A DNA stretch of 64,000 bases from Amoebophrya sp. A120 (Eukaryota; Protista; Dinoflagellata). Under the pieces are notes generated by a model, which searched no databases, had not been told where the DNA came from, and was given only the letters and a program-made list of their open reading frames with translations. Below, one piece after another: positions 1-64,000 of the stretch. The stretch spans positions 1,167,858-1,231,857 of the forward strand of contig CAJINV010000014.1 of assembly GCA_905178155.1 (NCBI GenBank), in the 5' to 3' direction. Each line of letters begins with the position of its first letter. Within the stretch, counting starts at the first letter, position 1. The translations under genes and the position numbers were made by a program.

Positions 1-2988
1 AACGACAGTTCCATATCCTTCTCCCCCTGCTACTGCGCTCCGGAGTGGGCCAACTTTCTGATTGAGGACGGCGACTTTTTGAAAGTGGGGCACCAACTGG
101 ACGTGTGGAGCGTGGGCGTGTCGCTCTGTGAGCTGATCACCCTCGACGCGGTGTTAAAACCGAAGTACGTCTCGATTTACAGAAACACGGGCTCCCACAG
201 AAAAGCCGGGTTTCTGTTTCTCGAGTGGCTCGCCAACGGAAAGGAGGGGCTGGCACTGGATCAATCGGTACTGTATTGAATCAAAACGCTGACCACCACC
301 AGATATATCTTTCTGTAGCTCCTAGTCAAGTTAAAAACAAAAACTTTTTTGTTTGTACAACACTGCAAAAAGCAAAAGTTTTTGAGCACAACGACTTGAT
401 TTTCGTGTGCTACAACTATACCTCTCGTCCGCCACAGATTTCGAAATTCGACCCCGAGTTTACGGATATGGTGCTGACCCGCATGCTGAATAAGAACCCC
501 ATGGCCCGCGTCTCCCTGTATCCCAGAGAAGAAAGCAGGCAGGTCATATTTGTATATGCAAGAATAAACACACCGAATCAGAAAAATCTGTCTTGGGCGG
601 CCCCGTAGCATGCTGTTTAGGATATGTCTTTGTTTGTTTGTTTTTGCATAACAAATATGACCTGCCTTTTTTTTTCTGTGGGATACCCTGGCCGACATGC
701 TGAATCATAACTACGTGAAGGACTGCATCGTGCCCGGCCTGGATACGACGATCGACAAGAAGCAGGAGCACCTGGGCGACAAGGAAAAGGTGAAAAAGCA
801 CCGGTTGGAGCGCTTGGAGGTGAAGGAGACCGACCAGCCACCGCTGATCAAGGGCGTCTTGTGGAAACTGAACTCGGACGGGGACAAGGAAAACGTGGAG
901 CACTGGCTGCGACGGGACGTGTGGCTCGACTGCAAGGGCAACCTGTGTATGCATTGCAAATATGTCTGGGTCTGGAAGGCTGTAACTTGTGATGCTACCT
1001 GTACCTTTGCACTCTACATAAGATCTGTATTGCATGAAAAGCAAATAAAGAGGTGCGCTTTTTGCTACGCGGGGAGAGAATTTCTCATGCGGTACGAGCA
1101 TCAAGGAGCCCTCGCAGAATCTCTGATGCTAGGGCATGCATTACAGACATCAGTGGTCATGCAAAATATGCATGACAATCCTGGCACTTTTCCAGACCCA
1201 GACATTTTTGCACTTTGTACTGTGCTACTACTCCCAGAAAAAGAACAAGCGGCTGGTGATCCTGGACGTGAAGCACCTGGCCACCGCGAAACTGAGCAAG
1301 ACCGGGGAGAAGTCGGTCGACAGTCTGAAATGCGCGTTGCCGCACGTCATCTGCGTCGACTTCGTTTTGGAAGAGTCCGAACTGTCCGACGAAACCAAAA
1401 ACATATTGAAAGGAAAAAATTCCCCTCCCCACATTGAAAAGGTATGTTTCCGAAAATCTGTGTTGCTGATTTGAGGCCACAAATCACATTTGTCTTGCAA
1501 GATGGCAACGCCACAGGTTCCGCCGCATTTTGCAGGCGGTTCGTCATGCTGTTGGGCCTACAGCGCAGACGCTTGTCATGCTAAGCGCCTAGGCCAAAGC
1601 CTCTCTACCCAGGCTTGATATGGGCGCGCAGTCCTCTCCAGCAAGACAAATTTGATTTGTGTACACAGATCCAGCATCAGAAATTCCGTTTTGATATGGG
1701 GCGGGGGGATTTTTCCTTTCGATAAAACGCGCACGAAACCCAGTACTACGCGGCCGAGAGTCACGAGGAGTTGAAAAAGTGGTGCAAGGCGTATAACCTG
1801 CTCAGGTGTTACAATCTCAAACGTTACAATAGAGTCTGGAACTTGTGAAGCAAGAAGTGCATTATCTGGCCAACTCTCATAGGATTGCGCATGACAAGTT
1901 CTGGAGTCCCAATCCGCACTACGATCTGGCGAAATTTGTATTGCAAAAAGTGGAATGCTGTCCGAGTCTGTCATGCTCATCATGCAATATAAGACCAAGA
2001 CTCTATTGAAAAGTTTGAGATTGTAACGTTTGAGCAGGTCATAAAGCGCTCGAGAACGTGATCCAGAACCCGGACAAGTTTGACGTCACCGACGGGCTGG
2101 CTGGAAATCAGAAGGTGCACGTGTCGGCTATGGCCCGCTCAGGTGTTACAATCTCATCAAGTCGGTTCTTACCATAGAGTCTGGAATAAATCTGTGATGC
2201 AAGAAGAAGTGCATGAAGATCTAGTTGTAGCCAGGTTTCACAGGATTGCGCATGACAAGTTCTGGAGTTCCAAATCGCGCCAGAATCTCCTTGAGAAATT
2301 TGTATTGCAGAGAGCGGAAGAACTCGTCTCTGCGAGTCTGTCGTGCTCATCATGCAGGACAAATTCCAAACTCTATCGTTGTAACGCTATAAGATTGTAA
2401 CACCTGAGCGAGTTATATCGGCCAGCATGGTAGAGGAGTTCCGGGAACTGCGGAAAATGCGGAACCGAAGAGAAAAGATCGATAACCACCCGCAGTACCA
2501 ACCAGTTTTTGAGAAGGAGTTGTGGAAACTGAATTCGGACGGTACCTGAATTTTTCAGGCTAAGGTTTGTGATGTCAACACTGATTGTCAGATTGCATTG
2601 GCTGTTGTTTTCTTATCCGGTTTCCACTCTGTGTTGATAATTCATTTTCACTTCGATCACAGGTGACGCGCTCCAGGAGACCGACTGGACCTTCCGAAAG
2701 ATGTGGCTCGCAAAGAACGGCGCGCTGTGCTATTTCAGCAAGAAGGAAAACAAGGAGCTGATGTACTACCGCCCGGAGGACATCCGGCAGGTAACCTACC
2801 GAAAGTTGAAGTACCCCCAGGAGTGCTGCCGACCGCACGCGTTTGAGCTGGCCCTGAAAACCAGCGGGGATAAGGAGCTGGAATTCGCCCCCGGAGTGTT
2901 CGCGGCAGAGGAGGAGAGCGTGATGGCGATCATCTTGGGGTGCATCGAAAAGTACCAGAAAATCAAAAACTCCGCAACCAGCAGCTGA
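1..2988 (+). CDS. Ser/Thr protein kinase (C-terminal part of catalytic domain) followed by two PH-like domains; 5' end lies outside the window
   Basis: Exons 1-267, 438-518, 691-947, 1225-1402, 1729-1791, 2049-2128, 2423-2541, 2663-2988 total 1371 nt in one open frame. Kinase motifs SPCYCAPEW and LDVWSVGVSLCEL; duplicated PH-like segments LWKLNSDG..W.R..WL...G.LCY. GT-AG introns 268-437 and 2542-2662, plus five TIR introns. Confidence 0.88.
519..685. mobile_element. TIR introner (non-canonical intron), singleton family A
   Basis: Ends tatcccagagaa...ttctgtgggata, inner arms ggcaggtcatatttgt/acaaatatgacctgcc. DR ccctg at 514-518 and 686-690. Removing 172 nt gives ARVSL|ADMLNH. Confidence 0.92.
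948..1219. mobile_element. TIR introner, family B (orientation 2)
   Basis: TIR tgcaaatatgtctgggtctggaa / ttccagacccagacatttttgca. DR ctgtg at 943-947 and 1220-1224. Removal gives KGNLC|YYSQKK. Confidence 0.93.
1404..1724. mobile_element. TIR introner, family C
   Basis: TIR tattgaaaggaaaaa..cccc / gggg..tttttcctttcgata. DR aaaca/aaacg. Homologous along its length to 61821-62148. Removal gives DETKN|AHETQYYAA. Confidence 0.9.
1792..2043. mobile_element. TIR introner, family D
   Basis: TIR tataacctgctcaggtgttacaatctcaaac / gtttgagattgtaacgtttgagcaggtcata. DR aggcg/aagcg. Removal gives KKWCKA|LENVIQ. Confidence 0.93.
2129..2417. mobile_element. TIR introner, family D
   Basis: TIR tatggcccgctcaggtgttacaatct / agattgtaacacctgagcgagttata. 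DR tcggc at 2124-2128 and 2418-2422. Removal gives KVHVSA|SMVEEF. Confidence 0.93.
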
Positions 2989-4143
2989 ACCACGATAGGC
3001 CGGCGTATTTGAATCATAAAGCGGTTCTTTGCTCATCTCAGCACGTGCTGATGGAGGATTTATTTTTCCGGTATCATGTTGAACAAGTCGTTCACTTCTG
3101 TTTTTGGTGCGAAAAAATTACGATATCACGACAGATTTATGTCTGTGCACGCGACAGAACAATTAGAGGAATAGAAGAAAAAAACTTACTGAAGTACTAG
3201 AAGACTCTTTCGTTTGGGAAATCATATTTATAGCCAAACTATCGAAATGCGAATTTTTACCAAAGACAACCTCTGGCTCGGACAGTACTACTTAGGAAGG
3301 TTTCTTAACGCATGTAGCACTTTTTTATCCGTTTCACACCCAGCCACGTCCGCAAAGGATAGACCAGAATTGTTCATTGTATGCTATTGCTGTAAAAATT
3401 TATTTTCTAACATCGGTGGAGACTCAGAAGGTTTTCAGAAATACCAGAACAGAGGTAGTACAATTTTACCCAGAAGAAAACATGCAAAATGTGAGTCTAC
3501 TACAAGTACAAACGACTATACATAGACGATGAGAATCAATCCTGAAGGTCCCACAACATATCGTGGTGCGTAGTAGGACCAACAACATGATGAGGTGCAA
3601 TTTGGGTCGCAAGTGATAGACATCGAAATGGAAATTGCATATGCGGATCGAAGACATATTATGTTTATCTTGTAACTGTGGCTAATTGCGAGGATTACAA
3701 CCACGGAAACCGCTGGGTCCGAAGCATCGGGAGGTGCAGCACGACCATTCCCACTGTTCCTTTTGAAACAGACGAGATGATGGGCGGTAGTTTTACGTAG
3801 TATTTTTCTTTATTTTTCTGCCGTCGCTTAAAGGAAACCGAAAATTAAAAGATAAAGAATTATTGAGCGAGTCATCTAGTACTTGCAGATTTGTTTTCCA
3901 TCTTGGTGCAGGCTGCATTGTTTCGGAACGAATCCTACATTGTGAAAAGCGAAAGCCCCCGCATCCCGCTGCCAAGTCAATTTTTTCTTTCTCCCGGATT
4001 GATTATGATTTCGTGATAAGTAGAGCTACGTACTATTCTATTGTGCCTTCATTTTTGCTGTTGTATGTTTGTAGTTGGTTTACAAGTTGTTGCGCTTTCT
4101 TTGCGCATCAATCTTCACGACTGATTCAATCCAAAAAAAGACA

Positions 4144-6546
4144 ATGTGTCCGAACCTCACGCCCGCCAGTGCCAGCTCCTCCTCGACCGGAGGCTCGCCC
4201 TCGGCGTCTGCAGCAAAGCCACTGTCACCACCTGAACCAACCGAGATCTTCTGCCACTTACCACTTCCAAATGGGACTTTTTACACCCGAAAAGTCAACA
4301 TAATCGATTACGGTATGACGTTTGCGATGGTAAAAAGACACTTCCTGCAGGATGCGCAGATTGCCCACCCGGAGATTCTGGGTAGCAGTCAAAAATGGCA
4401 GTTTTTCACCGACCAAAATTTCTGCATTCCAGACGTGAACCCGATTGGGATGTTCTGCCCCTTACCACTTGTGGAAAACGGCAACAGTAATACAACACGA
4501 CGGGGTATCCAATGCAAATGATGTGCCTGGGTCTGGAAGACGCCCGACGCTTTTCAGGCGGTTTGCGCATGTGCGCGAAGGGCGGGATACATAGCACGGA
4601 AAGCATGGCAAGTTCTTTTCTGCGGGGGCTTCTCCATGCCTTGTCTGCATAAGAAAACTTCCGTCCCCGCCTGGAGACAAAAATTGCGCATCTTTTTTTA
4701 CTGACTGTGTATACAGCACAGAAGATTTTTCGTCCTTTCAGAATCCGCATTTGAAGTTTGCTTTCTTCCAGAGGGCAGTTCCTGGCTCGCCTGGGCAGTG
4801 CCCAAGAAGCTTGCTCCACATTGCGTTCTTCCAGACCCAGACATGTTTGCAATGCATACAGGGTAAAAAGATCGAGGAAGACGAGAAACGGTTTGCGATA
4901 TGAGAGTACACAACTAGTACCCCAGGTTCTCAATTCTCATGCAAAACAGTAACTCCACACTTTCCCTCGTGGTCCTGTCACTACTATGCATGATAGGTCC
5001 ATCTTGCAGCCCAAACAGCATCACAACCCTGGGAAAACTTTATCTTGCAAAACCAGGGGGAGTCGTGAGGTTGTGCACTCTCATACAAGAAGCACGAGTA
5101 CTACAAAATTGCGGAAACAGCACCTGACTTTCACGACGATTTTTTTCTGAAGCCAGCGACCGAGAACAGCGAAAACTCCTTGTCGAAGGGGAATGAACTG
5201 TCCTACTACTACGCCCACGGCACAAAGGCGGACAGTAGCAGCAGCCAAAATAGTACAACGGCGCGGGCGCCGCTTGAGCTATCGCAGACAGCGTCGAAGG
5301 GAACAATATGCTCTGCAAAAGTTGTATCATAGTCGTACTAATTGCATTCGTGCAGGACAAATCCTGTTTCATAGCCAAATCAGCGTTAGGAATTCCATTT
5401 TTCCTCCTGGAAAAGTTTGTGATGCGATTTATAGATACTTACTAGAACGATACTTTTTTTGCAATCCATAAACAAGTGCGACGCACAACAAAAGGCAAAG
5501 TCCGTTCGGAACCAACATCGAATTGTACGAGACAATCACAAAGTATAGATGGTTTGTCGTTATGTGTTGAGCTCCTTTGATTTGTCATGCGGAGCTGCGT
5601 TTTACCTTTACAATTACATGCAGATACAGACCTCGTTTTGATGTTTTTGGTCTTGATATGCAGAACGCGATCGCAAAAATGACCGCATTGCATCAAACAT
5701 GCAGGTACTCGTTCGAAGATCACAACAACACGACGGTGAAAGTGTTCGTTCCGCTCGACAACGTGGGCAAACTGGACGCGAGCAAGGTCGAATCGAGGTT
5801 TGGCGAAAGGTATCATAAGGACATAGATACTCATACTCTTGTTTGTTTTCGGCGCATAAGAGTTTAGTGAGGACGCATTAGTAGGCTGGAAAGAACGAAA
5901 ACGAGAAGCAAGAGCGTCTTTAGTGCCTTTTCTCCTTGTTATGTGGCGTTGTATCATTGTGACTTTAGAATCCGCCACCCCAGGTCCTTCGAGCTCCTTG
6001 TCCACGGTTACCAGGGAAAGAATTGGCGACTCGGGTGCGCAAAGACGCACGAATTCATCAACGTGGAGAAGTCACGACACGCGATCCGGAACAACAAAGT
6101 CACGCTCTATTTGCACAAAGCGTATCCACTGCACATATCGATCTGGGTCTGGAGGAAGGCAGATGTAATCGAATCCGTCATGATCCTGCATTAGCATTTT
6201 GATTTTTGTTTTTCTGACCTACAAGAGGGCTTTATGCAGCAAGAGCAACAAGCAGAGCATATCCATATGCATAACTAAAAACAAGTTACGCAGGGGCCTT
6301 TCCTTGCTTGCTAACGGGAATGAAAAGAACAAGTGCCGCTCCTCCCCGAGAAACAAGCGCACTTATGTTGCTTAGGAAGCCTCATTTTCTTGTTTCGGTG
6401 CTACAGAACCAGAAGCAGCATCACTATCACAAGTTTGCATCCTTCGAGGCCCAGATGCCATGCTTGCAATGCATAGAGTGAACGACGGCGCGATCTGGTT
6501 TGACTTGTTTAAGAAGAAAGCCATTGGGGATGATGAGAAGCCATGA
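4144..6546 (+). CDS. CS (p23/SGT1/CacyBP-like) domain co-chaperone-like protein, about 329 aa
   Basis: Exons 4144-4505, 4864-4898, 5091-5306, 5476-5542, 5705-5809, 5984-6122, 6481-6546 total 990 nt in frame. Contains SYYYAH and ITKYSFED..TVKVFVPL..V....VESRFGERSFELLVHGYQGKNWRL...KVTLYLHK...WFDLFKKK, which resembles the calcyclin-binding-protein CS domain. GT-AG introns 5543-5704 and 5810-5983, plus four TIR introns. Confidence 0.82.
4506..4858. mobile_element. TIR introner, family B (orientation 1), diverged
   Basis: tatccaatgcaaatgatgtgcctgggtctggaag ... cttccagacccagacatgtttgcaatgcata. DR cgggg/caggg. Removing 358 nt gives TTRRG|KKIEED. Confidence 0.87.
4899..5085. mobile_element. TIR introner, singleton
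   Basis: TIR tatgagagtacacaac / gttgtgcactctcata. DR tgcga/caaga (diverged). Removing 192 nt deletes a TGA and gives KRFA|KHEYYKIA. Confidence 0.83.
5307..5470. mobile_element. TIR introner, family E
   Basis: tatgctctgcaaaagttgtatc ... gatactttttttgcaatccata. Perfect DR aacaa at 5302-5306 and 5471-5475. Removal gives SKGT|SATHNK. Confidence 0.87.
6123..6475. mobile_element. TIR introner, family B (orientation 1), strongly diverged
   Basis: tatccactgcacatatcgatctgggtctggagg ... ccttcgaggcccagatgccatgcttgcaatgcata. DR aagcg/gagtg. Removal gives LYLHKA|NDGAIWFDLFKKK. Confidence 0.8.
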
Positions 6547-7790
6547 TGAGCAAAGCGAAACCATAATGACAGAAAAAGTACATATTCAATCACACGAGTA
6601 TAATACTTAATCGAAAATAAAAAAAAAAACTTTTTGGCAGAAAACCACCAGAAGAACTGGAAAGAAACATCGGCTGCGCACTTGGGCAGCAGAAATAATC
6701 ATCAACTTGTTCGTCGATAACTAAGAAGATTAAGTCGGTTTATTATTCTAGCTGCTCTTTCCCTTTGTCTTTCAGAACTGTCCCGACGGACGATGAAAAT
6801 CAAAATAACGAGAGGGCACCAGCCTTATGATCTCACTTTCTTGCGTCGGTCGAAAAAATTTGGTGGCGAAATAAAGAAAAAGTTCGATTTCAACATCAAC
6901 CATTGCAGTCACTTGGTCAATTCAAGCTCATCTGGCTCTGAAAGTAGTCGTCCAGACTACTCCAAGATTCACATAGGCAAGGTGAAAAACGCAGAAGAAA
7001 CTTTATTCCTGCAGAAGAAGCAGTAGCAGGGCATGACTTGAGAGGTGAAAAAGATTACGGCCAGAACTAGTAGATGTAGAACCACCCGAACAGGAGCCTT
7101 TGTTTTTGCACTGCCATCATTTTTCGATGAGATGAGCGCGATTTTTCCCAACCTTTTGTCGAACGAATTGGAGTCAACATGATCAGAAAAGATACGTCTT
7201 TGCGGAAGTGGCAGTGCCGCGTTTATGGCAGTGGGCGCAACCCACCAGGATGCAGAGGAGGCAAGAAAGCCGACCTGCCGCGTTCTCACGTATGACTCGC
7301 AATGGCTGTGGTAACGAGTGTATCTGAGTCACGTGGTGGACAGCTTTGTATTGTCGTTGTCGTTCTAGTCGTGTTTTTTTTCCTCGTGTCGATAAAATAT
7401 CAAAGTGCTCGTGCTCGTCTGGTCGTCGTCCTTGTCGTTCTTTTCGTTCACGTACAATATCAGATATTGCTTATTTCGTACAGCAGGGGTCCGTCGTGCG
7501 CTAATACACCGTGTTTCGTTCCTTTTCCCGTCGCGATTTCATAAACAAGGTAATTCCATCTTCGCCGCTGCGGCCACAAGTTCTTGCGAAGAATATCATC
7601 TTTTTCATCGCCCATTCGCTTCACTACAGCTGCCTTCAGCTCTCGAATATAGTTTTTTCTTGAAAGAAAAACCCGACAACACTCTCCAGAACGCATCACT
7701 AAGTATTAAAACTTTCTCGATTGCTGCAAGTGTTTCCTGAACTACTAGGAGCTCAAATTTCATTTTTATTGTTTTCTAGAACCGCTCACA

Positions 7791-10700
7791 ATGGCCTCTC
7801 GAGGTCGTTCCACCGTTGCGTCATCTTCCAGCGGCGCCGCTTCATCTGCTTCTGGTCCTAACATGACCAGGCGCCCGACAATCGAGGAGACAAATCGCGA
7901 CTCCAGGACTTCAACCTCGTCCCCAGGTGCAGCAGATACGCCGGCTGGACAGACAGAAACTACAATTTCGGGTGCGGGTGGCTCTGCAACAGAACAGCAA
8001 ATGCGGAGCTCCAGTACAGTTTTTAACCAAGAAGTCCAAGAACCATCCTCGAGCATCCGGGCGACCCGGCGGTCCACCCGGTCCATCCGATTCATCGAAG
8101 ATCCGGTGCGAGACGAGATCGCGGACCAGGACAAGAAGGCGTTCTACGACGTGGAAAAAATGATCATGAACGACGTGCACCTGCACAACGACAAGGAGCA
8201 CTACATTGTCCCGCCGGTCAGGTGTTTCGAGCCGCAGGTCACCCGCGTGAAGGTGCTGTTCCCGCTGGACCTCGGCGCCGATGAGCTGACCACCCAGCAG
8301 GACATCCAGCGAACCGGGTTGGTGGTCGACAACCAGCACCCGAGGGGGAAAAAACAGGTGAAAATTTGTTGGGACACGGACAACAAGGATGAATTCGAGG
8401 AGATCGCGGAGGAACTCGACGAGAGTTACGCGCAGCACGTAATGGAGGACCAATTTGACCTCGGGGAGAAGTCGAAACGGCGGAAGAAACTGCTGCCGGC
8501 GAAGGCCGACAGCTGGGAAAAGGTGGAGAACTTGCAGATCATCCCGCGGGTGTCCTACCGCGCGCACCACTACGAGGGCCGGTTCGACGTGGATGCAAAC
8601 GTGAAGGACATGAAGGCGAAGTTCTACGACAAAGCGCACGGCCAAAAAGTCTCCGCCCACGCGGACGCGATTCAACTGGTGCCGGAACGGGTGTCGCAGT
8701 TCGACCAGCACGAGGTGGCGCAGGACGGGTTTTATCGGTACTACGATAAGAACGGGCAGTTTCGCGACGACGCGCTCTTCGCGTCCAGCACCTTCGGCCA
8801 GGCGGGGAAGTCCGCGGAGGGCCCGGGCGGACCACTGTCCTTGGACGGGGGGCTGACGGATTGGCTGCAGGGCCCGACCTTGATCAAAAACACGGTTTTT
8901 CAGGACCCCTATTCCACGCATTCCCGGTACTACGGGGCCACGTACGTGGGGAAACAAAAGCGCTTTAAAAAGTCGGTCACGGGAACCGCAGACGCCCTGA
9001 GACAGAGCAAGAGCGAACTTGCCGCGGCAGGCAGAGGGGTCGTGGACAACAGCGACGAAGAAACTTCAGATCTTCCTCAACAGCCGATTGACTACGAGGA
9101 CGACCCGCCGGTGCTGCCGAAATCCCACCCCTTCCACCCGAAGACGGTGGAGAAATTCAACAAGAAGTTCTTCAAGGACGTCCCGCTACCCGGCCCCATC
9201 ACCGCGGAACTCGAGGCAATTCCGGATCGCGACCCCAAGCGCAAGACGAAGTCGGTCATGGAATCGGCCGGGGGAGCGCTGGGTAGTGTAGGGGGAGATT
9301 TGCAGGTGGAGGATTACGTCAGTTCCGAAGAGGAGCGAGAGAAAGAACGACGGAAGCAATTGTTACAGGGGAAAAACCGGAGTAAAACCAGAACCACAGG
9401 TACAACTACACCAGGTGCCGCAATGCCGCCCACCGTGGACGACTTGATCAATCCCGGGCCTTTGCTGGAAAGGAAATCGGAGAAATTTCAGCGCGAGGAG
9501 CAATATCCTGTGCAAAAGTATCGTGCTCGTATTGCAATCATGCATTACAAATTTTTTTCTTATACGAAAATCCGCATTACAAATTTTATTTCGCATGCCG
9601 AGGAAATGCATTTAGACGAGTGCGATACTTTTGCAATGCATAAGCAAGAGAAGCGGACATCATCATCTTCGCAGCAACAACTGCACGAAACCCTGTCCGA
9701 TGTGCCGACGGATGAATTCGAGGAGGCGCTGTACCGCGGTGCGCCGAAGACCGTAGACGTACTAGACCCCAGGGACTGGCTGCGGTCGGACCAGGACAAG
9801 ACCAAGGTGGAGATGCGGGGGAACCCGGTGGTCTCGTATGTGGAGGAGCATTTTGAAATGCCGTATCAACTGCAAAAATGTCTGGGTCTGGAAGAATGCC
9901 AGACTTGCCATGCAGGTTTTCCATGACCCATGAGGTCTGGTATGTAGGACATAGCATGACAGATTCTGTGTTAGTTCGACTTCTATCATGCCTATCCTGA
10001 ATGAGAAACTGCCTCTCGATTAGGTCAAAAGTGGGCAGCTTTTGGTAATCATGCAACACAGATTTTCACATGATTCAGATTTAGCATGACAAGTTCCTTT
10101 GTTCCAGACCCAGGAGACACTTTTGCATTTGATATGCCGGACGGCAAGTTGATGAACAGTTTGCTGCCGGATGTGCCCGACGGCAGCGAGCGCTCCCCCG
10201 AGGAGGGCGCAAAGCTCGCATGGAAACTGCGAGAGCAGGCGATCAAAGGTGCCTACATGGAAAAGAAACTGCCGACAGAGAAACACGAGTACGTGTTGGT
10301 TTATGGGACCGCGGCCGGGGGAACTGAGGACAGTGAGGTGGTCGACGGCTACAAGTGGGGCAAAGAGTTCTACGCACCCTGGGTGCCGTACCCGGACGAG
10401 GTCGTAGCAAGTGACTCGGATGAGGAAAGACTAGGGACTGCTGGGGCTGCTGGTGCATCCACGTCGGCGGCGCAAAGTAGAACTTCGAAGAAGAAGCTCA
10501 AGAAGAAAACGCTGCCGCACTTTTCGCCCGAAGAGCTTATTGAGATGCAAGCGTGTCAGGAAATTTACGGTGTAAATTACGACCCTTCGAAAGTGCCGGA
10601 GGTTCTTTTGTCGGACAAAGCTAGAACAAGTGACCCTGCGAAGGACGTGCAACAAGAGCGAAGAAGTAGAGGAGAGGATGAACAAGCAAATAACGCTACT

Positions 10701-13700
10701 GCAGTTTCGAACGCGCAAGTAGAACCTCCACAGGACCAGGAGAGTATGCAAGACCTATCAAGTTCTACCCCTGAACAAGGAGATCCCCGTAAAACGCAAA
10801 CGGAAACCACTACTGAGACTGTTACCATCGCGACTAGGACCGAAGAGGTTGGCAGCTCTACTAGAAGTGGCACAACTTCAGCCACCTCCCAGCAGAAAGG
10901 AAAGGCAAGAGGCGGGCATAAAACAAAAAACCAGCCCGACTACGCAGATTTCGTGGACGGACAGATGCACTACAGTCGGTACGCTTACGAGGATATGCTA
11001 AAGAAGTTAGAGGAGGACGGCTTCACAGTTTTAAACAAGGCCACGCCGGTGATGGAGCTGCCGGTGAGATCCAACCTCTTCGAAGACTACCATGCGTTCG
11101 AACTGAAGAAGAAGCGGGCAACCGTGGTGGAGAACGCGAACAAAAAGTCGGTCGCGGTCCGGTTTTCCGGGGCGGAACAACAACAAGAACAAACCGGTGA
11201 AATGAACTCGACACGAGCGTCGAAGCAGGAAAGCTCCTTAGAACATCAAGGAGCGAATGGTGGCTCTTTCGACATGGCAACGACCGCGCTTGCGGAGAAA
11301 GCGAGGGCGGAAACGGAGAATGTCAAAGATCCGAAATCGTTTCTGAAGCGGGAGACGGACCACCAAGCAACCGAAGAGTTTCGCCGGTCGCTGACCGACG
11401 AGCACAGCTACGAGGCGTTTATGCACGTGGGGCACAAGCTGACCGGCTTCTTCGATGCCGAGGGAGACTACCACGCACAGCAGTCGAACTTGCACGACAT
11501 TCGGGTGGCCCGGGTGAAGCGGTGCGCTCCTTACAAGGGGTACAGCGAAACGAAATTAGACGGGTCCAGCCCATGGCTGCCGCCGGCGCACCGTTGGGAG
11601 GTGAGCGTGTTGGGGAATAGAGTCTGGCGCCACGAGCCGGTGGTCGACAACCGGCCGATGGTGGGGGTCAACGCGCGATTGGAAAAGGGGGAAAAGGAGT
11701 TCACGAGCAGCTACGACCCGGTGGCGGAGGGGTATGACCCGTATAGCGCAGCGAAAAATAGCTACGGCAAGAAAAAGCACTTCCCGCCGAACGACATTTT
11801 GAAACGGTACTACGCGAACACGAATCCGAAGATGAACATTTACGCGTACATTGGCAACGGGCACGTGGTCGACGCAAAGGACTTACGGGACGAGTTTCAC
11901 CACGTGTCCGACATTTACCAGTCGGAAGACCACATTGTCGACTACCCGGGATTGTTCACGAGCAAGGAACAGCAGATCAAACACCTCTACAAGCAAAAGT
12001 ACGACGAGAAGCACCCCATCAAGGACACGGCCGCCTCGTCGGCCCACCGGGACCCCATGTTCTGGTTTTACGAAGTGGCGCAGGAAAAGAACCCGGAGGA
12101 CGAGAAGGCCCAGGACGGGCGGGGCACAACCTTGAAGAAGGGGACGAGCTACTTGCGGCGCGTGTACCGCGACCTCGACTTCCCCCCGGCCAAGGAGGCG
12201 GAGGACAAGAAGCACCCAGTCTACGACTTGTTGCACTTCCTCTTAAACGGCGGCGAGACGGCGGAGGAAAAGGAGAAGCGGGAGCACAAAAAGCAGCACG
12301 AGAAGGAGCAATTGCAGCAATTCGCGAAGAAAATCGACTACACGCGGGAAGCGGGGATTGGCGGGACAGCTGCTCCGACGCTGGCCCGGCAGCACGAAAC
12401 GCCGATCGAGAAGAATGCAGAGCACATGGAAAGGTTCTTCGAGAAAAACGCGAAATACAAGTACGGGGAATTAAATTACGGCGACCTGGAGAAGGAGAGG
12501 AAACGGAGAATAGCGGATAGGGTGAACAACGATGCTGCTCTCTACCACGTGAACCGGGCGAACTTCTCGGAGATGCTGGAAATGAAGGCGTCGGTCGTGA
12601 AATCCCGGGTGGATCAGAGAGAGTCTGCGATCGCGGAGGCCGAAAGGCAGTTGGGCGTCGCGGGTCTGGAGAACAATAAAGTGCCTGTTATCCCGTTGCT
12701 CGAGATTCCGCTGCCCGATTACGAGAAAACCTTGAAGCCGCACTTCGACGACCGTATCCCGCTGCCGGAACAGATTAAGGCGAAGGAGCAGTACAAAAAT
12801 GTCTACCACGCGAAACGACGGCACCCCGCGAATCCGGAACACTTCGAGAACGAGGTGGTCGTGCTGGAGAAGCACGGCTACAACCCGGAGTACGCTTTGC
12901 AACCGCTGTTACCCCCGGTGTCGAAAGAGGAATTGGATGCCGCCTGTATCCGTGCGGGCGGTCGGTTGCAGGACGGGGACAGAATCCGGGACTTGGAGTT
13001 GCTGAAGCAGGAGGAAGATATTAAGAAGTTGCTCGCGTCTTTGGGGGAAGAAGAAGTGGACTACGGATTCAAAAACAAGAACGAAAAGATCCACTGGAAC
13101 ATATCCAGAGCAAAAACGTCCCCACCCCAGAGTCGAGATGGGGATCTCGCAACAGAAATCGAGAAGTGTTGGGAGTCAAGCATGACAAGTTCCTGTCTGT
13201 ATTGTAGTGCAGTTTAGCAAGTACAGCCGCAACACAAATCCATCTACTCATCCTGTTTACAGCATGACAAAGCCCAAAACACTATTGGAGATGCCTCTCG
13301 TGGGGATTCGCATTACAACTCTTCCTGTAACTGCAAATCTGCATGACAACTATTGTGTGGGGATGTTTTTACTCAGGATAGAACATTGTGGACCCGAGGG
13401 TGGAACTCCAACCGCACGAGTACCCGATTAAGGTTTTCGGTCCGGGTATCAAATGCAAAAATGTCTGGGTCTGGAAGATTGCCAGATTAAGATTTGTAAT
13501 GCAGTTTTTTCATGATCCAGGAAGACTGGAATGCAGGACCTAGCATGACAGATTCTGCGCGATCTCTCTCATGCCTATCCTGCATGAGAAACTGCCTCTC
13601 GATTAGGTCAAAAGTGTACAACTTTTGGCAAGCATGCAACACAGTTTTTTGCCTGCTTCGGATTTAGCATGACAAGTTGCATTTTTCCAGACCCAGACAT

Positions 13701-13834
13701 TTTTGCATTTCATACCGGGGCTGGACCCCTTCTTGGGCGAAGTGGTGTCACATCTGCCGAAGCGGAAGAGCGACGGACAGGGCCCGCCAAGCATGTGGGA
13801 CCGGATTCACGACATGATCGGGCTGGGGTCGTGA
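7791..13834 (+). CDS. Large hypothetical protein (about 1688 aa), charged and low-complexity
   Basis: ORFs 7791-9926 and 10086-13217 join, and extend to TGA at 13832-13834, after removing four TIR elements plus one DR each (144, 276, 284 and 273 nt); 5067 nt in frame. No domain recognised. Confidence 0.85.
9504..9642. mobile_element. TIR introner, family E (in frame and stop-free, hidden inside the ORF)
   Basis: TIR tgcaaaagtatcgtgctcgt / acgagtgcgatacttttgca. DR agcaa at 9499-9503 and 9643-9647. AT-rich 144-nt block within a GC3-rich exon. Confidence 0.9.
9864..10134. mobile_element. TIR introner, family B (orientation 1)
   Basis: tatcaactgcaaaaatgtctgggtctggaa ... ttccagacccaggagacacttttgcatttgata. 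DR tgccg at 9859-9863 and 10135-10139. Removal gives HFEMP|DGKLM. Confidence 0.95.
13102..13380. mobile_element. TIR introner, family F (279 bp)
   Basis: TIR tatccagagcaaaaacgtccccac / gtggggatgtttttactcaggata. DR gaaca at 13097-13101 and 13381-13385. Removal gives IHWN|IVDPRV. Confidence 0.93.
13447..13714. mobile_element. TIR introner, family B (orientation 1)
   Basis: tatcaaatgcaaaaatgtctgggtctggaa ... ttccagacccagacatttttgcatttcata. DR ccggg at 13442-13446 and 13715-13719. Removal gives VFGPG|LDPFLG. Confidence 0.95.
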
Positions 13835-14547
13835 GTGGAGAAGTTGGACCAAGTCATGTGAAAACTTCGTGGTGAAGAGAAGTTTTTTTTCAAGTTTTAC
13901 CCATGAGAGTTTAAGTCGCCCATAGTTTTTGATGTTGACATGTCATAGTTAGAGACATTGATTTGCTGGCACAAATAATTGTACATCTGTAAAGTATAAC
14001 TATCGCTGCATTTCCGTAAGTACGTTTTTCGGCCACGACTACGGCATCACACAAAGAACATGAACATGATCTGTATCCCAGGAGGAACGGTAAGAGTACA
14101 AGGCCTGACTTTTGAATACGCGCCGGATGAAGAAATTTGAAAGAAAGTTACACACATGGATACGGCATCCATGGTTTGGGCCCGCTGCCCTAGTAGCATC
14201 AGGAATGCAAGTATCGCTATCGAGGGTTTGTTCCGAAGTGTTCTCGCCTGAGCATCATTGAAGCTAGAGAGAGATGAAGACCTCAAGCGCGTTGAGTTTC
14301 ATCCGACCCACAAGGAAGCGTCGCGATTTTCCAGAAACAGCTCCAAGCAATCATTTCGCGAACGAACGCAGGATGCGTATCGAAGCGTGAGCTCCGCCTG
14401 TGGAGGAGGCACACGTTGGCATGGGCACTTCAGTTGGCATGCGCACTTCTTGAGGAGGGCGCCCGCTCACTGCAGCGCCGCAGGCAGGGCGCTGCCCTCT
14501 CCTCCTGGGCCCCCCGCCTCATTAGTATTCCCACCAAAACACCAAAC

Positions 14548-17500
14548 ATGAAACGTCTCGGCCGCCTTTTGTCCGTCTCCGCTTTTTCCGCCTTCGTGCA
14601 GGGCGATCCACCGACCCCCGAATTGATCTGGCGCAAACTCAGTGACACGGTAGACGTGACCCTGGTCCCAAACGCAGCAGACGTCACTGGCGTCGAGCTC
14701 TCGTCTAAAAAAGCCACGCTAAGGTTCATTCGAGATGTTGGAGCTGTGCCCTCGTCGCGGGGTGAAGGTGAAGCGGACAAAGCCGTGGACGACGGACCCT
14801 CCCAGTCTAGCTCTTCGGCCAAGCAAAGTGCGCAGCAGCATCCTGCAGCGCAGCATACGGAGGATCAAAAGCCACTACCTTCGGGAGGACGACATGGGGA
14901 ACAGCAAATGGCAGGACTGCAACATGCCGAAATGCTGCGACAGGATGCGAACAAAGCTGCCTCTACGGCTTCTGCCGCCATCGTCACGGAGCAGGACTTG
15001 AACCGAATCAAGACTTCCGACTACAACGAGGATAAGATGGTGGTGAGCCTCCTCGGGGAGGAAAATGCCCAGTCCGAGTCGGATACAGAGCTGGACCTCT
15101 TAGACCTGGAGCTGCAAAACGCCCGGCGCTCCTCTCCTTCCTCTAGCTTTTTGCAAGTGACCAAACAGGACAACTTGAACCTTGGTGAAAACATCGATCT
15201 GCGAAGGAATCTCGCGAGCGCGTTTGAATCGTTAGAAAGAGTGGTGGTCGACAGCGGGAACTACTTGATGAGCAGTAGCGGGGGCACTTTCACTAAAACT
15301 CTGTCGGCTGCTGCCCCTAGCACAAGTAAGAAACAGAAGCAAGTCGTCGCGCACCTGCAACACGAGAAGATTTTACAAGGAACTGCGAAGATGATGAAAG
15401 GTGCTGCCCCTACAGCACCCGCAAGTGTGAAGAGTTTGGCAGGAAACAAAAAGTTTATGACGAAGCAAGTCACCGCCAAGACGAAGACCACCCCTGCGTC
15501 TTCTGCCGACAAGAAATTGGCTGACGGACGACCAGCGCCGGCGGAAAAAAAGCACGACCCGACCACAGGAAAACACGAGCAAAAGTTGTTCTCGACTTTG
15601 CGACAAGAGTACGAAGAGCTGGCTGAGGATAAATTTCTCAATTACCGCAACATCAAGAAAATTATCGTCGAGCGCATTCCGGACAAATCCAACGCGCTGC
15701 TGATCATGGCATTGAAGGAACAGGGGTCAACAATATCTTCATCCCCATCCGAGGACAAGAATTCCTCGCAGGAGCTGCACGAGCAGCAGGATCGTGACGC
15801 GACGACACAGATGAAAATCACGATCGCGCCAGTGCAAAAGTGGAACACCGGCGCCAGCCTCGCATCTCCGATTTTGCCCAAGGCGAGTCTGTTGCGCTCG
15901 CATGTGCACTTCTTTTTCCCGGTTGTGGACGAGAGTGAAGTTGTTGATTCTGCTGGGAGCGAGATGAACGGGGATCATGGCCAAGGAGGAGTAGAAGAAA
16001 CATCAACCGCAAAGCCGAATGCAGCTGCAAAGAACATATCTAGCGGGACGAGAACAACTGGGAACCCCTTCCGGCGGAAGAAGCATCCAAAGTTCTTGCA
16101 CGGGACGTCGACTACTAAAAGACCTGCTGGCCGCTTGGAGAACAACCCCGGTGAGAAGAAGCCGAAAATCTCCGTTCCCGATTTCGCCGCGAAACCGCTC
16201 GCGAGTATCATGGACGAGTACTTTGCCGCGGCGAAGAAAGCGACGGAAGAACACGCGGTGCGTCTTGTGGTTGATGCTTCTGAGCAACTGCAATCCAGTG
16301 CTGCTGCTGGCGGAACTCCAGCGTTTTCGACGACTGCAACGACTTCCAAAACTCTTTCATCTTCATTCCAGCAAAAGAGTGCGATCCAAGAGACCGCGAC
16401 CACAGCTGGAGGTGCAGAGCAAGTTCTTGGGGCTGTTGATTGTGGAGCAGCATCGTCAGACGACATTGAGAAATCTGTCGAGAAGGAACCTTCGCAGCTG
16501 GAAAAGGACGCGATGGAGTGGACTTTGATGGAAGCAAACGAAAATCACAAGTCCGGCGCAGACAAGTGGACTAATTTGAAGAACAAATTTGCAGATCGGA
16601 AAATGATGACAAGTTCAGCTTCTTCAGATAATAAGCAACAAACTTCGACTTCCAGCACAAGAACATCAGTGGCTACGACGGGACAGCAAGGCAAGTCCGG
16701 GATGACAAACAAGGCCCAACTACATCAACTCCGACACGAGACGGAATTGACAAAATTTCTACGCCAAGACGTGAAGAAGGCACAGGAGGCGGCAATTCCG
16801 GTGCGAAGTGATTTAGAAGTAGCCTCCGGCTCTTCCGTTGTTGTTCCCTCACATCAGGCAGGTGAACTTCCACGACCGGCAGCGAGCAACTTTCACTTGC
16901 TGAAAGCTGAGATCGAGCAACGGGAGCAAATTGACAACTCCGCGACCGAGAACGCACTCAAGCAGTACGAAGCGGACCGGGAGAAGGAAAAGGAGCGGTC
17001 GGTGGTTATCATATGTAAAAACACCCCCACACCATACACAAGATGAGAAGTCTGCAACACAAATTCCAAAGTTTTGGGAGTTCTGCATGACAAATCTAGC
17101 CCCATAGTGCAACCCTGTTTAGCTAGTTAAACAGCATCACAGATGTAGCACATCGTGCCGATTGGAGCATGACAAATTTAGAAACATGACTAAAAACCGC
17201 CTTCCATGGGGCTCCGCATGAGAAGCATTTTTACACTGCAGATTTGCATGACGACTCTGGGGCGCGGACGTTTTCACATAGGATAGTGGTGGAAAAAACC
17301 GATTCGCAAAGAGCGAAAGCAGCTTCCTCCGCTGGGGGCGTTTTTGACACAGCGGAGGTCGAGAAGAGCTTGAATTTGAAGCCGCGAAACTTGGAAACCG
17401 ATGTGAAAGAGCAGTTTGAGGAGCAGACAGCCGGACCGTCATCAAACGCCGGAGAATATTCCCCAGGTGGACCTCCTGTGGGAGTCATTAACCACCTTGT

Positions 17501-20273
17501 CCAAAACCACCTCCGTGCACAAGCCATCTACCAGGCGGCTGCCGGGCAGGGTCCGCTGGAGGTTTCGGCTGGCGGCGCGAAGGAAAAGCTCGAAGCGTCG
17601 AAAGAAACGAAGCGAGAAATGGACGATTTGTTCGCGAAGGCGGCTAGCAGTACAGTGACTAGTTCTAGCGCGGAGACGAGGAGAGAGAGGGAACAACAGG
17701 AGGACAAAGCGGAGACGCCCAGCGGAACGGCTTTGAGCTCGTACCTGAAACAGCAAGCAGTGCCAGCAGTTGAGGCTCCTGCTGAAAAGCCTGCTGTCCC
17801 GGCAAAAGTGGAGAACGGCGCGAGGACCCCTGGCGTCGAAGAGCAAAGTCCCGCGGTCGTGAAGAAAAAGACTGAAGGCGCAGTTCCGGCCGCTGCTCCC
17901 GTGGTTGATGCGGGGAAAGATGATTCCAAAAAACAGGAAGCTACTGCGGCCAAGAATAAGGAAAAGAGTTCGAAGACCGAGGTGAAGCAGGGAAGTGATG
18001 CTACTGGTTGTACAACTGCTAGCACCACAGCTACCTCCACAACAGCCGGAGCAGAGCAAACTGTTCGTGAAAGCACGGAGAAGATGGGCGACGCTTTTGA
18101 CGCGCTCGATGCCAGTTTGGAGGACGCCGTGCTGCATCCGGTCGAGACACTGGTGAAAAAAGTCGAGAAACAGGAAGCGGAAACAAAAAACAAGGCGGCG
18201 ACAACGCTTACGGCGAAACAAGAGAAGAAACCGACCACAACAACGTCAACAGCCGTGCAGGAGAAGCAGCGCACTACCGCAACACCTGACATCAAAAAGT
18301 CATCCTCATCTGCACCGTCGGTCAAAGCTCCTGGTACAGCAAGCGCGATTGGAACAAAGGCTGCGCCTGGAGCAGCTGCGGTGAGAGAGAAAGCTCAAAA
18401 GGAGCAGAAGGTCGTGGTTGGTGACGAACAGATGAAGCGGCAGGTACGCCACAACGATGCCGTTTTTCAGAAAACCCGAGGAGGTGGAGAGCAGGAGAAA
18501 GCTCGCGCTCCTTCGCTTCCGACCGCATCGAGGAAGGTGACTCTCGGGGGAAAAGAGGTTCCTAAGGAGGCTCGCGTGTCCAACAAGAATGCTGTGCAAG
18601 TGGAGCCGACGATCACCAGTTTCAACCCGTATTCCAACACGAAAAGAATCCTGGTGAACAAGCCTGACACGAATAAAATGAAGGAAAAAGCAATGCAAGA
18701 ACAGATGAAAGTAGCTCCTAGTCCTACTACTTCTACTTTGTCCTCGCAGGAAAGGTCTCCATCTCCTCTCCCGAAAGGAGCTACATCGAAGAGGAAAATG
18801 GCCCAACTGGACACCTCCGATGAGGCGTCGAAGAGCTTCTGGTCTAGCATGCTGGTCCAGCACCACACTCAGCAGCAGATTGAGATGAAGGCGGGGAAGA
18901 CTGTTGTTGTTGGGGCTCCATCGGATAGTACCACGAAGAAGACAAAAGAACTGCAAGCCGCACCTTCCAAAAGTCCTCACGTATCTAGCGCGCTTGCGCA
19001 ACTAGTGAAACAAGATGCATCGGATGCGGGAGTAGAGAAGCAGGGTGAGCAAACTAGTACTTCGAAGAAAATCGATTTGAACGCCGACATGAAACTGCTC
19101 GACGGTCTAGCGGCGAAGAGTCTGAAGAAGCGAGGAAACAAGGGCGCGAGTACAAGTGCTTCTACAGGTGCTTCTTTTCCCAACGTGATGAGATTTTCTA
19201 CTTCTTCTCCTCTCGTAGCTGTACAACAAGAAACATCCCGGTTGGAGGACAAGAAGACAACCAGAACAACCGGCGCAGGTGAAGCAACAGAGCAGGATCA
19301 GGACAAGAATCGAATCCAAAGCACCGCCGGCGGGCGACTCTCTGCGTTAGCGCACGAACTGTTTGCCGATTTGGAGCCGGGAAAGAAAAAAGCGACACCT
19401 GGAAGAACCTCGAAGACCAACAAGCTTGACATGTGGCTGCAGCGGGCTACGGAGCAGGAAGCGGCTGCGAAAACGGCTACATCCGGTGCAGCAGCAGCTT
19501 CTAACGAGCTGCCTAGAGACGCCAACGGTGCTGGCATTGCAAATCAAGCCAGGGCCGCGGCCTCCGCCGCCTCCCCTGCTCCGGTCGTCTCTTCGCAACG
19601 CCAGCAGTTGGCCGCCAAGGTTGAGGCTGACGGGAAGAAGGTGGCGGAGTTGGATGACGGTGCTTCCGACTCAACGGCCGCCTCCTCAGAATCTGAGAAA
19701 TTCCTGCAAAAATACCTGCAGTCGGGTACTAGTGAAGATGGCGCGGACGATGCTGACGCGAGCAGTACAACCGTTGGCAACAAGAACAAGAAAATCTTCC
19801 TTCAGGAGGCCGCAGCTTCTGGCCAGCAGACAGTGAAGACCAGTGCAAGTCAGAAGCTCGCTTCGGAAAAATGGTTCGACCAGCTGGATACGAGCCATTT
19901 GTTCGAGACGTCGTTACATCAATCAGGACTGGAGAAAAATCAAGCTGACACTCGCACAACTGCTGCTTCGACCGCCGGAGCGGCAGGGCGAGCAGAGCGG
20001 CAGTCGTCCTTCAGTACGGAAGTCGCGGATTTTTCCCAGAAAGGAGAGCCGACCAATGACGAGAAGAGGGCGAAGCTTGCGCTCGCACAAGAGATGAGCA
20101 CAAATAATTCGCGGGAGGACAAAAATCATGCGGCTGCAGTGAACTCGAACTCCTGGTCGGAGTTTAACCAGAAGTGGGGAACATCAACTTCTACCGAGCG
20201 GGATGGAACTACAGCCGCTGCTGGTGCGAGTAGAAAAAAGCGACACAATCGCTATCTGGATCTGTTGGCGTAG
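14548..20273 (+). CDS. Large, probably secreted, Ala/Ser/Thr/Lys-rich hypothetical protein (about 1813 aa)
   Basis: ATG at 14548 gives a signal-peptide-like start (MKRLGRLLSVSAFSAFVQG). ORFs 14416-17046 and 17244-20273 join after removing 17007-17290 (RSVV|EKTD). Confidence 0.85.
17007..17285. mobile_element. TIR introner, family F (279 bp)
   Basis: tatcatatgtaaaaac ... gttttcacataggata. DR gtggt at 17002-17006 and 17286-17290. Same length and internal layout as 13102-13380. Confidence 0.92.
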
Positions 20274-21012
20274 AAATCAACTTTTCTTTTCGTGGTCAAG
20301 TTGTTGTACCGATAATTTGACTTTAAAACAGATTGTCTTTTCCGCGACGCGGCTACAGCCGCCTTCGCTTTAAGATTTTTAATTGAACCTGTACTTTTTG
20401 CGGTGGAAGATTCTTTTTGTCGGACAAAAATGTTCCTTTGTGTCTTCCGCAGAACGTCGGATCAGGCGTGTTGACGGCTTTCGAGGTGGTAATCTGCATC
20501 TCTGTTCGCAGTGGGGTCTTTCCGCGGAAGATGTTGATTTGCAAGTTTTGATCCCGAAATAATAAATACGGAAGGATCCCTTGCGCTTGTCTTTCTGGCT
20601 CTTTGCCTAGCTATTTTGTCGTGGCGCGAACAAATGGAACTAATGCGTTGTGGTTTGTTCAACATCGCATCATTGTCGGTACATCGTAACCGATCCCACA
20701 AAAATGAAATATAAATATTTGTCTCTGTGCGTCCAACAACTCCCCAAAAAAAATCAGCCCACAGTTACTATGCTCACACAGCAGCCGCACATCAACCGAA
20801 CCTGTTAACTCACTCACACATGCCGCACTCCCCGTTGCATTCTTGCTCCAATCGTGTGCTAAGCCAGGAGCCGGCTCCGCGAACGCGGGGGCGGCATACG
20901 GAAGCGGAGGACCACTTGGACGTCAACCGACGGTAGCAACTCCCACGAGGACAAACAAGTTCGCGTCCTGCTTCTACAACTGTCATCTTGACCGAGATCT
21001 ACTTCTGGCAAA

Positions 21013-23066
21013 ATGTCTAGTTTTCACCTCCCCGGTAGAACATTGCTGCAGGTTCTGCTGCCTTTTTTACTCGGCACATCGTGCCCGACGGACGCTATAC
21101 AGCTGCAGCGCGGAGAACAACAACAGGCTCCGGTTTTTTTGCAGCAGCGTGGGGTAGAAAGAAAGCAGGCACAGTATGTCAGGACGAGGAAAGCAGCTGC
21201 TGGATCGAGGACCGTTTATACCCTTTCCGCCAAGACCAAGAAGCGCGATGAAAATGAGAAACAGATCCCTTCTATGAGCGTGGGCGACGTGGAGGATTCT
21301 TCGGTTTTCAAAGACAACTATCCTAAGGACACCAACCCGGGTAGTTCTGGTGCCGCGGCGCCGAAGGAAGAGGAGACTACACCAGCCGCGGACGCAGGCG
21401 GAAAAACTCCCCCTTCTTCGGGTGACAGCAACACCGAACAAGCAGGACCCGCTGAAACCGCAGGAGAGTCGTCCGCCGCGAAAGAGGATGACGCGCCGGC
21501 CTCCCTGTCCCCCGAAGAGAAGGAGAAGCAGCAAAAGGCTGCCGCGACGGAGGAGGCGATGGAAACCGCCGCCGCGGAGAACGCGGAAAAAGTCGCCGCC
21601 GACCAGGCCGCGCAGCAGCAGGCGGTAGCCGAGGCCAAGGAGAAACAGGCCGAGGAGAAGGCGGAAATTGCGGCGAAGAAAGAGGCAGAAGAAGCGAAGG
21701 AAGTGGCCGAGAAAGCGGAAGAAAAAGCGAAGCAGGAGGAAGCGGTGCAGAAAGCTGAGGAGGAGCAGGTGGCGAAGCAGGAGAAAATCGCGGAAGAAAA
21801 AGCCGTCGAGGCGGAAGCGGCCACGGAGAAAGCCACCGTGACGGAAGAAAAAAAGGAGGAAATGGTGGAAAAACATGAGCAGATCAACACGGCTCTGCAA
21901 CAGGAAGCGGGCCTGCTCGCACAGAAGAAGGTGGAACTGGAGGGGACCATGAAAACGCTGGGGGAGTTGCCCGATTCCAAGGATTTGGAAGAAAAGGTGA
22001 AACTGGCAGCGGAAGCGGTCGCGCAAGCGCAGCAGGACCACGGGATTAAGAAGGAAACCGTTGCGGAGGAGCAGAAGGAGAGAGAAAAGGAAGAGGCGGA
22101 ACTGGCTCTGTTGATGCAGGTAGTAGGGGTAGTTTTAGATGATTCATACTTGAAAATAAATAAAAATCTTGCAGCTGGCACCCGGAAGGACGCGTGCAGA
22201 TTGTTGCAGTTCAAGAACCGAAGAAAAATATAAAAAACAAAAAAATCAGGAAATCGCGAAGGCCGAGGCCGAGATGCATGCTGCTGCGGAGAAGCTCGAC
22301 TCCGCTACTGCCGTGCACGCCGATCTGAAAGCCCAGTTAGAGGCTTTGCTGCAGAAGTTGAAGGAGTTGCAGGAGCTGAAAGCCTATGATCGGAAGAATC
22401 TTCAAGATCGCAGGCGTGCAGACCGCACGTGCATATTTTGCATCACACGACAATTCGTCTGTAGGTTTTTTTTTGGGTGCCGGTAGTTCCCCGGCAGACG
22501 TCGCAAGGAACTATTTGTTTCGTGGCCGCTATTTACAAGTGACTCTTCTTGCACAACAAGCAACCGTGTCGTGCAGGTCTCGTGCGTGCTGTGAACATAC
22601 TTTTTCCCATTTGGATAAGACGCAACTAGAAGCGGCAATCGCGGAACATGAGAAAAAAGTCGCAGAATTGGCCGCCTCGGAGGCAGAGGCGCAGAAGGCC
22701 GTTGAGGAGGTAGTTTGCTGATGTTTTTTTCATCCACAAATTAGAATAAACTATATGGACGAGGCGTTCTCGTCGATATTGAAGACGTCGAGTTTCACAA
22801 CTATCTTTCTATGTATGGTAAGGAGCAGTTGATACGTTGTAGTCCGCAGGAGCCAAACGACTGGTATCGCAAAGACCTTTCCGTTACCTGCATGACAGGC
22901 GATGGTAGCCGCGCGCCAGTCTGCAGCGGTGGCGGAGCAGAAGGAAGGCGACGCAGACCGAGCGCAGAAGGGGGTGAAGACGAAAATCACCCCCGTGGTC
23001 GTCGGTGCGGCTGTGGGAGGTGGGGCGTTGCTCGCCGGGGCGGCCGCCTGGATGTTTCTGCTGTGA
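21013..23066 (+). CDS. Surface-type protein: signal peptide, long Glu/Lys/Ala coiled coil, C-terminal hydrophobic anchor (about 498 aa)
   Basis: Exons 21013-22119, 22250-22384, 22623-22709, 22899-23066 total 1497 nt in frame. GT-AG introns 22120-22249 and 22710-22898. Ends VVVGAAVGGGALLAGAAAWMFLL*. Confidence 0.82.
22385..22617. mobile_element. Decayed TIR introner; could also be spliced as GC-AG (22382-22619)
   Basis: TA...TA ends (tatgatcggaaga / tttttcccatttggata), residual inverted repeat, DR aagcc/agacg. Removing 238 nt restores the coiled coil QELK(A/T)|QLEAAI. Confidence 0.6.
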
Positions 23067-23694
23067 TGATGAAGGTTCAAGGTCGATTCTACGTGCGACG
23101 TTCCGCAGTGATGAGTGGCACAACAGCATACAGTTTTTCTTTTCCTAAAGGTACACGACTAGGAGCAGCATCGTAGAACAAGTGCACTCGATATTAAACA
23201 TCACATAACCAATCAAGGTGCTCAGAAAGGACGACAGGCGAAGGGCTTTTTGCACCAACCGGTCCGATATTACAGGTACAGCAGCTTCCGGACAGTAGAT
23301 GCCACTTGTGCTTTTGTTCTGATGGTAGTTACACGTGGTGGTACAGATTCAAAAGAGCCACGAGCGCATCAACAAAGTCCCATTTAGTCGAGAGAGGTCG
23401 CATGAGCGTAGGGTAGGCACTTCTGACTTATTTTCGAAGAGATCAAGAGGTACGGCAAATCCGGTAATTTTTGGAGAGAACAAAGACAAGAGAAATTGAC
23501 TTCGTGACAACCAGAGTGAGATGAGACCGAGAATGAGCCGAGCGCCGCATGACCCACATATCGTGAAGACATAAGCGGACGCAGGACCACGCAATTTTTC
23601 TCGTTTTAATGTTGTACTTGGATTCGCGATATTACGTCGTCGCTTACATTCTCCACGCCTTCACGACTTCTGACTTGGTTATTCTTTGATCCAA

Positions 23695-26059
23695 ATGAAT
23701 TCGTTTTCGCTCTCGTTTCCCACTCAGCGCGACAATCCGTTGCTGCTGCTGCATGAGAAGAGTGAAGGTGCTGCTCTTTACAGTACAACTAATTCGAATG
23801 CTAATGTGAACTTCGGCGCACCGCAGAAAAATAATTCGTATCCGCACGGGCACGACCAAAGTTACTTTCCAGATTTCGCGATGAACCAAAATTCGTTGCT
23901 GTTTCAGCATACTAGGGAAACGAATACTAGTAGGCATCACACCCACTTTGAAGACCACAATAGGGGCCGAAGTGTAGAAAGGCATGGTCTGACCAAATAC
24001 CAGAGAAATAAGACGACTTCGTTTACAAATCAAAATCATACCGCCCCTGGTGCTCTAAAAAAACAAGGCAGCGCCAGAATAAATTTGCCCTTTTCGTCAC
24101 CGACCGTTTCGCCTTTGTCAGAAAAAAGGCCTTCCCCGGGCGGAAGAGCAAGGAACGACCTTCAGTCCAGCCCCTCCAACCGACCCCCTGGCAGTCTCTC
24201 GGTGGACACTGAGAAAAATCTGAATTCTTGGCATCAACTACAGCTCGCGACTAGCACCAACATGGACGTCTCCCAGCTTTCCCTCGAGGGAGGGGGCAGC
24301 AGCGGCAATGAGCAGAAAAGAGGGCGGAGCAGCAAAAGGGTATAGTATCAATTTGTCTTTGATAGTAGTAGCACTAGCACTCGTAGTTGTAGAACTTTTA
24401 CTACCAGTGCCACTTGGGCATACTGGCGTCTGGTGCATGGTAGTCGTGGTAGAAAACGATTGTCATTGTGACGCCCTGCGCGTTGTATCATGACAGACAA
24501 AACTAGTGGATCGGAAAGTGCAAAAATGCGAACAATTCGAAAGAGATTTGTAATGGCAAAAACACATCTATGATTACAGTCAAGCGCCGCCCGTGCGCAA
24601 AAGGAGGGAAAAGAGGAGAAGGAGTTCAAGGACCAGACGACCAAGAAAAATCTGAATAACGTGCAACTGAAGCTAAGCAGAAATATGGCGGAGCTGCAGG
24701 AGGTAGTAGTTTTTTTAGCTGTGATGTGTACAACAGTGCCTGTTTCCATACACAGACGCGCGAGTCTGCGTGAAGTAGGACCACGGATGAAACTACATCC
24801 TCAATTTTTCGTGCATGCAAGTAGTGCAAGGCGACAGTTTTTTTGGTTTTCAATTTCATTTTCTTGTGACCTGTAAAAAAATGCGTTTCCTTCAACATGA
24901 ACAACAGAGCATCCTGCCGATTATGCTGCAGAATCAGATGAGCGACAAAAAGGGTGGCTCAGAAATGGGTTCCAAATCCAGCTCGAAAAGAAAAAGCACG
25001 TTTGGCAGCGAAGAGGCAGAAGTGCAGGCCAAGAGAATGGCGCAGGTTTGATCATGTTGATACATTCATAGTTTTTGCTTTTAAGTAGGCTTCTGTAGTT
25101 GTATTGTCTGAGTCTACAACGTACTTCTATGTCTATCTTGCGATTGCAGGTCCTTCCAACGAGGAGTGACAGTCCTTGACTTTTCTCACCGACTTGCAAC
25201 TTCTCTCACACGACGATGGACAATTTTGCGATGGCTTTGATCATTCGAAAAACATTTGTGCTTTGCATAGTTGGAAAAAAGTGTACTTCGAAAAATAAAC
25301 CAGGTAATGCTGAATGGCAAAGGGCAACAGGGGCAGCTTCTAGCCGCCCTGAACGCGGACATAGTAGCATCGAAGGCAGTGGGGACAAAGGAGCACCCGC
25401 TCGATATTCTAGCAAAGCATTGAGTCAAGTTGAACATGAATTCTCTTGTCAGACGAAGCAAAGCCAGCGGCGTGCATTGTGCTGTGTTGTACCAGGGCTT
25501 GGCCGCAAATTCCTTTTGCATTCCTTCGCATACAGATCATGCGATGCAAACTTGATTCAACATTTTTCTAGCATACGGGAGACACAAGACCTGAGGCAGT
25601 TGATCAAGATAGACGACAGAATAGAAATGTCGAAAATAGGTACAGTGGTGGCTTACTTTCAACATTTTCGAGTAGTGCATTTGAATGAATACAATTTAAA
25701 GTGTAATAAATCGCAACCCCACGACGACTAGTGGCAAAAACGCGAATGGAGTGTTTTCGAAACATCAACTTCCAGGCGCAGCCCGTTACCGTGCGGTTTC
25801 GGAGGAGGAGCTGCTGGCCGCCCAGGCAAGAAAAGACGAGGAGGACCGCATAAAACGGGAGGAGGCGGAGCGCAAGGCACGGCGCATGGAAGACGACGAT
25901 CAAACGCCATCACCGCTGAACCAGCCCCGTACCCCCAGAATGCGCCACGTCCGGAGCTACCGCTGCGCGACGGCGCGCGACCTGCAGCTGCTGCGCAAAG
26001 AAACTGTCAGGAGCCCCGACCACGAAAAGCACAAGAAGGATCTCTCCTTCCTGGGATAG
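23695..26059 (+). CDS. Hypothetical protein (about 449 aa)
   Basis: Exons 23695-24339, 24580-24702, 24908-25045, 25304-25404, 25581-25639, 25776-26059 total 1350 nt in frame. Four GT-AG introns and one TIR intron. Confidence 0.72.
25405..25575. mobile_element. TIR introner, singleton
   Basis: TIR tattctagcaaagcattgagtcaagtt / aacttgattcaacatttttctagcata. DR ctcga/cggga. Removal deletes a TGA and gives EHPLE|TQDLRQ. Confidence 0.8.
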
Positions 26060-27150
26060 CACCATGGCAACGGACAATATCCCGATCCTTTCAATTCCAC
26101 TTCTTTGTTTCAAGCGTTTACACTACACTCACAGTTTTGAATTTGATTTAAGTTTTCCAATAGACAAATGCACATCCAATTATACCAATCCAATTTCCAA
26201 TAGATCCAATGCACAGTAGACGACGCTGCCTACTTACCAGTAGAGTAGCAGCGGAAAGATGGGAAGAGCGCTCTCATCTGCGCGCGCCAATAATCCAATG
26301 TTGTTACAATCCAATAGAAGCATTACCTCGTAACTCGTTGCTCGTGGACGTGGTATCCGCGTTAGCAGTGCAACAGTTCGTAGGAGTGGGTTATAGCAGC
26401 TGTGCGGTCGTGTGAGGAAAATTTATTTTCGCAAGAAGAGCAAATGTCGTGTGGTGTACCAGCATCGAGCTGACTATACAACACGCTGCACGTCGACAGG
26501 GACAACACACAAAAACCGCGTAGCCGCACCTGCCAGAAGTAGTTCCACTTGATTACCTGGGCCGAGGAATGAGGAGGATTTATTTATGTCGGTATAAATG
26601 AATAAAAGCAATGCTAACAGAAGCTGATTAACCTACCTCATGCAAATGAACTCCGTGCTAATGTTGAATTTGAACGTGCGCTCACATTATTTCGCACGAT
26701 CTGTGTGGGCTATTTTTTGTACAATAAAGTCGACAACAAATACCATTGGCGTTGTCATTGGATATAGATATCAACCGCTCGAATTTTCAATTCTATCAAG
26801 AAGGCCCAGTCTTGAAAAAACGAACCTAGGCCCGCTCGTCTTGATGTTGGTCCCTTTGATGTGAGCAAAAAATGTTGGTGTCCCCGTTTTTGAGTTAGCA
26901 TCATGCGGACCTTTTTTGAAGTGGACATGCGTATCGGTCCTCTCTTGCAGCTTGTAGTGAATTATGCACGCCGGCGAATTTGGAAAAATCTGTGTTGTGC
27001 ACGTCTACGTGTTACAGGTAGAAGTTCGGTTTTCAGACAGTAAAGTAAAAAAACTTTCGTTCTATCTCTATGTCTTCGTAGTTTTGCGTCGGTCTGCAGC
27101 AACGAGGAGTGCTGTGAAGTTTTACGTACACATTTTCGTATTCGTACACA

Positions 27151-27523
27151 TGTTTCGGTGACGTTTTACAGACCGCTTGTGGTTGTTTGGCCTACAAGCC
27201 TCTTCTTCGGTAAGTAGTTGAGAGCGTGAAACGAAGAAAATCAGGGCGTGTCGGCTTCCGTTGTTTCGTACCCTTGTTTCGGTGACGTTTTACAGACCGC
27301 TTGTGGTTGTTTGGCCTACAAGCCTCTTCTTCGGTAAGTAGTTGAGAGCATGAAACGAAGAAAATCAGGGCGTGTCGGATTACGTTGTTTCGTACCCTTG
27401 TTTCGGTGACGTTTTACAGACCGCTTGTGGTTGTTTGGCCTACAAGCCTCTTCTTCGGTAAGTAGTTGAGAGCGTGAAACGAAGAAAATCAGGGCGTGTC
27501 GGCTTCCGTTGTTTCGTACCCTT
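27151..27523. repeat. Tandem repeat, 3 x 124 bp, near-identical
   Basis: Units start with tgtttcggtgacgttttacagaccgc at 27151, 27275 and 27399; only a few substitutions, in unit 2. Confidence 0.95.
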
Positions 27524-30500
27524 GGGCAGCACGTGTCGGTTTGGGTTAGAACAGGGTAACAGAAAACCTTGAAGTGACCGGGGAGGTCACGTCCACCCGG
27601 CCGGCCGGCCGGGTGGACCGTGACCGGGGGTAGATCATGTCCCGCGGCTGCTATCCGGGCGCGGGCTGCGCCAGATGTTAGTTTTATTTGGTGCGCGGAG
27701 CAGAGCCGCTCCGGCTCCACCCGCAGTGCCTATAATCGAAAGCCTGGGTGGGCCTCAGGCTCCTGCAAAGTAGCTAGCGTTGCGGGGGCGGATTTTTTTT
27801 ATGCAGTAGCTACTGAAGTAGCGAGACACCGCTGGCAACCGCTCGAAGCACCCCGCCCGCCCACCCACCCCGACCCAACCCAAGCCCCACGCACGCGGCT
27901 GCGACTCCCCCGCCCCCGTCCGTTTCCCCGACTTTGCTTGCGCGCAAACGGGGAAAAGGGGCTGGGGGTAGGAATGCTCCGCGCTGCACCTTGGGCCAAA
28001 AGTGTCTCGGTGCAGACTTCGTGGCGCCACCACTTGGATCCGCCTGAGGCTGAGCTCGGACGACGCGCCGCATATTGAGACCTGTGGCTCTCAGGTGCAA
28101 TGACCTGAACCCTAGCACTGAACGACTTTGGCTCAAGGTACAGCGCCACGACCTCCTGGTGCCCCCATGCCCTTTTCACTCTTCGCGCGAAGGGTGAAAA
28201 TGGACCGGGGGTGGGAAGTCGCGGCGCTGTGCATTGATCCCAAAATGTCGCGACGCAGACTTCGCGTCTTTGCCACGGTCATATGTCCGCGGCAATATCA
28301 TGCAGCAGGCCCATGGGTATCAGCAGGTCGGATGCGTTGTATATTGAGCCCAGAGCGAAGTCATGGCTCCGAGGTTTAGTGAGCCGCACTCTACCACTGG
28401 ACGACTTTGGCTCAAGGCACATTGCCGCGACTCCATCCTCCCAATCCCATTTCGCCCTTCGTGCGCGCGAGGGGTAAAAAGGGACGGAGGGTAGCAAGTC
28501 ACTGCTTCTTGTACTTGTTGCAGCAGGTCCATCTCTAGTATGGGCATGCGCTCGCGCTCGGGCGCATTAAGTACATATTAAGGCCTGGAGCTCCACGGTG
28601 CACCGAGGTGCATTCTGCCAGTGCACGACTTTGGCTCAAGGTGAGGTTTGTTTTCGTTGTTTCGTACCCTTGGGCAGCACGTGTCGGTTTGACTTCTGTT
28701 CTGACTTCTCCTTTTCGGCGACACCGCCGTCGCGGGGATGTCCTTGCCCGGTTGCTCCCGCCAGACCTGTTGCTTGGTCCCAGCAGCGCCTACCGGTGCG
28801 TTCCCCGGGTACGCCAGCAAAGTGGGCGGTGTTTGGCGCTGACTTGCATTGCGGGGCAGGGTGGGCTGTTGGTCCTCGTCCGGAAACTTCAGCTGGGTCA
28901 ACTGCACCATGGCATTGCGCTCGGCCTGGTTTATTGGTATTTTGTATGTTTGTCATGCGAAACAAAATTGCTGTTCTTTTTGTGAAGATGCACGACAGAC
29001 ATAGTATTAAGAAGCGACTTCGTGGATCATGTGAATGTCAACTGACAAAAGACTTTTTACCTGTTCCGACCGCACGATAGCCCCATTGGTGTCCACAGAA
29101 AGCGTCCCCCAAGAAGGTATACTCATGATTCGCCTTCCGATATCAATTACCTTGCAGGAGCTTTAAGTTTTTCATGCACGATGCTGTTCTTCGACTTCGT
29201 GTACTGACAATTATGCAGACTTTTAGTAGAAAGAGATGGCACTGTAATGGAAGTGAATTTCTGTGCTCAAGATGAACATGGTCTAATTCTACTTGAAACG
29301 AGTGAAAATTGCATGGAGAATCATCTTCATCTAACTACTTGCCTTTTTCTACCACCCGCAACAAATCCTAAAAAGGGTCAGAAACACCTTCACACACGAC
29401 GAAGTCGCTTACTTGCTTGTGCGAAGGTGTTCCAGCTTCTAGGGGGTCTTTTTCTTACTAGCAGATTCTTGCACTACTTAGCCGTGATGCTCACAATAGA
29501 ACGGGTTCCGGGTTGTATATCAAGCTCTTCTATATTAGCTCTGTTGTAGTGTTTTTCGTTTGCGCAAAAATACAGTGAAATTCATCTTGCCTCTCTCGTG
29601 ACAACAACTGGTGACACTAGCGTGTTCTGTTGGCCCGCTTTGTTCCGTATCTCACCGCTCTTTCTTGAGGTTGCACGAATGATCAAGTAGCTTTGAATTG
29701 GTGGACGAGAAATACGACTCTGTATACGTTTTGCTGTACGGTGAGTAGTGCTTACAAGTACCTCTGCAGCACGTCTCTCCTCCTCCACACGGGGCAGAGT
29801 AAGCTGAAATTACGGACCGAACTAGAGGCACGACTCTCAACATCAACTTCGGGCGGAAAAGCGAAAAACTTATACTAGCCACTTTTCTTGCTTCGTACAT
29901 CGTGTCGCAACACGCACTTTCAGGGTCGGGGGGCTTTTTAGTGGTGCACGATGAATAATTACAGCCAGTTGTACATACGTTGCACGTACAATTTGTCACG
30001 GGACGACGCTGGCACTTTTACGACTCCGGAATCGAATCCAAACGCGCATTTCTTTATTGGAGAGAACGATAGTTTCGGTCCAAAAGTAGTAGTGGAACAC
30101 TATCGGCCCGAAGTCTTTTCGATTGTTCAATCATATACCTCGTCGTCCAACTGGTGGCCCGACGACCGGGGTTCCGTCATTCTGCTTTTATTCCCATGAA
30201 AAGACGTTATGAAAAAGCACAATATAGTCGGGATGCGACAAATTTGACGGGATACGTGAATCTGTATGCAGGTCTGGTTTTGGTAGTTGTCACATGATTC
30301 TCGCAATTAACTTTATTTTTAGTGCGCTTTTATTTTTGTCCCAGTGACGTGTGAGTCCAAACTGATAGCGGGTCGAGCAAGTTCTACAGATATCTTCGGG
30401 CAGGTGGGTAGCTGCAAAAATAGTTCAGAGCGGGCAATACATTGTACGGAGCTGTTGTGAGAAAAGAACGCTGAACATGAATGTGAAAATATGTAGCCAA

Positions 30501-30579
30501 TTGAAATTGCTATTGAATGTGGAAACTCAAAAAATAGGTTTTCGTTGTTTCGTACCCTTGGGCAGCACGTGTCGGTTTG
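27507..30579. repeat. Dispersed identical 37-bp direct repeat, three copies
   Basis: cgttgtttcgtacccttgggcagcacgtgtcggtttg at 27507-27543, 28655-28691 and 30543-30579, with unrelated downstream flanks. Confidence 0.95.
27950..28645. repeat. Diverged GC-rich modular repeat carrying cgactttggctcaagg three times
   Basis: tttggctcaag at 28127, 28406 and 28630; related inverted modules near 27986 and 28231. Confidence 0.65.
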
Positions 30580-31463
30580 CGTTACAGTTGCACGAACTTG
30601 GTGTTTTCAGCCGAGTTATTTTTTAGTGGCGCAGAGTGAATCATTTACATTTTAGTTTCTGTGCCCACCTCCTAATAAATCCCCTGAGGCGTCATCACAA
30701 CGGACCCCCCAGTATTGAACTCAACAAAGACGTCGAAGATTTTTGTTTTTCTTTTGCATACAAGAGTATAAATTGGTAAATTGATTTCTATTCACGCTGC
30801 ACCCATTTTTACTTTGTTGCATTTATTTTCCAGTTTTTCTTTTTGACGGTTCCCCCCGTCTAAATTCATTTTTTGAAAAAAACCACTTTTCTTCGACCAG
30901 AATCCGCAGCACGACTTGCACCATGCAGAAGAAATTGTTGAAGGTATACCTCATTAAAGAGGCCGTCACCGGCCAAGAGCGCGCGTTGGCCGTCGACAGC
31001 GAGAAGCTGCGGCCTGCCGTCGAGGAAACGGCGGAAGCGGGAGGATCTTCCACATCATCTTTTGTGCAAGAAAAGACGCAGGAACGGCGACGCCGTCTGC
31101 GCGGGAACTGCTGCCCTGATCCTCCAGGTACCGTCCCTAACACCCGTTCCATTCTGCCACCGAACCTCGAGGGGGTGCGGGAAAACGCAGGTCCGTATGG
31201 AAGGCGAATCAGCAGTGCTAAAAATCTACTTTTTCGTAGTTGGGTGTAAGTAGTTAATAAGCCCGGTAGACGCAGCCACAGATCGATGACAAGGTGCTGT
31301 TGCTCTGGTGTCAAAACAGGTACACAGGCATGTCGTGGTATAAGAATGTCGATACTTAGTCAGAAATAAGCGCAAATCATCTTCATCACAATGACAAAAA
31401 ATGCCGACGAGTGTAGAAGTTATGCATGATTTCATGTTTCCAGATCTTCATTAACGGGCAGAT

Positions 31464-34400
31464 ATGAAGCGCTCACTTGCTTTGCATAATGGAGGAAATG
31501 CTCGTCCAGGTTCCGGACAACTTGGTTCTGACCCCTACCGGGCGACGACGCTCGAGTCTGCACCTGTGATTTCCCCAGAAGAAAAAGCGAAATTGGAGCA
31601 AGAAATTTACTACGCACTGAAAATTATATGTTGGGGTCTGAAACGTCGCAACTCGTAGTCGTACTGGTAAATCCAATCGGGATCGTGCAGTGAAAATGCT
31701 GCGCGAAAGCTAAAAGTTTCCAACTTCTAGTACCTGCTACACGACAAAGCGGGATTTTCTCATGCGGAGTAGGCATTAAGAAGCGAAATAAGCAGTGATG
31801 CTTTTGTGCGCATTTTTCCAGACCGGCATGATCTTCGTTGTCCAAGCTCAAGCATGCCAGAATGGGACACTCTTCCAGATCCTGACATATTTGCTGTTAA
31901 TAGCTGCCACGAAGGGAATCACCGAAGCCCGTCTTCGCAGATCAATTCTCCAAATTTCATTTTTTACAGAGGAGCACTTCCGCATGCATATGAGTAAAGA
32001 GAAACATGCAGATTTCGGGATTTGCACTTCTCGCGGTGGCTGGTGGCCTCACCAAATGGACTTCTTGTTTCGTAGGAAAGATTTAAGGTAATACAAAAGC
32101 TTGTGCACTACCTTGTCAAATGCAAAAGAGTACAGTGCTCTCAGGGCCAGGCAACACCCGCGAGTTGCTGCATGGCGTGTTGCATTTGTTATTGCTACAA
32201 ACATATTGGAAGGAGATCGCGTGCGCGATCGGCTGTTTATGGTGTGGTTGGTGTTTTTCCCGTGGATCGGTTTGCCACTCGCGAAGCCACGATTGACAGG
32301 CTCCAGAAGGAACTTGATAAAGTGAAAGCGAAGATGCCCGATCTGCCACCACTGTTGAAGAGAAGTGGCAGATTCTACGTTGATGAGCTGACCCACCAGG
32401 GCAAGTTCAACAGTCTCCCGCGAGAAGATATGCCCTGCTCAGGAGTTGCAATGTCAATGTCTCCCGTTCCAATATTTTGTTTTCGCTCATTTATTATGTC
32501 GAATTTGCAAGTGAGGTGCTTGATCTATCTTTGTTGTCCTTACAGCACTGAATCACTCCAGCTGTGTTCTTATCCTCCCAGCATCAGATGCACATACCAA
32601 GTCGAGTTCTTAGACCTACGAAGCAGAGCTGCTGTCACGCAAATAGAAGACGGAGAACTCACTGAACTTGTCTTATCTGGATTCCTCATGAAGAAGAATT
32701 TCAATTGCTGGCTAACAGTTGAGGTTGCAACACCTGAGCGGACTTCTATACCGGACAAAACATTTTTCATCGGGGAGGTGAATTGGCAGAAAGAAGAGCA
32801 CTCTCGTCCGCTGGAGGAGAAGAAAAAGGCCAAGGAACGGGAGTTCAAGAAGCACCAGAGGGAGGAGGAGTTTGAAATTCAAAATTTGAAAAAACAACCT
32901 ATCAAACTGAAAGGGGTTATTTTCACGCACTTCTGATAGAACTACAGCAAGAGCAAGACCCAAGAACAGCGTGTTTTCTCGGCGTGGTTGTGTTAGCGAA
33001 ATAGGGAAAGTGCTGTGCTGTTTGCGCCAGTCAAGGTCGAGAAATCATTTGCTTTTGGTAGCGAAAGTACAAGTGCCAAGGTTTTGCTTTCGTGTTATTT
33101 CAGTAGCACAATTACGATATAATTTGGTGTTGGTCTGTAACTCTAAACACGCGCAAGCGAAATGTTCGCCCTTTGTTTCACCTGCAATGTTACCAAGTCA
33201 ATATGTCCATGGGACCGCGTCCCGCCTTGCGAAGAGTTTCCAACTTCATCTCTCAGAGGGCCGAGATGACCCTTTGCCTTTTCAGTTTCATAAGATTCGA
33301 AGGGAAAGGACCTGTGGATGAGAGTGTGAGAGAACTCCACGACTTATCGGTAGCGCAGGACGACGCTCGCGACGAAAATTAAGCTGGCAAGAAGCCGGTG
33401 TGTGTTTGTGGTTGGTATACGGCAACACCAAGAAACGGAGCAAACCTTGCATATCCATGGAAGCCTCTGCATGGGAATAAGTAAGCATTCTGGCGTACCA
33501 CGCTACGAATGTTTTGCTTGGGGTTTCATATCGGATTCTTGTTTCTATATTATTTGCGCTTTTTAACCAGCATGAGAATGACCAACTTTTTTCATGCAAT
33601 AACATTTCAGTGTCTCACCAGTTTGGACAGACTCTCACCTCTGTTGGCGCAGATCAAGTCTCCGTGCACCCGCGCGCAGAGGAGATCTGTAAAATGTATA
33701 AATGAGTGCATCTATCTTCGCTTCATGAATTCGTCCTGGCATGATTTTGATAGGTAAACGCCGTATCTAAGTTCTGTGTGCCATTGCTCGCAAAACCACA
33801 AACCTTGCATGTCTATATTCTGAGTGAAGTGGACGCCCGGTGGATGCCTCCTATTAACGAGTTTGCCAAAGAGGCGGATTTCGCAAAGTGGTGTTGCGAG
33901 GAAGCAGGCCTTTTGAAGTTGAGTGGTGAGCCTTGTGAGTCGAAGGTTATCGTGATGTCAGCTGGGGTGAAATCGACAGAAGCAGAATGGAAGCAACCTT
34001 TTGATGCATGAAATGCCTCACATAGAGACAAGATGGCGGTACTTTGGCATGGCAAGCAATTTAAGGTGAGGATGCTGATCCATCGCATTCCTGAACCTGT
34101 AAAACAAATTATTCTATTTTGACGATTTCCCGGACGACACTGCCATACATAGGGGGCGAGCCGGAGACGGTCTTAACAAGAATTGGCTGGCCGCAAGTGA
34201 CGACGAGAAGGAGCAGATGCGACGCGACTACAACGAGAAATTCTTGCCCAAGCAGGAAGCTGAGCGTACCAAACAAGTATCTCATGAAAACAAGGCAGAT
34301 CTCTCCTGGTAGAAAGTAAATGGCGCTGCCTCGCTCAGTTATGCGGACTGGCCATGACATTTTTAGTTGTGCCAGCAGTTGGCGGGCTCGGGCACTAGGT

Positions 34401-34748
34401 AGACAGCGACAGCACGTTGAGCATCTAACTGCAATAAGTACGACGCCACATTCAATGCCACTTGTGGAGTCGCAAATGCTGACGTCTCATGCAAACTTGG
34501 CTATGGTCATGTTAATCTTAATGACGCACAGTGGCGTCGGCGTCGCAGAGAAAAAGAATTTGTATTGCGTGATCGATGATTGCGATTGCCTCTCGGATGG
34601 CATTTGCGTGGCACAATGCCGGTTCTTGTTCGGACGTCCATGGATTCTACTGATGTCTTAGTCTTGCAGAGATAAAGAAGCAACCGCAACAGGCTTGTTT
34701 GTGATTCTCAAAGTACTCGACCTACTACGCCAGCGCGCCAGAAACTAG
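31464..34748 (+). CDS. Hidden multi-exon gene (or pseudogene) interrupted by seven decayed TIR introners; possible divergent HMG-box-like segments; both ends uncertain
   Basis: Exons 31464-31610, 31908-31985, 32274-32428, 32756-32899, 33298-33344, 33758-33947, 34153-34277 and about 34681-34748 join into one stop-free frame (..EQEIY|HEGNH..ALPH|ATREATIDRLQKELDKVKAKMPDLPP..FNSLPRE|DKTFF..KKQ|PEGKG..LHD|YAVSK..SKV|GRAGDGLNKNWLAASDDEKEQMRRDYNE..). ORF 30923-31249 may supply an upstream exon. Confidence 0.55.
31611..31902. mobile_element. Decayed TIR introner, family B (orientation 2)
   Basis: tacgcactgaaaattatatgttggggtctgaaa ... cttccagatcctgacatatttgctgttaata. Internal ttttctcatgcggagtaggcat resembles 46325-46586. 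DR no longer matches (tttac/gctgc). Confidence 0.75.
31986..32268. mobile_element. Decayed TIR introner, probably family F in reverse orientation
   Basis: Right end tatggtgtggttggtgtttttcccgtggatc resembles the reverse complement of the 17007 left end. Left end tgagtaaa..catgcagattt resembles the reverse complement of the 13380 right end. Length about 283 versus 279. Terminal TA not preserved. Confidence 0.5.
32429..32750. mobile_element. TIR introner, family D (diverged; in frame and stop-free)
   Basis: tatgccctgctcaggagttgcaatgtcaa ... ttgaggttgcaacacctgagcggacttctata. DR gaaga/ccgga. Read through by ORF 32103-32936. Confidence 0.82.
32900..33292. mobile_element. Decayed TIR introner, singleton
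   Basis: TIR tatcaaactgaaaggggttattttc / gagatgaccctttgccttttcagtttcata. DR lost. Removing element + 5 nt joins open frames. Confidence 0.7.
33345..33752. mobile_element. Decayed TIR introner, singleton
   Basis: tatcggtagcgcaggacga / tcgtcctggcatgattttgata. DR lost. Removing element + 5 nt joins the frame of ORF 33778. Confidence 0.5.
33948..34147. mobile_element. Decayed TIR introner, singleton
   Basis: tatcgtgatgtcagctggggtgaaatcgacagaagcagaat / attctattttgacgatttcccggacgacactgccata. Removing element + 5 nt gives a protein-like frame. Confidence 0.6.
34278..34674. mobile_element. Decayed TIR introner, singleton (5- or 6-nt DR)
   Basis: tatctcatgaaaacaaggca / tgtcttagtcttgcagagata. Flanks aacaag/aagaag. 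Confidence 0.55.
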
Positions 34749-36343
34749 GAGTAGACTACTGTCTTCATCTTGATACAGTAAAGCGAAGGCTGCACAGAAG
34801 GTAGCCGACGCGGACCGGAATCTTCTCCGCGCAACGGGCAATTGAAGAAAACAAATTGGTGGATTCTAGTCGATCCACGTGGAAGGTACTTATTTTTATT
34901 TCTGTTTTAGCGCATGCGCATCAGAAGTAGTGCCGTGGCTTTCTGTGTGTTTCTTTTCACGTTTAAGGTGAAGTTTTGAGTCAAGTGTGCAAAATTCCAA
35001 TCCTGCGCGATCTTGTTGATTCCTCCTCAGGTGAGGCGGTTCCTGTACGTGTACTACTTCTATCGTTGTAAGACGAGTCTTATGACGATAGAAGTACAGG
35101 GGCGGACAGTCGCACTCTTTACACGACTGCGACTGTCTACCTGGCCAGATCCGAAACACTGAAATCCACACAGCATCAAGGGAGCGCCTCCACCTGCACC
35201 ACGCCTTTGCGATTTTTTTTCCTGAAGCGATACTGTAGCGGTACATTAAGATCGAGATCGTCCTTCATCCTGGAGAGAATTGGCACTATTGCGGGCGGAG
35301 TGGGACAGTCTGTGGCTTTCAGTGAAACATGACTGGTTCTGAATTCGAGTTTTTTTCTACTAATTTCATTGTTCCTGTGTTTCTTGTATCATTTTTTTTA
35401 CATTATCACTTTCTCTACCGTCGAAATCGTATTCTGGATCATCTTCGAATTAAAAATTGAACTTCTACTGTAACTATGTGACTACAAATTTTTGTTTAAC
35501 TAATCGAAAACGTAAGTACTTTCTTGGCTTGTTTGATGTAGATGCACTATATTCCACTTCACCTTCAGGTGTAGCAAATTATTTACGAACTGAGGCATTG
35601 CTTTGCTTTTTCTTCCCATTGGACAATTAAATTTTTTTGAGGGTACTTCTACAAAACTGTTACACTTTCGTGTTGATTAGCTTGCAGGAAGGGGTATTGG
35701 GGGTTGATTTGGTTTTCAGAAAAGTGGCATAGCAATTGTTTGATGGTCCTATTGTCGATCTTTATCTTGTTGAAAAATGGTGTCGCCTAGAACTTGAAGC
35801 GAACTCGTTGAACGCAGGTTGTTCCCAAAAAAGATAAAAACTTATTTTTCCTACAAGTGTTTGTGATTGATTTCCATTTCGCGATGGTTACTTGTAAGTA
35901 AAGGATAGAAAATGTTAACCCAAGAAACCCTCGGTCATCCTTCCGACAGTTGCTCGGTGGTCTGACCCTCAGTGTCATGCAACAGAACTTCCGTCGCAAT
36001 TTCGGTCCTCTTTGGACCGTACATGGTGGAGGAAGAACTGCGTCGTCGGTTTTCAAGACCTGCCAGGTTCCAGGTGCAAGACGCTTTCCAGAGTGAGTGG
36101 AGCCTTTGGTGCTAGGACGGCACGACTCTCCTTCGGTCTTTGCTTCTGTCTTTTTCCGTAGTCGGATTTGTTTCTATTCTCCGAAGGTACTACCTGGTTT
36201 CGGTTGGAAATATGTGATGGAATGGTCGGTCGGAGGTACTATGGCGATGTGATTAGCATCGTACCGTCGTCGACGTCGTGTCCCAGCCCGGTAATTTATT
36301 CGCAATTTTTTCCATGAAACCACACACAACCACGATCACTAAG

Positions 36344-38356
36344 TGATATTTCAGCTGCTCTGGCACTTCCCCTTCAGCAAAACTTAAAAAAAAACTAACT
36401 CTACTGTTCGCCGGGACACACGCCGCCAGGGGCCCTGCGCTTGCCGGGACGGCCCCGCGGGTGCGTGGGTTTCCCGCCACCGCGAACCCAGCATGGCCGC
36501 CGACGGGGGCCGCGGCCGCTTCTTTTTTGTTCGCCCCGGCTTTTTTTTTTGCTGACTTTGCAGAAAAAATGCCCGGAAACGGGAAAAAAAGGGCCCCCCG
36601 AAAGCCCAGGCGCCCGGGGTGCCGGCCCCGCCAAAGGGGGCGGAGAGACCACTTCGCGCTTTTTTTTGCCGTTTTCGCAGTTTTTTTCGCGTTTTGCCGC
36701 TTTTTTTGCTGTGTTTTGCGTATTTTTTTGCGTTTTGCCGGGCATCATTCGAGCTCGCCGGCTCCCCCCAGCCAATGGCAGGCGAACTTGTTCTCCAACA
36801 ATTGGCGGGAGGAAACTCGACCGAAAACCGGGAAAACACGAAAAAAAGAAGCAAAACGCGAAAAAAAGCTGCAAAAAACGCGAAAAAAAGCTGCAAAACG
36901 CGAAAAAAAGCTGCGAAATCGGCAAAAAAAGCGCGGGGCGGTCTCTTGAAATTCCACAAGCAGCGCGCGCCTGTTCCGCGTCGCAGCCAGGCGGAACCTG
37001 GTTGCCACCTAGGAGGCCGAAGCTGGAGCTTACGCCAAGCCTACGTCGTTCGAACTGGGTGTAAAGATTCGGAGTAAAAATCTCCGGCAAAATCGGAACC
37101 GCGGGAAAAAAAATCTCCGGCAAAAGCTGGAAACGCGAAAAACCCTAAGTGGAATCTAAGTCAAACCTAAGTCAAACCTAAGTAAAACCTAAGTCAAACC
37201 TAAGTGAATCCGCATGGTATGGCCTAGGTTTCACTTAGGTTTCACTTAGGTTCCACTTAGGTTTCACTTAGGTTTCACTTAGGGTTTCACTCGGGTTCCA
37301 GTTTTTTTCACTTAGGTTTCACTTAGGTTCGACTTAGGTTCGACTTAGGTTCCACCTAGGTCTCATCTAGGTCTCACTTGGGATGGTTTTTCCGGATTTC
37401 CAGCTTTTGCCGGAGATTTTTACCGTCGAAAAAAGCAAAAAAAGTCGCAAACGGAAGAAAAAAAATCGCAAACGGAGGAAAAAAAGTCATAAACCGAAGA
37501 AAAAAAGCCGCAAACTGGAGGAAAAAAGGCGCCTCAATGCCAGGAAGTGGCGGCTCGGGTTCGTTGCTATCTTTGCCCAAACAAGAGGAAAAGTCGCAAA
37601 AGTTTCAGCCCCCGTTCGTGGGGGAAGGATGCAGCTGGCTGTGACCGTAGTGCCACCGTGTAAACGGCGTCGAGCGACGGCAGTAGGTGGGCAGCCAGTT
37701 TGTTCTCTCTCCCGCAGGCGGGCGCTGGGGCGCTATTTTGCAACTTTTCCAAAAGGGAGTGGAAATGTCGCAACAAATCCAGCTCCCGCGCGCGGGGGAA
37801 AGAACAAAATGGCTGCGGCCGTAGCGCCAACGTGTAACTAAGCGCTGGCTGCCACACGACGGCACTACGTTGGCAGCCATTTTGTTCTTTCTCCCGCAAG
37901 GGGGGGCTGGGGCTTGTGCGAATTCCCCAAAAGCAAGAGTAGCAAACGGCCCAGCTCTTCTCCAGTGCAAACGCCGCGCAAGGAATCTCATCGCGCGGTG
38001 TCTCTTTTTGTTCTTTGCCCCGCTATGTCCCTGATTCGCAGGCGCGATTTTGCGCCGAGCCGTTGTCGCGAGGTTCATTTGTGTTGGGTCTAGTCTATGC
38101 TGGTTGGCATGATGGAAAGAAGACCGATGGAAATGTGCAGAACGCATCAAAATGCCATCGGTCTACGTATGGCAACCCAACATAATCAGAACAGAGTCCA
38201 GATATCAATCGGCTTTTGGAGCGAAACACGAGGGGACTACACTTAGGAATCACTTAGGCCAAATGGTCCTTTATTGAGAAAGTCCACTAGTAATAAATGA
38301 TATTTCAGCTGCTCTGGCACTTCCCCTTCAGCAAAACTTAAAAAAAACCAACTCTA
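36344..38356. repeat. About 2-kb palindrome-rich non-coding segment bracketed by 60/59-bp direct repeats
   Basis: tgatatttcagctgctctggcacttccccttcagcaaaactt(a)nc(t/c)aactcta at 36344-36403 and 38298-38356. Inside: fold-back 36655-36935, head-to-head 11-mer arrays 37140-37380 within a 25-bp inverted repeat (37109-37133 / 37397-37421), and further inverted modules 37680-37940. Confidence 0.85.
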
Positions 38357-38641
38357 GAATCATTTTTATGTGTACTTACTATGAGCTTGAGCCAGCGCCA
38401 CAAATTATTGCGATGAGGCAGCCCCGATTTTTTCTTTGTGTGATGCAGGTTGCACCTCCACCTAGTGGCAGCAACTTCTCATTTTCATCACGTCTTGTAC
38501 TCAAGTCTAGGTAGTTGACAAGTGTGGCAAGGCGAGGCAGTCTTCCCTCTGATCAACGTGAAAGGTGCATCTCCGGTGCCCATCATGCTTCGTTTCTCCG
38601 ATCATGTTGTCCTCCGGCTCCAGCAAGGTCCTCGTACAACT

Positions 38642-40813
38642 ATGATCCGCCGCAGCAGTTCGAAGCCCGCCTCTGCTCCAACCAGGACGTCGGCGTCGCG
38701 ATTGCCGTTTGTCTGCCCGGCTCTTTCCTACTTTTTCAACTGTCGTGGCGCGCATGAACGACTGTTTTTCTTCTTTCTCCTACTCAGCTCCGCAGGAAAC
38801 ACCATCAGGGACATCTGGTTTTTTCAGGATGCAAAAAACCCAGTGAGGATGACACTCGGCGTCGAGGGAACGCGAACGAAAAGTTCTCGTGCGGACCTTC
38901 AAGATGAAGGAGTTGTCATCATTCTCCCAGACGGGGAAGAAGATGTTATTTTCCGCGATGACGAACGTTCGGAAAGAACTTCGGAAGATGCAGCGCGCGA
39001 AGCCGTGGAGGACGTCCCTTGGGATCAGGAGGATCAACTTGGCGGAACGAAGCGAAGACAAGGCGAGCTGTCGAAACGAGAGGACGGTCACGACGGCGAA
39101 AAGTTCAAAAATCCAGCGCAGTTCAGTACTAGAATAAGTGCGGTCGCAGTTGCAGGGGGTGGCAGTGAGAAAACATCAACAGCTATTTCCACATCGGGAG
39201 AAATATTGCCTCCCTCGACCCTGGTGGAAGAAGGGTGCATCGGCGGAGGTGGCGGCTCTAGTGCAGGTGGAGTGCTGTCTAGTACTACTCAACCCGCGCC
39301 AAAGCTGAAACCACCGGCTGCAACTCCGAGTACAACCGGAGTTGCCGGCGCACAACAAGCGGCAGTGCCAGCATCTGGGAGTTCCTCTGCAGCAGCAGCA
39401 GGGGCTGGAGCGATCGCGCATCAACCGGTACTGCAACCTGCAAGTCCTCCTGCTGCGCAGCAGCAGCAGCAGGGCCCGCAACGTGTAGCGGCGCAGCTTG
39501 GGGCGGTAGGTGGTCCAGCCGCACAAACACCCCCAATGGCGACGGGCGCGGCGGGTCAACATCAACCTGCGGCAGGACAAGTTGTGGCCGCATCCGCTGC
39601 GGCAGCAGCTTCGCCGGAAATTGGTCCAACGCAGAAAGCTGTGGAAGAAATGCAGCGAGAGGTGACTGAAGCGGTGACGAAGCAGATCAATCGGCCGAAA
39701 TTGGAGCTCGTTGACTTGCGATCCGGGACGGTACCGGAGAAAGAGGAAGAGCTTCGAGAAAATTTTCTAACGGCCATCGCGAAGCAGGCTGAACGTGGCG
39801 CGGACAAGAACAAGCTCTCGCAGTTGATTGCAAAAGCAAAAAATGAACTCGAGGCCTACGAGGTCTGGGTTATGCACGTGTGAAAAAAGTTGCATGCAGC
39901 TCTACACCGAGATGAGCGACCAACAGCAAATACTGAGTATTTTCGAAGAGAGGCAATGCTGTGGTCATGACCTCATGCATCACTCCACAGCATTCCTATA
40001 TTATTAAGTAAACGGAAAAACAAAAAACTGTGGTAGTGGTTCTGGACTTGGAGGTAGTCCCTTGCCTCGACTCTATTTCTCGGCTGTAGTTGGTCTGCTT
40101 CTTATTTTGCGGGTGTGCTGTGGCAGCGCAATTTTTTTTCCGGGATATCGCTAGCGGCCGCATTTCAGATAGAGAGGCTGGCGTTCCTTGTCCAGTTGGA
40201 GCGCGTCCTGCCGGACCGGGCGTCTGAATTTCGAAGCATTGCAATGAAGCAGCTGGACGGCGATATCGTGCCGAAACGACTTGCACTCTCGCGGGAGTGG
40301 CACAACATGCTGATCGACGATTTCCAAGCGAAAAAACCGGCGACTCAGATTGCAAACATAAGATTGGCCGCTCTACGGAAGACGGAGCAAGAGTTGGAGG
40401 CCAAGGCTGATGCGATCGTGGCAGAACTGGGCAGCGTTCAGGAGAGAGCTGACCCGTCTGCATTCCTCTCGTTGACCGCAGATCATGTAATTGATCGGCA
40501 ATCGCTCGCACAACTGGAACAATCGGCGGACGGAACTTGGAATGTGGACCACATTGAACCGATTGATCCAAAAAATTATGATGCGGAAGAGTTTTCGCGT
40601 GTGCCGAAAGCGGAGCAAGGGATTCTCAACAAGGCTGAATCTCCTGTCTTCTCTGACGAGAGCCAAAAAGCTGAAGCGCAACCGCAAGAAGATGCGCAGG
40701 GCCAGGGGAAGGACGAGGAAGACGAACTGAAGACCAAACGCGCTGCCGGCGAGCGGGGTGGTGGACGAGACGGGGTTGGATCGCCGGCCCGGCGCTTCCT
40801 GCAAACGGCCTGA
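38642..40813 (+). CDS. Hypothetical protein with N-terminal hydrophobic segment, Ala/Gln/Pro-rich linker and helical C-terminus (about 621 aa)
   Basis: Exons 38642-39862 and 40169-40813; GT-AG intron 39863-40168 joins ELEAYE|IERLAF in frame. Start codon uncertain. Confidence 0.75.
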
Positions 40814-41773
40814 GGGGCCGTGGTGGAAGGGTTTTTTTAACATAGCATTTTTGAAATATTAACTTTGTTTTGCATAAATCGAAATTTATTCCAAGTAAAA
40901 CTCGTGGAGCGCCATGGCCATGCAGTTTTTACGAAGTTGAAGTTGAAAAAGTTTGAGGTAAGTAAGGTAGTTTTACATTGTTTCCAGTCCTTAAGGGTAT
41001 TGCTATTGTAACGAATTTCATGAAGAGAAAACCGATCGATAAGAGCCATAATTGAAATGCAACCAACACCAAGTTTATTTGTAGATGGCATTGCAATTAC
41101 TTTACATTTACAGCCATCGAATTACATCGATGGAGAATTTGTAGGTAGACCTTTTTCGAAGCATCTGTAGCGATTGACACGCGCTTGCACCACGAGCCTT
41201 TCCCCTGAGCCTGAAAGGCACTCAAACTCTTCTTAACTGTATCGGCAGTAAAAAAGATATTTGGCTTTCTAGAGTGTGCTGTGTTCACCGAAGGCTTTTT
41301 GCTGCAGACCCCGAAGAGGAAAACCGAAAGAGGAGACGAGAGCGAAAATACAATCGTTTTGGATTACTTGACTAGTACGAGCGGAAAGATGGCACAATGG
41401 CCGGATCGGAACAAGTGAACAATTATGATAAAGAGTGAAGATACTATGTCAAAAAAAGACCTGCGCATCTGAGAGTAGCGCTGAACGCTGTTGGAGCGAT
41501 TTGTAGTGGAGGTTGCATCCTCGGGTCGTTTTACTTCATTGCTGTTCTACTCCTTTCGTCGATTGATCGATACATACTGCCTTACGCGAGACTATCGTAT
41601 TGCAGAGTCCGCTTTTGGGAGCTACGTGCTAGTCTGTAGCAACTCGAACTGCCACTGCCACAGAAAAAAATCTTATGGCGCCGTCTCGTCTATTGTGCTG
41701 AAATTCCACCTCCATTTTCACCATGCCGTAGTTTTTTTTTCTTGAAAGAAGAACCACTGGAACAACCGAAAAA

Positions 41774-42482
41774 ATGGACGTCACCAAGGAGCGCATTTAC
41801 TGCGCCGAGCAAATCAAGGTCCCAGATGACCTGCCTAACATCATGAAGGGTATAGAACGAAATTTCTTTTGCAGCTTTCTAGTCGAAAAACGTGATGAAA
41901 GTGCATGATTCTAACTACCTTTACTTTCATCTGACAGTCGTGGCAATATTACTCTTCTTAAATGTTGATCTTCAACAAAAACACAGACTACACCAAGGAG
42001 CTGATCAAGAGCAACCCGGTGGGCTATGAGTCGAGAATGAGACGTTACCTGCGTACAGTTGTTTCACATTGATTTTCATGCATGCTTGTATGACCGAACC
42101 CGAACCCGATGATAAAAGATGCCGAGGTTGATGTTCTTGCTCTGCCAGGACCAGGAGCAGGAGCAGGACCACACTACAATACTTATCTATGAGCAAGACC
42201 AAGACAAATGTGAAACTACAGTTGGTAAAGCTTTTTTCTCCCGCATACGAAGGGGGAGACCGGAGACGTTGCCAAGAAGAAGATCTACGAGTGGAGTCTT
42301 GAGTATAGTTTTAAACACGATTGATAAAAATTCTTCGCACGAGCGACGATGTTGGACTTCTGATGTCGGCATAATCTTCGCAAGCTGGACAATTTTTGTT
42401 ATGCGTAAACGCAAAACTTACGAATCCAATCCTGTCTAGGTACTTCAAGAAGAAGCTCGGTGAGAAGCCTATCGTGCCGTAA
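41774..42482 (+). CDS. Small RIIa (PKA dimerisation/docking)-domain protein, ropporin/radial-spoke-protein-11-like, 66 aa
   Basis: Four exons 41774-41849, 41987-42018, 42253-42302, 42440-42482 with GT-AG introns give MDVTKERIYCAEQIKVPDDLPNIMKDYTKELIKSNPGETGDVAKKKIYEWSLEYFKKKLGEKPIVP*. Matches the family pattern I(Y/F)CAEQI.(I/V)P..L..I.K.YTK..I...P......S..YF. Absent from the ORF track. Confidence 0.88.
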
Positions 42483-43379
42483 GCGGCACCATGATACCAG
42501 CCAAGAGGATGGCGTCAGAAAGCAGGATGAAAACAGGACGACAAGAACGGCGACAAAACGCTGTAGAAGAGGGTGCGCAGTGTATTTGGCGTAGCGGCGA
42601 GGAGACGGGACTGAGAGTAAGCACGACGTGCCGAGAGTTAGGAACAGAGCAGATGAAAGTACGATGACGACAAAAAACTGCTTAGCGGCGACACGTGTCG
42701 TTCTTGATGGTTTCTCTCTAACATGATTTCCTAGCCTAGATTCGTCTTCTTGTTGTGCTATGGTCAGTTGTCGTCCAGAATAAGAATTGCCATTGCTTTA
42801 TTACAATATTGACTTGAGAAGTACTCCGTGTCCGTACGCAAAAGACCAAAAGTCAGAGGGCTCTCTCTTCTAGAAAAGTTCGATGGAGCTTGACGTCACC
42901 CAGATGAATGTTGTGTTACCATTTCTTGTTGCAAAACAGAACTGCTGTGATTAGTTTGGAAGAAAATTAAGTATTTTAAAGAAAAATTGTCACCGCCAGT
43001 GACGATAAAATAAGGGAAACCGGGTTTGCCGGGAAGCTAGTGGACGGTCGACGACAAGAAACGCGTTTTGACGGCACAAAAAGATTGTTCACGTGTTTGA
43101 AGTGGTTTCACCTATTGAGGTGATCTTTTATTTTGCGCTTTTGCGAATGAGGTTTCATGGCTGAGAGCGCAAGCGGGAGAGGAAGACCTCTCTGCAAAAA
43201 GACCGGGACGAGCTAGTGTAGATGAGAGGGCGTTTGTTCTTTTTTGGTACTACGCACTGCTCTTTCTGCATGTTGATGTTCGTTTTGCTTCAAGTTTAAC
43301 CTCGACAAGAAATGCTGCGGAGTGTTGCTCCTTGTAGAAGCCAGGAACGAACAAGAAAATCAAAATCATGGCTCGTGCA

Positions 43380-44760
43380 GATCGGAGAGAATGCGTGTGC
43401 GGTGGCGGGGGTTCATGCCGCAGAGGAGCGGGCGAATTCTCTGCCGGGTGGGTATCCATCTCTGCCGGGCCAGTGTGCAAGCGGGTGCGGGCCGGTGCTG
43501 CCTTGCCTTCCCGGGCGGCTTCTGTGCGCCAGTCTTTCCACAGACTAGTCGCCGTCCTGGCTGCTGCAAGCAAGTGAGAGGGGGCAGCCGATGCCTTAGC
43601 ATCGGCACCCGAGGGAGCAGCAAGCCAGCCGGCGCGCTCGCTTGCATCAGCCTGCCCGCTGCCCGAGGCGCATGAACGGCCGGGGCATCGCCGCGCAACC
43701 TATGTATTACTTTCCTGCCAAGATCATTCACCGAGCGGCCCGCGTCCGGGCACATTCCGCGCCAGTTTCCGGCCGAGGTGAGGGCTCCGCTGACCTGGGC
43801 CGCGGGCCTGTTCGCCCTGGCCGAGGTGTGGGGCCTGCAGTTCGCTGGGAGCATTATGCGGCCCGTGGCGAACTGGGAAACCGGCGCAGTATGGTGCGTC
43901 CGGTGTGTCGCCCTGTTTGTGTTATTTTTCCCGGAAGAGATGAGCTCGCATGGCCGGCCCTGCTTTCCGTCATTCTTTCAGTTTCCTCTGAATCTACAAA
44001 AATAAGGCCACGCGCTCTGCGCTCCCAATCACCACAGCGCGCGCGCCACCTCGAGCCACCTTCATACTCGCAGCGCGCAGGCGGCTTGCGTTGCAAGCCG
44101 CGGCCGGGCGGGCCGTGTCGAGTTGCCCGGCTGTGGCCGCCCGCGTGCTGTTTTAGATAGCAGCCCGGGCGGGCACGCCACGAAACAAGTCGCACTTATT
44201 TTCTATTCAGCTTCGGAATCAGAATGCAAGAACGCCAAAAAGCGTTTGCGTGTGTTATATATAAGTAGCGCGGCGCGCTTTCAGCCTTGCGACCGCTCCG
44301 GGGCGGGCCCTGCGCGCTCTTTCTATTGGGCGCGCGGGGCCATCGTGGTCTTCCGTGCTTGCCTCCCCGGCCGGCGGCCTTGCTTCCCCTTTGGCGCCTG
44401 CTCGGCATATCCCCAGGCCTTGCAAGCGGGCTGCGCGCGCCGGCTGCCGGCGCGCGGGCTCATCCGCACTGGGGCGACGCGGCAGAGGCAAGTCGCTGCC
44501 CATTTTACAAATGTCTTCGGCGCGGGGATTGGCGGTCGCCGTAGCTCGTAATGCGCCCGCCCACGAAATGTTGGGCCTGTAACGTGGACCTCTTTTCCTT
44601 GGTCCCGCAATCGGTCGCTGAGTTTTCACCGGGCCCGCGTGTTCCTTCCGTCCAGACTTGCAGCATGCGTGCCGGTGCCGCAACATGCCGGGGAGCGAGC
44701 AGACGTCAGATGAGCAGAGAAGTGCCGCCGGCGCACGGTCGTCTCTGTGTGTTCGATGAG
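43380..44760. other. GC-rich intergenic island, probably repeat-derived
   Basis: Abrupt GC rise; Arg/Pro/Ala/Gly-rich ORFs in all frames with no coding bias; short similarities to 57170-58140. Confidence 0.5.
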
Positions 44761-45062
44761 TAGTGCCATGGTGCTGTGTCGAACTCCTGCTGATGCTACA
44801 AATGGATTGAGGGAGGTTCACCACTGACGTCCATTTTCTGTGCCTAGTTATTCCGGCCATCCGTGAGCGAGCAGTAGATCGATGCACCACCGGGACCTGG
44901 TGAGCGAAGAACGTAAGCGACCGACAGGCTGAGTGAACAGCTATCCATTTCCTTTGCATGATCAGTTAAGTTGTCTTGCGTCTGCTTCGCGTGTTGGTCT
45001 CTCTGTACAAAAGAACGACCAAAAGCACTACAATCAAAAAACGTGTTGCGCGATCATCTCCA

Positions 45063-47641
45063 ATGCCGCTCTTTTCACCATCGTCCACGGTTCCAGCGTC
45101 ACGACGCACCCCGCCACTTGTCCTCCACTTCGCCGTTTCATTTTTCACGACCGCTTTTATTCCGCGAACCGTCTACAGTCGCGCGACCGCTACTTCTTCC
45201 CGGAGCGGCGGCGCTGCTACCGCTCTCAACAGTCACAACTTTCCGCTGGAGGTGGGTGTCGACAATGCGCCAACAAGACCAACTTCAAGTGCCTATGAAG
45301 ATGCAACCACCGCAGCAGTGGATAGCAGCAATTTTGAGAGTAGCCAGAACAGTCTGCAGCCCGGGGACCTGTTCGATAACATCATTCCCCCGGAAGAGGA
45401 TAGAGGAGTGCAACAGAACAGGCCTTCCACAGCCAATGCTGGGAGACAAGATGAGGAAATAAACCGCCCAGAAGTTCTTGCCGCTAGGGACGAGTTTGTG
45501 CAAAGGAGACAGTCTTTCCCTGACGTCGCGACACCGGGAGCTGCAACCGGTGGCGCTCCTTCGTCAACTTCTTCTGACAGATTAGGCGGAGCACCGGCTG
45601 CACGATCATTGCAGGAGTTGCAGGATGAAGAGGTGGTGCACAATGGGCGAAAAGAATTGGAAGACAGCTCGCCGAGAGCCAGTCTGGTCCAGAAAAGCCA
45701 GTCGAGCAGGTACTTCAGCGTCAGCGAAGAGCGGACTAATAATGAAGCGCAGCGGAATGGTGAAAAGCTTCTCCAAGAGCAGCAGCAGCAGTTGTTACAG
45801 CAAGAGCAGATGAAGATGCAGTACAACCAGGGTCAGGCCCCCGCCGGTGGTTCAGCGCCGGGCGCCACTTTCAACCCCCTACCCCCGGGCCCGCTTGCCG
45901 AAGACCCGGACACGGCGATTACGAAGTTTGTCATCGCGTCGAGCGCGAGCGGGGGCCAGATTGTGTACATCAAACTCGGATCCCACAACCCCCAGCTGCC
46001 CCCCAAGCCGCTGATCGAATCTGCACTGCAAAAACCGGTGGCAATTGCGGTGGACAATCCGAATCAGTTGCTCTACGTAGCTACGAGTTGCAAAGATATC
46101 CCACTAACGTAAATCTGAATGTTGGCATTTACAATTTTTTTTCGAGTAGACAGAGACAACTCTGTGATGCTAATTTACCGAAGGCGCGACGTCTTTGTCA
46201 TGCGTTACTGGAAGTCAATTACTACGAGTGCGATACTTTTGCAAAGGATAGTCGCAGACGAAAACGCGATGAAAGTGTTGCGCTACCAGCTGAAGATCCA
46301 GGAGAACGGAGAGAAGTTATCCGCTATCAAATGTAAAAATGTCTGGGTCTGGAAGGTTGGAACTTGTCATGGTAAATCTCAATCATGCAAAAATCTGTGT
46401 TGCATGAGTGCCAAAAGCTGCCCACTTTTGACCAAGTTGGAAGGGAGTTTCTCATGCAGGATAGGCATGGCAGAGACCTCACAGAGTCTGTCATGCCGAG
46501 TCCCGCATTCCAGACCTCAAGGGTCATGGAAAATCTGCATGACAAATCTGGCATCCTTCCAGACCCAGACATTTTTACAGTTGATATCCGCGGTGGCGAA
46601 GGGCACGGTGGCGCTGAACTTTGCCGCCACGGGGGTCAGTGTGGACTCGTTTGGGAACGTGTACTTCGTCGATGGAGCGACCGGTAGTTGTTACTTTGTG
46701 ATGCGTAATATTATGGTCGTGTGCATGCACTGATTATGGTTATTCCAATGTGTAAGTGTAACCACGAGATCGACGCTCAACCTTTTTCAGGCCGTATCTA
46801 CCGGGCCGACCCAGAGCACACGACAAACCCGGTCCTCCTCTACGACGCGACGCGGCTTCCGGAGCTCAGCGGGCCGAGTCACATTTACGTGGACAATTTT
46901 CATGTTTACTGGGCAAATGGCAGCCTCGGAACGAGCTCAGGTACAGTTTTTTGTATTGTGCTGGAAAGCTACGGATTAGATATAGATACTTCCACTCTAC
47001 CGAGGAAGAGGAAGCCGCCGTGCTCTGTGATTCACAGAAGGCGCCTTTCCAAAAATATGGTAGACAAGTTTTACAACTTCTTGAACTTGAAATAATCTCG
47101 AGCAACTTTTAATCCAGGTACCATTGTTCGCGCTCCGCTGAAGCGGCCGCAGTTCAAGGAGGATGGTAGCAAACCCCCGGGGTTGAAAGTCTTGACCAAA
47201 AACGCGGAATCCGCAAATTCCGTGTGTGCGGCGGGCGACACGGTGTTTTACACCTCGACCAACAACTTTTTCCGCGCCAGCAAAATGTCCACGGAGACCT
47301 CGCCCGTGACCACCGTGGACAAAACCCTGGACGCCGTGAGCGGGCAGTGTGCGTGGGAGAAAACCGGGTCGGTAATCGTGATCGACCAGAACTCAGTGTT
47401 CCGCTATGCCGGGGCACTGTCAGACAAGTACCCGGCCAACTCTGCTGCGGCGCTGGCGGGCTCGGTGCCGAAAGCCAGGTCGCTTCTGTTCCACCTCACC
47501 GGGGGCTCGGGGGTGGCGGTATTTGTCGATCCCGGGTCCGTTGGAAAGATTCAGCACCGGAGCGTCGTCGGCGACTTTTTTTCCACGCTTTTAGCGTTTG
47601 TATTGGGCGCAGGGGTAGTAGGAATGATTGCTGCGGTGTGA
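45063..47641 (+). CDS. Membrane-anchored NHL/YWTD-like beta-propeller protein (about 617 aa)
   Basis: Exons 45063-46081, 46256-46324, 46592-46683, 46791-46940, 47118-47641 total 1854 nt in frame. Blade motifs KPVAIAVDNPNQLLYVAD, GVSVDSFGNVYFVD, GPSHIYVDNFHVYWAN. C-terminal TM segment FFSTLLAFVLGAGVVGMIAAV. Confidence 0.85.
46082..46250. mobile_element. TIR introner, family E
   Basis: tacgagttgcaaagatatc ... acgagtgcgatacttttgcaaaggata. DR gtagc/gtcgc. Removal restores the blade motif LLYVA|DEN. Confidence 0.88.
46325..46586. mobile_element. TIR introner, family B (orientation 2)
   Basis: tatcaaatgtaaaaatgtctgggtctggaagg ... ccttccagacccagacatttttacagttgata. DR tccgc at 46320-46324 and 46587-46591. 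Interior aligns to the reverse complement of 9864-10134. Confidence 0.95.
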
Positions 47642-48654
47642 GGGCCGCGAAAGTTTGTTTGGAGAGCAGTCAACTTTTTTATCAGCGCAAAGAAGATCAG
47701 TTCACGAGGAAAGTGCGACAGCCTTTCCGTTTTGGACGAGAGAGAAATAGTCTCTACTAAATGACTCTTGCTGTTCGTGTTCCGAATCCCTTTTTTCATC
47801 GTACGAGCAGGGATGCTAGGCCATGTGGAGGGCAAGTTAAAGTTTGTATTTTTGGCAGACAAGAATGAGTGGCAAGGAAGAAGGTACGTTTTGAGTGATG
47901 CAGGTGATGCAGCTTAGTTAGTTCTAGATGCCGAGCCGCCTAAAAAACCGGAGCCAAGTTCTTGTCTGGAGATAGTAGGTAGTGCCGATGTCGGTTATCA
48001 TGCCAAGTGTCGTGTTAGCATGGTGGCCAAAATTACCTTCGAGATGAGAGATCACATTTGGTTCTCAACAGCTGCGATTCACTCTGGAACATTTTGAAAC
48101 GACAGCTCTGTACTACTTCGGAATATCTGTAGTTACCATCCCATGACGTCCCCCCGAGACTAACGGATAAAAAATTGTACTTCTAGCCTTTCCGTGGTGT
48201 CATCGATCGTTATTGTCTTCCCTCCCCTCTCAGAATATTTAGAAATTTCGTTTGTTTTTGTCTCAAAAGATGACTTCCATTTGTCCAGTTAGTTTCTCTT
48301 TTCGCGACGAGGATAAGAATTCGTCCGCATTTACTTCTACCTCATCTTGTCTAGCAGCCGTATAGGCCGCTCCTGCACCTCGTCGCTCGTCGGGCAAAAG
48401 ACTACGCGATCATCGTCGAAGTTTACCACTTTTCGCAATTCTCCGCGGCATCGGGTTCTCCTCCCACACAGGAGCAATGCGTGGAAATTTGTCTGCATCC
48501 CTTCGACACGATCGGATTTTAATACTTCTGCGAAAAACAAGGCACGGTCGTTGCGGGGGTCGCGTAACTTGAGCATCATATAGCGTCGCAGCCGCACCAC
48601 GACCACCACGGAGAACGAAGAACGTTGGCAGAATTCAAAAGGTGAAAGATCATC

Positions 48655-49536
48655 ATGGCAACCACCATGACCGCGCCGCCGCCGGGCAATGTGGTGGTTG
48701 GCCGGCCGGTGGGGCAGATAGGACAAGGTGTAGAAAATCCGCACGGAAATATCGCACCCGGGTCTCCGATAAATACTGGCAATCAGGTACATAATTTTGG
48801 CTTTTCTAGGCTGTGGAGGTTATTCGGTTTCCGACCGGTTGGTTTGTTCTGCTCATTTCGCTCATGATCGCGTAAAGAGGCACGAGGTTCTTCTCAACAT
48901 ACAAAGAGCTGCCTTCCGTGTAAGTACGCAATCCATGTTTCTACTTCACCATTTCAACATAAATTCAACGTAAAACAGTCCGCCGTCACCCCGATGCAGC
49001 CGCTGGACGGCCACACGGCCGCTCCGCAGCAAGGCACGGGTGGCCGCTCCCCCGGTCGCATGCGAACGGGCAGGGTATCCGGACACCACCAGCAGCAAGA
49101 CGTGGTGATCATGCAACGCGCAGACGGTGGGCCGCCGGTGATGATGGTGGTGATGCAACCCGCACCGGGTATGAACAACCAACAGCACCAGGGTCCAAAC
49201 CAGTACTACCCCGGGTACAATCCAAACCCCATGTACGCCAATAGCAACTACGCTTATACCACGGGAAACCCGTCAAACACCGGTTTTATCCAGTCCTACG
49301 GCGACATGGCCTCTGCCTACCCCCCGACCCTCCTGGCCGTCTTCACGTGTCTCTGTTGCTTCTTTCCCGGGGGCATTTGCGCCTGCATCTCCCTGCTGAA
49401 GTGTCAAGAAGGCCACGCAGCAATTGCGAGGAACGACTTCGAGAGTGCGCGAAGAGCGAAAGAAGAAGCCATGCGGTGGATTTACGGCGCTTGGGCCGCG
49501 ACGTTGTTTTTCATGGTGTTCTACTCAGTACGATAG
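48655..49536 (+). CDS. CD225/dispanin (IFITM/PRRT1-like) membrane protein with Pro/Gly/Gln-rich N-terminus
   Basis: Exons 48655-48786 and 48979-49536 (GT-AG). C-terminus LLAVFTCLCCFFPGGICACISLLKCQ...NDFESARRAKEEAMRW plus a TM helix fits the CD225 pattern. Confidence 0.82.
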
Positions 49537-50450
49537 AAAAATCGGTGGTAAAGTGGTTTGTTTCTTGGTCGTGGCAGATGTAAGTAGGAGAACGGTTTTC
49601 TTTTCACATTTTTTAGTTGTCGATTCACTTTTTGTATTGAACTACTTACTCTGACGCTGACCAAAGCCTTTTACACTATTTCCGAGACCGATGCTCCTAT
49701 AATCCTCCCCTTAGCTCCTGCCTAAATCTGAAGATCGATTGAACGACCTGCTTCCACGACCTGAATATTTGGTTCAGTGTCGCCCCAAAATACCGACAGT
49801 GTCCAGAGGTCTCTTTCTACGCATGCAGCGCATCATGCTTCGCAACTTCAACTACACATTGGATAGAGGAAACAAGCATAATTACTGAAGCACGACAATC
49901 GTCTGAAGTTGATGCCCAAGATCATCTTTCTCTTGTGGACAGACTGTTCTTGATCTACACGACAAGATTTTTGTAGATACGATCACGATCGCTGGGTCTT
50001 TCTCCTAATTATACCGACAAGAAGAAGAAGAGAGCATGTTGACTGACCAGGAAAAAAGATGTTAGTTTGTCGTGACGATCAACAGTATAATCGATTTTGG
50101 TAGCGCAGGTTCGTTCTTTATTTCCAGCGTCAGGATCAGCTATTGGTGGTCGAAAAGAGCCTCGTCTTCTATGTCAATGCCCCGCCTTGAATCTTTTACT
50201 CCAGCGACTCGCAACGACATTTTAGTATTTTTCATTAAGTCCTCACGACTTTGCTCATTCTTTCCCGAGGGCCGCCCTTGTTTCGAGCGACATCGAGATG
50301 GTTCCCCGCCTTGAGATATTTTGAGTCCTTTTTCCTGAAAGAACGTTTACTTTTTACATCGCTCTTATACCCCCTGAATTCACATTCGTAGTTTCTTTCG
50401 CTTTCCGCAAATACTATCATGACATTGGTCTTGCACCGCTCTAGCACAGT

Positions 50451-53400
50451 ATGGCACCCAAGAAGCAAGCTAAGAAGGCAGAAATTAAGCAGGACAATAA
50501 AACTGCTAAGCCTGCGAACAGCAACAAAGCATCTCGAGGAGGGGGTGGAGCTTCCAGCACTGCCGCGAAGCCCAAAGCCGGAGCAACAACGGCGAACACA
50601 ACTTCAGGGATTAAACGCACTGCAGGTACTGGAGGGAAGCAAAAGAGGGCAAAAGACGACTTTGTCGTAGAGGACGACGAGGAGGAGGATGAGGAAGAAG
50701 ATCTTCAAAACGTTTCCTCGGCCTCCCCGTCAGGCTCTGACGCCGAAGACGAGGCGGGACACGGCAAGCAAAACCAGCAGTCATCTACAAGCAAGCACCA
50801 CCAAGATGAACTGGGTCGTGCAGGAGCTCTTGTGTCCTCAAGCCGACCAAAACTGGACCCGAATGATCCGGATTACGACTCCCAGGAGGACGATAGCGAT
50901 TTTGAACCGGAGTCCGATTTAGGTTCTGATGTGTCTGGAGCGGGGGCTGGTGGGCAGCTGAGCGAGGACGAGCCTGATGAAAACGATGTAAAAAAAAGCG
51001 TTGTGCGGTACAAGCGGGCAAGACGGACCAAGCCACAGCTCGACGTTGGAGGAAGCGAGAACAACAAAAATCCTGGTTCCTCTTCCTCCGCAGATGACGA
51101 GGAGGAGGAGGACAATGATGCGCAGGAGCAGGCTCAGCTTCCCGGTCGAACCAACGCGAGTACAAGAACTGGTCTTGCAAAGGGGACGAAGGGAAAAGCG
51201 ATGAAGAAGCAGAATCTTGTTCAGAATCAGAAGGAGAGGACCGCTGCGGCTAGTACAAACACAACTTCTATTAAGGCTGTTACATTTGAAGACGATGAGG
51301 CCAACCCGTCTCCTGGGCGGCAAGGTATACTTGCTTTCTCCTGTAGTGTATTCACAAAAATGCTGTTTCAAAATAAATCTCGTATCAAAATAAATACAGC
51401 GATCCAAATTTGTAATAGCTCTTTTGTGAACCGGACGTGCCCACCGCACTGCCCGCAGTTTTGTTTATGCTTCGCGCTGAGCAATCTCGGGGTCCNNNNN
51501 NNNNNNNNNNNNNNNNNNNNNNNNNNNNNNNNNNNNNNNNNNNNNNNNNNNNNNNNNNNNNNNNNNNNNNNNNNNNNNNNNNNNNNNNNNNNNNNTCCGC
51601 CATCGATCAAGGTGGGCGCGAGTAAACCAAAACACTAACACGCTAAACACACAGACATCAACGAAACGCAGTCGATCCGTTAGTCGATCCATTTAGCAGA
51701 AGCTAGATCCTAATGTGTCCAAACCAAAAGTAACAACGTCTGATCTAAAAATGATCTCAGGCACCGACCGACCGGGCGATGACTTTGTCGTCGACGACGA
51801 CGATCATGATGAGGAAAACGAAAACGAGTCAGTTGTCGAGGAGGTTCTAGTTCGACGGAAAGCCACGGACAAGAAAGATTCCGCTGATCTTGTGGATTCA
51901 GCTTCCAAGCCGGGGAAAAACAACATAATTTCCTCGACAACCACGGCACCAGCGGCGAAGAAGAGCAGTCCGAAAGCCAAGGCAAAACCTGCAGTCGGGG
52001 GTACAGTAGGAGCTCTTTCTGTTGCAGCGCCAGAAGGAGCGCTATTAAAAAGTAGTACGTCTGCTGCAGGAGGTACTAGTGCAAAGAAGACATCTTCACG
52101 AGGACCAGCCACTGACGAGAAAAGCAAGAACGCACTTGTAGAAGCGCCCGTAGTTGTAGTACCTCCGTCCTCCGATGCCAAGGAAGATCAGAAGAATTTC
52201 GTCCAGCTGGGGCAGTTGTACAAGAATCAGTACAAAATCAAACAGAAGGAAGACAGCCGCTTTTACTATTACAACAAGGCGCTAGGGAAACGGCGGGTGT
52301 TTGTCCGGCGGAAGGTGCCGAGGAAGGGGTGGAGCATCAAGCTCAACATCGACGCGTGGTGGAAGGGTCAGACCTGGAACACGATAAAGATCCGGACAGC
52401 GGAGCGGAAAGAGGCAGATAATGCAATGGGTGAAGGAGCAGATCCAGATGATATGTTGTCGAGCGGATCCGGAAACAAGATGATTTCCAATTCGGATTTG
52501 GAAAGGCAGCTGACCCAGAACCAGTTCTTGAGTCAAAACCCCCTGACGAGCGAAAAGGAAAACACGAACGACCGCAACGAGAAAATAAACGACCATAACC
52601 GTGACAGCACCGCAGACCGCTTTAGCAGCGCCTCCGAAGGAGGAGGGCCCAAAATGATCCGCAGCCTCCGCACTTGCTCTTCGAAGCACATTGTGTTTCA
52701 CGACGAGGTGGCGAAGAAGTACGGCGAGGCGGGTCTGGAAGTGTACGCCGACGTGTCTACCGACGACTCGGATCCCGGGTCCGAACCGGAGTCGGAGGAA
52801 GAGCTCGGAATAAAAAGTGCCGGCGAGGGTTTACAACCCAGAGGTAAAAACAACTCATCTGCCAAAACTACCTCCAGCAGAAAAGACCAACAAAATATCA
52901 ATCCCGACCATGCCAACTCTTCCGATGACGAAGATTACAAGAAACTGGTTGAAAACTGGCGGTCGGAGCAACAGAAATTGGTGCAGCAACTCCAGAACAA
53001 CAGCCTCACCAACGTGTTGAAGCTGAAAAAGATTAATCCCCAAGCACTGCTCGGCGAGATTGAAACGACCATCCCGGCAGACGTGAAGAAGCAGCTGAAA
53101 GCGAAACTCCGGACGATGAAGCGGAACGCAAAGAACAAAATCATGTTTGAGCAGGCACATCGGAGAGCGCCGGTCGGGAACACCCGGCTGAATTCCGTGT
53201 TGGCGAACATCGAGAAACGGCTGGGGGAAAAGGGGATTGCCGGCGCGGACTACAGCTCGAACATCGTCCGCAAAACGAAGACCGGTGGAAACAAGAGGGC
53301 GGCCCATCATGAGAAAAGAGCGGGGTTCAAGTACGATCTGGACGATGGGTTCATCAACGACGACAGCGACGAGGGCGGGAACGTGAAGGAAACCCAGAAA

Positions 53401-56400
53401 ACGTTTTCCGACATAGAAAGCGACGATAAAAACAAGTCGTCCGATGATGGCGGTGAGGGAGGGAAGAAAGCGAAGAAACGGAAGAAAATGAAGAACAAGA
53501 ATAATGACGAGACCACTGGTGGGACGGTCTCAGGCGCAGTTGGAAGTAGATTATCTTCAGGGAAAAAAAAGTTCGCGGAGGATTTTGACGACTTGGCTGA
53601 CAAGAAAAATACGACGAAAAACGAAAATGATAACGACGACTCGGAGCAAGATCAAAACAGCGATATGAATTCGTCCTCGGACACGGAAGATGTAGATTCC
53701 GAAGAGGAACGGGCGAAACTTCGCGAGAAACAGAGATTCAAAGAATTAGAAAAAGCCCGGAAGTTAGACCCGGCGAAGTTCCGCATTTGTCTGCCGGAAG
53801 ACCCCTGGGATTTTTTGCTGGATGAGAAGGAACTGGAGAAAATCGGCGAGTCTGCGGAGTACCAGAAACTGCAGAAAAATTCCGTGACGTCCATGCTGCA
53901 AAACGACCTGAAGCTGGTGGTTTGCGGCGTTAAGGACCGCGACGAGTGGGAGAAGTTACATTTGTCACCCGCGAGCACGAACCTTGCGCTCTTCCAAAAG
54001 TCGAATTTGAAACCCCTGGCGTTCATCCGCAGGTGGCTGGAGCAGGCCGTGTTGACGAACGGGGTTCCGAATATGGAGGACTCGTTTTTGCAGCAGATCG
54101 AGCTACCTTTTATCCCAGACCGGAATAAACCGTTCTGTTTAGCGACGTATGTCCGGAGGAACCTGAACACGATCATACGGTCGAAATTCGACTCGAAGAT
54201 TCTCTGGCGGTGGGAAAAAGCCGTCGCGGAGGACATCCGCACGAACTGGTGGCGGTTCGACGAGGACGTGATTTCCCTGCCGAATCCCGCGATTCTCACC
54301 GAAAGAGAAGAGGAACTCTGGTGCGACTTCATCTACAAGCTGGGCCGGGAAGCCGCCCGGACGGCGTTGAACGCGCAGAAGCGGGTCTTCTCGACGACGT
54401 GGCACCAATTCGTGAAGATTTGGCTGAAGTGCGGGGATGAGGAGCTGAAACTGGCCTGCCGCGAGTACAGCGCGCCGGTGTTGCGGCTGTTTAAGGAGAA
54501 ATGCTTGATGAACGAAATCTGGCTGATGCACCTGCGGAACTTCTCGCACATGCAGGCCTTAGGAGGAAAACTCCAGTCGATCCAGTACCAGGAAAGCAGA
54601 AGAGAGCAGTACAAAAGGCTCGCTTTTGGCGCACTTCTCGTCCGGAAACTGTGGCTGGCGTTCCGCCGCGCGATCAAGATGATGCACGCGCACAACTACG
54701 GCGAAATGCCGAGGAAGAACCACACGCCGGGTTGGCACGGGGACAAGTTGTTCGAATTGTTTGTGAACACGTTGCAACACCACTGGCTGTCGGAGTGTGA
54801 GGAGAAGATCGTGAAGGGACAGATGTTCGCGTTGGTGGACTTAGGACCGACGATTTTGCGGAGGGAGTTTGACAGCCACAACGCCGCGGTCGCATTGGCG
54901 GAGCGAAACAAGACAAGTAGTATGGCGCAACAGCAAAACTTCGCCACAGGGACAGGAGCGCCACCAGCTCCTAACCCGTCTAGCAGCGACGATGAACTGC
55001 TGAATTCCGAGAAGATCACGACGGCGACGATGGGGGAACTGCGCCCGCCGATGCCGCTTTGCGGGAAGTTGTTTGTGTTGGCGAAAGAGGCGGAGGAGCA
55101 GTACACCATGCAGCTGTCGATGATGTCACAAGAGGAGGAGTTGCGAATCCAGAAACAGCTGCAGCGCGCAGGTCTGCAGAAACCGATGAATTTGGCCGGG
55201 AATGAGGAGGGAAGGAGTGTGGATATAATCGTTGGAGATGGAAATAAAGATCCATCTCTGCACGAAAACAACAAAACTACCGGAAGCGGAGCTGCGACCG
55301 GAGCTGCTTCCGCACTGGTTTCTAAGAAGAAGCTTCCCGCGAAAGCGAACAGGGTCTTGCCGGCGAAAGGAAAGGCCGCGCCAGGGAAGGCGAAGGGGGT
55401 TGTTGTGTCGGGGAGCAGTGCTGGAGGAGACGGCGCAGCTACTTCTGCGGGTCCGGGAATATTGCAACAGCCTGCGGGAGGCACAACTGCAACGGGAACG
55501 GTAATTACTGGCACTACTGTCCAACAGGGCGTTTTAAAACCACCTCCGCCGCTGGGAACAGCCAGTGCTGCGGGCTCGACAAATACAAACGCAGCAAATG
55601 CAGCGGCGATGCACATGCAGCCACCCGGAGGTGCTGGCTCTACTACCTTTCCGCTACCAAACCTCCCCTTCCCGGCCGCGCCGCAAACTCCAGGGCATCA
55701 ACACCCCATGATGATGCACATGCAGCAGCCGGGTGGCGCCACCGGATTTGTGAATCCCATGATGTCGCAAATGCCGCAGCCACAGATGATTCTTCAGCCG
55801 GCATCAGGGGTACAGCAGAATATGCAAATGCAGATGTCTGCTGGCGGACATCAGGCTTTCTTAACGCAACAGCAACAATATCAGCAACAGCAGCAGATGG
55901 CGCAGCAGCAACACATGCAGCTGCAGCAGCAACAGATGATGCAACAGCAACATCAGATGCAGCAGCAATACATGCAGCAGCAGCAACAGCTGAATGCGCA
56001 AAACATCAAGAAGTCTTCACCTCCGGCGCCGGTGGCGCCTTCTCCGGCGGAGCCGCCGCGGCAACCTCAAGCTGCTGGAATTACCAGAGCAGCTTCGTCG
56101 TCCAGCGCAGCTTCGTCAGCGGTGCAACAGGTCGTGGTGCCATCTTCACATCAGCAGAGGCAACTGCAGCAGCCGCAACTCCAGCCGCAATCTCAACAGC
56201 CTGCTCGGAACAGAACTGGGGGGGCAGGAGCCTCTTCGTCAACAACCGCAGCGAACAGCGCACGAGCTGCTGCTGCGAATCCCGACTGCGTCCCGATTCC
56301 CCTGCCCTGCAACCTATCTCTCGAATTCAACCCGTCGGTTGTGGGGCAACTGCGTTCGGTGTTGTCCCTCGAGCGACAGGACGTGTTCATAAAGGACCGG

Positions 56401-56808
56401 AAGACCGGGCACCAGGAGGCGTACTCCAGTCTCGACGAGGCCGTGCAGGGGGTGTACGCACGGATGCCACCGTCAGAGCGGGGCGACTTGCATCTTGCGC
56501 ACGTCAACGACTGGTGCGCGGGGTGGCACTTTTGGCGCCTGGTGATCCCCCCACCGCCAGATGCGAAGGAAAAGAAGACGCAGCTGAAGCGGCTGGCGTT
56601 GCATATCGCAGACTGCCGGAACAGCAAGTTGCAGTACCCCTTTTGCACGCGCGGGGAGGGCGGAAAACTGGTGCGGGGGCTGGATTTGGACAACTTTCGG
56701 CAGTTGGAGATGGTGCACCCAAAAAGCCAGAAACCCGCGGTACTGGAGGAGAAACGAAACAAAATGCTGCGGAAAGGACAAAAGGGTAGAGGAAGGATGG
56801 GAAATTGA
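50451..56808 (+). CDS. Very large nuclear-type protein with an HPC2/ubinuclein (HUN/HRD)-like motif and poly-Gln region
   Basis: Exon 50451-51324 (phase-1 GT donor) plausibly joins 51707-56808 across the N gap. Motif RLNSVLANIEKRL...GFKYDLDDGFINDDSD at about 53185-53370. The join is unverified because of the gap. Confidence 0.65.
51496..51595. other. Assembly gap (100 N)
   Basis: Run of n characters. Confidence 1.
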
Positions 56809-57169
56809 GTCTTTGTGCGAGAGGTGTGGTGACTTTCTGTACTTTTCGCCGCGAAGCTCGGCTCATGGGCTCATGTACTAGAGAATTTGAATTTGAAAAC
56901 GCAAACTCAAAAGCGCGGCACCCAGTACGTTCTACAAACGATTTCCCAGAGGCGTTGTCGGTGCGATCATGCACATGCATGCTTAAGTTTATTGCCCCTG
57001 TGTTCCAGTTGGCAGCTGTTACCTATTGTAATGGATTTTGTATGTTTTTCGGTTGTTCGTTGCTCTCTGTCTCTTCTGCTTGAGAACGTATTTATCGCAA
57101 AACAAAGGGCGCTCCGCGTCCGCGTAGGTTGCAGTGTTTCGCATTTGAGCCGTGCCGACGGCAAGCAGT

Positions 57170-58140
57170 GCCGGGAGTTGTTTCGGCCGCCCCGGGGCGT
57201 CCCGTAATAGGGGCAGAGGGGCGGAGGCCCGGGGGGGTGGGCCGGGCGTAGGCCCGAAGCCCCCGGGTGGGGCGGGAAAAGGGCACCCGCCGAAGAAGGC
57301 CGGGCCGGAGCGCGTGGGCGGGGCCTTGCGCTGTACAGCGACGCGAGCGGCCACGGCCTCGCCGGTGTCTGCGCCCGCGCCAGGCACCCGGCCGCGACGC
57401 TGATTGCGGACCGCCGAGCGACTGCGCCACGGCAAGCGGCGCTGCGGCCCGGCTGCAGGTACACCGAGGGCGGAGCCGGCCCCGCCCCTTCCTCCGTGGT
57501 TTCTTTGTTCGGCCCCACCCACAGTGCGGCCGGGGCCCGTAGTGGCGCGCGCGCCGCCCGGCTGTGTTGATCGGGCGGCCGGCCTCGCCCGGCGCGCTAG
57601 CCCTGCGGGCCGCCGCCGCGTTGCGCCCGTGGCCCGCCGGCGCCCCCCCTCCTTGCGTGCCGCGCGGCCCGATGAAGGGGGGCCCGGGGATCTTGCAGGA
57701 CACGTCCCCAGGCGCCGCGCCGAATATTGTGGGCCATGAAGCGCATCTTTTCTCTGTCCGGGGGGCTAGTTCGGCAGCCGGGCGCCCCCTCTTGTCTTCT
57801 GTGGGATATCCCTGCGGCCCCGCGGACGCGCCGCGCCCGCTTTTCATTGGGTGGCGCGCCGGGGCGCGACTCTCCTACGCGCGAGTTGGGAGCTCTGGGG
57901 CTCGCTGCGTCTCGATCTACATACTGGCGCCGGGCCTTTGCCGCCAGCAACCTACCCACCCTGCCTTGCTGCTGCAGCGTCTGCCAGGTCTTGCCAAGGC
58001 CCTCCGACTTTTGCGTCCTACCGTTGCAGCCCTTTGCGCCCGCGCGGGGCTGGCCGCGCGCAGCCTCGCCACCCATGCGCACGCCAGCGGCATCCAACAT
58101 TGGGTGTCGCCCGCCCCTGCGCGTCCGCGGCCATTGTTGA
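57170..58140. other. Very GC-rich intergenic island, probably repeat-derived
   Basis: Abrupt GC rise; overlapping low-information ORFs on both strands. Confidence 0.5.
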
Positions 58141-58661
58141 TTATCGGAGGGCCGTACGCTGCGTATATTATCCATCGTTAATTCATTGCCCGCCGTCTAT
58201 TCATGAAGTCTCTCTGTCTTCGGCCGTAGGAGCTGCCGCAAAATGAGCCTGGCAGCGGCAGAGGACGGCCTGTATGGTGGTGCCAGCACTTCCCAAACTG
58301 TCTTGCACTTGTACGACGAAGCCTGGGACCCGCTTTCTTATGGTCGTCGGGGCCACCAATTCAAGACGGCTTGTTCCGTATCTCGTTCGAGTGTGCGTGG
58401 TTTGCCACTTGGATCGCACGCGTCGCTTGCTGTTCTAGCTCACGAAACTAGTACTGTCGGCGTCCATGATGTAAGATTCTGCGTTTTTTTTTTCTGCCAC
58501 GCTGCCGCGAGTGACGGCAGACCTGCCGAGGTGGCTATGCTACTGTCAACGCTTGCGAAAGTGTGTTTCTCTTGCTCGTCCATCTTCAAACTTGACCGCC
58601 GCATATTCCCTTGCTGGTCCACGACGTAGTGCTAGGTACAACTCGAAATCAGAATGTGAAG

Positions 58662-60308
58662 ATGAGTGCGCTCTTTCGCAGTTTTCGAGCAATTTTTCCG
58701 CTCGCGCCTTGCTTGCTCTCAGCTTCTGACCCGTTGTTCCTGGCAACCGCTACCACCGTGAGAGGATTAGCAAAACGCGCTTCATCCAGCACCCGTACGC
58801 TCGCGCAGCAAGCCGCGCTCTTGAAGAGCGGCAAGCACTTCATCGACCGTCGCAGCTTCGCTCTGGCGCGACGGGAGCAGCTGCAAAATGAGGCTCAGAA
58901 GAACAAGCGCACTGAAGAAGAGCTCCTTCAAGAGGACATGGAACAGCACGACAACAAGAGCTCCGGCCCCCTCTACGATCGCTTGTCCGAGATGTCAGTG
59001 AATCTGAAGGACGCCTTGACGTCCAACCACTTGATTTCAAGCTGGAGTTCGTCAAAAACCTCCAAGGAAGACGAGGAAACGAAGATCAGCAAGAAGCAAG
59101 ATTTGATCCTGGAAAAGTTGGACAAGCTGGAGGAGGGACAGGCGCGGCAGGAACTGGAACTGCGAATTCTGCAATCCGAAGTGACCGGGCACGAGGGGCA
59201 ATTGTTGACCTCGGGTCACCATTACGCGAGTAACAAGTTTGCGGAGCGCCAGATGAAAAGGGAACAGGAACAGTCCTGGGCCGGGAAACGAATGGCGAAG
59301 AAGCAGAAGAAGGAGGGACGAACGCAGCGCGCTTTTGGACGTCGAAAAACGGGCGGTAGAGAGAGTAGAGAGAAAAACGACAGTAGAGGACCAGCTGCTA
59401 AAATCGCGGACTCGCCCGCGGGGACGCGCTTGGCGGGGCACGATGCGGAGAAGGACTACGTGCAAGCGATGAGCAAACAACAGCAAATGCAGAAAAAAGA
59501 AAACCAGAAAACCGCTGCGGATACGTCTTCTCCCGCGCCAGCGCCGCTGCAACAAGCAGAGAGCAACAAGCTCCAGAAGACTACCACTTTTCAGGCTGCT
59601 GTTGAGGAGGCGAGTGACGAAAGCGACGATGATGACGACGATGATGACGACGAGTCGAAAGACAAGGAAACTGCAGCTTCTTCCCAAGTACCGAAGAATA
59701 CCGCTAAGGAGGACCACGGTACAACTCCCGTCGTACCAAAGGAAAAAAAAGCAGAAGATGTGCAACCAACATCTCTGACCGCTCCACCAGCTACGCCGGT
59801 AAAATCAGCTGGCTCGCCGATGAACAACGTAGCCCTGGCCGCCACGAAAGCAGTGGTCCGGATTGCGACAAAGAAGAAAGTACTCAATAAAACGGCCACA
59901 ACTACCGCTCACGAAAGCAGCACAAAGACGACCACCAGCGAGCAGGGGCTGCATCACAGCATTAGCAAAGCGAAAACCGTCTCCGTCTCCGCAGGAGGAG
60001 GTCGAGGTCGTGAAAGCAAGCACCAAAACAAGAAAGAGCAGAACCAGCAACACAAACTTTCCTGGGATGAGATCATCGCCGCACGGAACAAAAAACAGCG
60101 GTGGAAGCACTACCACCACGGGCAGCACCGGCATGTTCGCGGCAGGAACGCGGAGGAACAGGCTTTTGACTTGACGCCGGAATCCATGAACGCGTGGCTA
60201 GAGGATTACCGCAAGACAAATTCCGGCACGGTGGCGGACGTGGAAAAGGAATTTGCGAATTTGAACAAGCCGAGCTTGGCCGGAGCGCTGGCGGGCCTCG
60301 GGCGATAG
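58662..60308 (+). CDS. Hypothetical intronless protein with hydrophobic N-terminus, coiled coil and Lys/Thr-rich tail (about 548 aa)
   Basis: Long ORF 58611-60308, first ATG at 58662, codon usage like neighbouring genes. Confidence 0.8.
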   Translation: MSALFRSFRAIFPLAPCLLSASDPLFLATATTVRGLAKRASSSTRTLAQQAALLKSGKHFIDRRSFALARREQLQNEAQKNKRTEEELLQEDMEQHDNKSSGPLYDRLSEMSVNLKDALTSNHLISSWSSSKTSKEDEETKISKKQDLILEKLDKLEEGQARQELELRILQSEVTGHEGQLLTSGHHYASNKFAERQMKREQEQSWAGKRMAKKQKKEGRTQRAFGRRKTGGRESREKNDSRGPAAKIADSPAGTRLAGHDAEKDYVQAMSKQQQMQKKENQKTAADTSSPAPAPLQQAESNKLQKTTTFQAAVEEASDESDDDDDDDDDESKDKETAASSQVPKNTAKEDHGTTPVVPKEKKAEDVQPTSLTAPPATPVKSAGSPMNNVALAATKAVVRIATKKKVLNKTATTTAHESSTKTTTSEQGLHHSISKAKTVSVSAGGGRGRESKHQNKKEQNQQHKLSWDEIIAARNKKQRWKHYHHGQHRHVRGRNAEEQAFDLTPESMNAWLEDYRKTNSGTVADVEKEFANLNKPSLAGALAGLGR

Positions 60309-61357
60309 AGTAGGTCGGTGCAGAATTTTTTTTTCCAAAAATGCTCTTTGAGAGAGCGACAGAAAGCTGTGCAGTTGTAACTTTGAGATCATGTTGATGA
60401 AAGTTAAAGTTTTTTCCGAAGCAACGCAGTAGAGTTTGAAGGGCAAAGAAAAACAAGCAGAAAAACAAGCGGTACTAGACGAGGCGTGCCTGCGCCAAGA
60501 AACATCAAGCAGCTAGCAAGGGTTCTTGCTCCTCTCAGTACCGCTTTCAGCCGCTGCGGTGAGAGTCGCATGGATAAAACTGTGTTCTGAAGAACTCGGA
60601 TCTGAAAAGATGAGCTGCTTGATCAGCAAGTCGTAAGCTGTCACGATGCATTTGCCAACATGCTATGCCTAGTACCAACAAAGTGGTCTTGTGTTCTCGC
60701 AAGAACTGGACGGGTCGAAAAGTAGAGTTGCATTTTCTGGAACTGAATTCGCGATGTGAAGAGTCTAAAGTCAACAGAAAGTAAGCAGAAGAATCGTCAT
60801 CGTACAGAAAAAATATCATGCTCGTCGGTCGTATCATACAACCATAATCGTCACATCGTATAGTAATCGCTATCGCATCTGTGTCATTGTAGTTTCTGAA
60901 AACATTACATCTCCTGGGCAGGTCCTCAAGCTAGCGCAAGGTCTGTGATGTTAGAGATGTATCTGTAGGCAGTGTTTATGTCCCGAGAGGATCGTGAGAG
61001 AGTCTACCGTTTTATATCGTCGCAGATCGTGGTCGATAGTACAATGCAATATTCATCTGTATCACATAGCACGTTCACAATTTCCTCATATGGCTCGAAA
61101 ACTAGCTTTGGCTTGGCTGTCGTAGTCGGCTTTTTATTCAAGGTGCAGTGGCTTACATTTCAATTCATTGTTTCACACATGTTGTCTACGCTTACCGTTT
61201 GATTCGCTCTAGACCTCTAGTTCTAGATCATTCTGCTCTTTTCGTAAAATGCGACTTCTGCTCGTAAAATTTTCGATTTCGCTTACGAAGTTGAAGTTCT
61301 ACTTCGACCTATTTTAGTCTTCATCTACGGGTACTAACATCGACGTCATTTGCAGCC

Positions 61358-63469
61358 ATGTCTGCAACCGTAGTCTTGACTGCTGCGCAGCTTCTGTGTG
61401 CTTCCAAGTGCGTAGAGCATTTGGTACCAATCGCCAGCAACACCCTGCTAATCGACAGCCTATCCGCGGAGAGGAAAACATTTTGGAAGGAGGGGAAGGA
61501 GCACGATTTTTTCGCGACAGGGACCGTTTCAAGTGGCACGACGGGCGTATCAAGCAGCACCACGCCGAGTCTTTTGCAGTATTGTTTGGACATTGTGGGC
61601 GGCGCTGGGAGCAGTACACCCGCAAACGCTCTAACAGCGTCCTCGCCCCTATCCAGAACGAGCAACTGGTACTCTTTTACTACAGGTGCAACTACCCCGA
61701 CATCAAATACCGCCCAGCTATTAAACGAACCACAAATCGACAGTGCCTGGACCTGTTGCAAGCTGTGGCAGAACTACCTCGGCTGTCGTGCGGCGCGTTG
61801 CGGGATCCAAGCGGACTCCTTATCAAAAGGAAAACCCCCCCCTCCGCCTCCCCATATCGAAAAGATATGTTTCCGATAATTTGTGTTGCTGATTTCAGAA
61901 CACAAATCACGTCTGTCTTGCAAGAAGACAAGTGCAGAGGCTTCCGCGCCATTATGGAAGCGATTTGGCATGCTGTTGGGCCTAGGAGACAGCCGGTCGC
62001 AATGCTAAACAACTAGACCCTTGCTCCCCTACCTACGCTGCGGATCTGGCTGCGATGCCGTATTGCAAGACAGTGCGCATCTGTGTACGAAAATCCAGCA
62101 TCAGAAACTTCGTCTCGATATGGGGAGGGGGGATTTTTCCTCACAATACTCCTTCTCGGATCTCTACTTCGATAAGTGTTTCCCGAGCGAAACCGCGCAA
62201 CAGCGGGCGGTGATCCAGGCGCTCAAGCCGGAGATGAAACCGAGGTGGCACCTGATGCCGACGATATTTTTGACCGGCAGTTTCGTCTTAGAGTTTAACA
62301 CGTTGGAGGAAAAAAACGCGTTTCTGTTGCTCTCGTCAGGAGGTGCAAGTAGTAGTACTTCTCCGGGAACTACAAGCAGTAGTGCCAGCAACACAATAAA
62401 TTCCGGTCACTTTGTTGCCATAAATCAGCAGTTCGCGTCCTACATCCGCGAAAGATTTTGGAACAAGGACCAGTTCCGGAGGACGAGCGTTTTGGGAAAA
62501 CAATCCCAAACCACGCGGCACGCCATTTTCGGGTACGAAACCCTGGATTTTTGGGTCCAGGTGAAGCCGAGAAACACCCTCTCGGGCGTGACGCCCGCGA
62601 CGCTGGTGAGCGCAGAGCCATTGGCGCGCACTCCGTTCGACGACGAGGAAAGGGAGTACGCGCTGCGGCCGCACTACAAACGGATCGACGTCACGGAGAT
62701 GCTACAGCGGCAGACGGCGTTGCTTTTGCACACGGTAGAATTAGTAATTTTCTTTTTCTCTTGCAGTCGTGTTGTTCTTTCGGAATTCTGGTTCTAGGTA
62801 CCACCTAGTCCTCCAACATCATGTTGGACACAGTCGTAATGAGAAAGAGAATGGGCAACATGAACATGCTGGTTGGTGGCTTCAATCGACGTATAAACCT
62901 ATGAAAAAACCAGGCTTTTCGACTTGCTCAGCAAAACGGACGACGTCATTAAAAGTGCCGAGAAGCAGAAAAAAGCCATCGTGAAGCAACTGGAGGCGGT
63001 TGCCGGCGCGAGCGTCGACCGCAACGGAGACGGCTGCGTGTCCACGTTTGAGGCGAAAACGTTCTGCGGTTTGATTGCGAGAAGGAGCAGTGGCGGACCG
63101 CAGCCCGGGGATGGCAGTGCCACGGCCTCGATCAACCCGACCTCGAGTTTTGTGGAAGTTATTACGGCGCAGAGGCGGAAACAGCTCGTGCAGTTGCCAT
63201 CGTGGGCAGATTGCAGGAGGAGGATCGCGTCCGCTTGCCGTGCTTGCACTGCTGCACGAGATCCTGACATGAATTCGGAAGATAGTGCGGATACTACAAC
63301 TACTGTGACGAGCGGCGTGACGAGCGTGGAGGTAACCAAAGCGTGCGAGATGCTCATCCATCGCAGCTGCAGCACGAAGGCTTTGCCGTTGCCATATGGG
63401 AGCGACTCGGGGCCGGGGGCATGCAAGCACTCGCAAGGTCGGGCGTTTTCAAGGGTGTTTGGCCTTTAG
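61358..63469 (+). CDS. Hypothetical protein with one EF-hand-like loop (about 545 aa); ends uncertain
   Basis: Exons 61358-61820, 62154-62734, 62798-62835, 62914-63469 total 1638 nt in frame. GT-AG introns 62735-62797 and 62836-62913. Motif DRNGDGCVSTFE. Confidence 0.7.
61821..62148. mobile_element. TIR introner, family C
   Basis: tatcaaaaggaaaa..cctccccatatcga / tcgatatggggaggggggatttttcctcacaata. DR ctcct at 61816-61820 and 62149-62153. Homologous to 1404-1724. Removal gives IQADS|FSDLYF. Confidence 0.93.
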
Positions 63470-64000
63470 AAAGCGGATCCCGGAAGAGTTCGCCGCCTTT
63501 TTGTGAAAGCCGAAAAAACAGCACTCGTCAAGCAGGGGAGTGGCAACATAGAGCACTTGGGCGGCTCCGCGCGATCTGATTCTGAAACGGAATAGCTCTT
63601 CTGTCGGTTATTGCCGATGGGGTGAGGCGTTTTAGAGCGGAAATCTTGCCACCCGTCGGCCGCTCCGGTCGCTTGAAAACTGAAAAAAAGTGCGCGGAAG
63701 CGACACTTTTTCGCGGCGTGGAAGCGGCCAAAAAAAAGACGGAGTCACTTCGTGTACGGCACGGAGGCCGCGTGAAAATTGGATTTGGAAGTGCTAACCT
63801 TTTCTGAAAAAGTAAAAGCCGCTTGAGAGTCGCCGCGCGCCCAAAAGCGGTTTCTAAAATTGTCACAGGGCCCATACCGTCTACCAAGCCTGTGGAGGTG
63901 TGTCCCCCCCGCACGGTTTCCATCTCGCTAAGGCCCACAAATTGCACCCCTTCCCCCACCTTGGAAATGCCCGATGTGGGCATCCAAAAAGGGCTGCAGC

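What the first reader, a model, noticed from the sequence alone, without database searches (positions are those of the whole stretch)
519..62148. About 26 MITE-like elements act as non-GT-AG introns under one rule: 5-nt DR + TA...TIR...TA + 5-nt DR, remove element plus 5 nt
Seen: about 26 insertions of 139-408 bp in nine genes, from at least five multi-copy families (B x7, C x2, D x3, E x3, F x3) plus eight singletons. Ends are TA(T)...(A)TA, and young copies have perfect 5-nt direct repeats (ccctg, ctgtg, tcggc, aacaa, agcaa, tgccg, gaaca, ccggg, gtggt, tccgc, ctcct). Deleting element + one DR rebuilds recognisable domains (kinase, PH, CS, NHL blade). Sliding the junction through the DR never gave a GT-AG pair in the intact copies I checked, yet ordinary GT-AG introns occur in the same genes. 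Established: IR/DR-bearing non-canonical introner elements have been reported in Amoebophrya genomes (Farhat et al. 2021, recalled from memory), and to my knowledge their removal mechanism is unresolved. Inference: a second, structure-guided removal pathway (RNA splicing or DNA excision) runs alongside the spliceosome.
Basis: partly seen in the sequence, partly recalled or inferred. Interest (0 to 1): 0.92.

Follow-up and report, generated by a model that had tools for sequence, protein, structure and literature searches.

The report
Transposon introns cut by fixed ruler
In a marine parasite, small mobile-DNA inserts in genes are removed from the messenger RNA, and wherever the cut can be pinned it falls one base before and four bases after the insert whatever letters lie there, a rule that likely reflects a loosened spliceosome and makes the open question of how these already-described introns are removed testable.

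Summary
Confirmed. The window matches Amoebophrya sp. A120 (P0002, 100% over 93 aa). I count 28 TA...TA inverted-repeat inserts in 11 genes; 20 are shown removed: 9 exact transcript joints, 4 by summed length, 7 through annotated proteins. Each loses element + 5 nt. None of the 9 exact joints can read GT-AG, while 4 GT-AG introns are spliced in the same transcripts; a DNA run keeps the inserts. These are the introner elements of Farhat 2021, so the class is known.

New here: the cut is fixed. Two imperfect repeats in RNA and four junctions with decayed repeats allow only exon|N-TA(T)...ATA-NNNN|exon. So the direct repeat is not needed, the end letters are free, and both orientations splice. 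This is the only register in which a TA-ended element with a 5-bp duplication can form a GT-AG intron, and it puts TA on +2/+3 like the host's GTA donors. I favour a loosened U2 spliceosome (0.5) over a separate Euglena-like pathway (0.38); chemistry untested. The scan noted similar introns in other genomes, none in this one.

The parts
519..685 (+). Introner, singleton; perfect 5-nt repeat; intron 518-689 by the -1/+4 rule
   Evidence: RNA joint 513/686, 172 nt, 4 of 4 runs
948..1219 (+). Introner, family B, opposite orientation to 9864/13447
   Evidence: RNA joint, 277 nt; family and orientation
1404..1724 (+). Introner, family D; repeat AAACA/AAACG sets the upper bound of the cut (intron starts at or before -1)
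   Evidence: RNA joint 1397/1724, 326 nt
1792..2043 (+). Introner, family C; G at +1, an AG one base before the used 3' cut is passed over
   Evidence: RNA joint, 257 nt
2129..2417 (+). Introner, family C
   Evidence: RNA joint, 294 nt
4506..4858 (+). Introner, family B, diverged; CAG one base before the used 3' cut is passed over
   Evidence: RNA joint, 358 nt
4899..5085 (+). Introner, repeat 2 of 5
   Evidence: RNA joint, 192 nt
5307..5470 (+). Introner, E-like ends
   Evidence: RNA joint, 169 nt
6123..6475 (+). Introner, B-like ends; repeat AAGCG/GAGTG sets the lower bound of the cut (intron starts at or after -1)
   Evidence: RNA joint 6121/6480, 358 nt
9504..9642 (+). Introner, family E
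   Evidence: With 9864: 420 nt missing from X1 contig = (139+5)+(271+5)
9864..10134 (+). Introner, family B
   Evidence: Summed length with 9504
13102..13380 (+). Introner, family F
   Evidence: With 13447: 557 nt missing = (279+5)+(268+5)
13447..13714 (+). Introner, family B, young, high-copy
   Evidence: Summed length with 13102
17007..17285 (+). Introner, family F; perfect repeat
   Evidence: Sequence and frame only
22385..22617 (+). Candidate old introner
   Evidence: By eye, frame only
25405..25575 (+). Introner, repeat 3 of 5
   Evidence: 176-nt junction in P0002; A25 ortholog P0003 aligns across it without a gap
31196..31464 (+). Candidate old introner; removal by the rule joins an upstream ATG exon in frame to P0001
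   Evidence: Frame only
31607..32272 (+). 666-nt composite non-GT-AG intron holding a partial B copy (31611-31902); starts N-TAC, ends ATC-NNNN
   Evidence: P0001 junction, three cuts allowed, -1 among them; B homology
32429..32750 (+). Old introner, C-like ends
   Evidence: 327-nt junction in P0001
32900..33292 (+).
   Evidence: P0001
33380..33817 (+).
   Evidence: P0001
33948..34147 (+).
   Evidence: P0001
34278..34775 (+).
   Evidence: P0001
39871..40147 (+). Candidate old introner
   Evidence: By eye, frame only
42025..42247 (+). Candidate old introner
   Evidence: By eye, frame only
46082..46250 (+). Introner, family E
   Evidence: Sequence and frame only
46325..46586 (+). Introner, family B, same orientation as 948
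   Evidence: Sequence and frame only
61821..62148 (+). Introner, family D
   Evidence: Sequence and frame only
268..437 (+). Ordinary GT-AG intron in the same transcript as five introners (also 2542-2662, 5543-5704, 5810-5983)
   Evidence: RNA joints
24340..24579 (+). Ordinary GT-AG intron in the P0002 gene (also 24703-24907, 25046-25303, 25640-25775)
   Evidence: Protein-to-DNA map

Best explanation
These are short TA-ended inverted-repeat inserts with a 5-base target duplication that are removed from the messenger RNA, at every junction where the cut can be pinned, one base before and four bases after the insert, likely by a loosened major spliceosome that the paired ends would position. Steps: (1) A DDE integrase or transposase inserts the element and duplicates 5 bp (duplication shown; enzyme inferred, not found). 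(2) In the pre-mRNA the two arms pair and bring the ends together (predicted by folding). (3) The cuts fall at exon|N-TA(T)...ATA-NNNN|exon, so 4 bases of the left copy and 1 base of the right copy stay and the original coding sequence is rebuilt at any site and in either orientation (shown at 6 informative junctions; the other 10 junctions with positional data are compatible). (4) Catalysis is likely by the U2/U5/U6 core, reading U at +2 and A at +3 as in the host's GTA donors but no longer G at +1 or the final AG, with the 3' site set by distance from the stem (inferred). Likely history: insertions into NNAGG targets made ordinary GT-AG introns in exactly this register, and the demand for G and AG was lost later (inferred).
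For: Element + 5 nt at 9 of 9 exact joints, in contigs that also lack 4 GT-AG introns. The allowed offsets of the 9 intersect in -1 only. This was noted before P0001 was fetched; 4 of 6 P0001 junctions then allowed a single cut, each N-TA...ATA-NNNN, about 1 in 1,000 each by base frequency (my arithmetic). Gene models of this genome were built from transcripts (PMC7789003). In a second assembly 111 of 124 B elements have a perfect 5-nt duplication, 0 a 6-nt and 2 a 4-nt one; +1, -1 and -2 show no base preference beyond background in 211 oriented elements; B copies lie 20 sense: 17 antisense. For the spliceosome: 7 of 8 verified GT-AG introns start GTA; -1 is the only offset of the 6 a perfect repeat allows that lets the element's T be +2 of a GT; U2, U4, U5 and U6 are reported in A120 but U1 was not found, whereas a relative with mainly GT-AG introns has U1 (PMC12005148); in Fritillaria a preserved spliceosome core is reported to handle 95% non-GT-AG introns (PMC13326754 abstract).
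Against: No lariat, branch point or splicing intermediate was observed. Step 2 of the standard spliceosome depends on G+1 and the final AG (recalled), yet both are free: 56 of 64 end combinations occur in 166 elements. Four introns that start GT pass over an AG one base before the used cut, although contigs would hide a minor form. GT and AG do not co-occur above chance (7 of 64 against 14 of 147, Fisher p 0.8), old elements are not enriched for GT-AG (1 of 30), and AG at duplication positions 3-4 is only weakly raised (25 of 211 left copies against 15.2 expected, p 0.015 uncorrected among 8 tests; right copies p 0.14). The 5' site would be buried in a stem. Terminal TAT/ATA pairing is predicted near zero in 4 of 19 removed introns and below 0.3 in 2 more, so the stem-as-ruler step is not uniform. 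The register rests on two RNA joints (one study, 2 samples, contigs only) and four junctions of one annotated gene.
Confidence: 0.5

Rival explanations
1. Same -1/+4 register, but a separate, non-spliceosomal machine: a duplex-binding endonuclease cuts both strands at the base of the stem and an RNA ligase joins the exons, releasing a circular or linear intron, as proposed for Euglena and diplonemid nonconventional introns.
For: End bases are free, both orientations splice, nearby AGs are ignored. Euglena introns have the same kind of code (fixed offsets from paired triplets, N3CDG...CH'GN5-6; PMC12501133) and are reported to leave as circles without a lariat (PMC11282704). RNase III-like or tRNA-like routes have been proposed (PMC12621601).
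Against: It does not explain why the offset is the one that matches a GT donor and the host's GTA consensus (about 1 in 6 by chance), nor the reported absence of U1. No candidate enzyme was sought or found here.
Confidence: 0.38
2. There is no single register: cut sites vary around the hairpin, as drawn by Farhat et al., and the agreement seen here is local.
For: PMC7789003 Fig. 3 legend calls the sites variable and the border unknown; Fig. S23 legend places A120 inverted repeats 1-5 nt from splice sites. Only 6 junctions here are informative; one composite intron ends ATC-NNNN.
Against: All 16 junctions with positional data include -1; 4 allow nothing else. Sliding within a 5-nt repeat gives exactly a 1-5 nt spread.
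Confidence: 0.07
3. The elements are cut out of the DNA at some life stage, like ciliate internal eliminated sequences, and the RNA is copied from empty genes.
For: TA termini; only one DNA run was laid, and its joint table showed 15 of 379 rows.
Against: X5 contigs at single-copy depth span 519 (1-973) and 4899, 5307, 6123 (4830-9532) with no other letters or gaps; both TAs are lost, unlike ciliate excision (recalled).
Confidence: 0.03
4. The gaps are reverse-transcriptase template-switch artefacts at short repeats flanking hairpins.
For: Short repeats plus hairpins are the known setting for such artefacts (recalled); all evidence here is cDNA-derived.
Against: Joints occur with 0-1 nt of end homology (6123; four P0001 junctions); spliced contigs carry the whole gene depth in 4 of 4 runs, with zero depth inside 1404-1724; removal yields open frames of 456 and 352 codons; the A25 ortholog aligns without a gap across the 25405 junction.
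Confidence: 0.02

Closest known systems
Introner elements among the non-canonical introns of Amoebophrya A120 (Farhat et al. 2021, PMC7789003; seen: abstract, sections on introns, gene prediction and intron methods, supplement legends; figures not seen)
   Same: Same organism label (P0001, P0002); inverted repeats starting TAT, seven variable bases, then AAA (reproduced in 166 elements); 5-bp direct repeats (Fig. S19 legend); many families; mixed genes with GT-AG introns.
   Different: The paper's text leaves the border unknown and the sites variable, gives repeats of 3-5 nt, and argues against general transposase mobilisation. Here the duplication is strictly 5 bp, the cut is fixed at -1/+4, and the repeat is dispensable.
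Euglenid nonconventional introns (PMC12501133 passages and Discussion; PMC11282704 passages)
   Same: MITE-like, paired ends, no terminal dinucleotide, fixed offsets found by using non-slidable introns, coexistence with GT-AG introns.
   Different: Euglena: N3-CDG...CH'G-N5-6 with a purine at exon +1; reported circular release. Here: N1-TAT...ATA-N4, no exon +1 preference; excised form unknown; unrelated lineage.
Fritillaria borealis non-canonical introns (PMC13326754 abstract; PMC11282704 passages)
   Same: Transposon-derived non-GT-AG introns in bulk, handled by a modified U2 spliceosome.
   Different: Fritillaria keeps specific ends (AG-AC/AT) and U1, with duplicated U2AF; here both ends are free and U1 was not found.
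Introners of Aureococcus, Micromonas and Polarella (known from passages in PMC7789003, PMC11282704, PMC12130899)
   Same: Non-autonomous DNA transposons with inverted repeats and target duplications that become introns.
   Different: Aureococcus introners carry canonical splice motifs; these read GT-AG in only 5 of 166 cases.
IS3EU / GingerRoot DNA transposons (PMC10045372 passages)
   Same: TA...TA termini; integrase-related DDE enzymes.
   Different: Their duplications are usually 6 bp; here 5 bp (111 of 124; 0 with 6). No autonomous partner found.

Membership tests
Amoebophrya A120 introner elements | Lies in an Amoebophrya A120-type genome | tested here: met
   P0002 labelled A120, 100% over 93 aa; P0001 98% over 72% of the query
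Amoebophrya A120 introner elements | Removed from transcripts with non-GT-AG ends | tested here: met
   9 exact joints
Amoebophrya A120 introner elements | Terminal inverted repeats starting TAT-N7-AAA | tested here: met
   family C and 4899 lack the AAA
Amoebophrya A120 introner elements | 3-5 nt direct repeat at the borders | tested here: met
   5 nt; decayed in old copies
Amoebophrya A120 introner elements | Repeated families | tested here: met
MITE / non-autonomous TIR DNA transposon | Inverted ends, fixed-length duplication, both orientations, no coding capacity | tested here: met
   the four longest copies have stop-free stretches of at most 118 codons
MITE / non-autonomous TIR DNA transposon | Cognate autonomous transposase | tested here: inconclusive
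   None in 145 loci searched by arm pairs up to 3 kb; no whole genome was held
IS3EU / GingerRoot | TA...TA termini | tested here: met
   124 of 132
IS3EU / GingerRoot | 6-bp duplication | tested here: not met
   0 of 124
Canonical U2 (GT-AG) intron | GT...AG ends | tested here: not met
   0 of 9 RNA joints; 5 of 166 by the rule in the second assembly
Canonical U2 (GT-AG) intron | Lariat with 2'-5' branch, U2/U6 dependence | not testable with these tools
   Only assembled contigs held this strain's RNA
Euglenid-type nonconventional intron | N3-CDG...CH'G-N5-6|R code | tested here: not met
   N1-TAT...ATA-N4, exon +1 unbiased
Euglenid-type nonconventional intron | Released as a full-length circle | not testable with these tools
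   No back-joint listed, but contigs cannot show this
U12 (AT-AC) intron | AT-AC ends and a minor spliceosome | tested here: not met
   AT-AC at 1 of 9 joints, a by-product of the target sequence; minor snRNAs reported absent

The most novel reading that the evidence does not exclude
Amoebophrya A120 runs a major spliceosome without U1 that needs neither G+1 nor the 3' AG: it reads N-UA at the 5' end and measures 4 bases from a hairpin at the 3' end. Because 1 + 4 equals the 5-bp duplication, any insertion of these elements, anywhere and in either orientation, is a scarless intron. That makes a universal introner, and one rule would replace the reported 'no clear signature' for tens of thousands of introns.
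Probability: 0.45. Interest if true: 0.85.

Novelty: already known. Interest (0 to 1): 0.58.

Why it matters
The elements themselves are in print, but their border and removal mechanism were left open. A fixed code (N|TAT...ATA-N4|) explains the apparent absence of a splice signature as an alignment-sliding effect, allows re-annotation of the genome, explains how thousands of exon insertions are tolerated, and gives exact coordinates for lariat-versus-circle assays and reporter mutagenesis. Either answer would matter: a spliceosome that ignores both terminal dinucleotides, or a second lineage that evolved a Euglena-like non-spliceosomal route.

Tried and rejected
No whole genome was held, so no genome-wide count and no search for spliceosome genes or a transposase. 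No RNA holder was on record as RNA; X1-X4 are judged RNA because their contigs lack GT-AG introns. One stray joint 1817/2239 (X2 only, depth 4.7, 24-nt side) lies between two family C copies and was set aside. My by-eye candidates 31611-31902 and 31989-32205 are not separate introns: P0001 shows one 666-nt intron. A blind prediction for 58273-58605 was not supported: annotated P0004 starts downstream as a single exon; not counted. Dropped scan hits: 32473-32901, 48403-48874; 26581, 32473, 37157, 57807. The B core has no exact match in viral contigs. No Rfam hit in the window. Depletion of GT with an AG one base early in the second assembly: 1 of 64 against 12 of 147, p 0.115, not significant; the 'one base late' test is confounded. 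No locus matched unique window sequence over 330 nt, so no empty-site allele could be compared. Arm pairing is not uniform at positions 4, 5, 7 and 10. Element depth in X5 (up to about 190,000 against about 45) shows high repetition but is not a copy number.


Full report
Observation. A scan for a 5-nt direct repeat around TA...TA with complementary arms gave 16 hits against 0, 1, 0, 0, 0 in five shuffles. A looser scan gave 22 hits against 0-4 in shuffles; I kept 18, including 4899-5085, whose score lay in the shuffle range but which RNA later confirmed. Reading by eye and mapping an annotated protein added ten, for 28 inserts in 11 genes, all on the + strand. BLAST within the window links B x6 (one partial), C x2, D x2, E x2 and F x2.

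Organism. Exon queries retrieved proteins that their source labels Amoebophrya sp. A120 (P0001, 98% over 72% of the query; P0002, 100% over 93 aa) and an A25 ortholog (P0003). Farhat et al. 2021 (PMC7789003; I read the abstract, the results, discussion and methods sections on introns and gene prediction, and supplement figure legends; figures are not held, and Figs 3 and S19-S25 may bear on the register) describe these introner elements: arms starting TAT, seven variable bases, then AAA; direct repeats of 3-5 nt; 29,850 copies in A120; splice sites 'variable' with the border 'unknown'; U1 not found. The class is therefore known.

They are removed from RNA. On 1-7300, contigs of four runs (2 samples, 1 study; RNA is the tool's guess) share 13 joints. 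Four are GT-AG introns, which marks these contigs as spliced transcripts. Nine equal element + 5 nt exactly (172, 277, 326, 257, 294, 358, 192, 169, 358 nt). No slide of the nine reads GT-AG; one reads AT-AC. The spliced sequences give open frames of 456 and 352 codons. An X1 contig lacks 420 and 557 nt across two further pairs, equal to the sums of element + 5. In the DNA-like run X5, contigs at single-copy depth run unbroken through four of the elements (1-973; 4830-9532); this is one sample, possibly the source of the assembly. The A25 ortholog aligns without a gap across the 25405 junction. In all, 20 of 28 are shown removed (9 exact RNA, 4 summed RNA, 7 by annotated protein); 8 rest on frame.

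The cut is fixed. A perfect repeat lets the junction slide over six positions, but imperfect repeats bracket it. At 1404 the transcript keeps the fifth base of the right copy, so the intron starts at or before -1 relative to the element's first T. At 6123 it keeps the fourth base of the left copy, so it starts at or after -1. The intersection over all nine is -1 alone. I recorded this before fetching P0001. Of P0001's six junctions, four allow a single cut, and each reads N-TA...ATA-NNNN; neighbouring offsets give other residues. By base frequency that pattern is about 1 in 1,000 per junction (my arithmetic). Their repeats match at only 0-1 of 5 positions while the arms remain recognisable, so the repeat is not needed and the arms appear to be kept by selection (inference). 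The other two P0001 junctions and the P0002 junction include -1 among several allowed cuts; one, a 666-nt composite, ends ATC-NNNN. Thus 16 of 16 junctions with positional data fit and 6 are informative. Limits: one RNA study, contigs only, and four junctions from one gene model, although these models were built from transcript alignments.

A second assembly. A pattern for the B arm found 145 loci, all in JACKZZ01 contigs; families B-F occur there at 74-90% identity to window copies. Of 132 B elements with both arms, 124 end TA...TA; 111 of these have a perfect 5-nt duplication, 2 a 4-nt and 0 a 6-nt match. Of 300 elements picked by arm score alone, 223 have 5 of 5. Orienting by a codon model (166 of 275 confidently; 211 by locus vote; no RNA), the bases at +1, -1, -2 and exon +1 follow background, 56 of 64 end combinations occur, 5 of 166 read GT-AG, and B copies lie 20: 17 in the two orientations. 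In the window, 948 is removed in one orientation and 9864 and 13447 in the other. These loci were selected by a pattern that fixes TAT on one arm, so TAT conservation there is partly circular. No autonomous element was found; the four longest copies have no stop-free stretch above 118 codons. TA...TA ends recall IS3EU/GingerRoot, but those usually make 6-bp duplications (PMC10045372 passages). Gozashti 2025 (PMC12130899 passages) reports an A120 family with inverted ends and integrase-like homology, a lead I could not test.

Mechanism. Shown: 5-bp duplication; RNA-level, scarless removal; the -1/+4 register where testable; freedom of end bases and orientation. Predicted: arm pairing, 12 or more of the first 20 bases in 14 of 15 tested, but terminal TAT/ATA pairing near zero in 4 of 19 and below 0.3 in 2 more. 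Inferred: the machine. For the spliceosome: -1 is the only register in which a TA-ended element with a 5-bp duplication can form a GT-AG intron (target NNAGG), which offers a route by which the first insertions were tolerated; it puts TA at +2/+3, and 7 of 8 verified GT-AG introns here start GTA; U1 was not found in A120 or A25 but was in a relative with mainly GT-AG introns (PMC12005148 passages); Fritillaria is a precedent (PMC13326754 abstract). Against: G+1 and AG are free; four GT-starting introns pass over an AG one base early (1792, 4506, 6123, 34278); no present GT-AG enrichment was found, in old elements either; and Euglena offers a close functional parallel with reported circular release (PMC12501133 passages and Discussion; PMC11282704 passages; PMC12621601 passages). 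I give 0.5 to a loosened U2 spliceosome, 0.38 to a separate endonuclease-ligase route, 0.07 to variable cuts, 0.03 to DNA excision and 0.02 to a reverse-transcriptase artefact.

Novelty. Eight library searches turned up no paper that fixes the splice register of Amoebophrya introners; a 2024 review still calls the motifs highly variable (PMC11453091 passages). The library lacks most subscription journals, and I saw several listed papers only as titles and abstract starts. Earlier notes of this scan describe similar hairpin-bounded introns in other genomes and none in this one; I did not test them. Verdict: a real, already described system, with an added rule that seems not to be in print and that makes the open mechanistic question directly testable. 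Interest 0.58.

Noticed in passing
window 28126-28138, 28405-28417, 28629-28641: Three exact copies of CTTTGGCTCAAGG (0.12 expected with one mismatch allowed), two followed by T to give a GT donor. It resembles the 3' end of the dinoflagellate spliced leader (ends TCAAG per PMC7789003; the rest recalled): possibly a divergent spliced-leader RNA cluster. No Rfam hit.
   Followed up: partly
window 36640-37530: Nested palindromic block: inverted 11-mer arrays (CCTAAGTCAAA x5.6 facing TAGGTTTCACT x14), flanked by inverted 20-21-mer arrays. Telomere-like but internal; function unknown.
   Followed up: no
window 27141-27524: 124-bp tandem repeat x3.1 at 96%; its end motif recurs near 28650 and 30540 (by eye).
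   Followed up: no
window 31607-32272: Composite 666-nt intron whose 5' part is a decayed B element and whose 3' end resembles another family: arms of different origin may still be spliced.
   Followed up: partly
window 58273-58605: Old TAT...ATA element with recognisable arms upstream of the annotated start of P0004; may be a 5' UTR intron or interrupt an unannotated first exon.
   Followed up: partly
window 48403-48874: Perfect 11-bp inverted repeat with a 4-of-5 direct repeat that encloses the likely first coding exon of a CD225-like gene (Pfam CD225, E 6.7e-6, just under the cut-off); probably chance.
   Followed up: partly
L065 4024-4995; L040 3315-3945; L039 571-1051: B-family elements of 972, 631 and 481 nt with perfect 5-bp duplications and foreign internal sequence, probably nested insertions; no long reading frame.
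   Followed up: partly
window 43300-44750 and 57100-58200: Very GC-rich intergenic blocks with no BLAST match in the window or loci.
   Followed up: partly
window 51496-51595: 100-N assembly gap inside an intron of a long gene.
   Followed up: no

Follow-up and report, generated by a model that had tools for sequence, protein, structure and literature searches.

Introner elements of the dinoflagellate Amoebophrya sp. A120 reside in host genes in either orientation relative to the transcript, and this two-way orientation is a genuine feature that holds generally for an element class already known. We describe it for a window, by which we refer to the entire stretch of 64,000 nucleotides that was analysed and whose source name is carried by two window proteins. 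The elements are likely cut from RNA by a machine that measures from their paired ends and does not rely on GT-AG borders or the element interior, an interpretation to which we give slightly better than even chances.

The window contains TA-ended inserts with inverted repeats at their termini and target duplications of 5 bp whose sequence is arbitrary, and these inserts are the introner elements with hairpin ends of Farhat et al., 2021 (PMC7789003). In the text of that study, 29,850 repeated introns are described for A120, which do not display a splice-site signature and contain an inverted repeat consisting of TAT, 7 nt and AAA next to direct repeats of 3–5 nt, introns without GT-AG account for 60–65% of all Amoebophrya introns, and a model of hairpin-mediated joining has already been proposed. 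The elements examined here share the inverted repeat of TAT, seven variable bases and AAA. A perfect 5-bp duplication is found in 127 of 148 distinct candidates, seven of which are window copies, one network of repeated sequences takes in 143 of the 148, and none of the equivalent cut registers at 948, 9864, 13447 and 46325 yields GT-AG. [quoted passage not shown] The elements themselves do not differ from the A120 introners of Farhat et al., the strain being the same by protein names, and the elements, the hairpin idea and two-way introners in other organisms are already known. Our analysis adds their orientation with respect to the transcript, the chance-level frequency of splice dinucleotides, the constraint on the terminal TA at both ends and an offset of the cut by 1–2 nt. 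The features of the window are listed in Table 1.

Table 1. Introner elements and host genes in the window, with strand given relative to the window and, for elements, by orientation.
Feature	Position	Strand	Remarks
Family B introner, reversed relative to transcript	948..1219	-	272 nt; perfect 5-bp duplication 943-947 and 1220-1224; within first PH domain
Introner, other family	1404..1724	+	Imperfect duplication: 5' cut 1 nt or more before TAT
Diverged family B introner, forward	4506..4858	+	Imperfect duplication: 5' cut at most 3 nt before TAT
Introner, no family assigned	4899..5085	.	Imperfect duplication: 5' cut at most 2 nt before TAT
Element whose ends resemble family B, no orientation call possible	6123..6475	.	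Kept in stored protein P0008
Family B introner, forward	9864..10134	+	271 nt; perfect 5-bp duplication; P0007 without 276 nt
Family F introner	13102..13380	+	P0007 without 284 nt
Family B introner, forward, reference orientation	13447..13714	+	P0007 without 273 nt
Family F introner, oriented as 13102	17007..17285	+	Interior comparison
Diverged family B introner, reversed	31611..31902	-	Duplication decayed (2/5); host frame open once removed
TA-ended insert (31986 in the preliminary description)	31989..32205	.	Interior unlike family F in either direction
Family B introner, reversed	46325..46586	-	262 nt; perfect 5-bp duplication; P0005 without 267 nt
Kinase-PH gene, 3' part (P0001), host of 948	1..2988	+	Stored protein mapping
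Gene of P0008, host of 4506, 4899, 5307, 6123	4144..6546	+	3' end inferred from frame past 6123
Gene of P0007, host of 9504, 9864, 13102, 13447	7791..13834	+	Stored protein mapping
Gene of P0005, host of 46082, 46325	45063..47641	+	Stored protein mapping

Within the window, the opposite orientation of family B copies is manifested in their alignments. Both stretches quoted in the preliminary description are present in the window. As proposed there, the interior of 46325-46586 corresponds to the reverse complement of 9864-10134 (83.8% identity over 271 nt, E 3e-77), and the same relationship is found between 13447 and the reversed 46325 (80.8% identity) and between 948 and the reversed 13447 (69.9% identity, E 4e-24). 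When the terminal repeats are left out of the comparison, z-scores of 38.7 for the pair 46325/9864 and 20.1 for the pair 948/13447 are obtained in reversed alignment, compared to 2.6 and 1.6 for the respective direct alignments. A profile of family B interiors identifies 4506 as forward (E 2e-16) and 31611 as reversed (E 1e-12). The proposed grouping of 948, 46325 and 31611 is thus reproduced by the trimmed alignments for the first two and by the interior profile for the third, and that of 9864, 13447, 4506 and 6123 in the other direction holds for the first three members, whereas the interior of 6123 shows no significant match in either orientation. All host genes had been placed on the plus strand, which is where P0001 (hosting 948), P0008 (4506 and 6123), P0007 (9864, 13447 and 13102) and P0005 (46325) map; for 17007 and 31611, the host gene is assigned to the same strand by the codon model only. 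For family F, which was suspected to behave alike, the insert described at 31986 is unlike 13102 and 17007 either way (z at most 0.6), but the family is found in both orientations (5:4) once related loci are added. The segment 27000-30000, which is the sole 3-kb tile scoring for minus-strand coding, harbours a 124-base tandem repeat (27141-27524) and is devoid of family B copies. At 37074-37423, 11-base repeats in an inverted array form a long palindrome. Additional inverted repeats are located at 36653-36917 and at 37779-37910, and positions 51496-51595 constitute an assembly gap of 100 N.

Beyond the window, a repeat scan of a single metagenome assembly, covering 150 of about 500 estimated loci, 80 of them with long flanks, stands in for a genome-wide count. 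The best copies in this assembly, which may differ from A120 itself, are about 90% identical to the window copies, and its contigs do not overlap with exons of the window. The coding strand was assigned by a codon model, which made 497 correct calls out of 500 among 557 held-out test points and whose calls agree in 30 of 31 pairs located on the same contig. In the network of 143 candidates, none of 3403 links is inconsistent in orientation. Among 115 callable copies, mostly from the related assembly, 59 run with the reference and 56 against it when compared to the predicted coding strand (p 0.85), with five of the 148 candidates left out for being outside the network and 28 for lacking a strand call or matching in less than four of five duplication positions (including three strand conflicts). 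All seven subfamilies with calls contain both orientations, and 34 of 58 same-contig pairs are oppositely oriented, a number that does not involve any strand call. For copies flanked by coding sequence at either end, the ratio is 40:41, and 80 of these 81 would introduce a stop or a frameshift upon retention. The two orientations differ neither in age (identity 0.906 versus 0.896, p 0.49) nor in the decay of their duplications. Three further families are found at ratios of 16:11, 5:5 and, for the described family F, 5:4, so that four families are mixed in orientation, and three small groups show 2:0 each.

The removal of the elements can be followed in the annotated proteins. P0001, P0007 and P0005 drop exactly the element plus one copy of the duplication at 948, 9864, 13447 and 46325, corresponding to 277, 276, 273 and 267 nt, and copies of both orientations are thus missing from the stored proteins. 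At the two junctions of reversed copies (948 and 46325), colinearity with orthologs is maintained. Since the gene models behind the stored proteins were built from transcript alignments, this loss at the level of the protein provides indirect evidence for removal from RNA. RNA runs X7–X9 contributed 176, 5 and 1 reads, all of which are confined to elements and none of which covers an exon of the window. In run X7, 71 reads at 10045-10096 and 13447-13480 correspond to a single family B copy next to a foreign flank that resembles an exon, and it is possible that a related strain has retained this copy or not yet spliced it. A different case is found in P0008, which enters 6123-6475 for 23 codons before reaching a stop, while the frame would be about as long if 6123-6475 were removed; either an old copy is retained or the annotator has picked the longest frame.

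These data bear on the possibility that a single orientation is removed well, with reversed copies being retained or residing in dead alleles and their annotated removal being a modelling artefact. In-silico excision restores the frame regardless of what the cell does, no RNA junction was observed directly, and copy 6123 is kept in P0008, all of which would be in line with such a scenario. Nevertheless, the transcript-based proteins lack the reversed copies 948 and 46325 at junctions where orthologs are colinear, and the equal numbers, ages and duplication decay of both orientations, combined with the disruptive nature of 80 of 81 copies, do not fit a purging of one orientation, which makes this explanation very improbable. 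Orientation-independent removal, as claimed initially, thus appears to take place on the basis of annotated proteins, orthologs and population statistics, although it was seen in no RNA reads for reversed copies.

We consider it similarly improbable that transcribing nuclei eliminate the elements at the DNA level, as ciliates do with their internal eliminated sequences, in which case orientation would be irrelevant. The TA ends, the inverted repeats, the exact restoration of the target and the symmetry of orientation would all fit a transposase-like reaction. However, contigs of run X5 that are identical to the window cross the borders between exons and elements at a depth of 43–45, equal to that of unique flanks; the view on empty sites in this run is based on 15 listed of about 900 joints in a sample of unspecified life stage and would be compatible with rare empty sites. 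Moreover, 141 copies are in place in the second assembly, and the reads joining a foreign flank to a family B repeat originate from run X7, which is recorded as RNA and thus contains the element. Syndinians are not known to possess a separate somatic nucleus.

If the elements are removed from RNA, the question arises where the signal is located. A canonical GT-AG pair is available in 6 of 107 copies, three in each orientation, compared to 4.0 expected and 7 in the antisense control. For GT/GC/GA-AG, the number increases to 16 of 107 (11.6 expected, 9 antisense), and any GT or any AG is found in 50 and 58 of 107 copies, with 45.3 and 56.2 expected, respectively. With these counts at chance level, the elements do not recruit splice sites. 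Across 178 elements of all families, a search that yielded no element in three shuffles, the sole common motif is TAT(C/G)-N4-G-N-AAAA, and the 5' arm of the transcript and the reverse complement of its 3' arm share an identical majority sequence. In a search that did not require it, the terminal TA shows a single deviation among 468 sites, against 12 among 468 for positions 3 and 6 (p 0.003) and 47 among 1339 within unselected arms. TA is thus constrained at both ends, as a base pair predicts, although its conservation could partly reflect the needs of the transposase. The equal orientations, the lack of recruited splice sites and the one shared end motif together restrict the signal to some 14 nt at either end and consequently rule out a branch point in the interior. 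This agrees with the initial proposal that the interior carries no directional signal and that the terminal repeats have to contain it. A signal confined to the ends does not, by itself, choose between machines. In family B, the arms (13447-13476 and 13685-13714) contain an internal GT in the 5' arm and a pyrimidine-rich CAG in the 3' arm whichever way the element faces, so that a canonical cut further inside could be possible.

The position of the cut is bounded by three annotated junctions with imperfect duplications (1404, 4506 and 4899, Table 1), which do not include reversed family B copies. If a single register holds, the stored proteins place it 1–2 nt outside of the element on the 5' side and 4–3 nt on the 3' side. 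BLAT slides ambiguous introns toward GT-AG. Because BLAT was used for the gene models, we have not counted as evidence the nine commonest A120 borders in Table S4 of Farhat et al., 2021, which all contain a T in second position and fit an offset of 1 nt best (24% versus 0–11%). At position 4 of the repeat, C is commoner in the 5' arm of the transcript where the arms differ in any family (40 versus 21, p 0.02, uncorrected for 14 positions), which is the sole hint of directionality. The asymmetry between the 5' and 3' arms at conserved positions is not significant (61 versus 75, p 0.27).

We have also investigated whether pairing of the arms leaves traces in the sequence. A forward and a reversed copy are each predicted to form a stem that joins their two ends (z -5.3 and -9.6), and the first and last bases are paired in 86 of 114 predicted folds. 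Conversely, we found no excess of G.U over A.C on the transcribed strand (105 versus 130, p 0.12; 26 versus 20 without positions varying between families) and no folding advantage of the sense strand (57 of 115). The wobble and strand tests thus give RNA pairing no support, but both are weak since a stem of 30 bp may tolerate such changes. Positions 4 and 7 of the stem are often unpaired, with Watson-Crick pairs in 66 of 118 and 41 of 117 cases, and pairing is frequently predicted to continue between the flanks (at least 5 pairs in 82 of 114), which is why the end of the helix alone cannot serve as ruler.

The described properties leave room for a remodelled host spliceosome that reads linear signals supplied by the inverted repeats in both orientations, with pairing being incidental, which we regard as possible but rather unlikely. 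With an offset of 1 nt, the intron would start with N-UAU, comparable to the GUA(C/U) donors of the host, and its 3' cut would be placed by measuring from a signal located in the 3' repeat without requirement for AG; it is this resemblance that keeps a remodelled spliceosome in play. In the window, all six annotated canonical donors start with GTA and five of them with GTAC or GTAT, whereas de novo prediction of canonical introns had recovered two of six known introns and its donor spectrum was left out. The text of Farhat et al., 2021 (PMC7789003) reports 83 of 89 spliceosomal proteins in A120 with U1 snRNA undetected. Non-canonical transposon-derived introns in Fritillaria are described as spliceosomal (PMC11282704), and spliceosomal introners working in both directions exist in other organisms (bioRxiv 10.1101/2020.10.14.339549). 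The negative outcome of both pairing tests and the weak hint of direction at position 4 point the same way. On the other hand, the first, last and second-last bases of the introns are free, unlike in Fritillaria, Polarella and Aureococcus, the TA at the 3' end is as conserved as its counterpart at the 5' end, the cross-family motif is the only one found and does not resemble a branch site, and the bias at position 4 opposes a branch motif of the form G-A-T at the 3' end. The argument that orientation independence alone speaks against a directional machine does not hold, since inverted ends present identical sequences at the 5' and 3' side and since the spliceosomal introners of Polarella and Aureococcus, in the text of the study cited above, go both ways. 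Of the two mechanisms that had been offered instead, hairpin-guided removal is an idea already contained in Farhat et al., 2021 for which two tests of RNA pairing were negative, and DNA-level excision is disfavoured.

A comparison with known systems puts these features into context. In Polarella glacialis and Aureococcus anophagefferens, introners with terminal inverted repeats and target duplications generate introns in either orientation, as in our case (Roy et al., bioRxiv 10.1101/2020.10.14.339549). As described in the text of this preprint, they obtain GT/GC/GA and AG by recruitment from either the duplication or the element end, whereas there is no such recruitment here (possible in 16 of 107 copies, with 11.6 expected), and classes 6, 8 and 10 show an orientation bias that is not detectable in our elements. 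The two-way use without any splice-site dinucleotide is thus unusual. The introns of Fritillaria borealis likewise derive from elements with inverted repeats and target duplications and break the GT-AG rule, but prefer the ends AG-AC and AG-AT and are reported as spliceosomal, whereas the ends are free here (text of PMC11282704). The closest working analogue is the nonconventional intron of Euglena, for which a signature with a short 5' and a longer 3' spacer was genetically defined (PMC12501133). According to the texts of PMC12501133 and PMC11282704, these introns share with our elements a MITE-like character, paired ends (predicted in our case), free terminal bases, direct repeats and a 5' spacer that is shorter than its 3' equivalent, and circular excised products have been reported for them. 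They differ in the motif, which is CAG/CTG with spacers of 3 and 5–6 nt in Euglena and TAT/ATA with inferred spacers of 1–2 and 4–3 nt here. Since the ends in the window read TAT...ATA and not N3-CDG...CHG-N5-6, the elements may work alike but are not members of the Euglena class. The words 'orientation' and 'reverse' are absent from the main text of PMC12501133.

For Amoebophrya itself, our literature searches, which covered sources other than bioRxiv supplements, returned no report of introner orientation relative to the transcript. In the text of Farhat et al., 2021, main part and supplement with figures aside, 'strand' is absent and 'orientation' is used of genes only. The search of Gozashti et al., 2022 allowed matches in opposite orientation and that of Gozashti et al., 2025 required the same orientation, and the texts of both give no orientation for Amoebophrya; the genus name is absent from Dataset S2 of the latter study, as are 'orientation' and 'strand' from its appendix.

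In the mechanism that we favour, removal measured from paired ends, a DNA transposase would have inserted the elements regardless of the direction of transcription. The two arms of an element would then pair within the pre-mRNA, and a factor would recognise the paired UA(U) at the base of the stem, with the cut being placed 1–2 nt before the 5' end of the element and 4–3 nt after its 3' end. Joining of the exons would restore the sequence present prior to insertion, and the catalyst would be expected to resemble the one acting on the nonconventional introns of Euglena. The retention of 6123 in P0008 and the lack of a junction among the reads of runs X7–X9 count against such reading of paired ends. 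A bolder version, which we put forward tentatively and consider doubtful at present, is that of a second mRNA splicing system independent of the spliceosome, in which a nuclease-ligase would act on any stem closed by UA-UA with fixed offsets and exactly undo the 5-bp duplication.

The question of how Amoebophrya removes its non-GT-AG introns (PMC7789003) is now narrowed to whether the product is a lariat or a circle, whether pairing or sequence is recognised and whether the offset follows the transcript. If a nuclease-ligase were indeed responsible, it would render harmless transposon insertions that number in the tens of thousands, whichever way they face, and would have evolved convergently with the system of Euglena.

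Follow-up and report, generated by a model that had tools for sequence, protein, structure and literature searches.

Paired internal motifs at whole-turn distances from element ends suggest one DNA-binding protein common to Amoebophrya sp. A120 introner families

The 64,000-bp stretch of Amoebophrya sp. A120 DNA analysed here (the window) carries short inverted-repeat elements that look like several separate families, and the question it raises is whether an internal motif, GCAnnACA(A/G)AT, arranged in pairs 31-33 bp apart, joins them into one mobile system, as the first-pass annotation of this DNA had proposed. Fifteen TAT...ATA elements with 5-bp target duplications, totalling 3,813 bp, were found in the window; three of 18 candidates (1026-1991, 32473-32901 and 50141-50773) were dropped, with a score of 8 and mismatched end and duplication. 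The elements themselves are already known: in the parts of Farhat et al. (2021, PMC7789003) available to us, A120 introners (~29,850 in 1,954 described families) have inverted repeats made up of TAT, seven variable bases and three or more A, along with short direct repeats, a length of ~240 nt and non-canonical boundaries, and the present elements match them in ends, direct repeats, length class, boundaries and the many families. The same parts state the modes of introner movement and splicing as open questions. Besides the TAT-type inverted repeat and the boundary direct repeat, we observed removal from transcripts with the reading frame restored upon excision: five copies are skipped, with one duplication copy left, in RNA-like contigs from runs only presumed to be RNA (those starting at 9504, 9864, 13102 and 13447 in contig X1 record 5, and that at 17007 in contig X4 record 11, from which 17002-17285 is missing). 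The raw RNA run X8 was left out, with 3/30 bins touched and flanks not matching. The elements also have the features of MITEs, being short and non-coding, with TIRs, a constant target duplication and numerous dispersed copies.

All 16 plus-strand motif sites claimed for the window were present with 0-1 mismatch each, as were all eight minus-strand sites (1466, 1498, 1944 and 46403 exact, 1976 with one mismatch, and 1549, 1581 and 46372 with two), and 24 of the 27 exact matches in the window lay within the 15 elements. The family A introner (family 14; 519..685, duplication CCCTG) carries the claimed copy on each arm, an exact one at 646(+), its G 40 bp off the right end, and one with 1 mismatch at 596(-); a left copy at the mirror position, ~548-559, is interrupted by a 1-base insertion. 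B-group introners lie at 948..1219 (CTGTG; minus-strand motifs at 995, 1033, 1090 and 1129, plus-strand pair 1138/1170, 32 bp), 9864..10134 (TGCCG; 9913(-), 9954(+), pair 10053/10084(+)), 13447..13714 (CCGGG; 13502(-), 13543, 13582, pair 13636/13667(+)) and 46325..46586 (TCCGC; pair 46372/46403(-), 46457, 46496(-), 46537(+)), while a decayed B-group element at 4506..4858 has few motif sites and lacks a 31-33-bp pair. Family C (family 7) is represented at 1404..1724 (1-mismatch duplication; pairs 1466/1498(-), 1549/1581(-) and 1641/1674(+); first outward G 63 bp from one end and 51 bp from the other) and 61821..62148 (CTCCT; pair 61889/61921(-), 61973(-), and 62098(+), 51 bp off the end), and family D (family 11) at 1792..2043 (1851(-), 60 bp off the left end, 1889(+), pair 1944/1976(-)) and 2129..2417 (TCGGC; 2200, 2308 and 2346(-), 2250 and 2354(+)). 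A decayed family-8 copy at 4899..5054 has weak sites. Family E (family 2), whose motifs face inward, occurs at 5307..5470 (AACAA; 5352(+), 5425(-)) and 9504..9642 (pair 9542/9574(+)), and an older E-group copy at 46082..46250 (one end and one duplication mismatch) holds pair 46170/46203(-). The two family F introners (family 6) carry plus-strand pairs only, at 13149/13180, 13229/13262 and 13310/13341 in 13102..13380, where the last G of the third pair is 40 bp from the element end, and at 17054/17085 and 17134/17167 in 17007..17285 (GTGGT). The pairs 1138/1170, 1641/1674, 46170/46203 and 61889/61921 were absent from the earlier annotation.

The motif was then tested in 363 elements at other insertion sites on JACKZZ01 contigs (another assembly), the loci being chosen via a B TIR, which is why 190/377 elements are B-group. 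Their 88,008 bp hold 566 exact matches (6.43/kb), compared with 2-10 per dinucleotide shuffle (five shuffles, ~0.06/kb) and 0.43/kb outside called elements on the same contigs. The expected enrichment over canonical introns was also borne out, with 21.7 motif sites/kb in elements versus 1.9/kb in 62 unique GT-AG introns, which are HMM predictions only and replaced a cruder finder's 27 candidates; the predicted introns were still 5-fold above shuffles, exons were near background (0.46 sites/kb), and three unrelated TIR elements (~1.65 kb in total) held 0 sites. In 13/13 families, identity of the motif core (0.77-0.95) exceeded that of other interior columns (0.54-0.80), a comparison slightly biased toward conserved columns by calling sites on the family consensus.

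The spacing peak proposed at 31-33 bp, a separation of about three DNA turns, proved sharp, comprising 297/837 adjacent same-strand gaps in the JACKZZ01 elements, against a null mean of 34.6 and no more than 50 in any of 300 placements. Such a pair is present in 229/363 elements and in 16/22 family groups (null 2.8, maximum 9 in 5,000), and after kin were merged it was retained in 11/16 clans that have no detectable interior homology to each other. One recent tandem duplication does not account for the pairs, as TRF reports no tandem array within any element. Between family groups, pair spacers are 37% identical versus 32% when shuffled; their length is maintained while their sequence is nearly randomised.

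The description of the TIRs as unrelated was mistaken, since most families have TAT, about seven variable bases and an A-tract. In the end profile of 377 elements, TAT is present in 98-100% and A in 87-94% at positions 11-13, the A-tract being missing in families 8-11, and inner TIRs differ widely among families. Interior homology persists with motifs masked in 14 family pairs, and 12/27 families fall into one clan, with TIR features common and interiors mosaic. Family lengths range from 109 to 353 bp, with 386 copies in 644 kb versus 0 in 165 kb of shuffled sequence; 369/386 have perfect TAT...ATA ends, which the element finder itself demanded, and the target duplication is exactly 5 bp in 324/386 and 6 bp in 0, with no sequence preference. 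The proposal of one mobile system is supported, part of that support coming from common descent, because TIRs and interiors are related.

The position of the motif relative to the element end was quantised (P = 0.0005), a period of 10.2-10.5 fitting best when sites within 100 bp are considered, and the distance from the end to the first outward-pointing motif is 40-41, 48-52 or 60-63 bp; for first-site distances alone, period 11 fits as well as 10.4. Families 7 and 12 have a common TIR and differ by an 11-bp insert ahead of the first motif. In families 8, 10 and 11, which can be aligned across the core, the motif lies at 41, 51 and 60-61. Outward motifs occur on both arms in 224/377 elements, at one end only in 95/377, and 30-70 bp from neither end in 58/377. 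Opposite-strand distances peaked at period 10.45, with nearly no signal at 11.0; when kin were merged to 16 clans, this phasing weakened to P = 0.087 for all sites together, to 0.38 at distances above 60 bp and to 0.62 among convergent sites, and divergent sites alone kept it (P = 0.035; 0.005 within 60 bp). The signal of long-range phasing across elements fades once kin are merged, and phasing of same-strand sites in general was rejected (gaps outside 29-35 bp, P = 0.43). A 39-bp gap common in B (76/837) is off-phase, and element length has no clear phasing (R 0.25 at 10.5). The earlier idea that one trans-acting protein reads helically phased sites in all families is partly supported: it survived all three refutations proposed for it, and phasing is narrower than it implies, same-strand gaps outside 29-35 bp being unphased.

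We consider it probable, at roughly 0.6, that the elements make up a single system of non-autonomous transposons, with an integrase-type transposase as its likely driver; we infer both that the motif is the binding site of a protein and that this protein is the transposase. The GCATGACAAAT-type motif, in 31-33-bp pairs and with end distances of 40-41, 48-52 or 60-63 bp, is likely the site bound by one trans-acting protein, the best candidate being an integrase-type (Ginger/IS3EU-like) transposase or a partner subunit, which would mobilise all families. Two protein units could sit on a tandem pair, both on the same B-DNA face, and keep the element end, whole turns away, in register for ...ATA-3' cleavage, with strand transfer at a 5-bp stagger. 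Selection on transposition-competent copies would preserve the motif and allow its end distance to change by whole turns only, while inner TIR and spacers drift into many apparent families; RNA removal (the element plus one duplication copy) likely depends on the paired ends, not on the motif.

Among described systems, the best candidate for a relative of the mobiliser is A120 'family 38', listed in the part of Gozashti et al. (2025, PMC12130899) available to us as 'Ginger; 5-bp TSD, TA/TA termini', ~810 bp, five copies, with ORFs resembling Copia/Gypsy integrase regions; compared by description only, it resembles the present elements in TIRs, 5-bp duplication and TA/TA termini. Most other A120 families, among 40/58 rows of the part available to us, are given there as 'TIR DNA, unknown'. 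Within the retroviral-integrase clan, IS3EU/GingerRoot has TA..TA termini as here and usually a 6-bp duplication, unlike the 5 bp here, whereas the TNT..AYA termini of IS481EU fit and its duplication of ~4, 15 or 25 bp does not; the 4-5-bp duplication of Ginger2/TDD agrees with ours (PMC10045372). A literature search on IS3EU/GingerRoot and IS481EU did not find the term 'subterminal repeats'. The Lemi1 transposase binds subterminal motifs of Emigrant MITEs cooperatively near the TIRs (PMC1636448, as far as its accessible part goes), and these repeated internal motifs of non-autonomous elements are similar to those here; Emigrant/Lemi1, however, is of the pogo-like type and none of its elements is an intron, whereas here one grammar extends over >20 family groups whose inner TIRs diverge, and the elements are spliced. 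Iterated end sites are also known from Tn7 and Mu, and Ginger2/TDD termini are TG..CA, which differ from TAT...ATA.

In the 644 kb covered, a minor share of the ~115-Mb A120 genome, the longest element measured 1,104 bp and no autonomous element sharing these ends turned up, and Pfam transposase/integrase families gave 0 matches to the 235 ORFs of these 644 kb. The accessible parts of Farhat et al. (PMC7789003) place putative transposases in A25 only and rule out general transposase mobilisation for A120. The B TIR pattern had 0 matches in viral contigs, and family-agnostic end patterns gave four viral and one prokaryotic match, which we rejected as chance, the far end and duplication never matching.

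The wide inner-TIR diversity would have to be tolerated by a single transposase, and this is one of several observations for which a host protein would account: a DNA-binding or chromatin protein, recruited by the elements as a structural helper that bends or wraps DNA or shields it from silencing, could occupy the motif while a separate enzyme reads the TAT ends only. Such a helper is compatible with every duplex-DNA observation, and would also account for the many internal copies far from ends, the residual sites in unique introns and the transposase not having been found. We regard it as unlikely, as the motif's position is anchored to the element end, its density in exons is close to background and the three other TIR elements lack it. 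TIR positions 4-14 also score as a weak inward motif copy (mean -9.9 versus null -18.0, sd 1.3), a hint of a single domain reading both, although the score is mostly A-tract-driven and missing in five families.

A role of the motif in splicing, in which an RNA-binding factor or pairing of arm copies would aid non-GT-AG excision, appears decidedly improbable. Excision evidently matters, with 213/405 homology-found copies in clearly coding context and 25 in non-coding, and U1 was not detected in the genome according to the portion of PMC7789003 available to us; motif divergence climbs slowly with interior divergence (slope 0.14-0.19), and the outward copies on both arms noted above also favour it. 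Arm-to-end distances, however, are often unequal by 8-12 bp, so that arm copies cannot pair in register, and the family F terminal stem folds from TIRs alone. Motif strand is unbiased relative to the transcript (sense 574, antisense 616), all 13 largest families are inserted in both orientations, and family F, with all motifs in one direction, is found in genes both ways (8 and 7). Motif retention is alike in coding and non-coding copies, at low power with 25 non-coding, and duplication mismatch as a clock tells little either way about selection after insertion, with a change of 0.002 for the motif (CI -0.016 to 0.020) and 0.010 for the interior (CI -0.007 to 0.028). The period of 10.45, not 11, also speaks against an RNA signal; strand independence together with 10-bp steps from the ends argues for a protein reading duplex DNA.

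Slimmer still is the chance that one protein on the phased array both mobilises the DNA and, bound to the gene while it is transcribed, marks the ends for U1-independent, orientation-blind excision; if it did, a transposon end-binding code would have become the genome's intron-definition system, and introners in decay would become ordinary GT-AG introns as soon as they acquire G|TAT and ATA|G ends. Euglenid nonconventional introns, probably MITE-derived, are likewise non-GT-AG with paired ends and duplication-like repeats (PMC11282704, PMC12501133), whereas they are defined by a short code of the CAG/CTG type that lies a few bases off the junction and the motif here is 30-60 bp inside and strand-independent. 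Largely refuted is a motif without present function, its pairs being homologous positions inherited from a common ancestor with internal repeats: common TIR features, mosaic interiors, the clan of 12/27 families and the slight excess of spacer similarity (0.37 versus 0.32) agree with it, whereas the motif core is far better kept than neighbouring columns in 13/13 families, spacers keep length with nearly randomised sequence, indels come in whole turns, and the pair occurs in 11/16 clans without detectable mutual interior homology.

Returning to a single transposon system, we did not find its motif grammar in print, and the accessible parts of Farhat et al. (PMC7789003) do not report an internal motif linking families, whereas here a phased motif joins them. 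Newly seen are the end-distance classes, the 10-11-bp inserts between related families and the occurrence in both orientations to the transcript. One conserved motif with whole-turn spacing rules would reduce the 1,954 families to a single system, and it favours recognition at the DNA level in spite of the published 'no transposase' conclusion. The motif also yields a 45-bp protein bait and an end signature for locating the autonomous element, and mutations of the motif, +5 bp and +10 bp would tell transposition from splicing. As to arrangement in the window, the B-group copy at 948..1219 is inverted relative to those at 9864 and 13447, that at 46325..46586 is inverted relative to the 9864 copy, and the family C introner at 61821..62148 lies beyond the span 1404..46586 covered by the first-pass annotation.

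The window is gene-dense eukaryotic DNA in which short inverted-repeat elements break up mostly co-oriented genes; when sequences with TAT...ATA ends and a flanking 5-bp duplication were sought, 18 candidates emerged, of which 15 were retained and three weak ones discarded. The elements themselves are already published: PMC7789003 gives introner elements of Amoebophrya sp. A120 the same TAT, seven variable bases, A-tract and short direct repeats, which makes A120 the probable source. The window elements are introns. In record 5 of X1 (like X4, a run of guessed RNA type with RNA-like contigs), 215 bases stand for 635 in window 9499-10133 and 61 for 618 in 13097-13714, both shortfalls equalling two elements plus one 5-bp duplication per element, and X4 record 11 joins 17001 to 17286, the missing piece being an element plus 5 bases, so that five copies are shown removed in these contigs. 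Excision of element plus 5 bases reopens the reading frame in five window genes and yields a mean coding score of 9.75 across 235 elements, compared to 2.5-2.8 when 3, 4, 6 or 7 extra bases are excised instead. In X5, a DNA-like run, the elements are retained in long contigs (depth 43-48); summed depth over them is very large and does not represent copy number. In two folded examples, the terminal RNA stem formed from the TIRs alone (z -3.55 and -10.23). A host gene at window 1-2990, whose start is kinase-like and which includes two repeated PH-like blocks (labels read from the translation, the unspliced pieces giving no Pfam match), contains five introners and two canonical introns, and more decayed fragments keeping TIR remnants lie at 6123-6475, 31748-31902 and 34104-34147.

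To this we added other insertion sites, which is the sense in which the second sample is independent: a B-family TIR scan gave at least 171 stretches (158 loci), every locus coming from assembly JACKZZ01, which may or may not be the same strain. After removal of 8 overlapping loci and trimming of 3, loci plus window came to 644 kb and held 386 elements, compared to none in 165 kb of shuffled sequence. The 377 elements of at most 400 bp fell into 27 families, or 22 groups given the B TIR common to six, with B oversampled (190/377). Among 405 copies found by homology, 213 lay in coding, 25 in non-coding and 167 in unclear context, a strong bias to coding DNA, though about half of the sampled DNA is predicted non-exon.

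The motif reported by the first-pass annotation, GCAnnACA(A/G)AT, is real. All 24 of its listed window sites were present with 0-2 mismatches, and 24 of 27 exact window matches lay within 3,813 bp of elements. In 363 non-window elements exact matches to this pattern occurred at 6.43/kb (2-10 matches per shuffled set) and outside elements at 0.43/kb, many of the latter being decayed elements. A site at ≤1 mismatch was found in every member of 24 of the 27 families scored, and not in three singleton families. The refined motif, (T)GCA(T/A)(G/T/C)ACA(A/G)(A/G)T, reached 21.7 sites/kb in elements and 0.46 in predicted exons; the expected enrichment over canonical introns was borne out, as 62 unique predicted GT-AG introns held 1.88 sites/kb (0.35 shuffled), with at least one motif still in 18 of them. 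This comparison used 89 of 203 predicted introns, the 62 unique ones plus 23 element-like (17 sites/kb) and 4 other repeats (0). Some duplications end in G, making the left end G|TAT a canonical GT donor, and some right ends read ATA then G or GCAG, an AG acceptor (examples among loci L029, L003, L041 and L035); together with the element-like GT-AG introns, this is a likely path by which introners become ordinary introns. No motif site occurred in three TIR elements of other types (L017:1612-2134, with an 8-bp duplication and inside a B-group copy; L028:11433-12242; L058:2013-2331), and almost none in a 111-bp TAT...ATA element nested in a family-9 copy (L018:1603-2034).

Adjacent same-strand sites were 31-33 bp apart in 297 of 837 gaps (195, 61 and 41; 35 by chance), as first proposed, while two-turn and four-turn gaps were rare, which makes this a single fixed geometry rather than free phasing; the other same-strand gaps showed no phasing (P = 0.43). 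On family consensuses 16 of the 22 groups had the pair (2.8 under the null, with a maximum of 9 in 5,000). One recent tandem duplication does not account for it, since no tandem array was detected inside any element and spacers were 37% alike between groups (32% shuffled). The families, annotated as having unrelated TIRs, are in fact kin: 14 family pairs were still homologous in their interiors once the motifs were masked, which reduced the 27 families to 16 clans, 11 of which still carried the pair. In most families TIR positions 4-14 weakly resemble the motif facing inward; in family E, whose sites face inward, this stretch is separated from the next site by 31 bp and so makes a pair.

The end-distance pattern is new and had escaped the first-pass annotation. 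Measured from the element end, the first outward motif starts at 39-44, 48-54 or 60-65 bp; distances cluster at 40-41, 48-52 and 60-63, only 2 of 525 ends fall in the gap at 45-46, and the periodicity is significant (P = 0.0005), with a best period of 10.8-11.2 for first sites alone or 10.2-10.5 for all sites within 100 bp. Families 7 and 12 have a common TIR and differ in an 11-bp insert ahead of the motif, and families 8, 10 and 11 have cores that align, yet place it at 41, 51 and 60-61, respectively. No outward subterminal site was present at either end in 58 of 377 elements. Opposite-strand distances peaked at a period of 10.45 (R 0.40, null 0.19, P = 0.001), with R only 0.03 at 11.0 when computed per element; leaving out one clan at a time kept the best period at 10.4-10.45. 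With 16 clans this phasing was weaker (P = 0.087 overall and 0.38 beyond 60 bp), and only divergent sites kept it (P = 0.035; 0.005 within 60 bp).

The 11-mer is conserved whichever strand is transcribed, recurs at a spacing of three B-DNA turns and shifts only by whole turns relative to the end, which suggests a sequence-specific protein that would act on duplex DNA together with the element end. We put at roughly 0.6 the probability that the motif is a site for the transposase or its partner. Taken with the TA..TA ends, constant 5-bp duplications and the lack of a target preference implicate the retroviral-integrase clan. According to PMC10045372 and PMC12730594, IS3EU/GingerRoot share the TA..TA ends but usually have 6-bp duplications, and IS481EU ends are TNT..AYA; the 5-bp TSD thus limits the claim to elements that work like IS3EU, not that are IS3EU. 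Among 40 of 58 A120 rows, PMC12130899 lists one family as Ginger-like, with a 5-bp TSD and TA/TA termini. Counting against the transposase reading, no element above 1,104 bp was found in the 644 kb, and no match to a transposase or integrase family came from 235 ORFs, of which 44 lie in the window and 191 are from the 219 listed for the loci (viral, duplicate and a few short ORFs omitted). A host architectural protein reading the motif is a less probable alternative. Still less probable is a splicing signal within these introns: the 13 largest families all occur in both orientations relative to the predicted transcript, and the motif lies about equally often on either strand (574 vs 616, 235 elements). 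Neutral inheritance among kin is very improbable, as each of the 13 families with at least 5 copies has motif core columns better conserved than the rest of its interior (P = 0.0001; mildly circular, as sites were called on the family consensus).

Full-text searching turned up no paper that describes an internal motif, the spacing of its copies or their phasing to the ends, and the word "subterminal" was absent from the Amoebophrya papers listed; both results apply to text rather than figures, and exclude Roy et al. 2023 (Current Biology), two supplementary files and 18 of 58 A120 rows. Elsewhere in the window, copies of a ~55 bp direct repeat (at 36344 and 38298) bound a 2-kb block at 36344-38355, which contains A/T-rich arrays in inverted orientation and 11-bp telomere-like arrays arranged head to head (37144-37379). 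Three 124-bp tandem copies occupy 27141-27524, their junction sequence appearing again at 28655 and 30543; a 15-mer is repeated at 28124, 28403 and 28627. A weak match to CD225/dispanin, at E 1e-5 and short of the curated cut-off, came from an ORF at 48868-49533.
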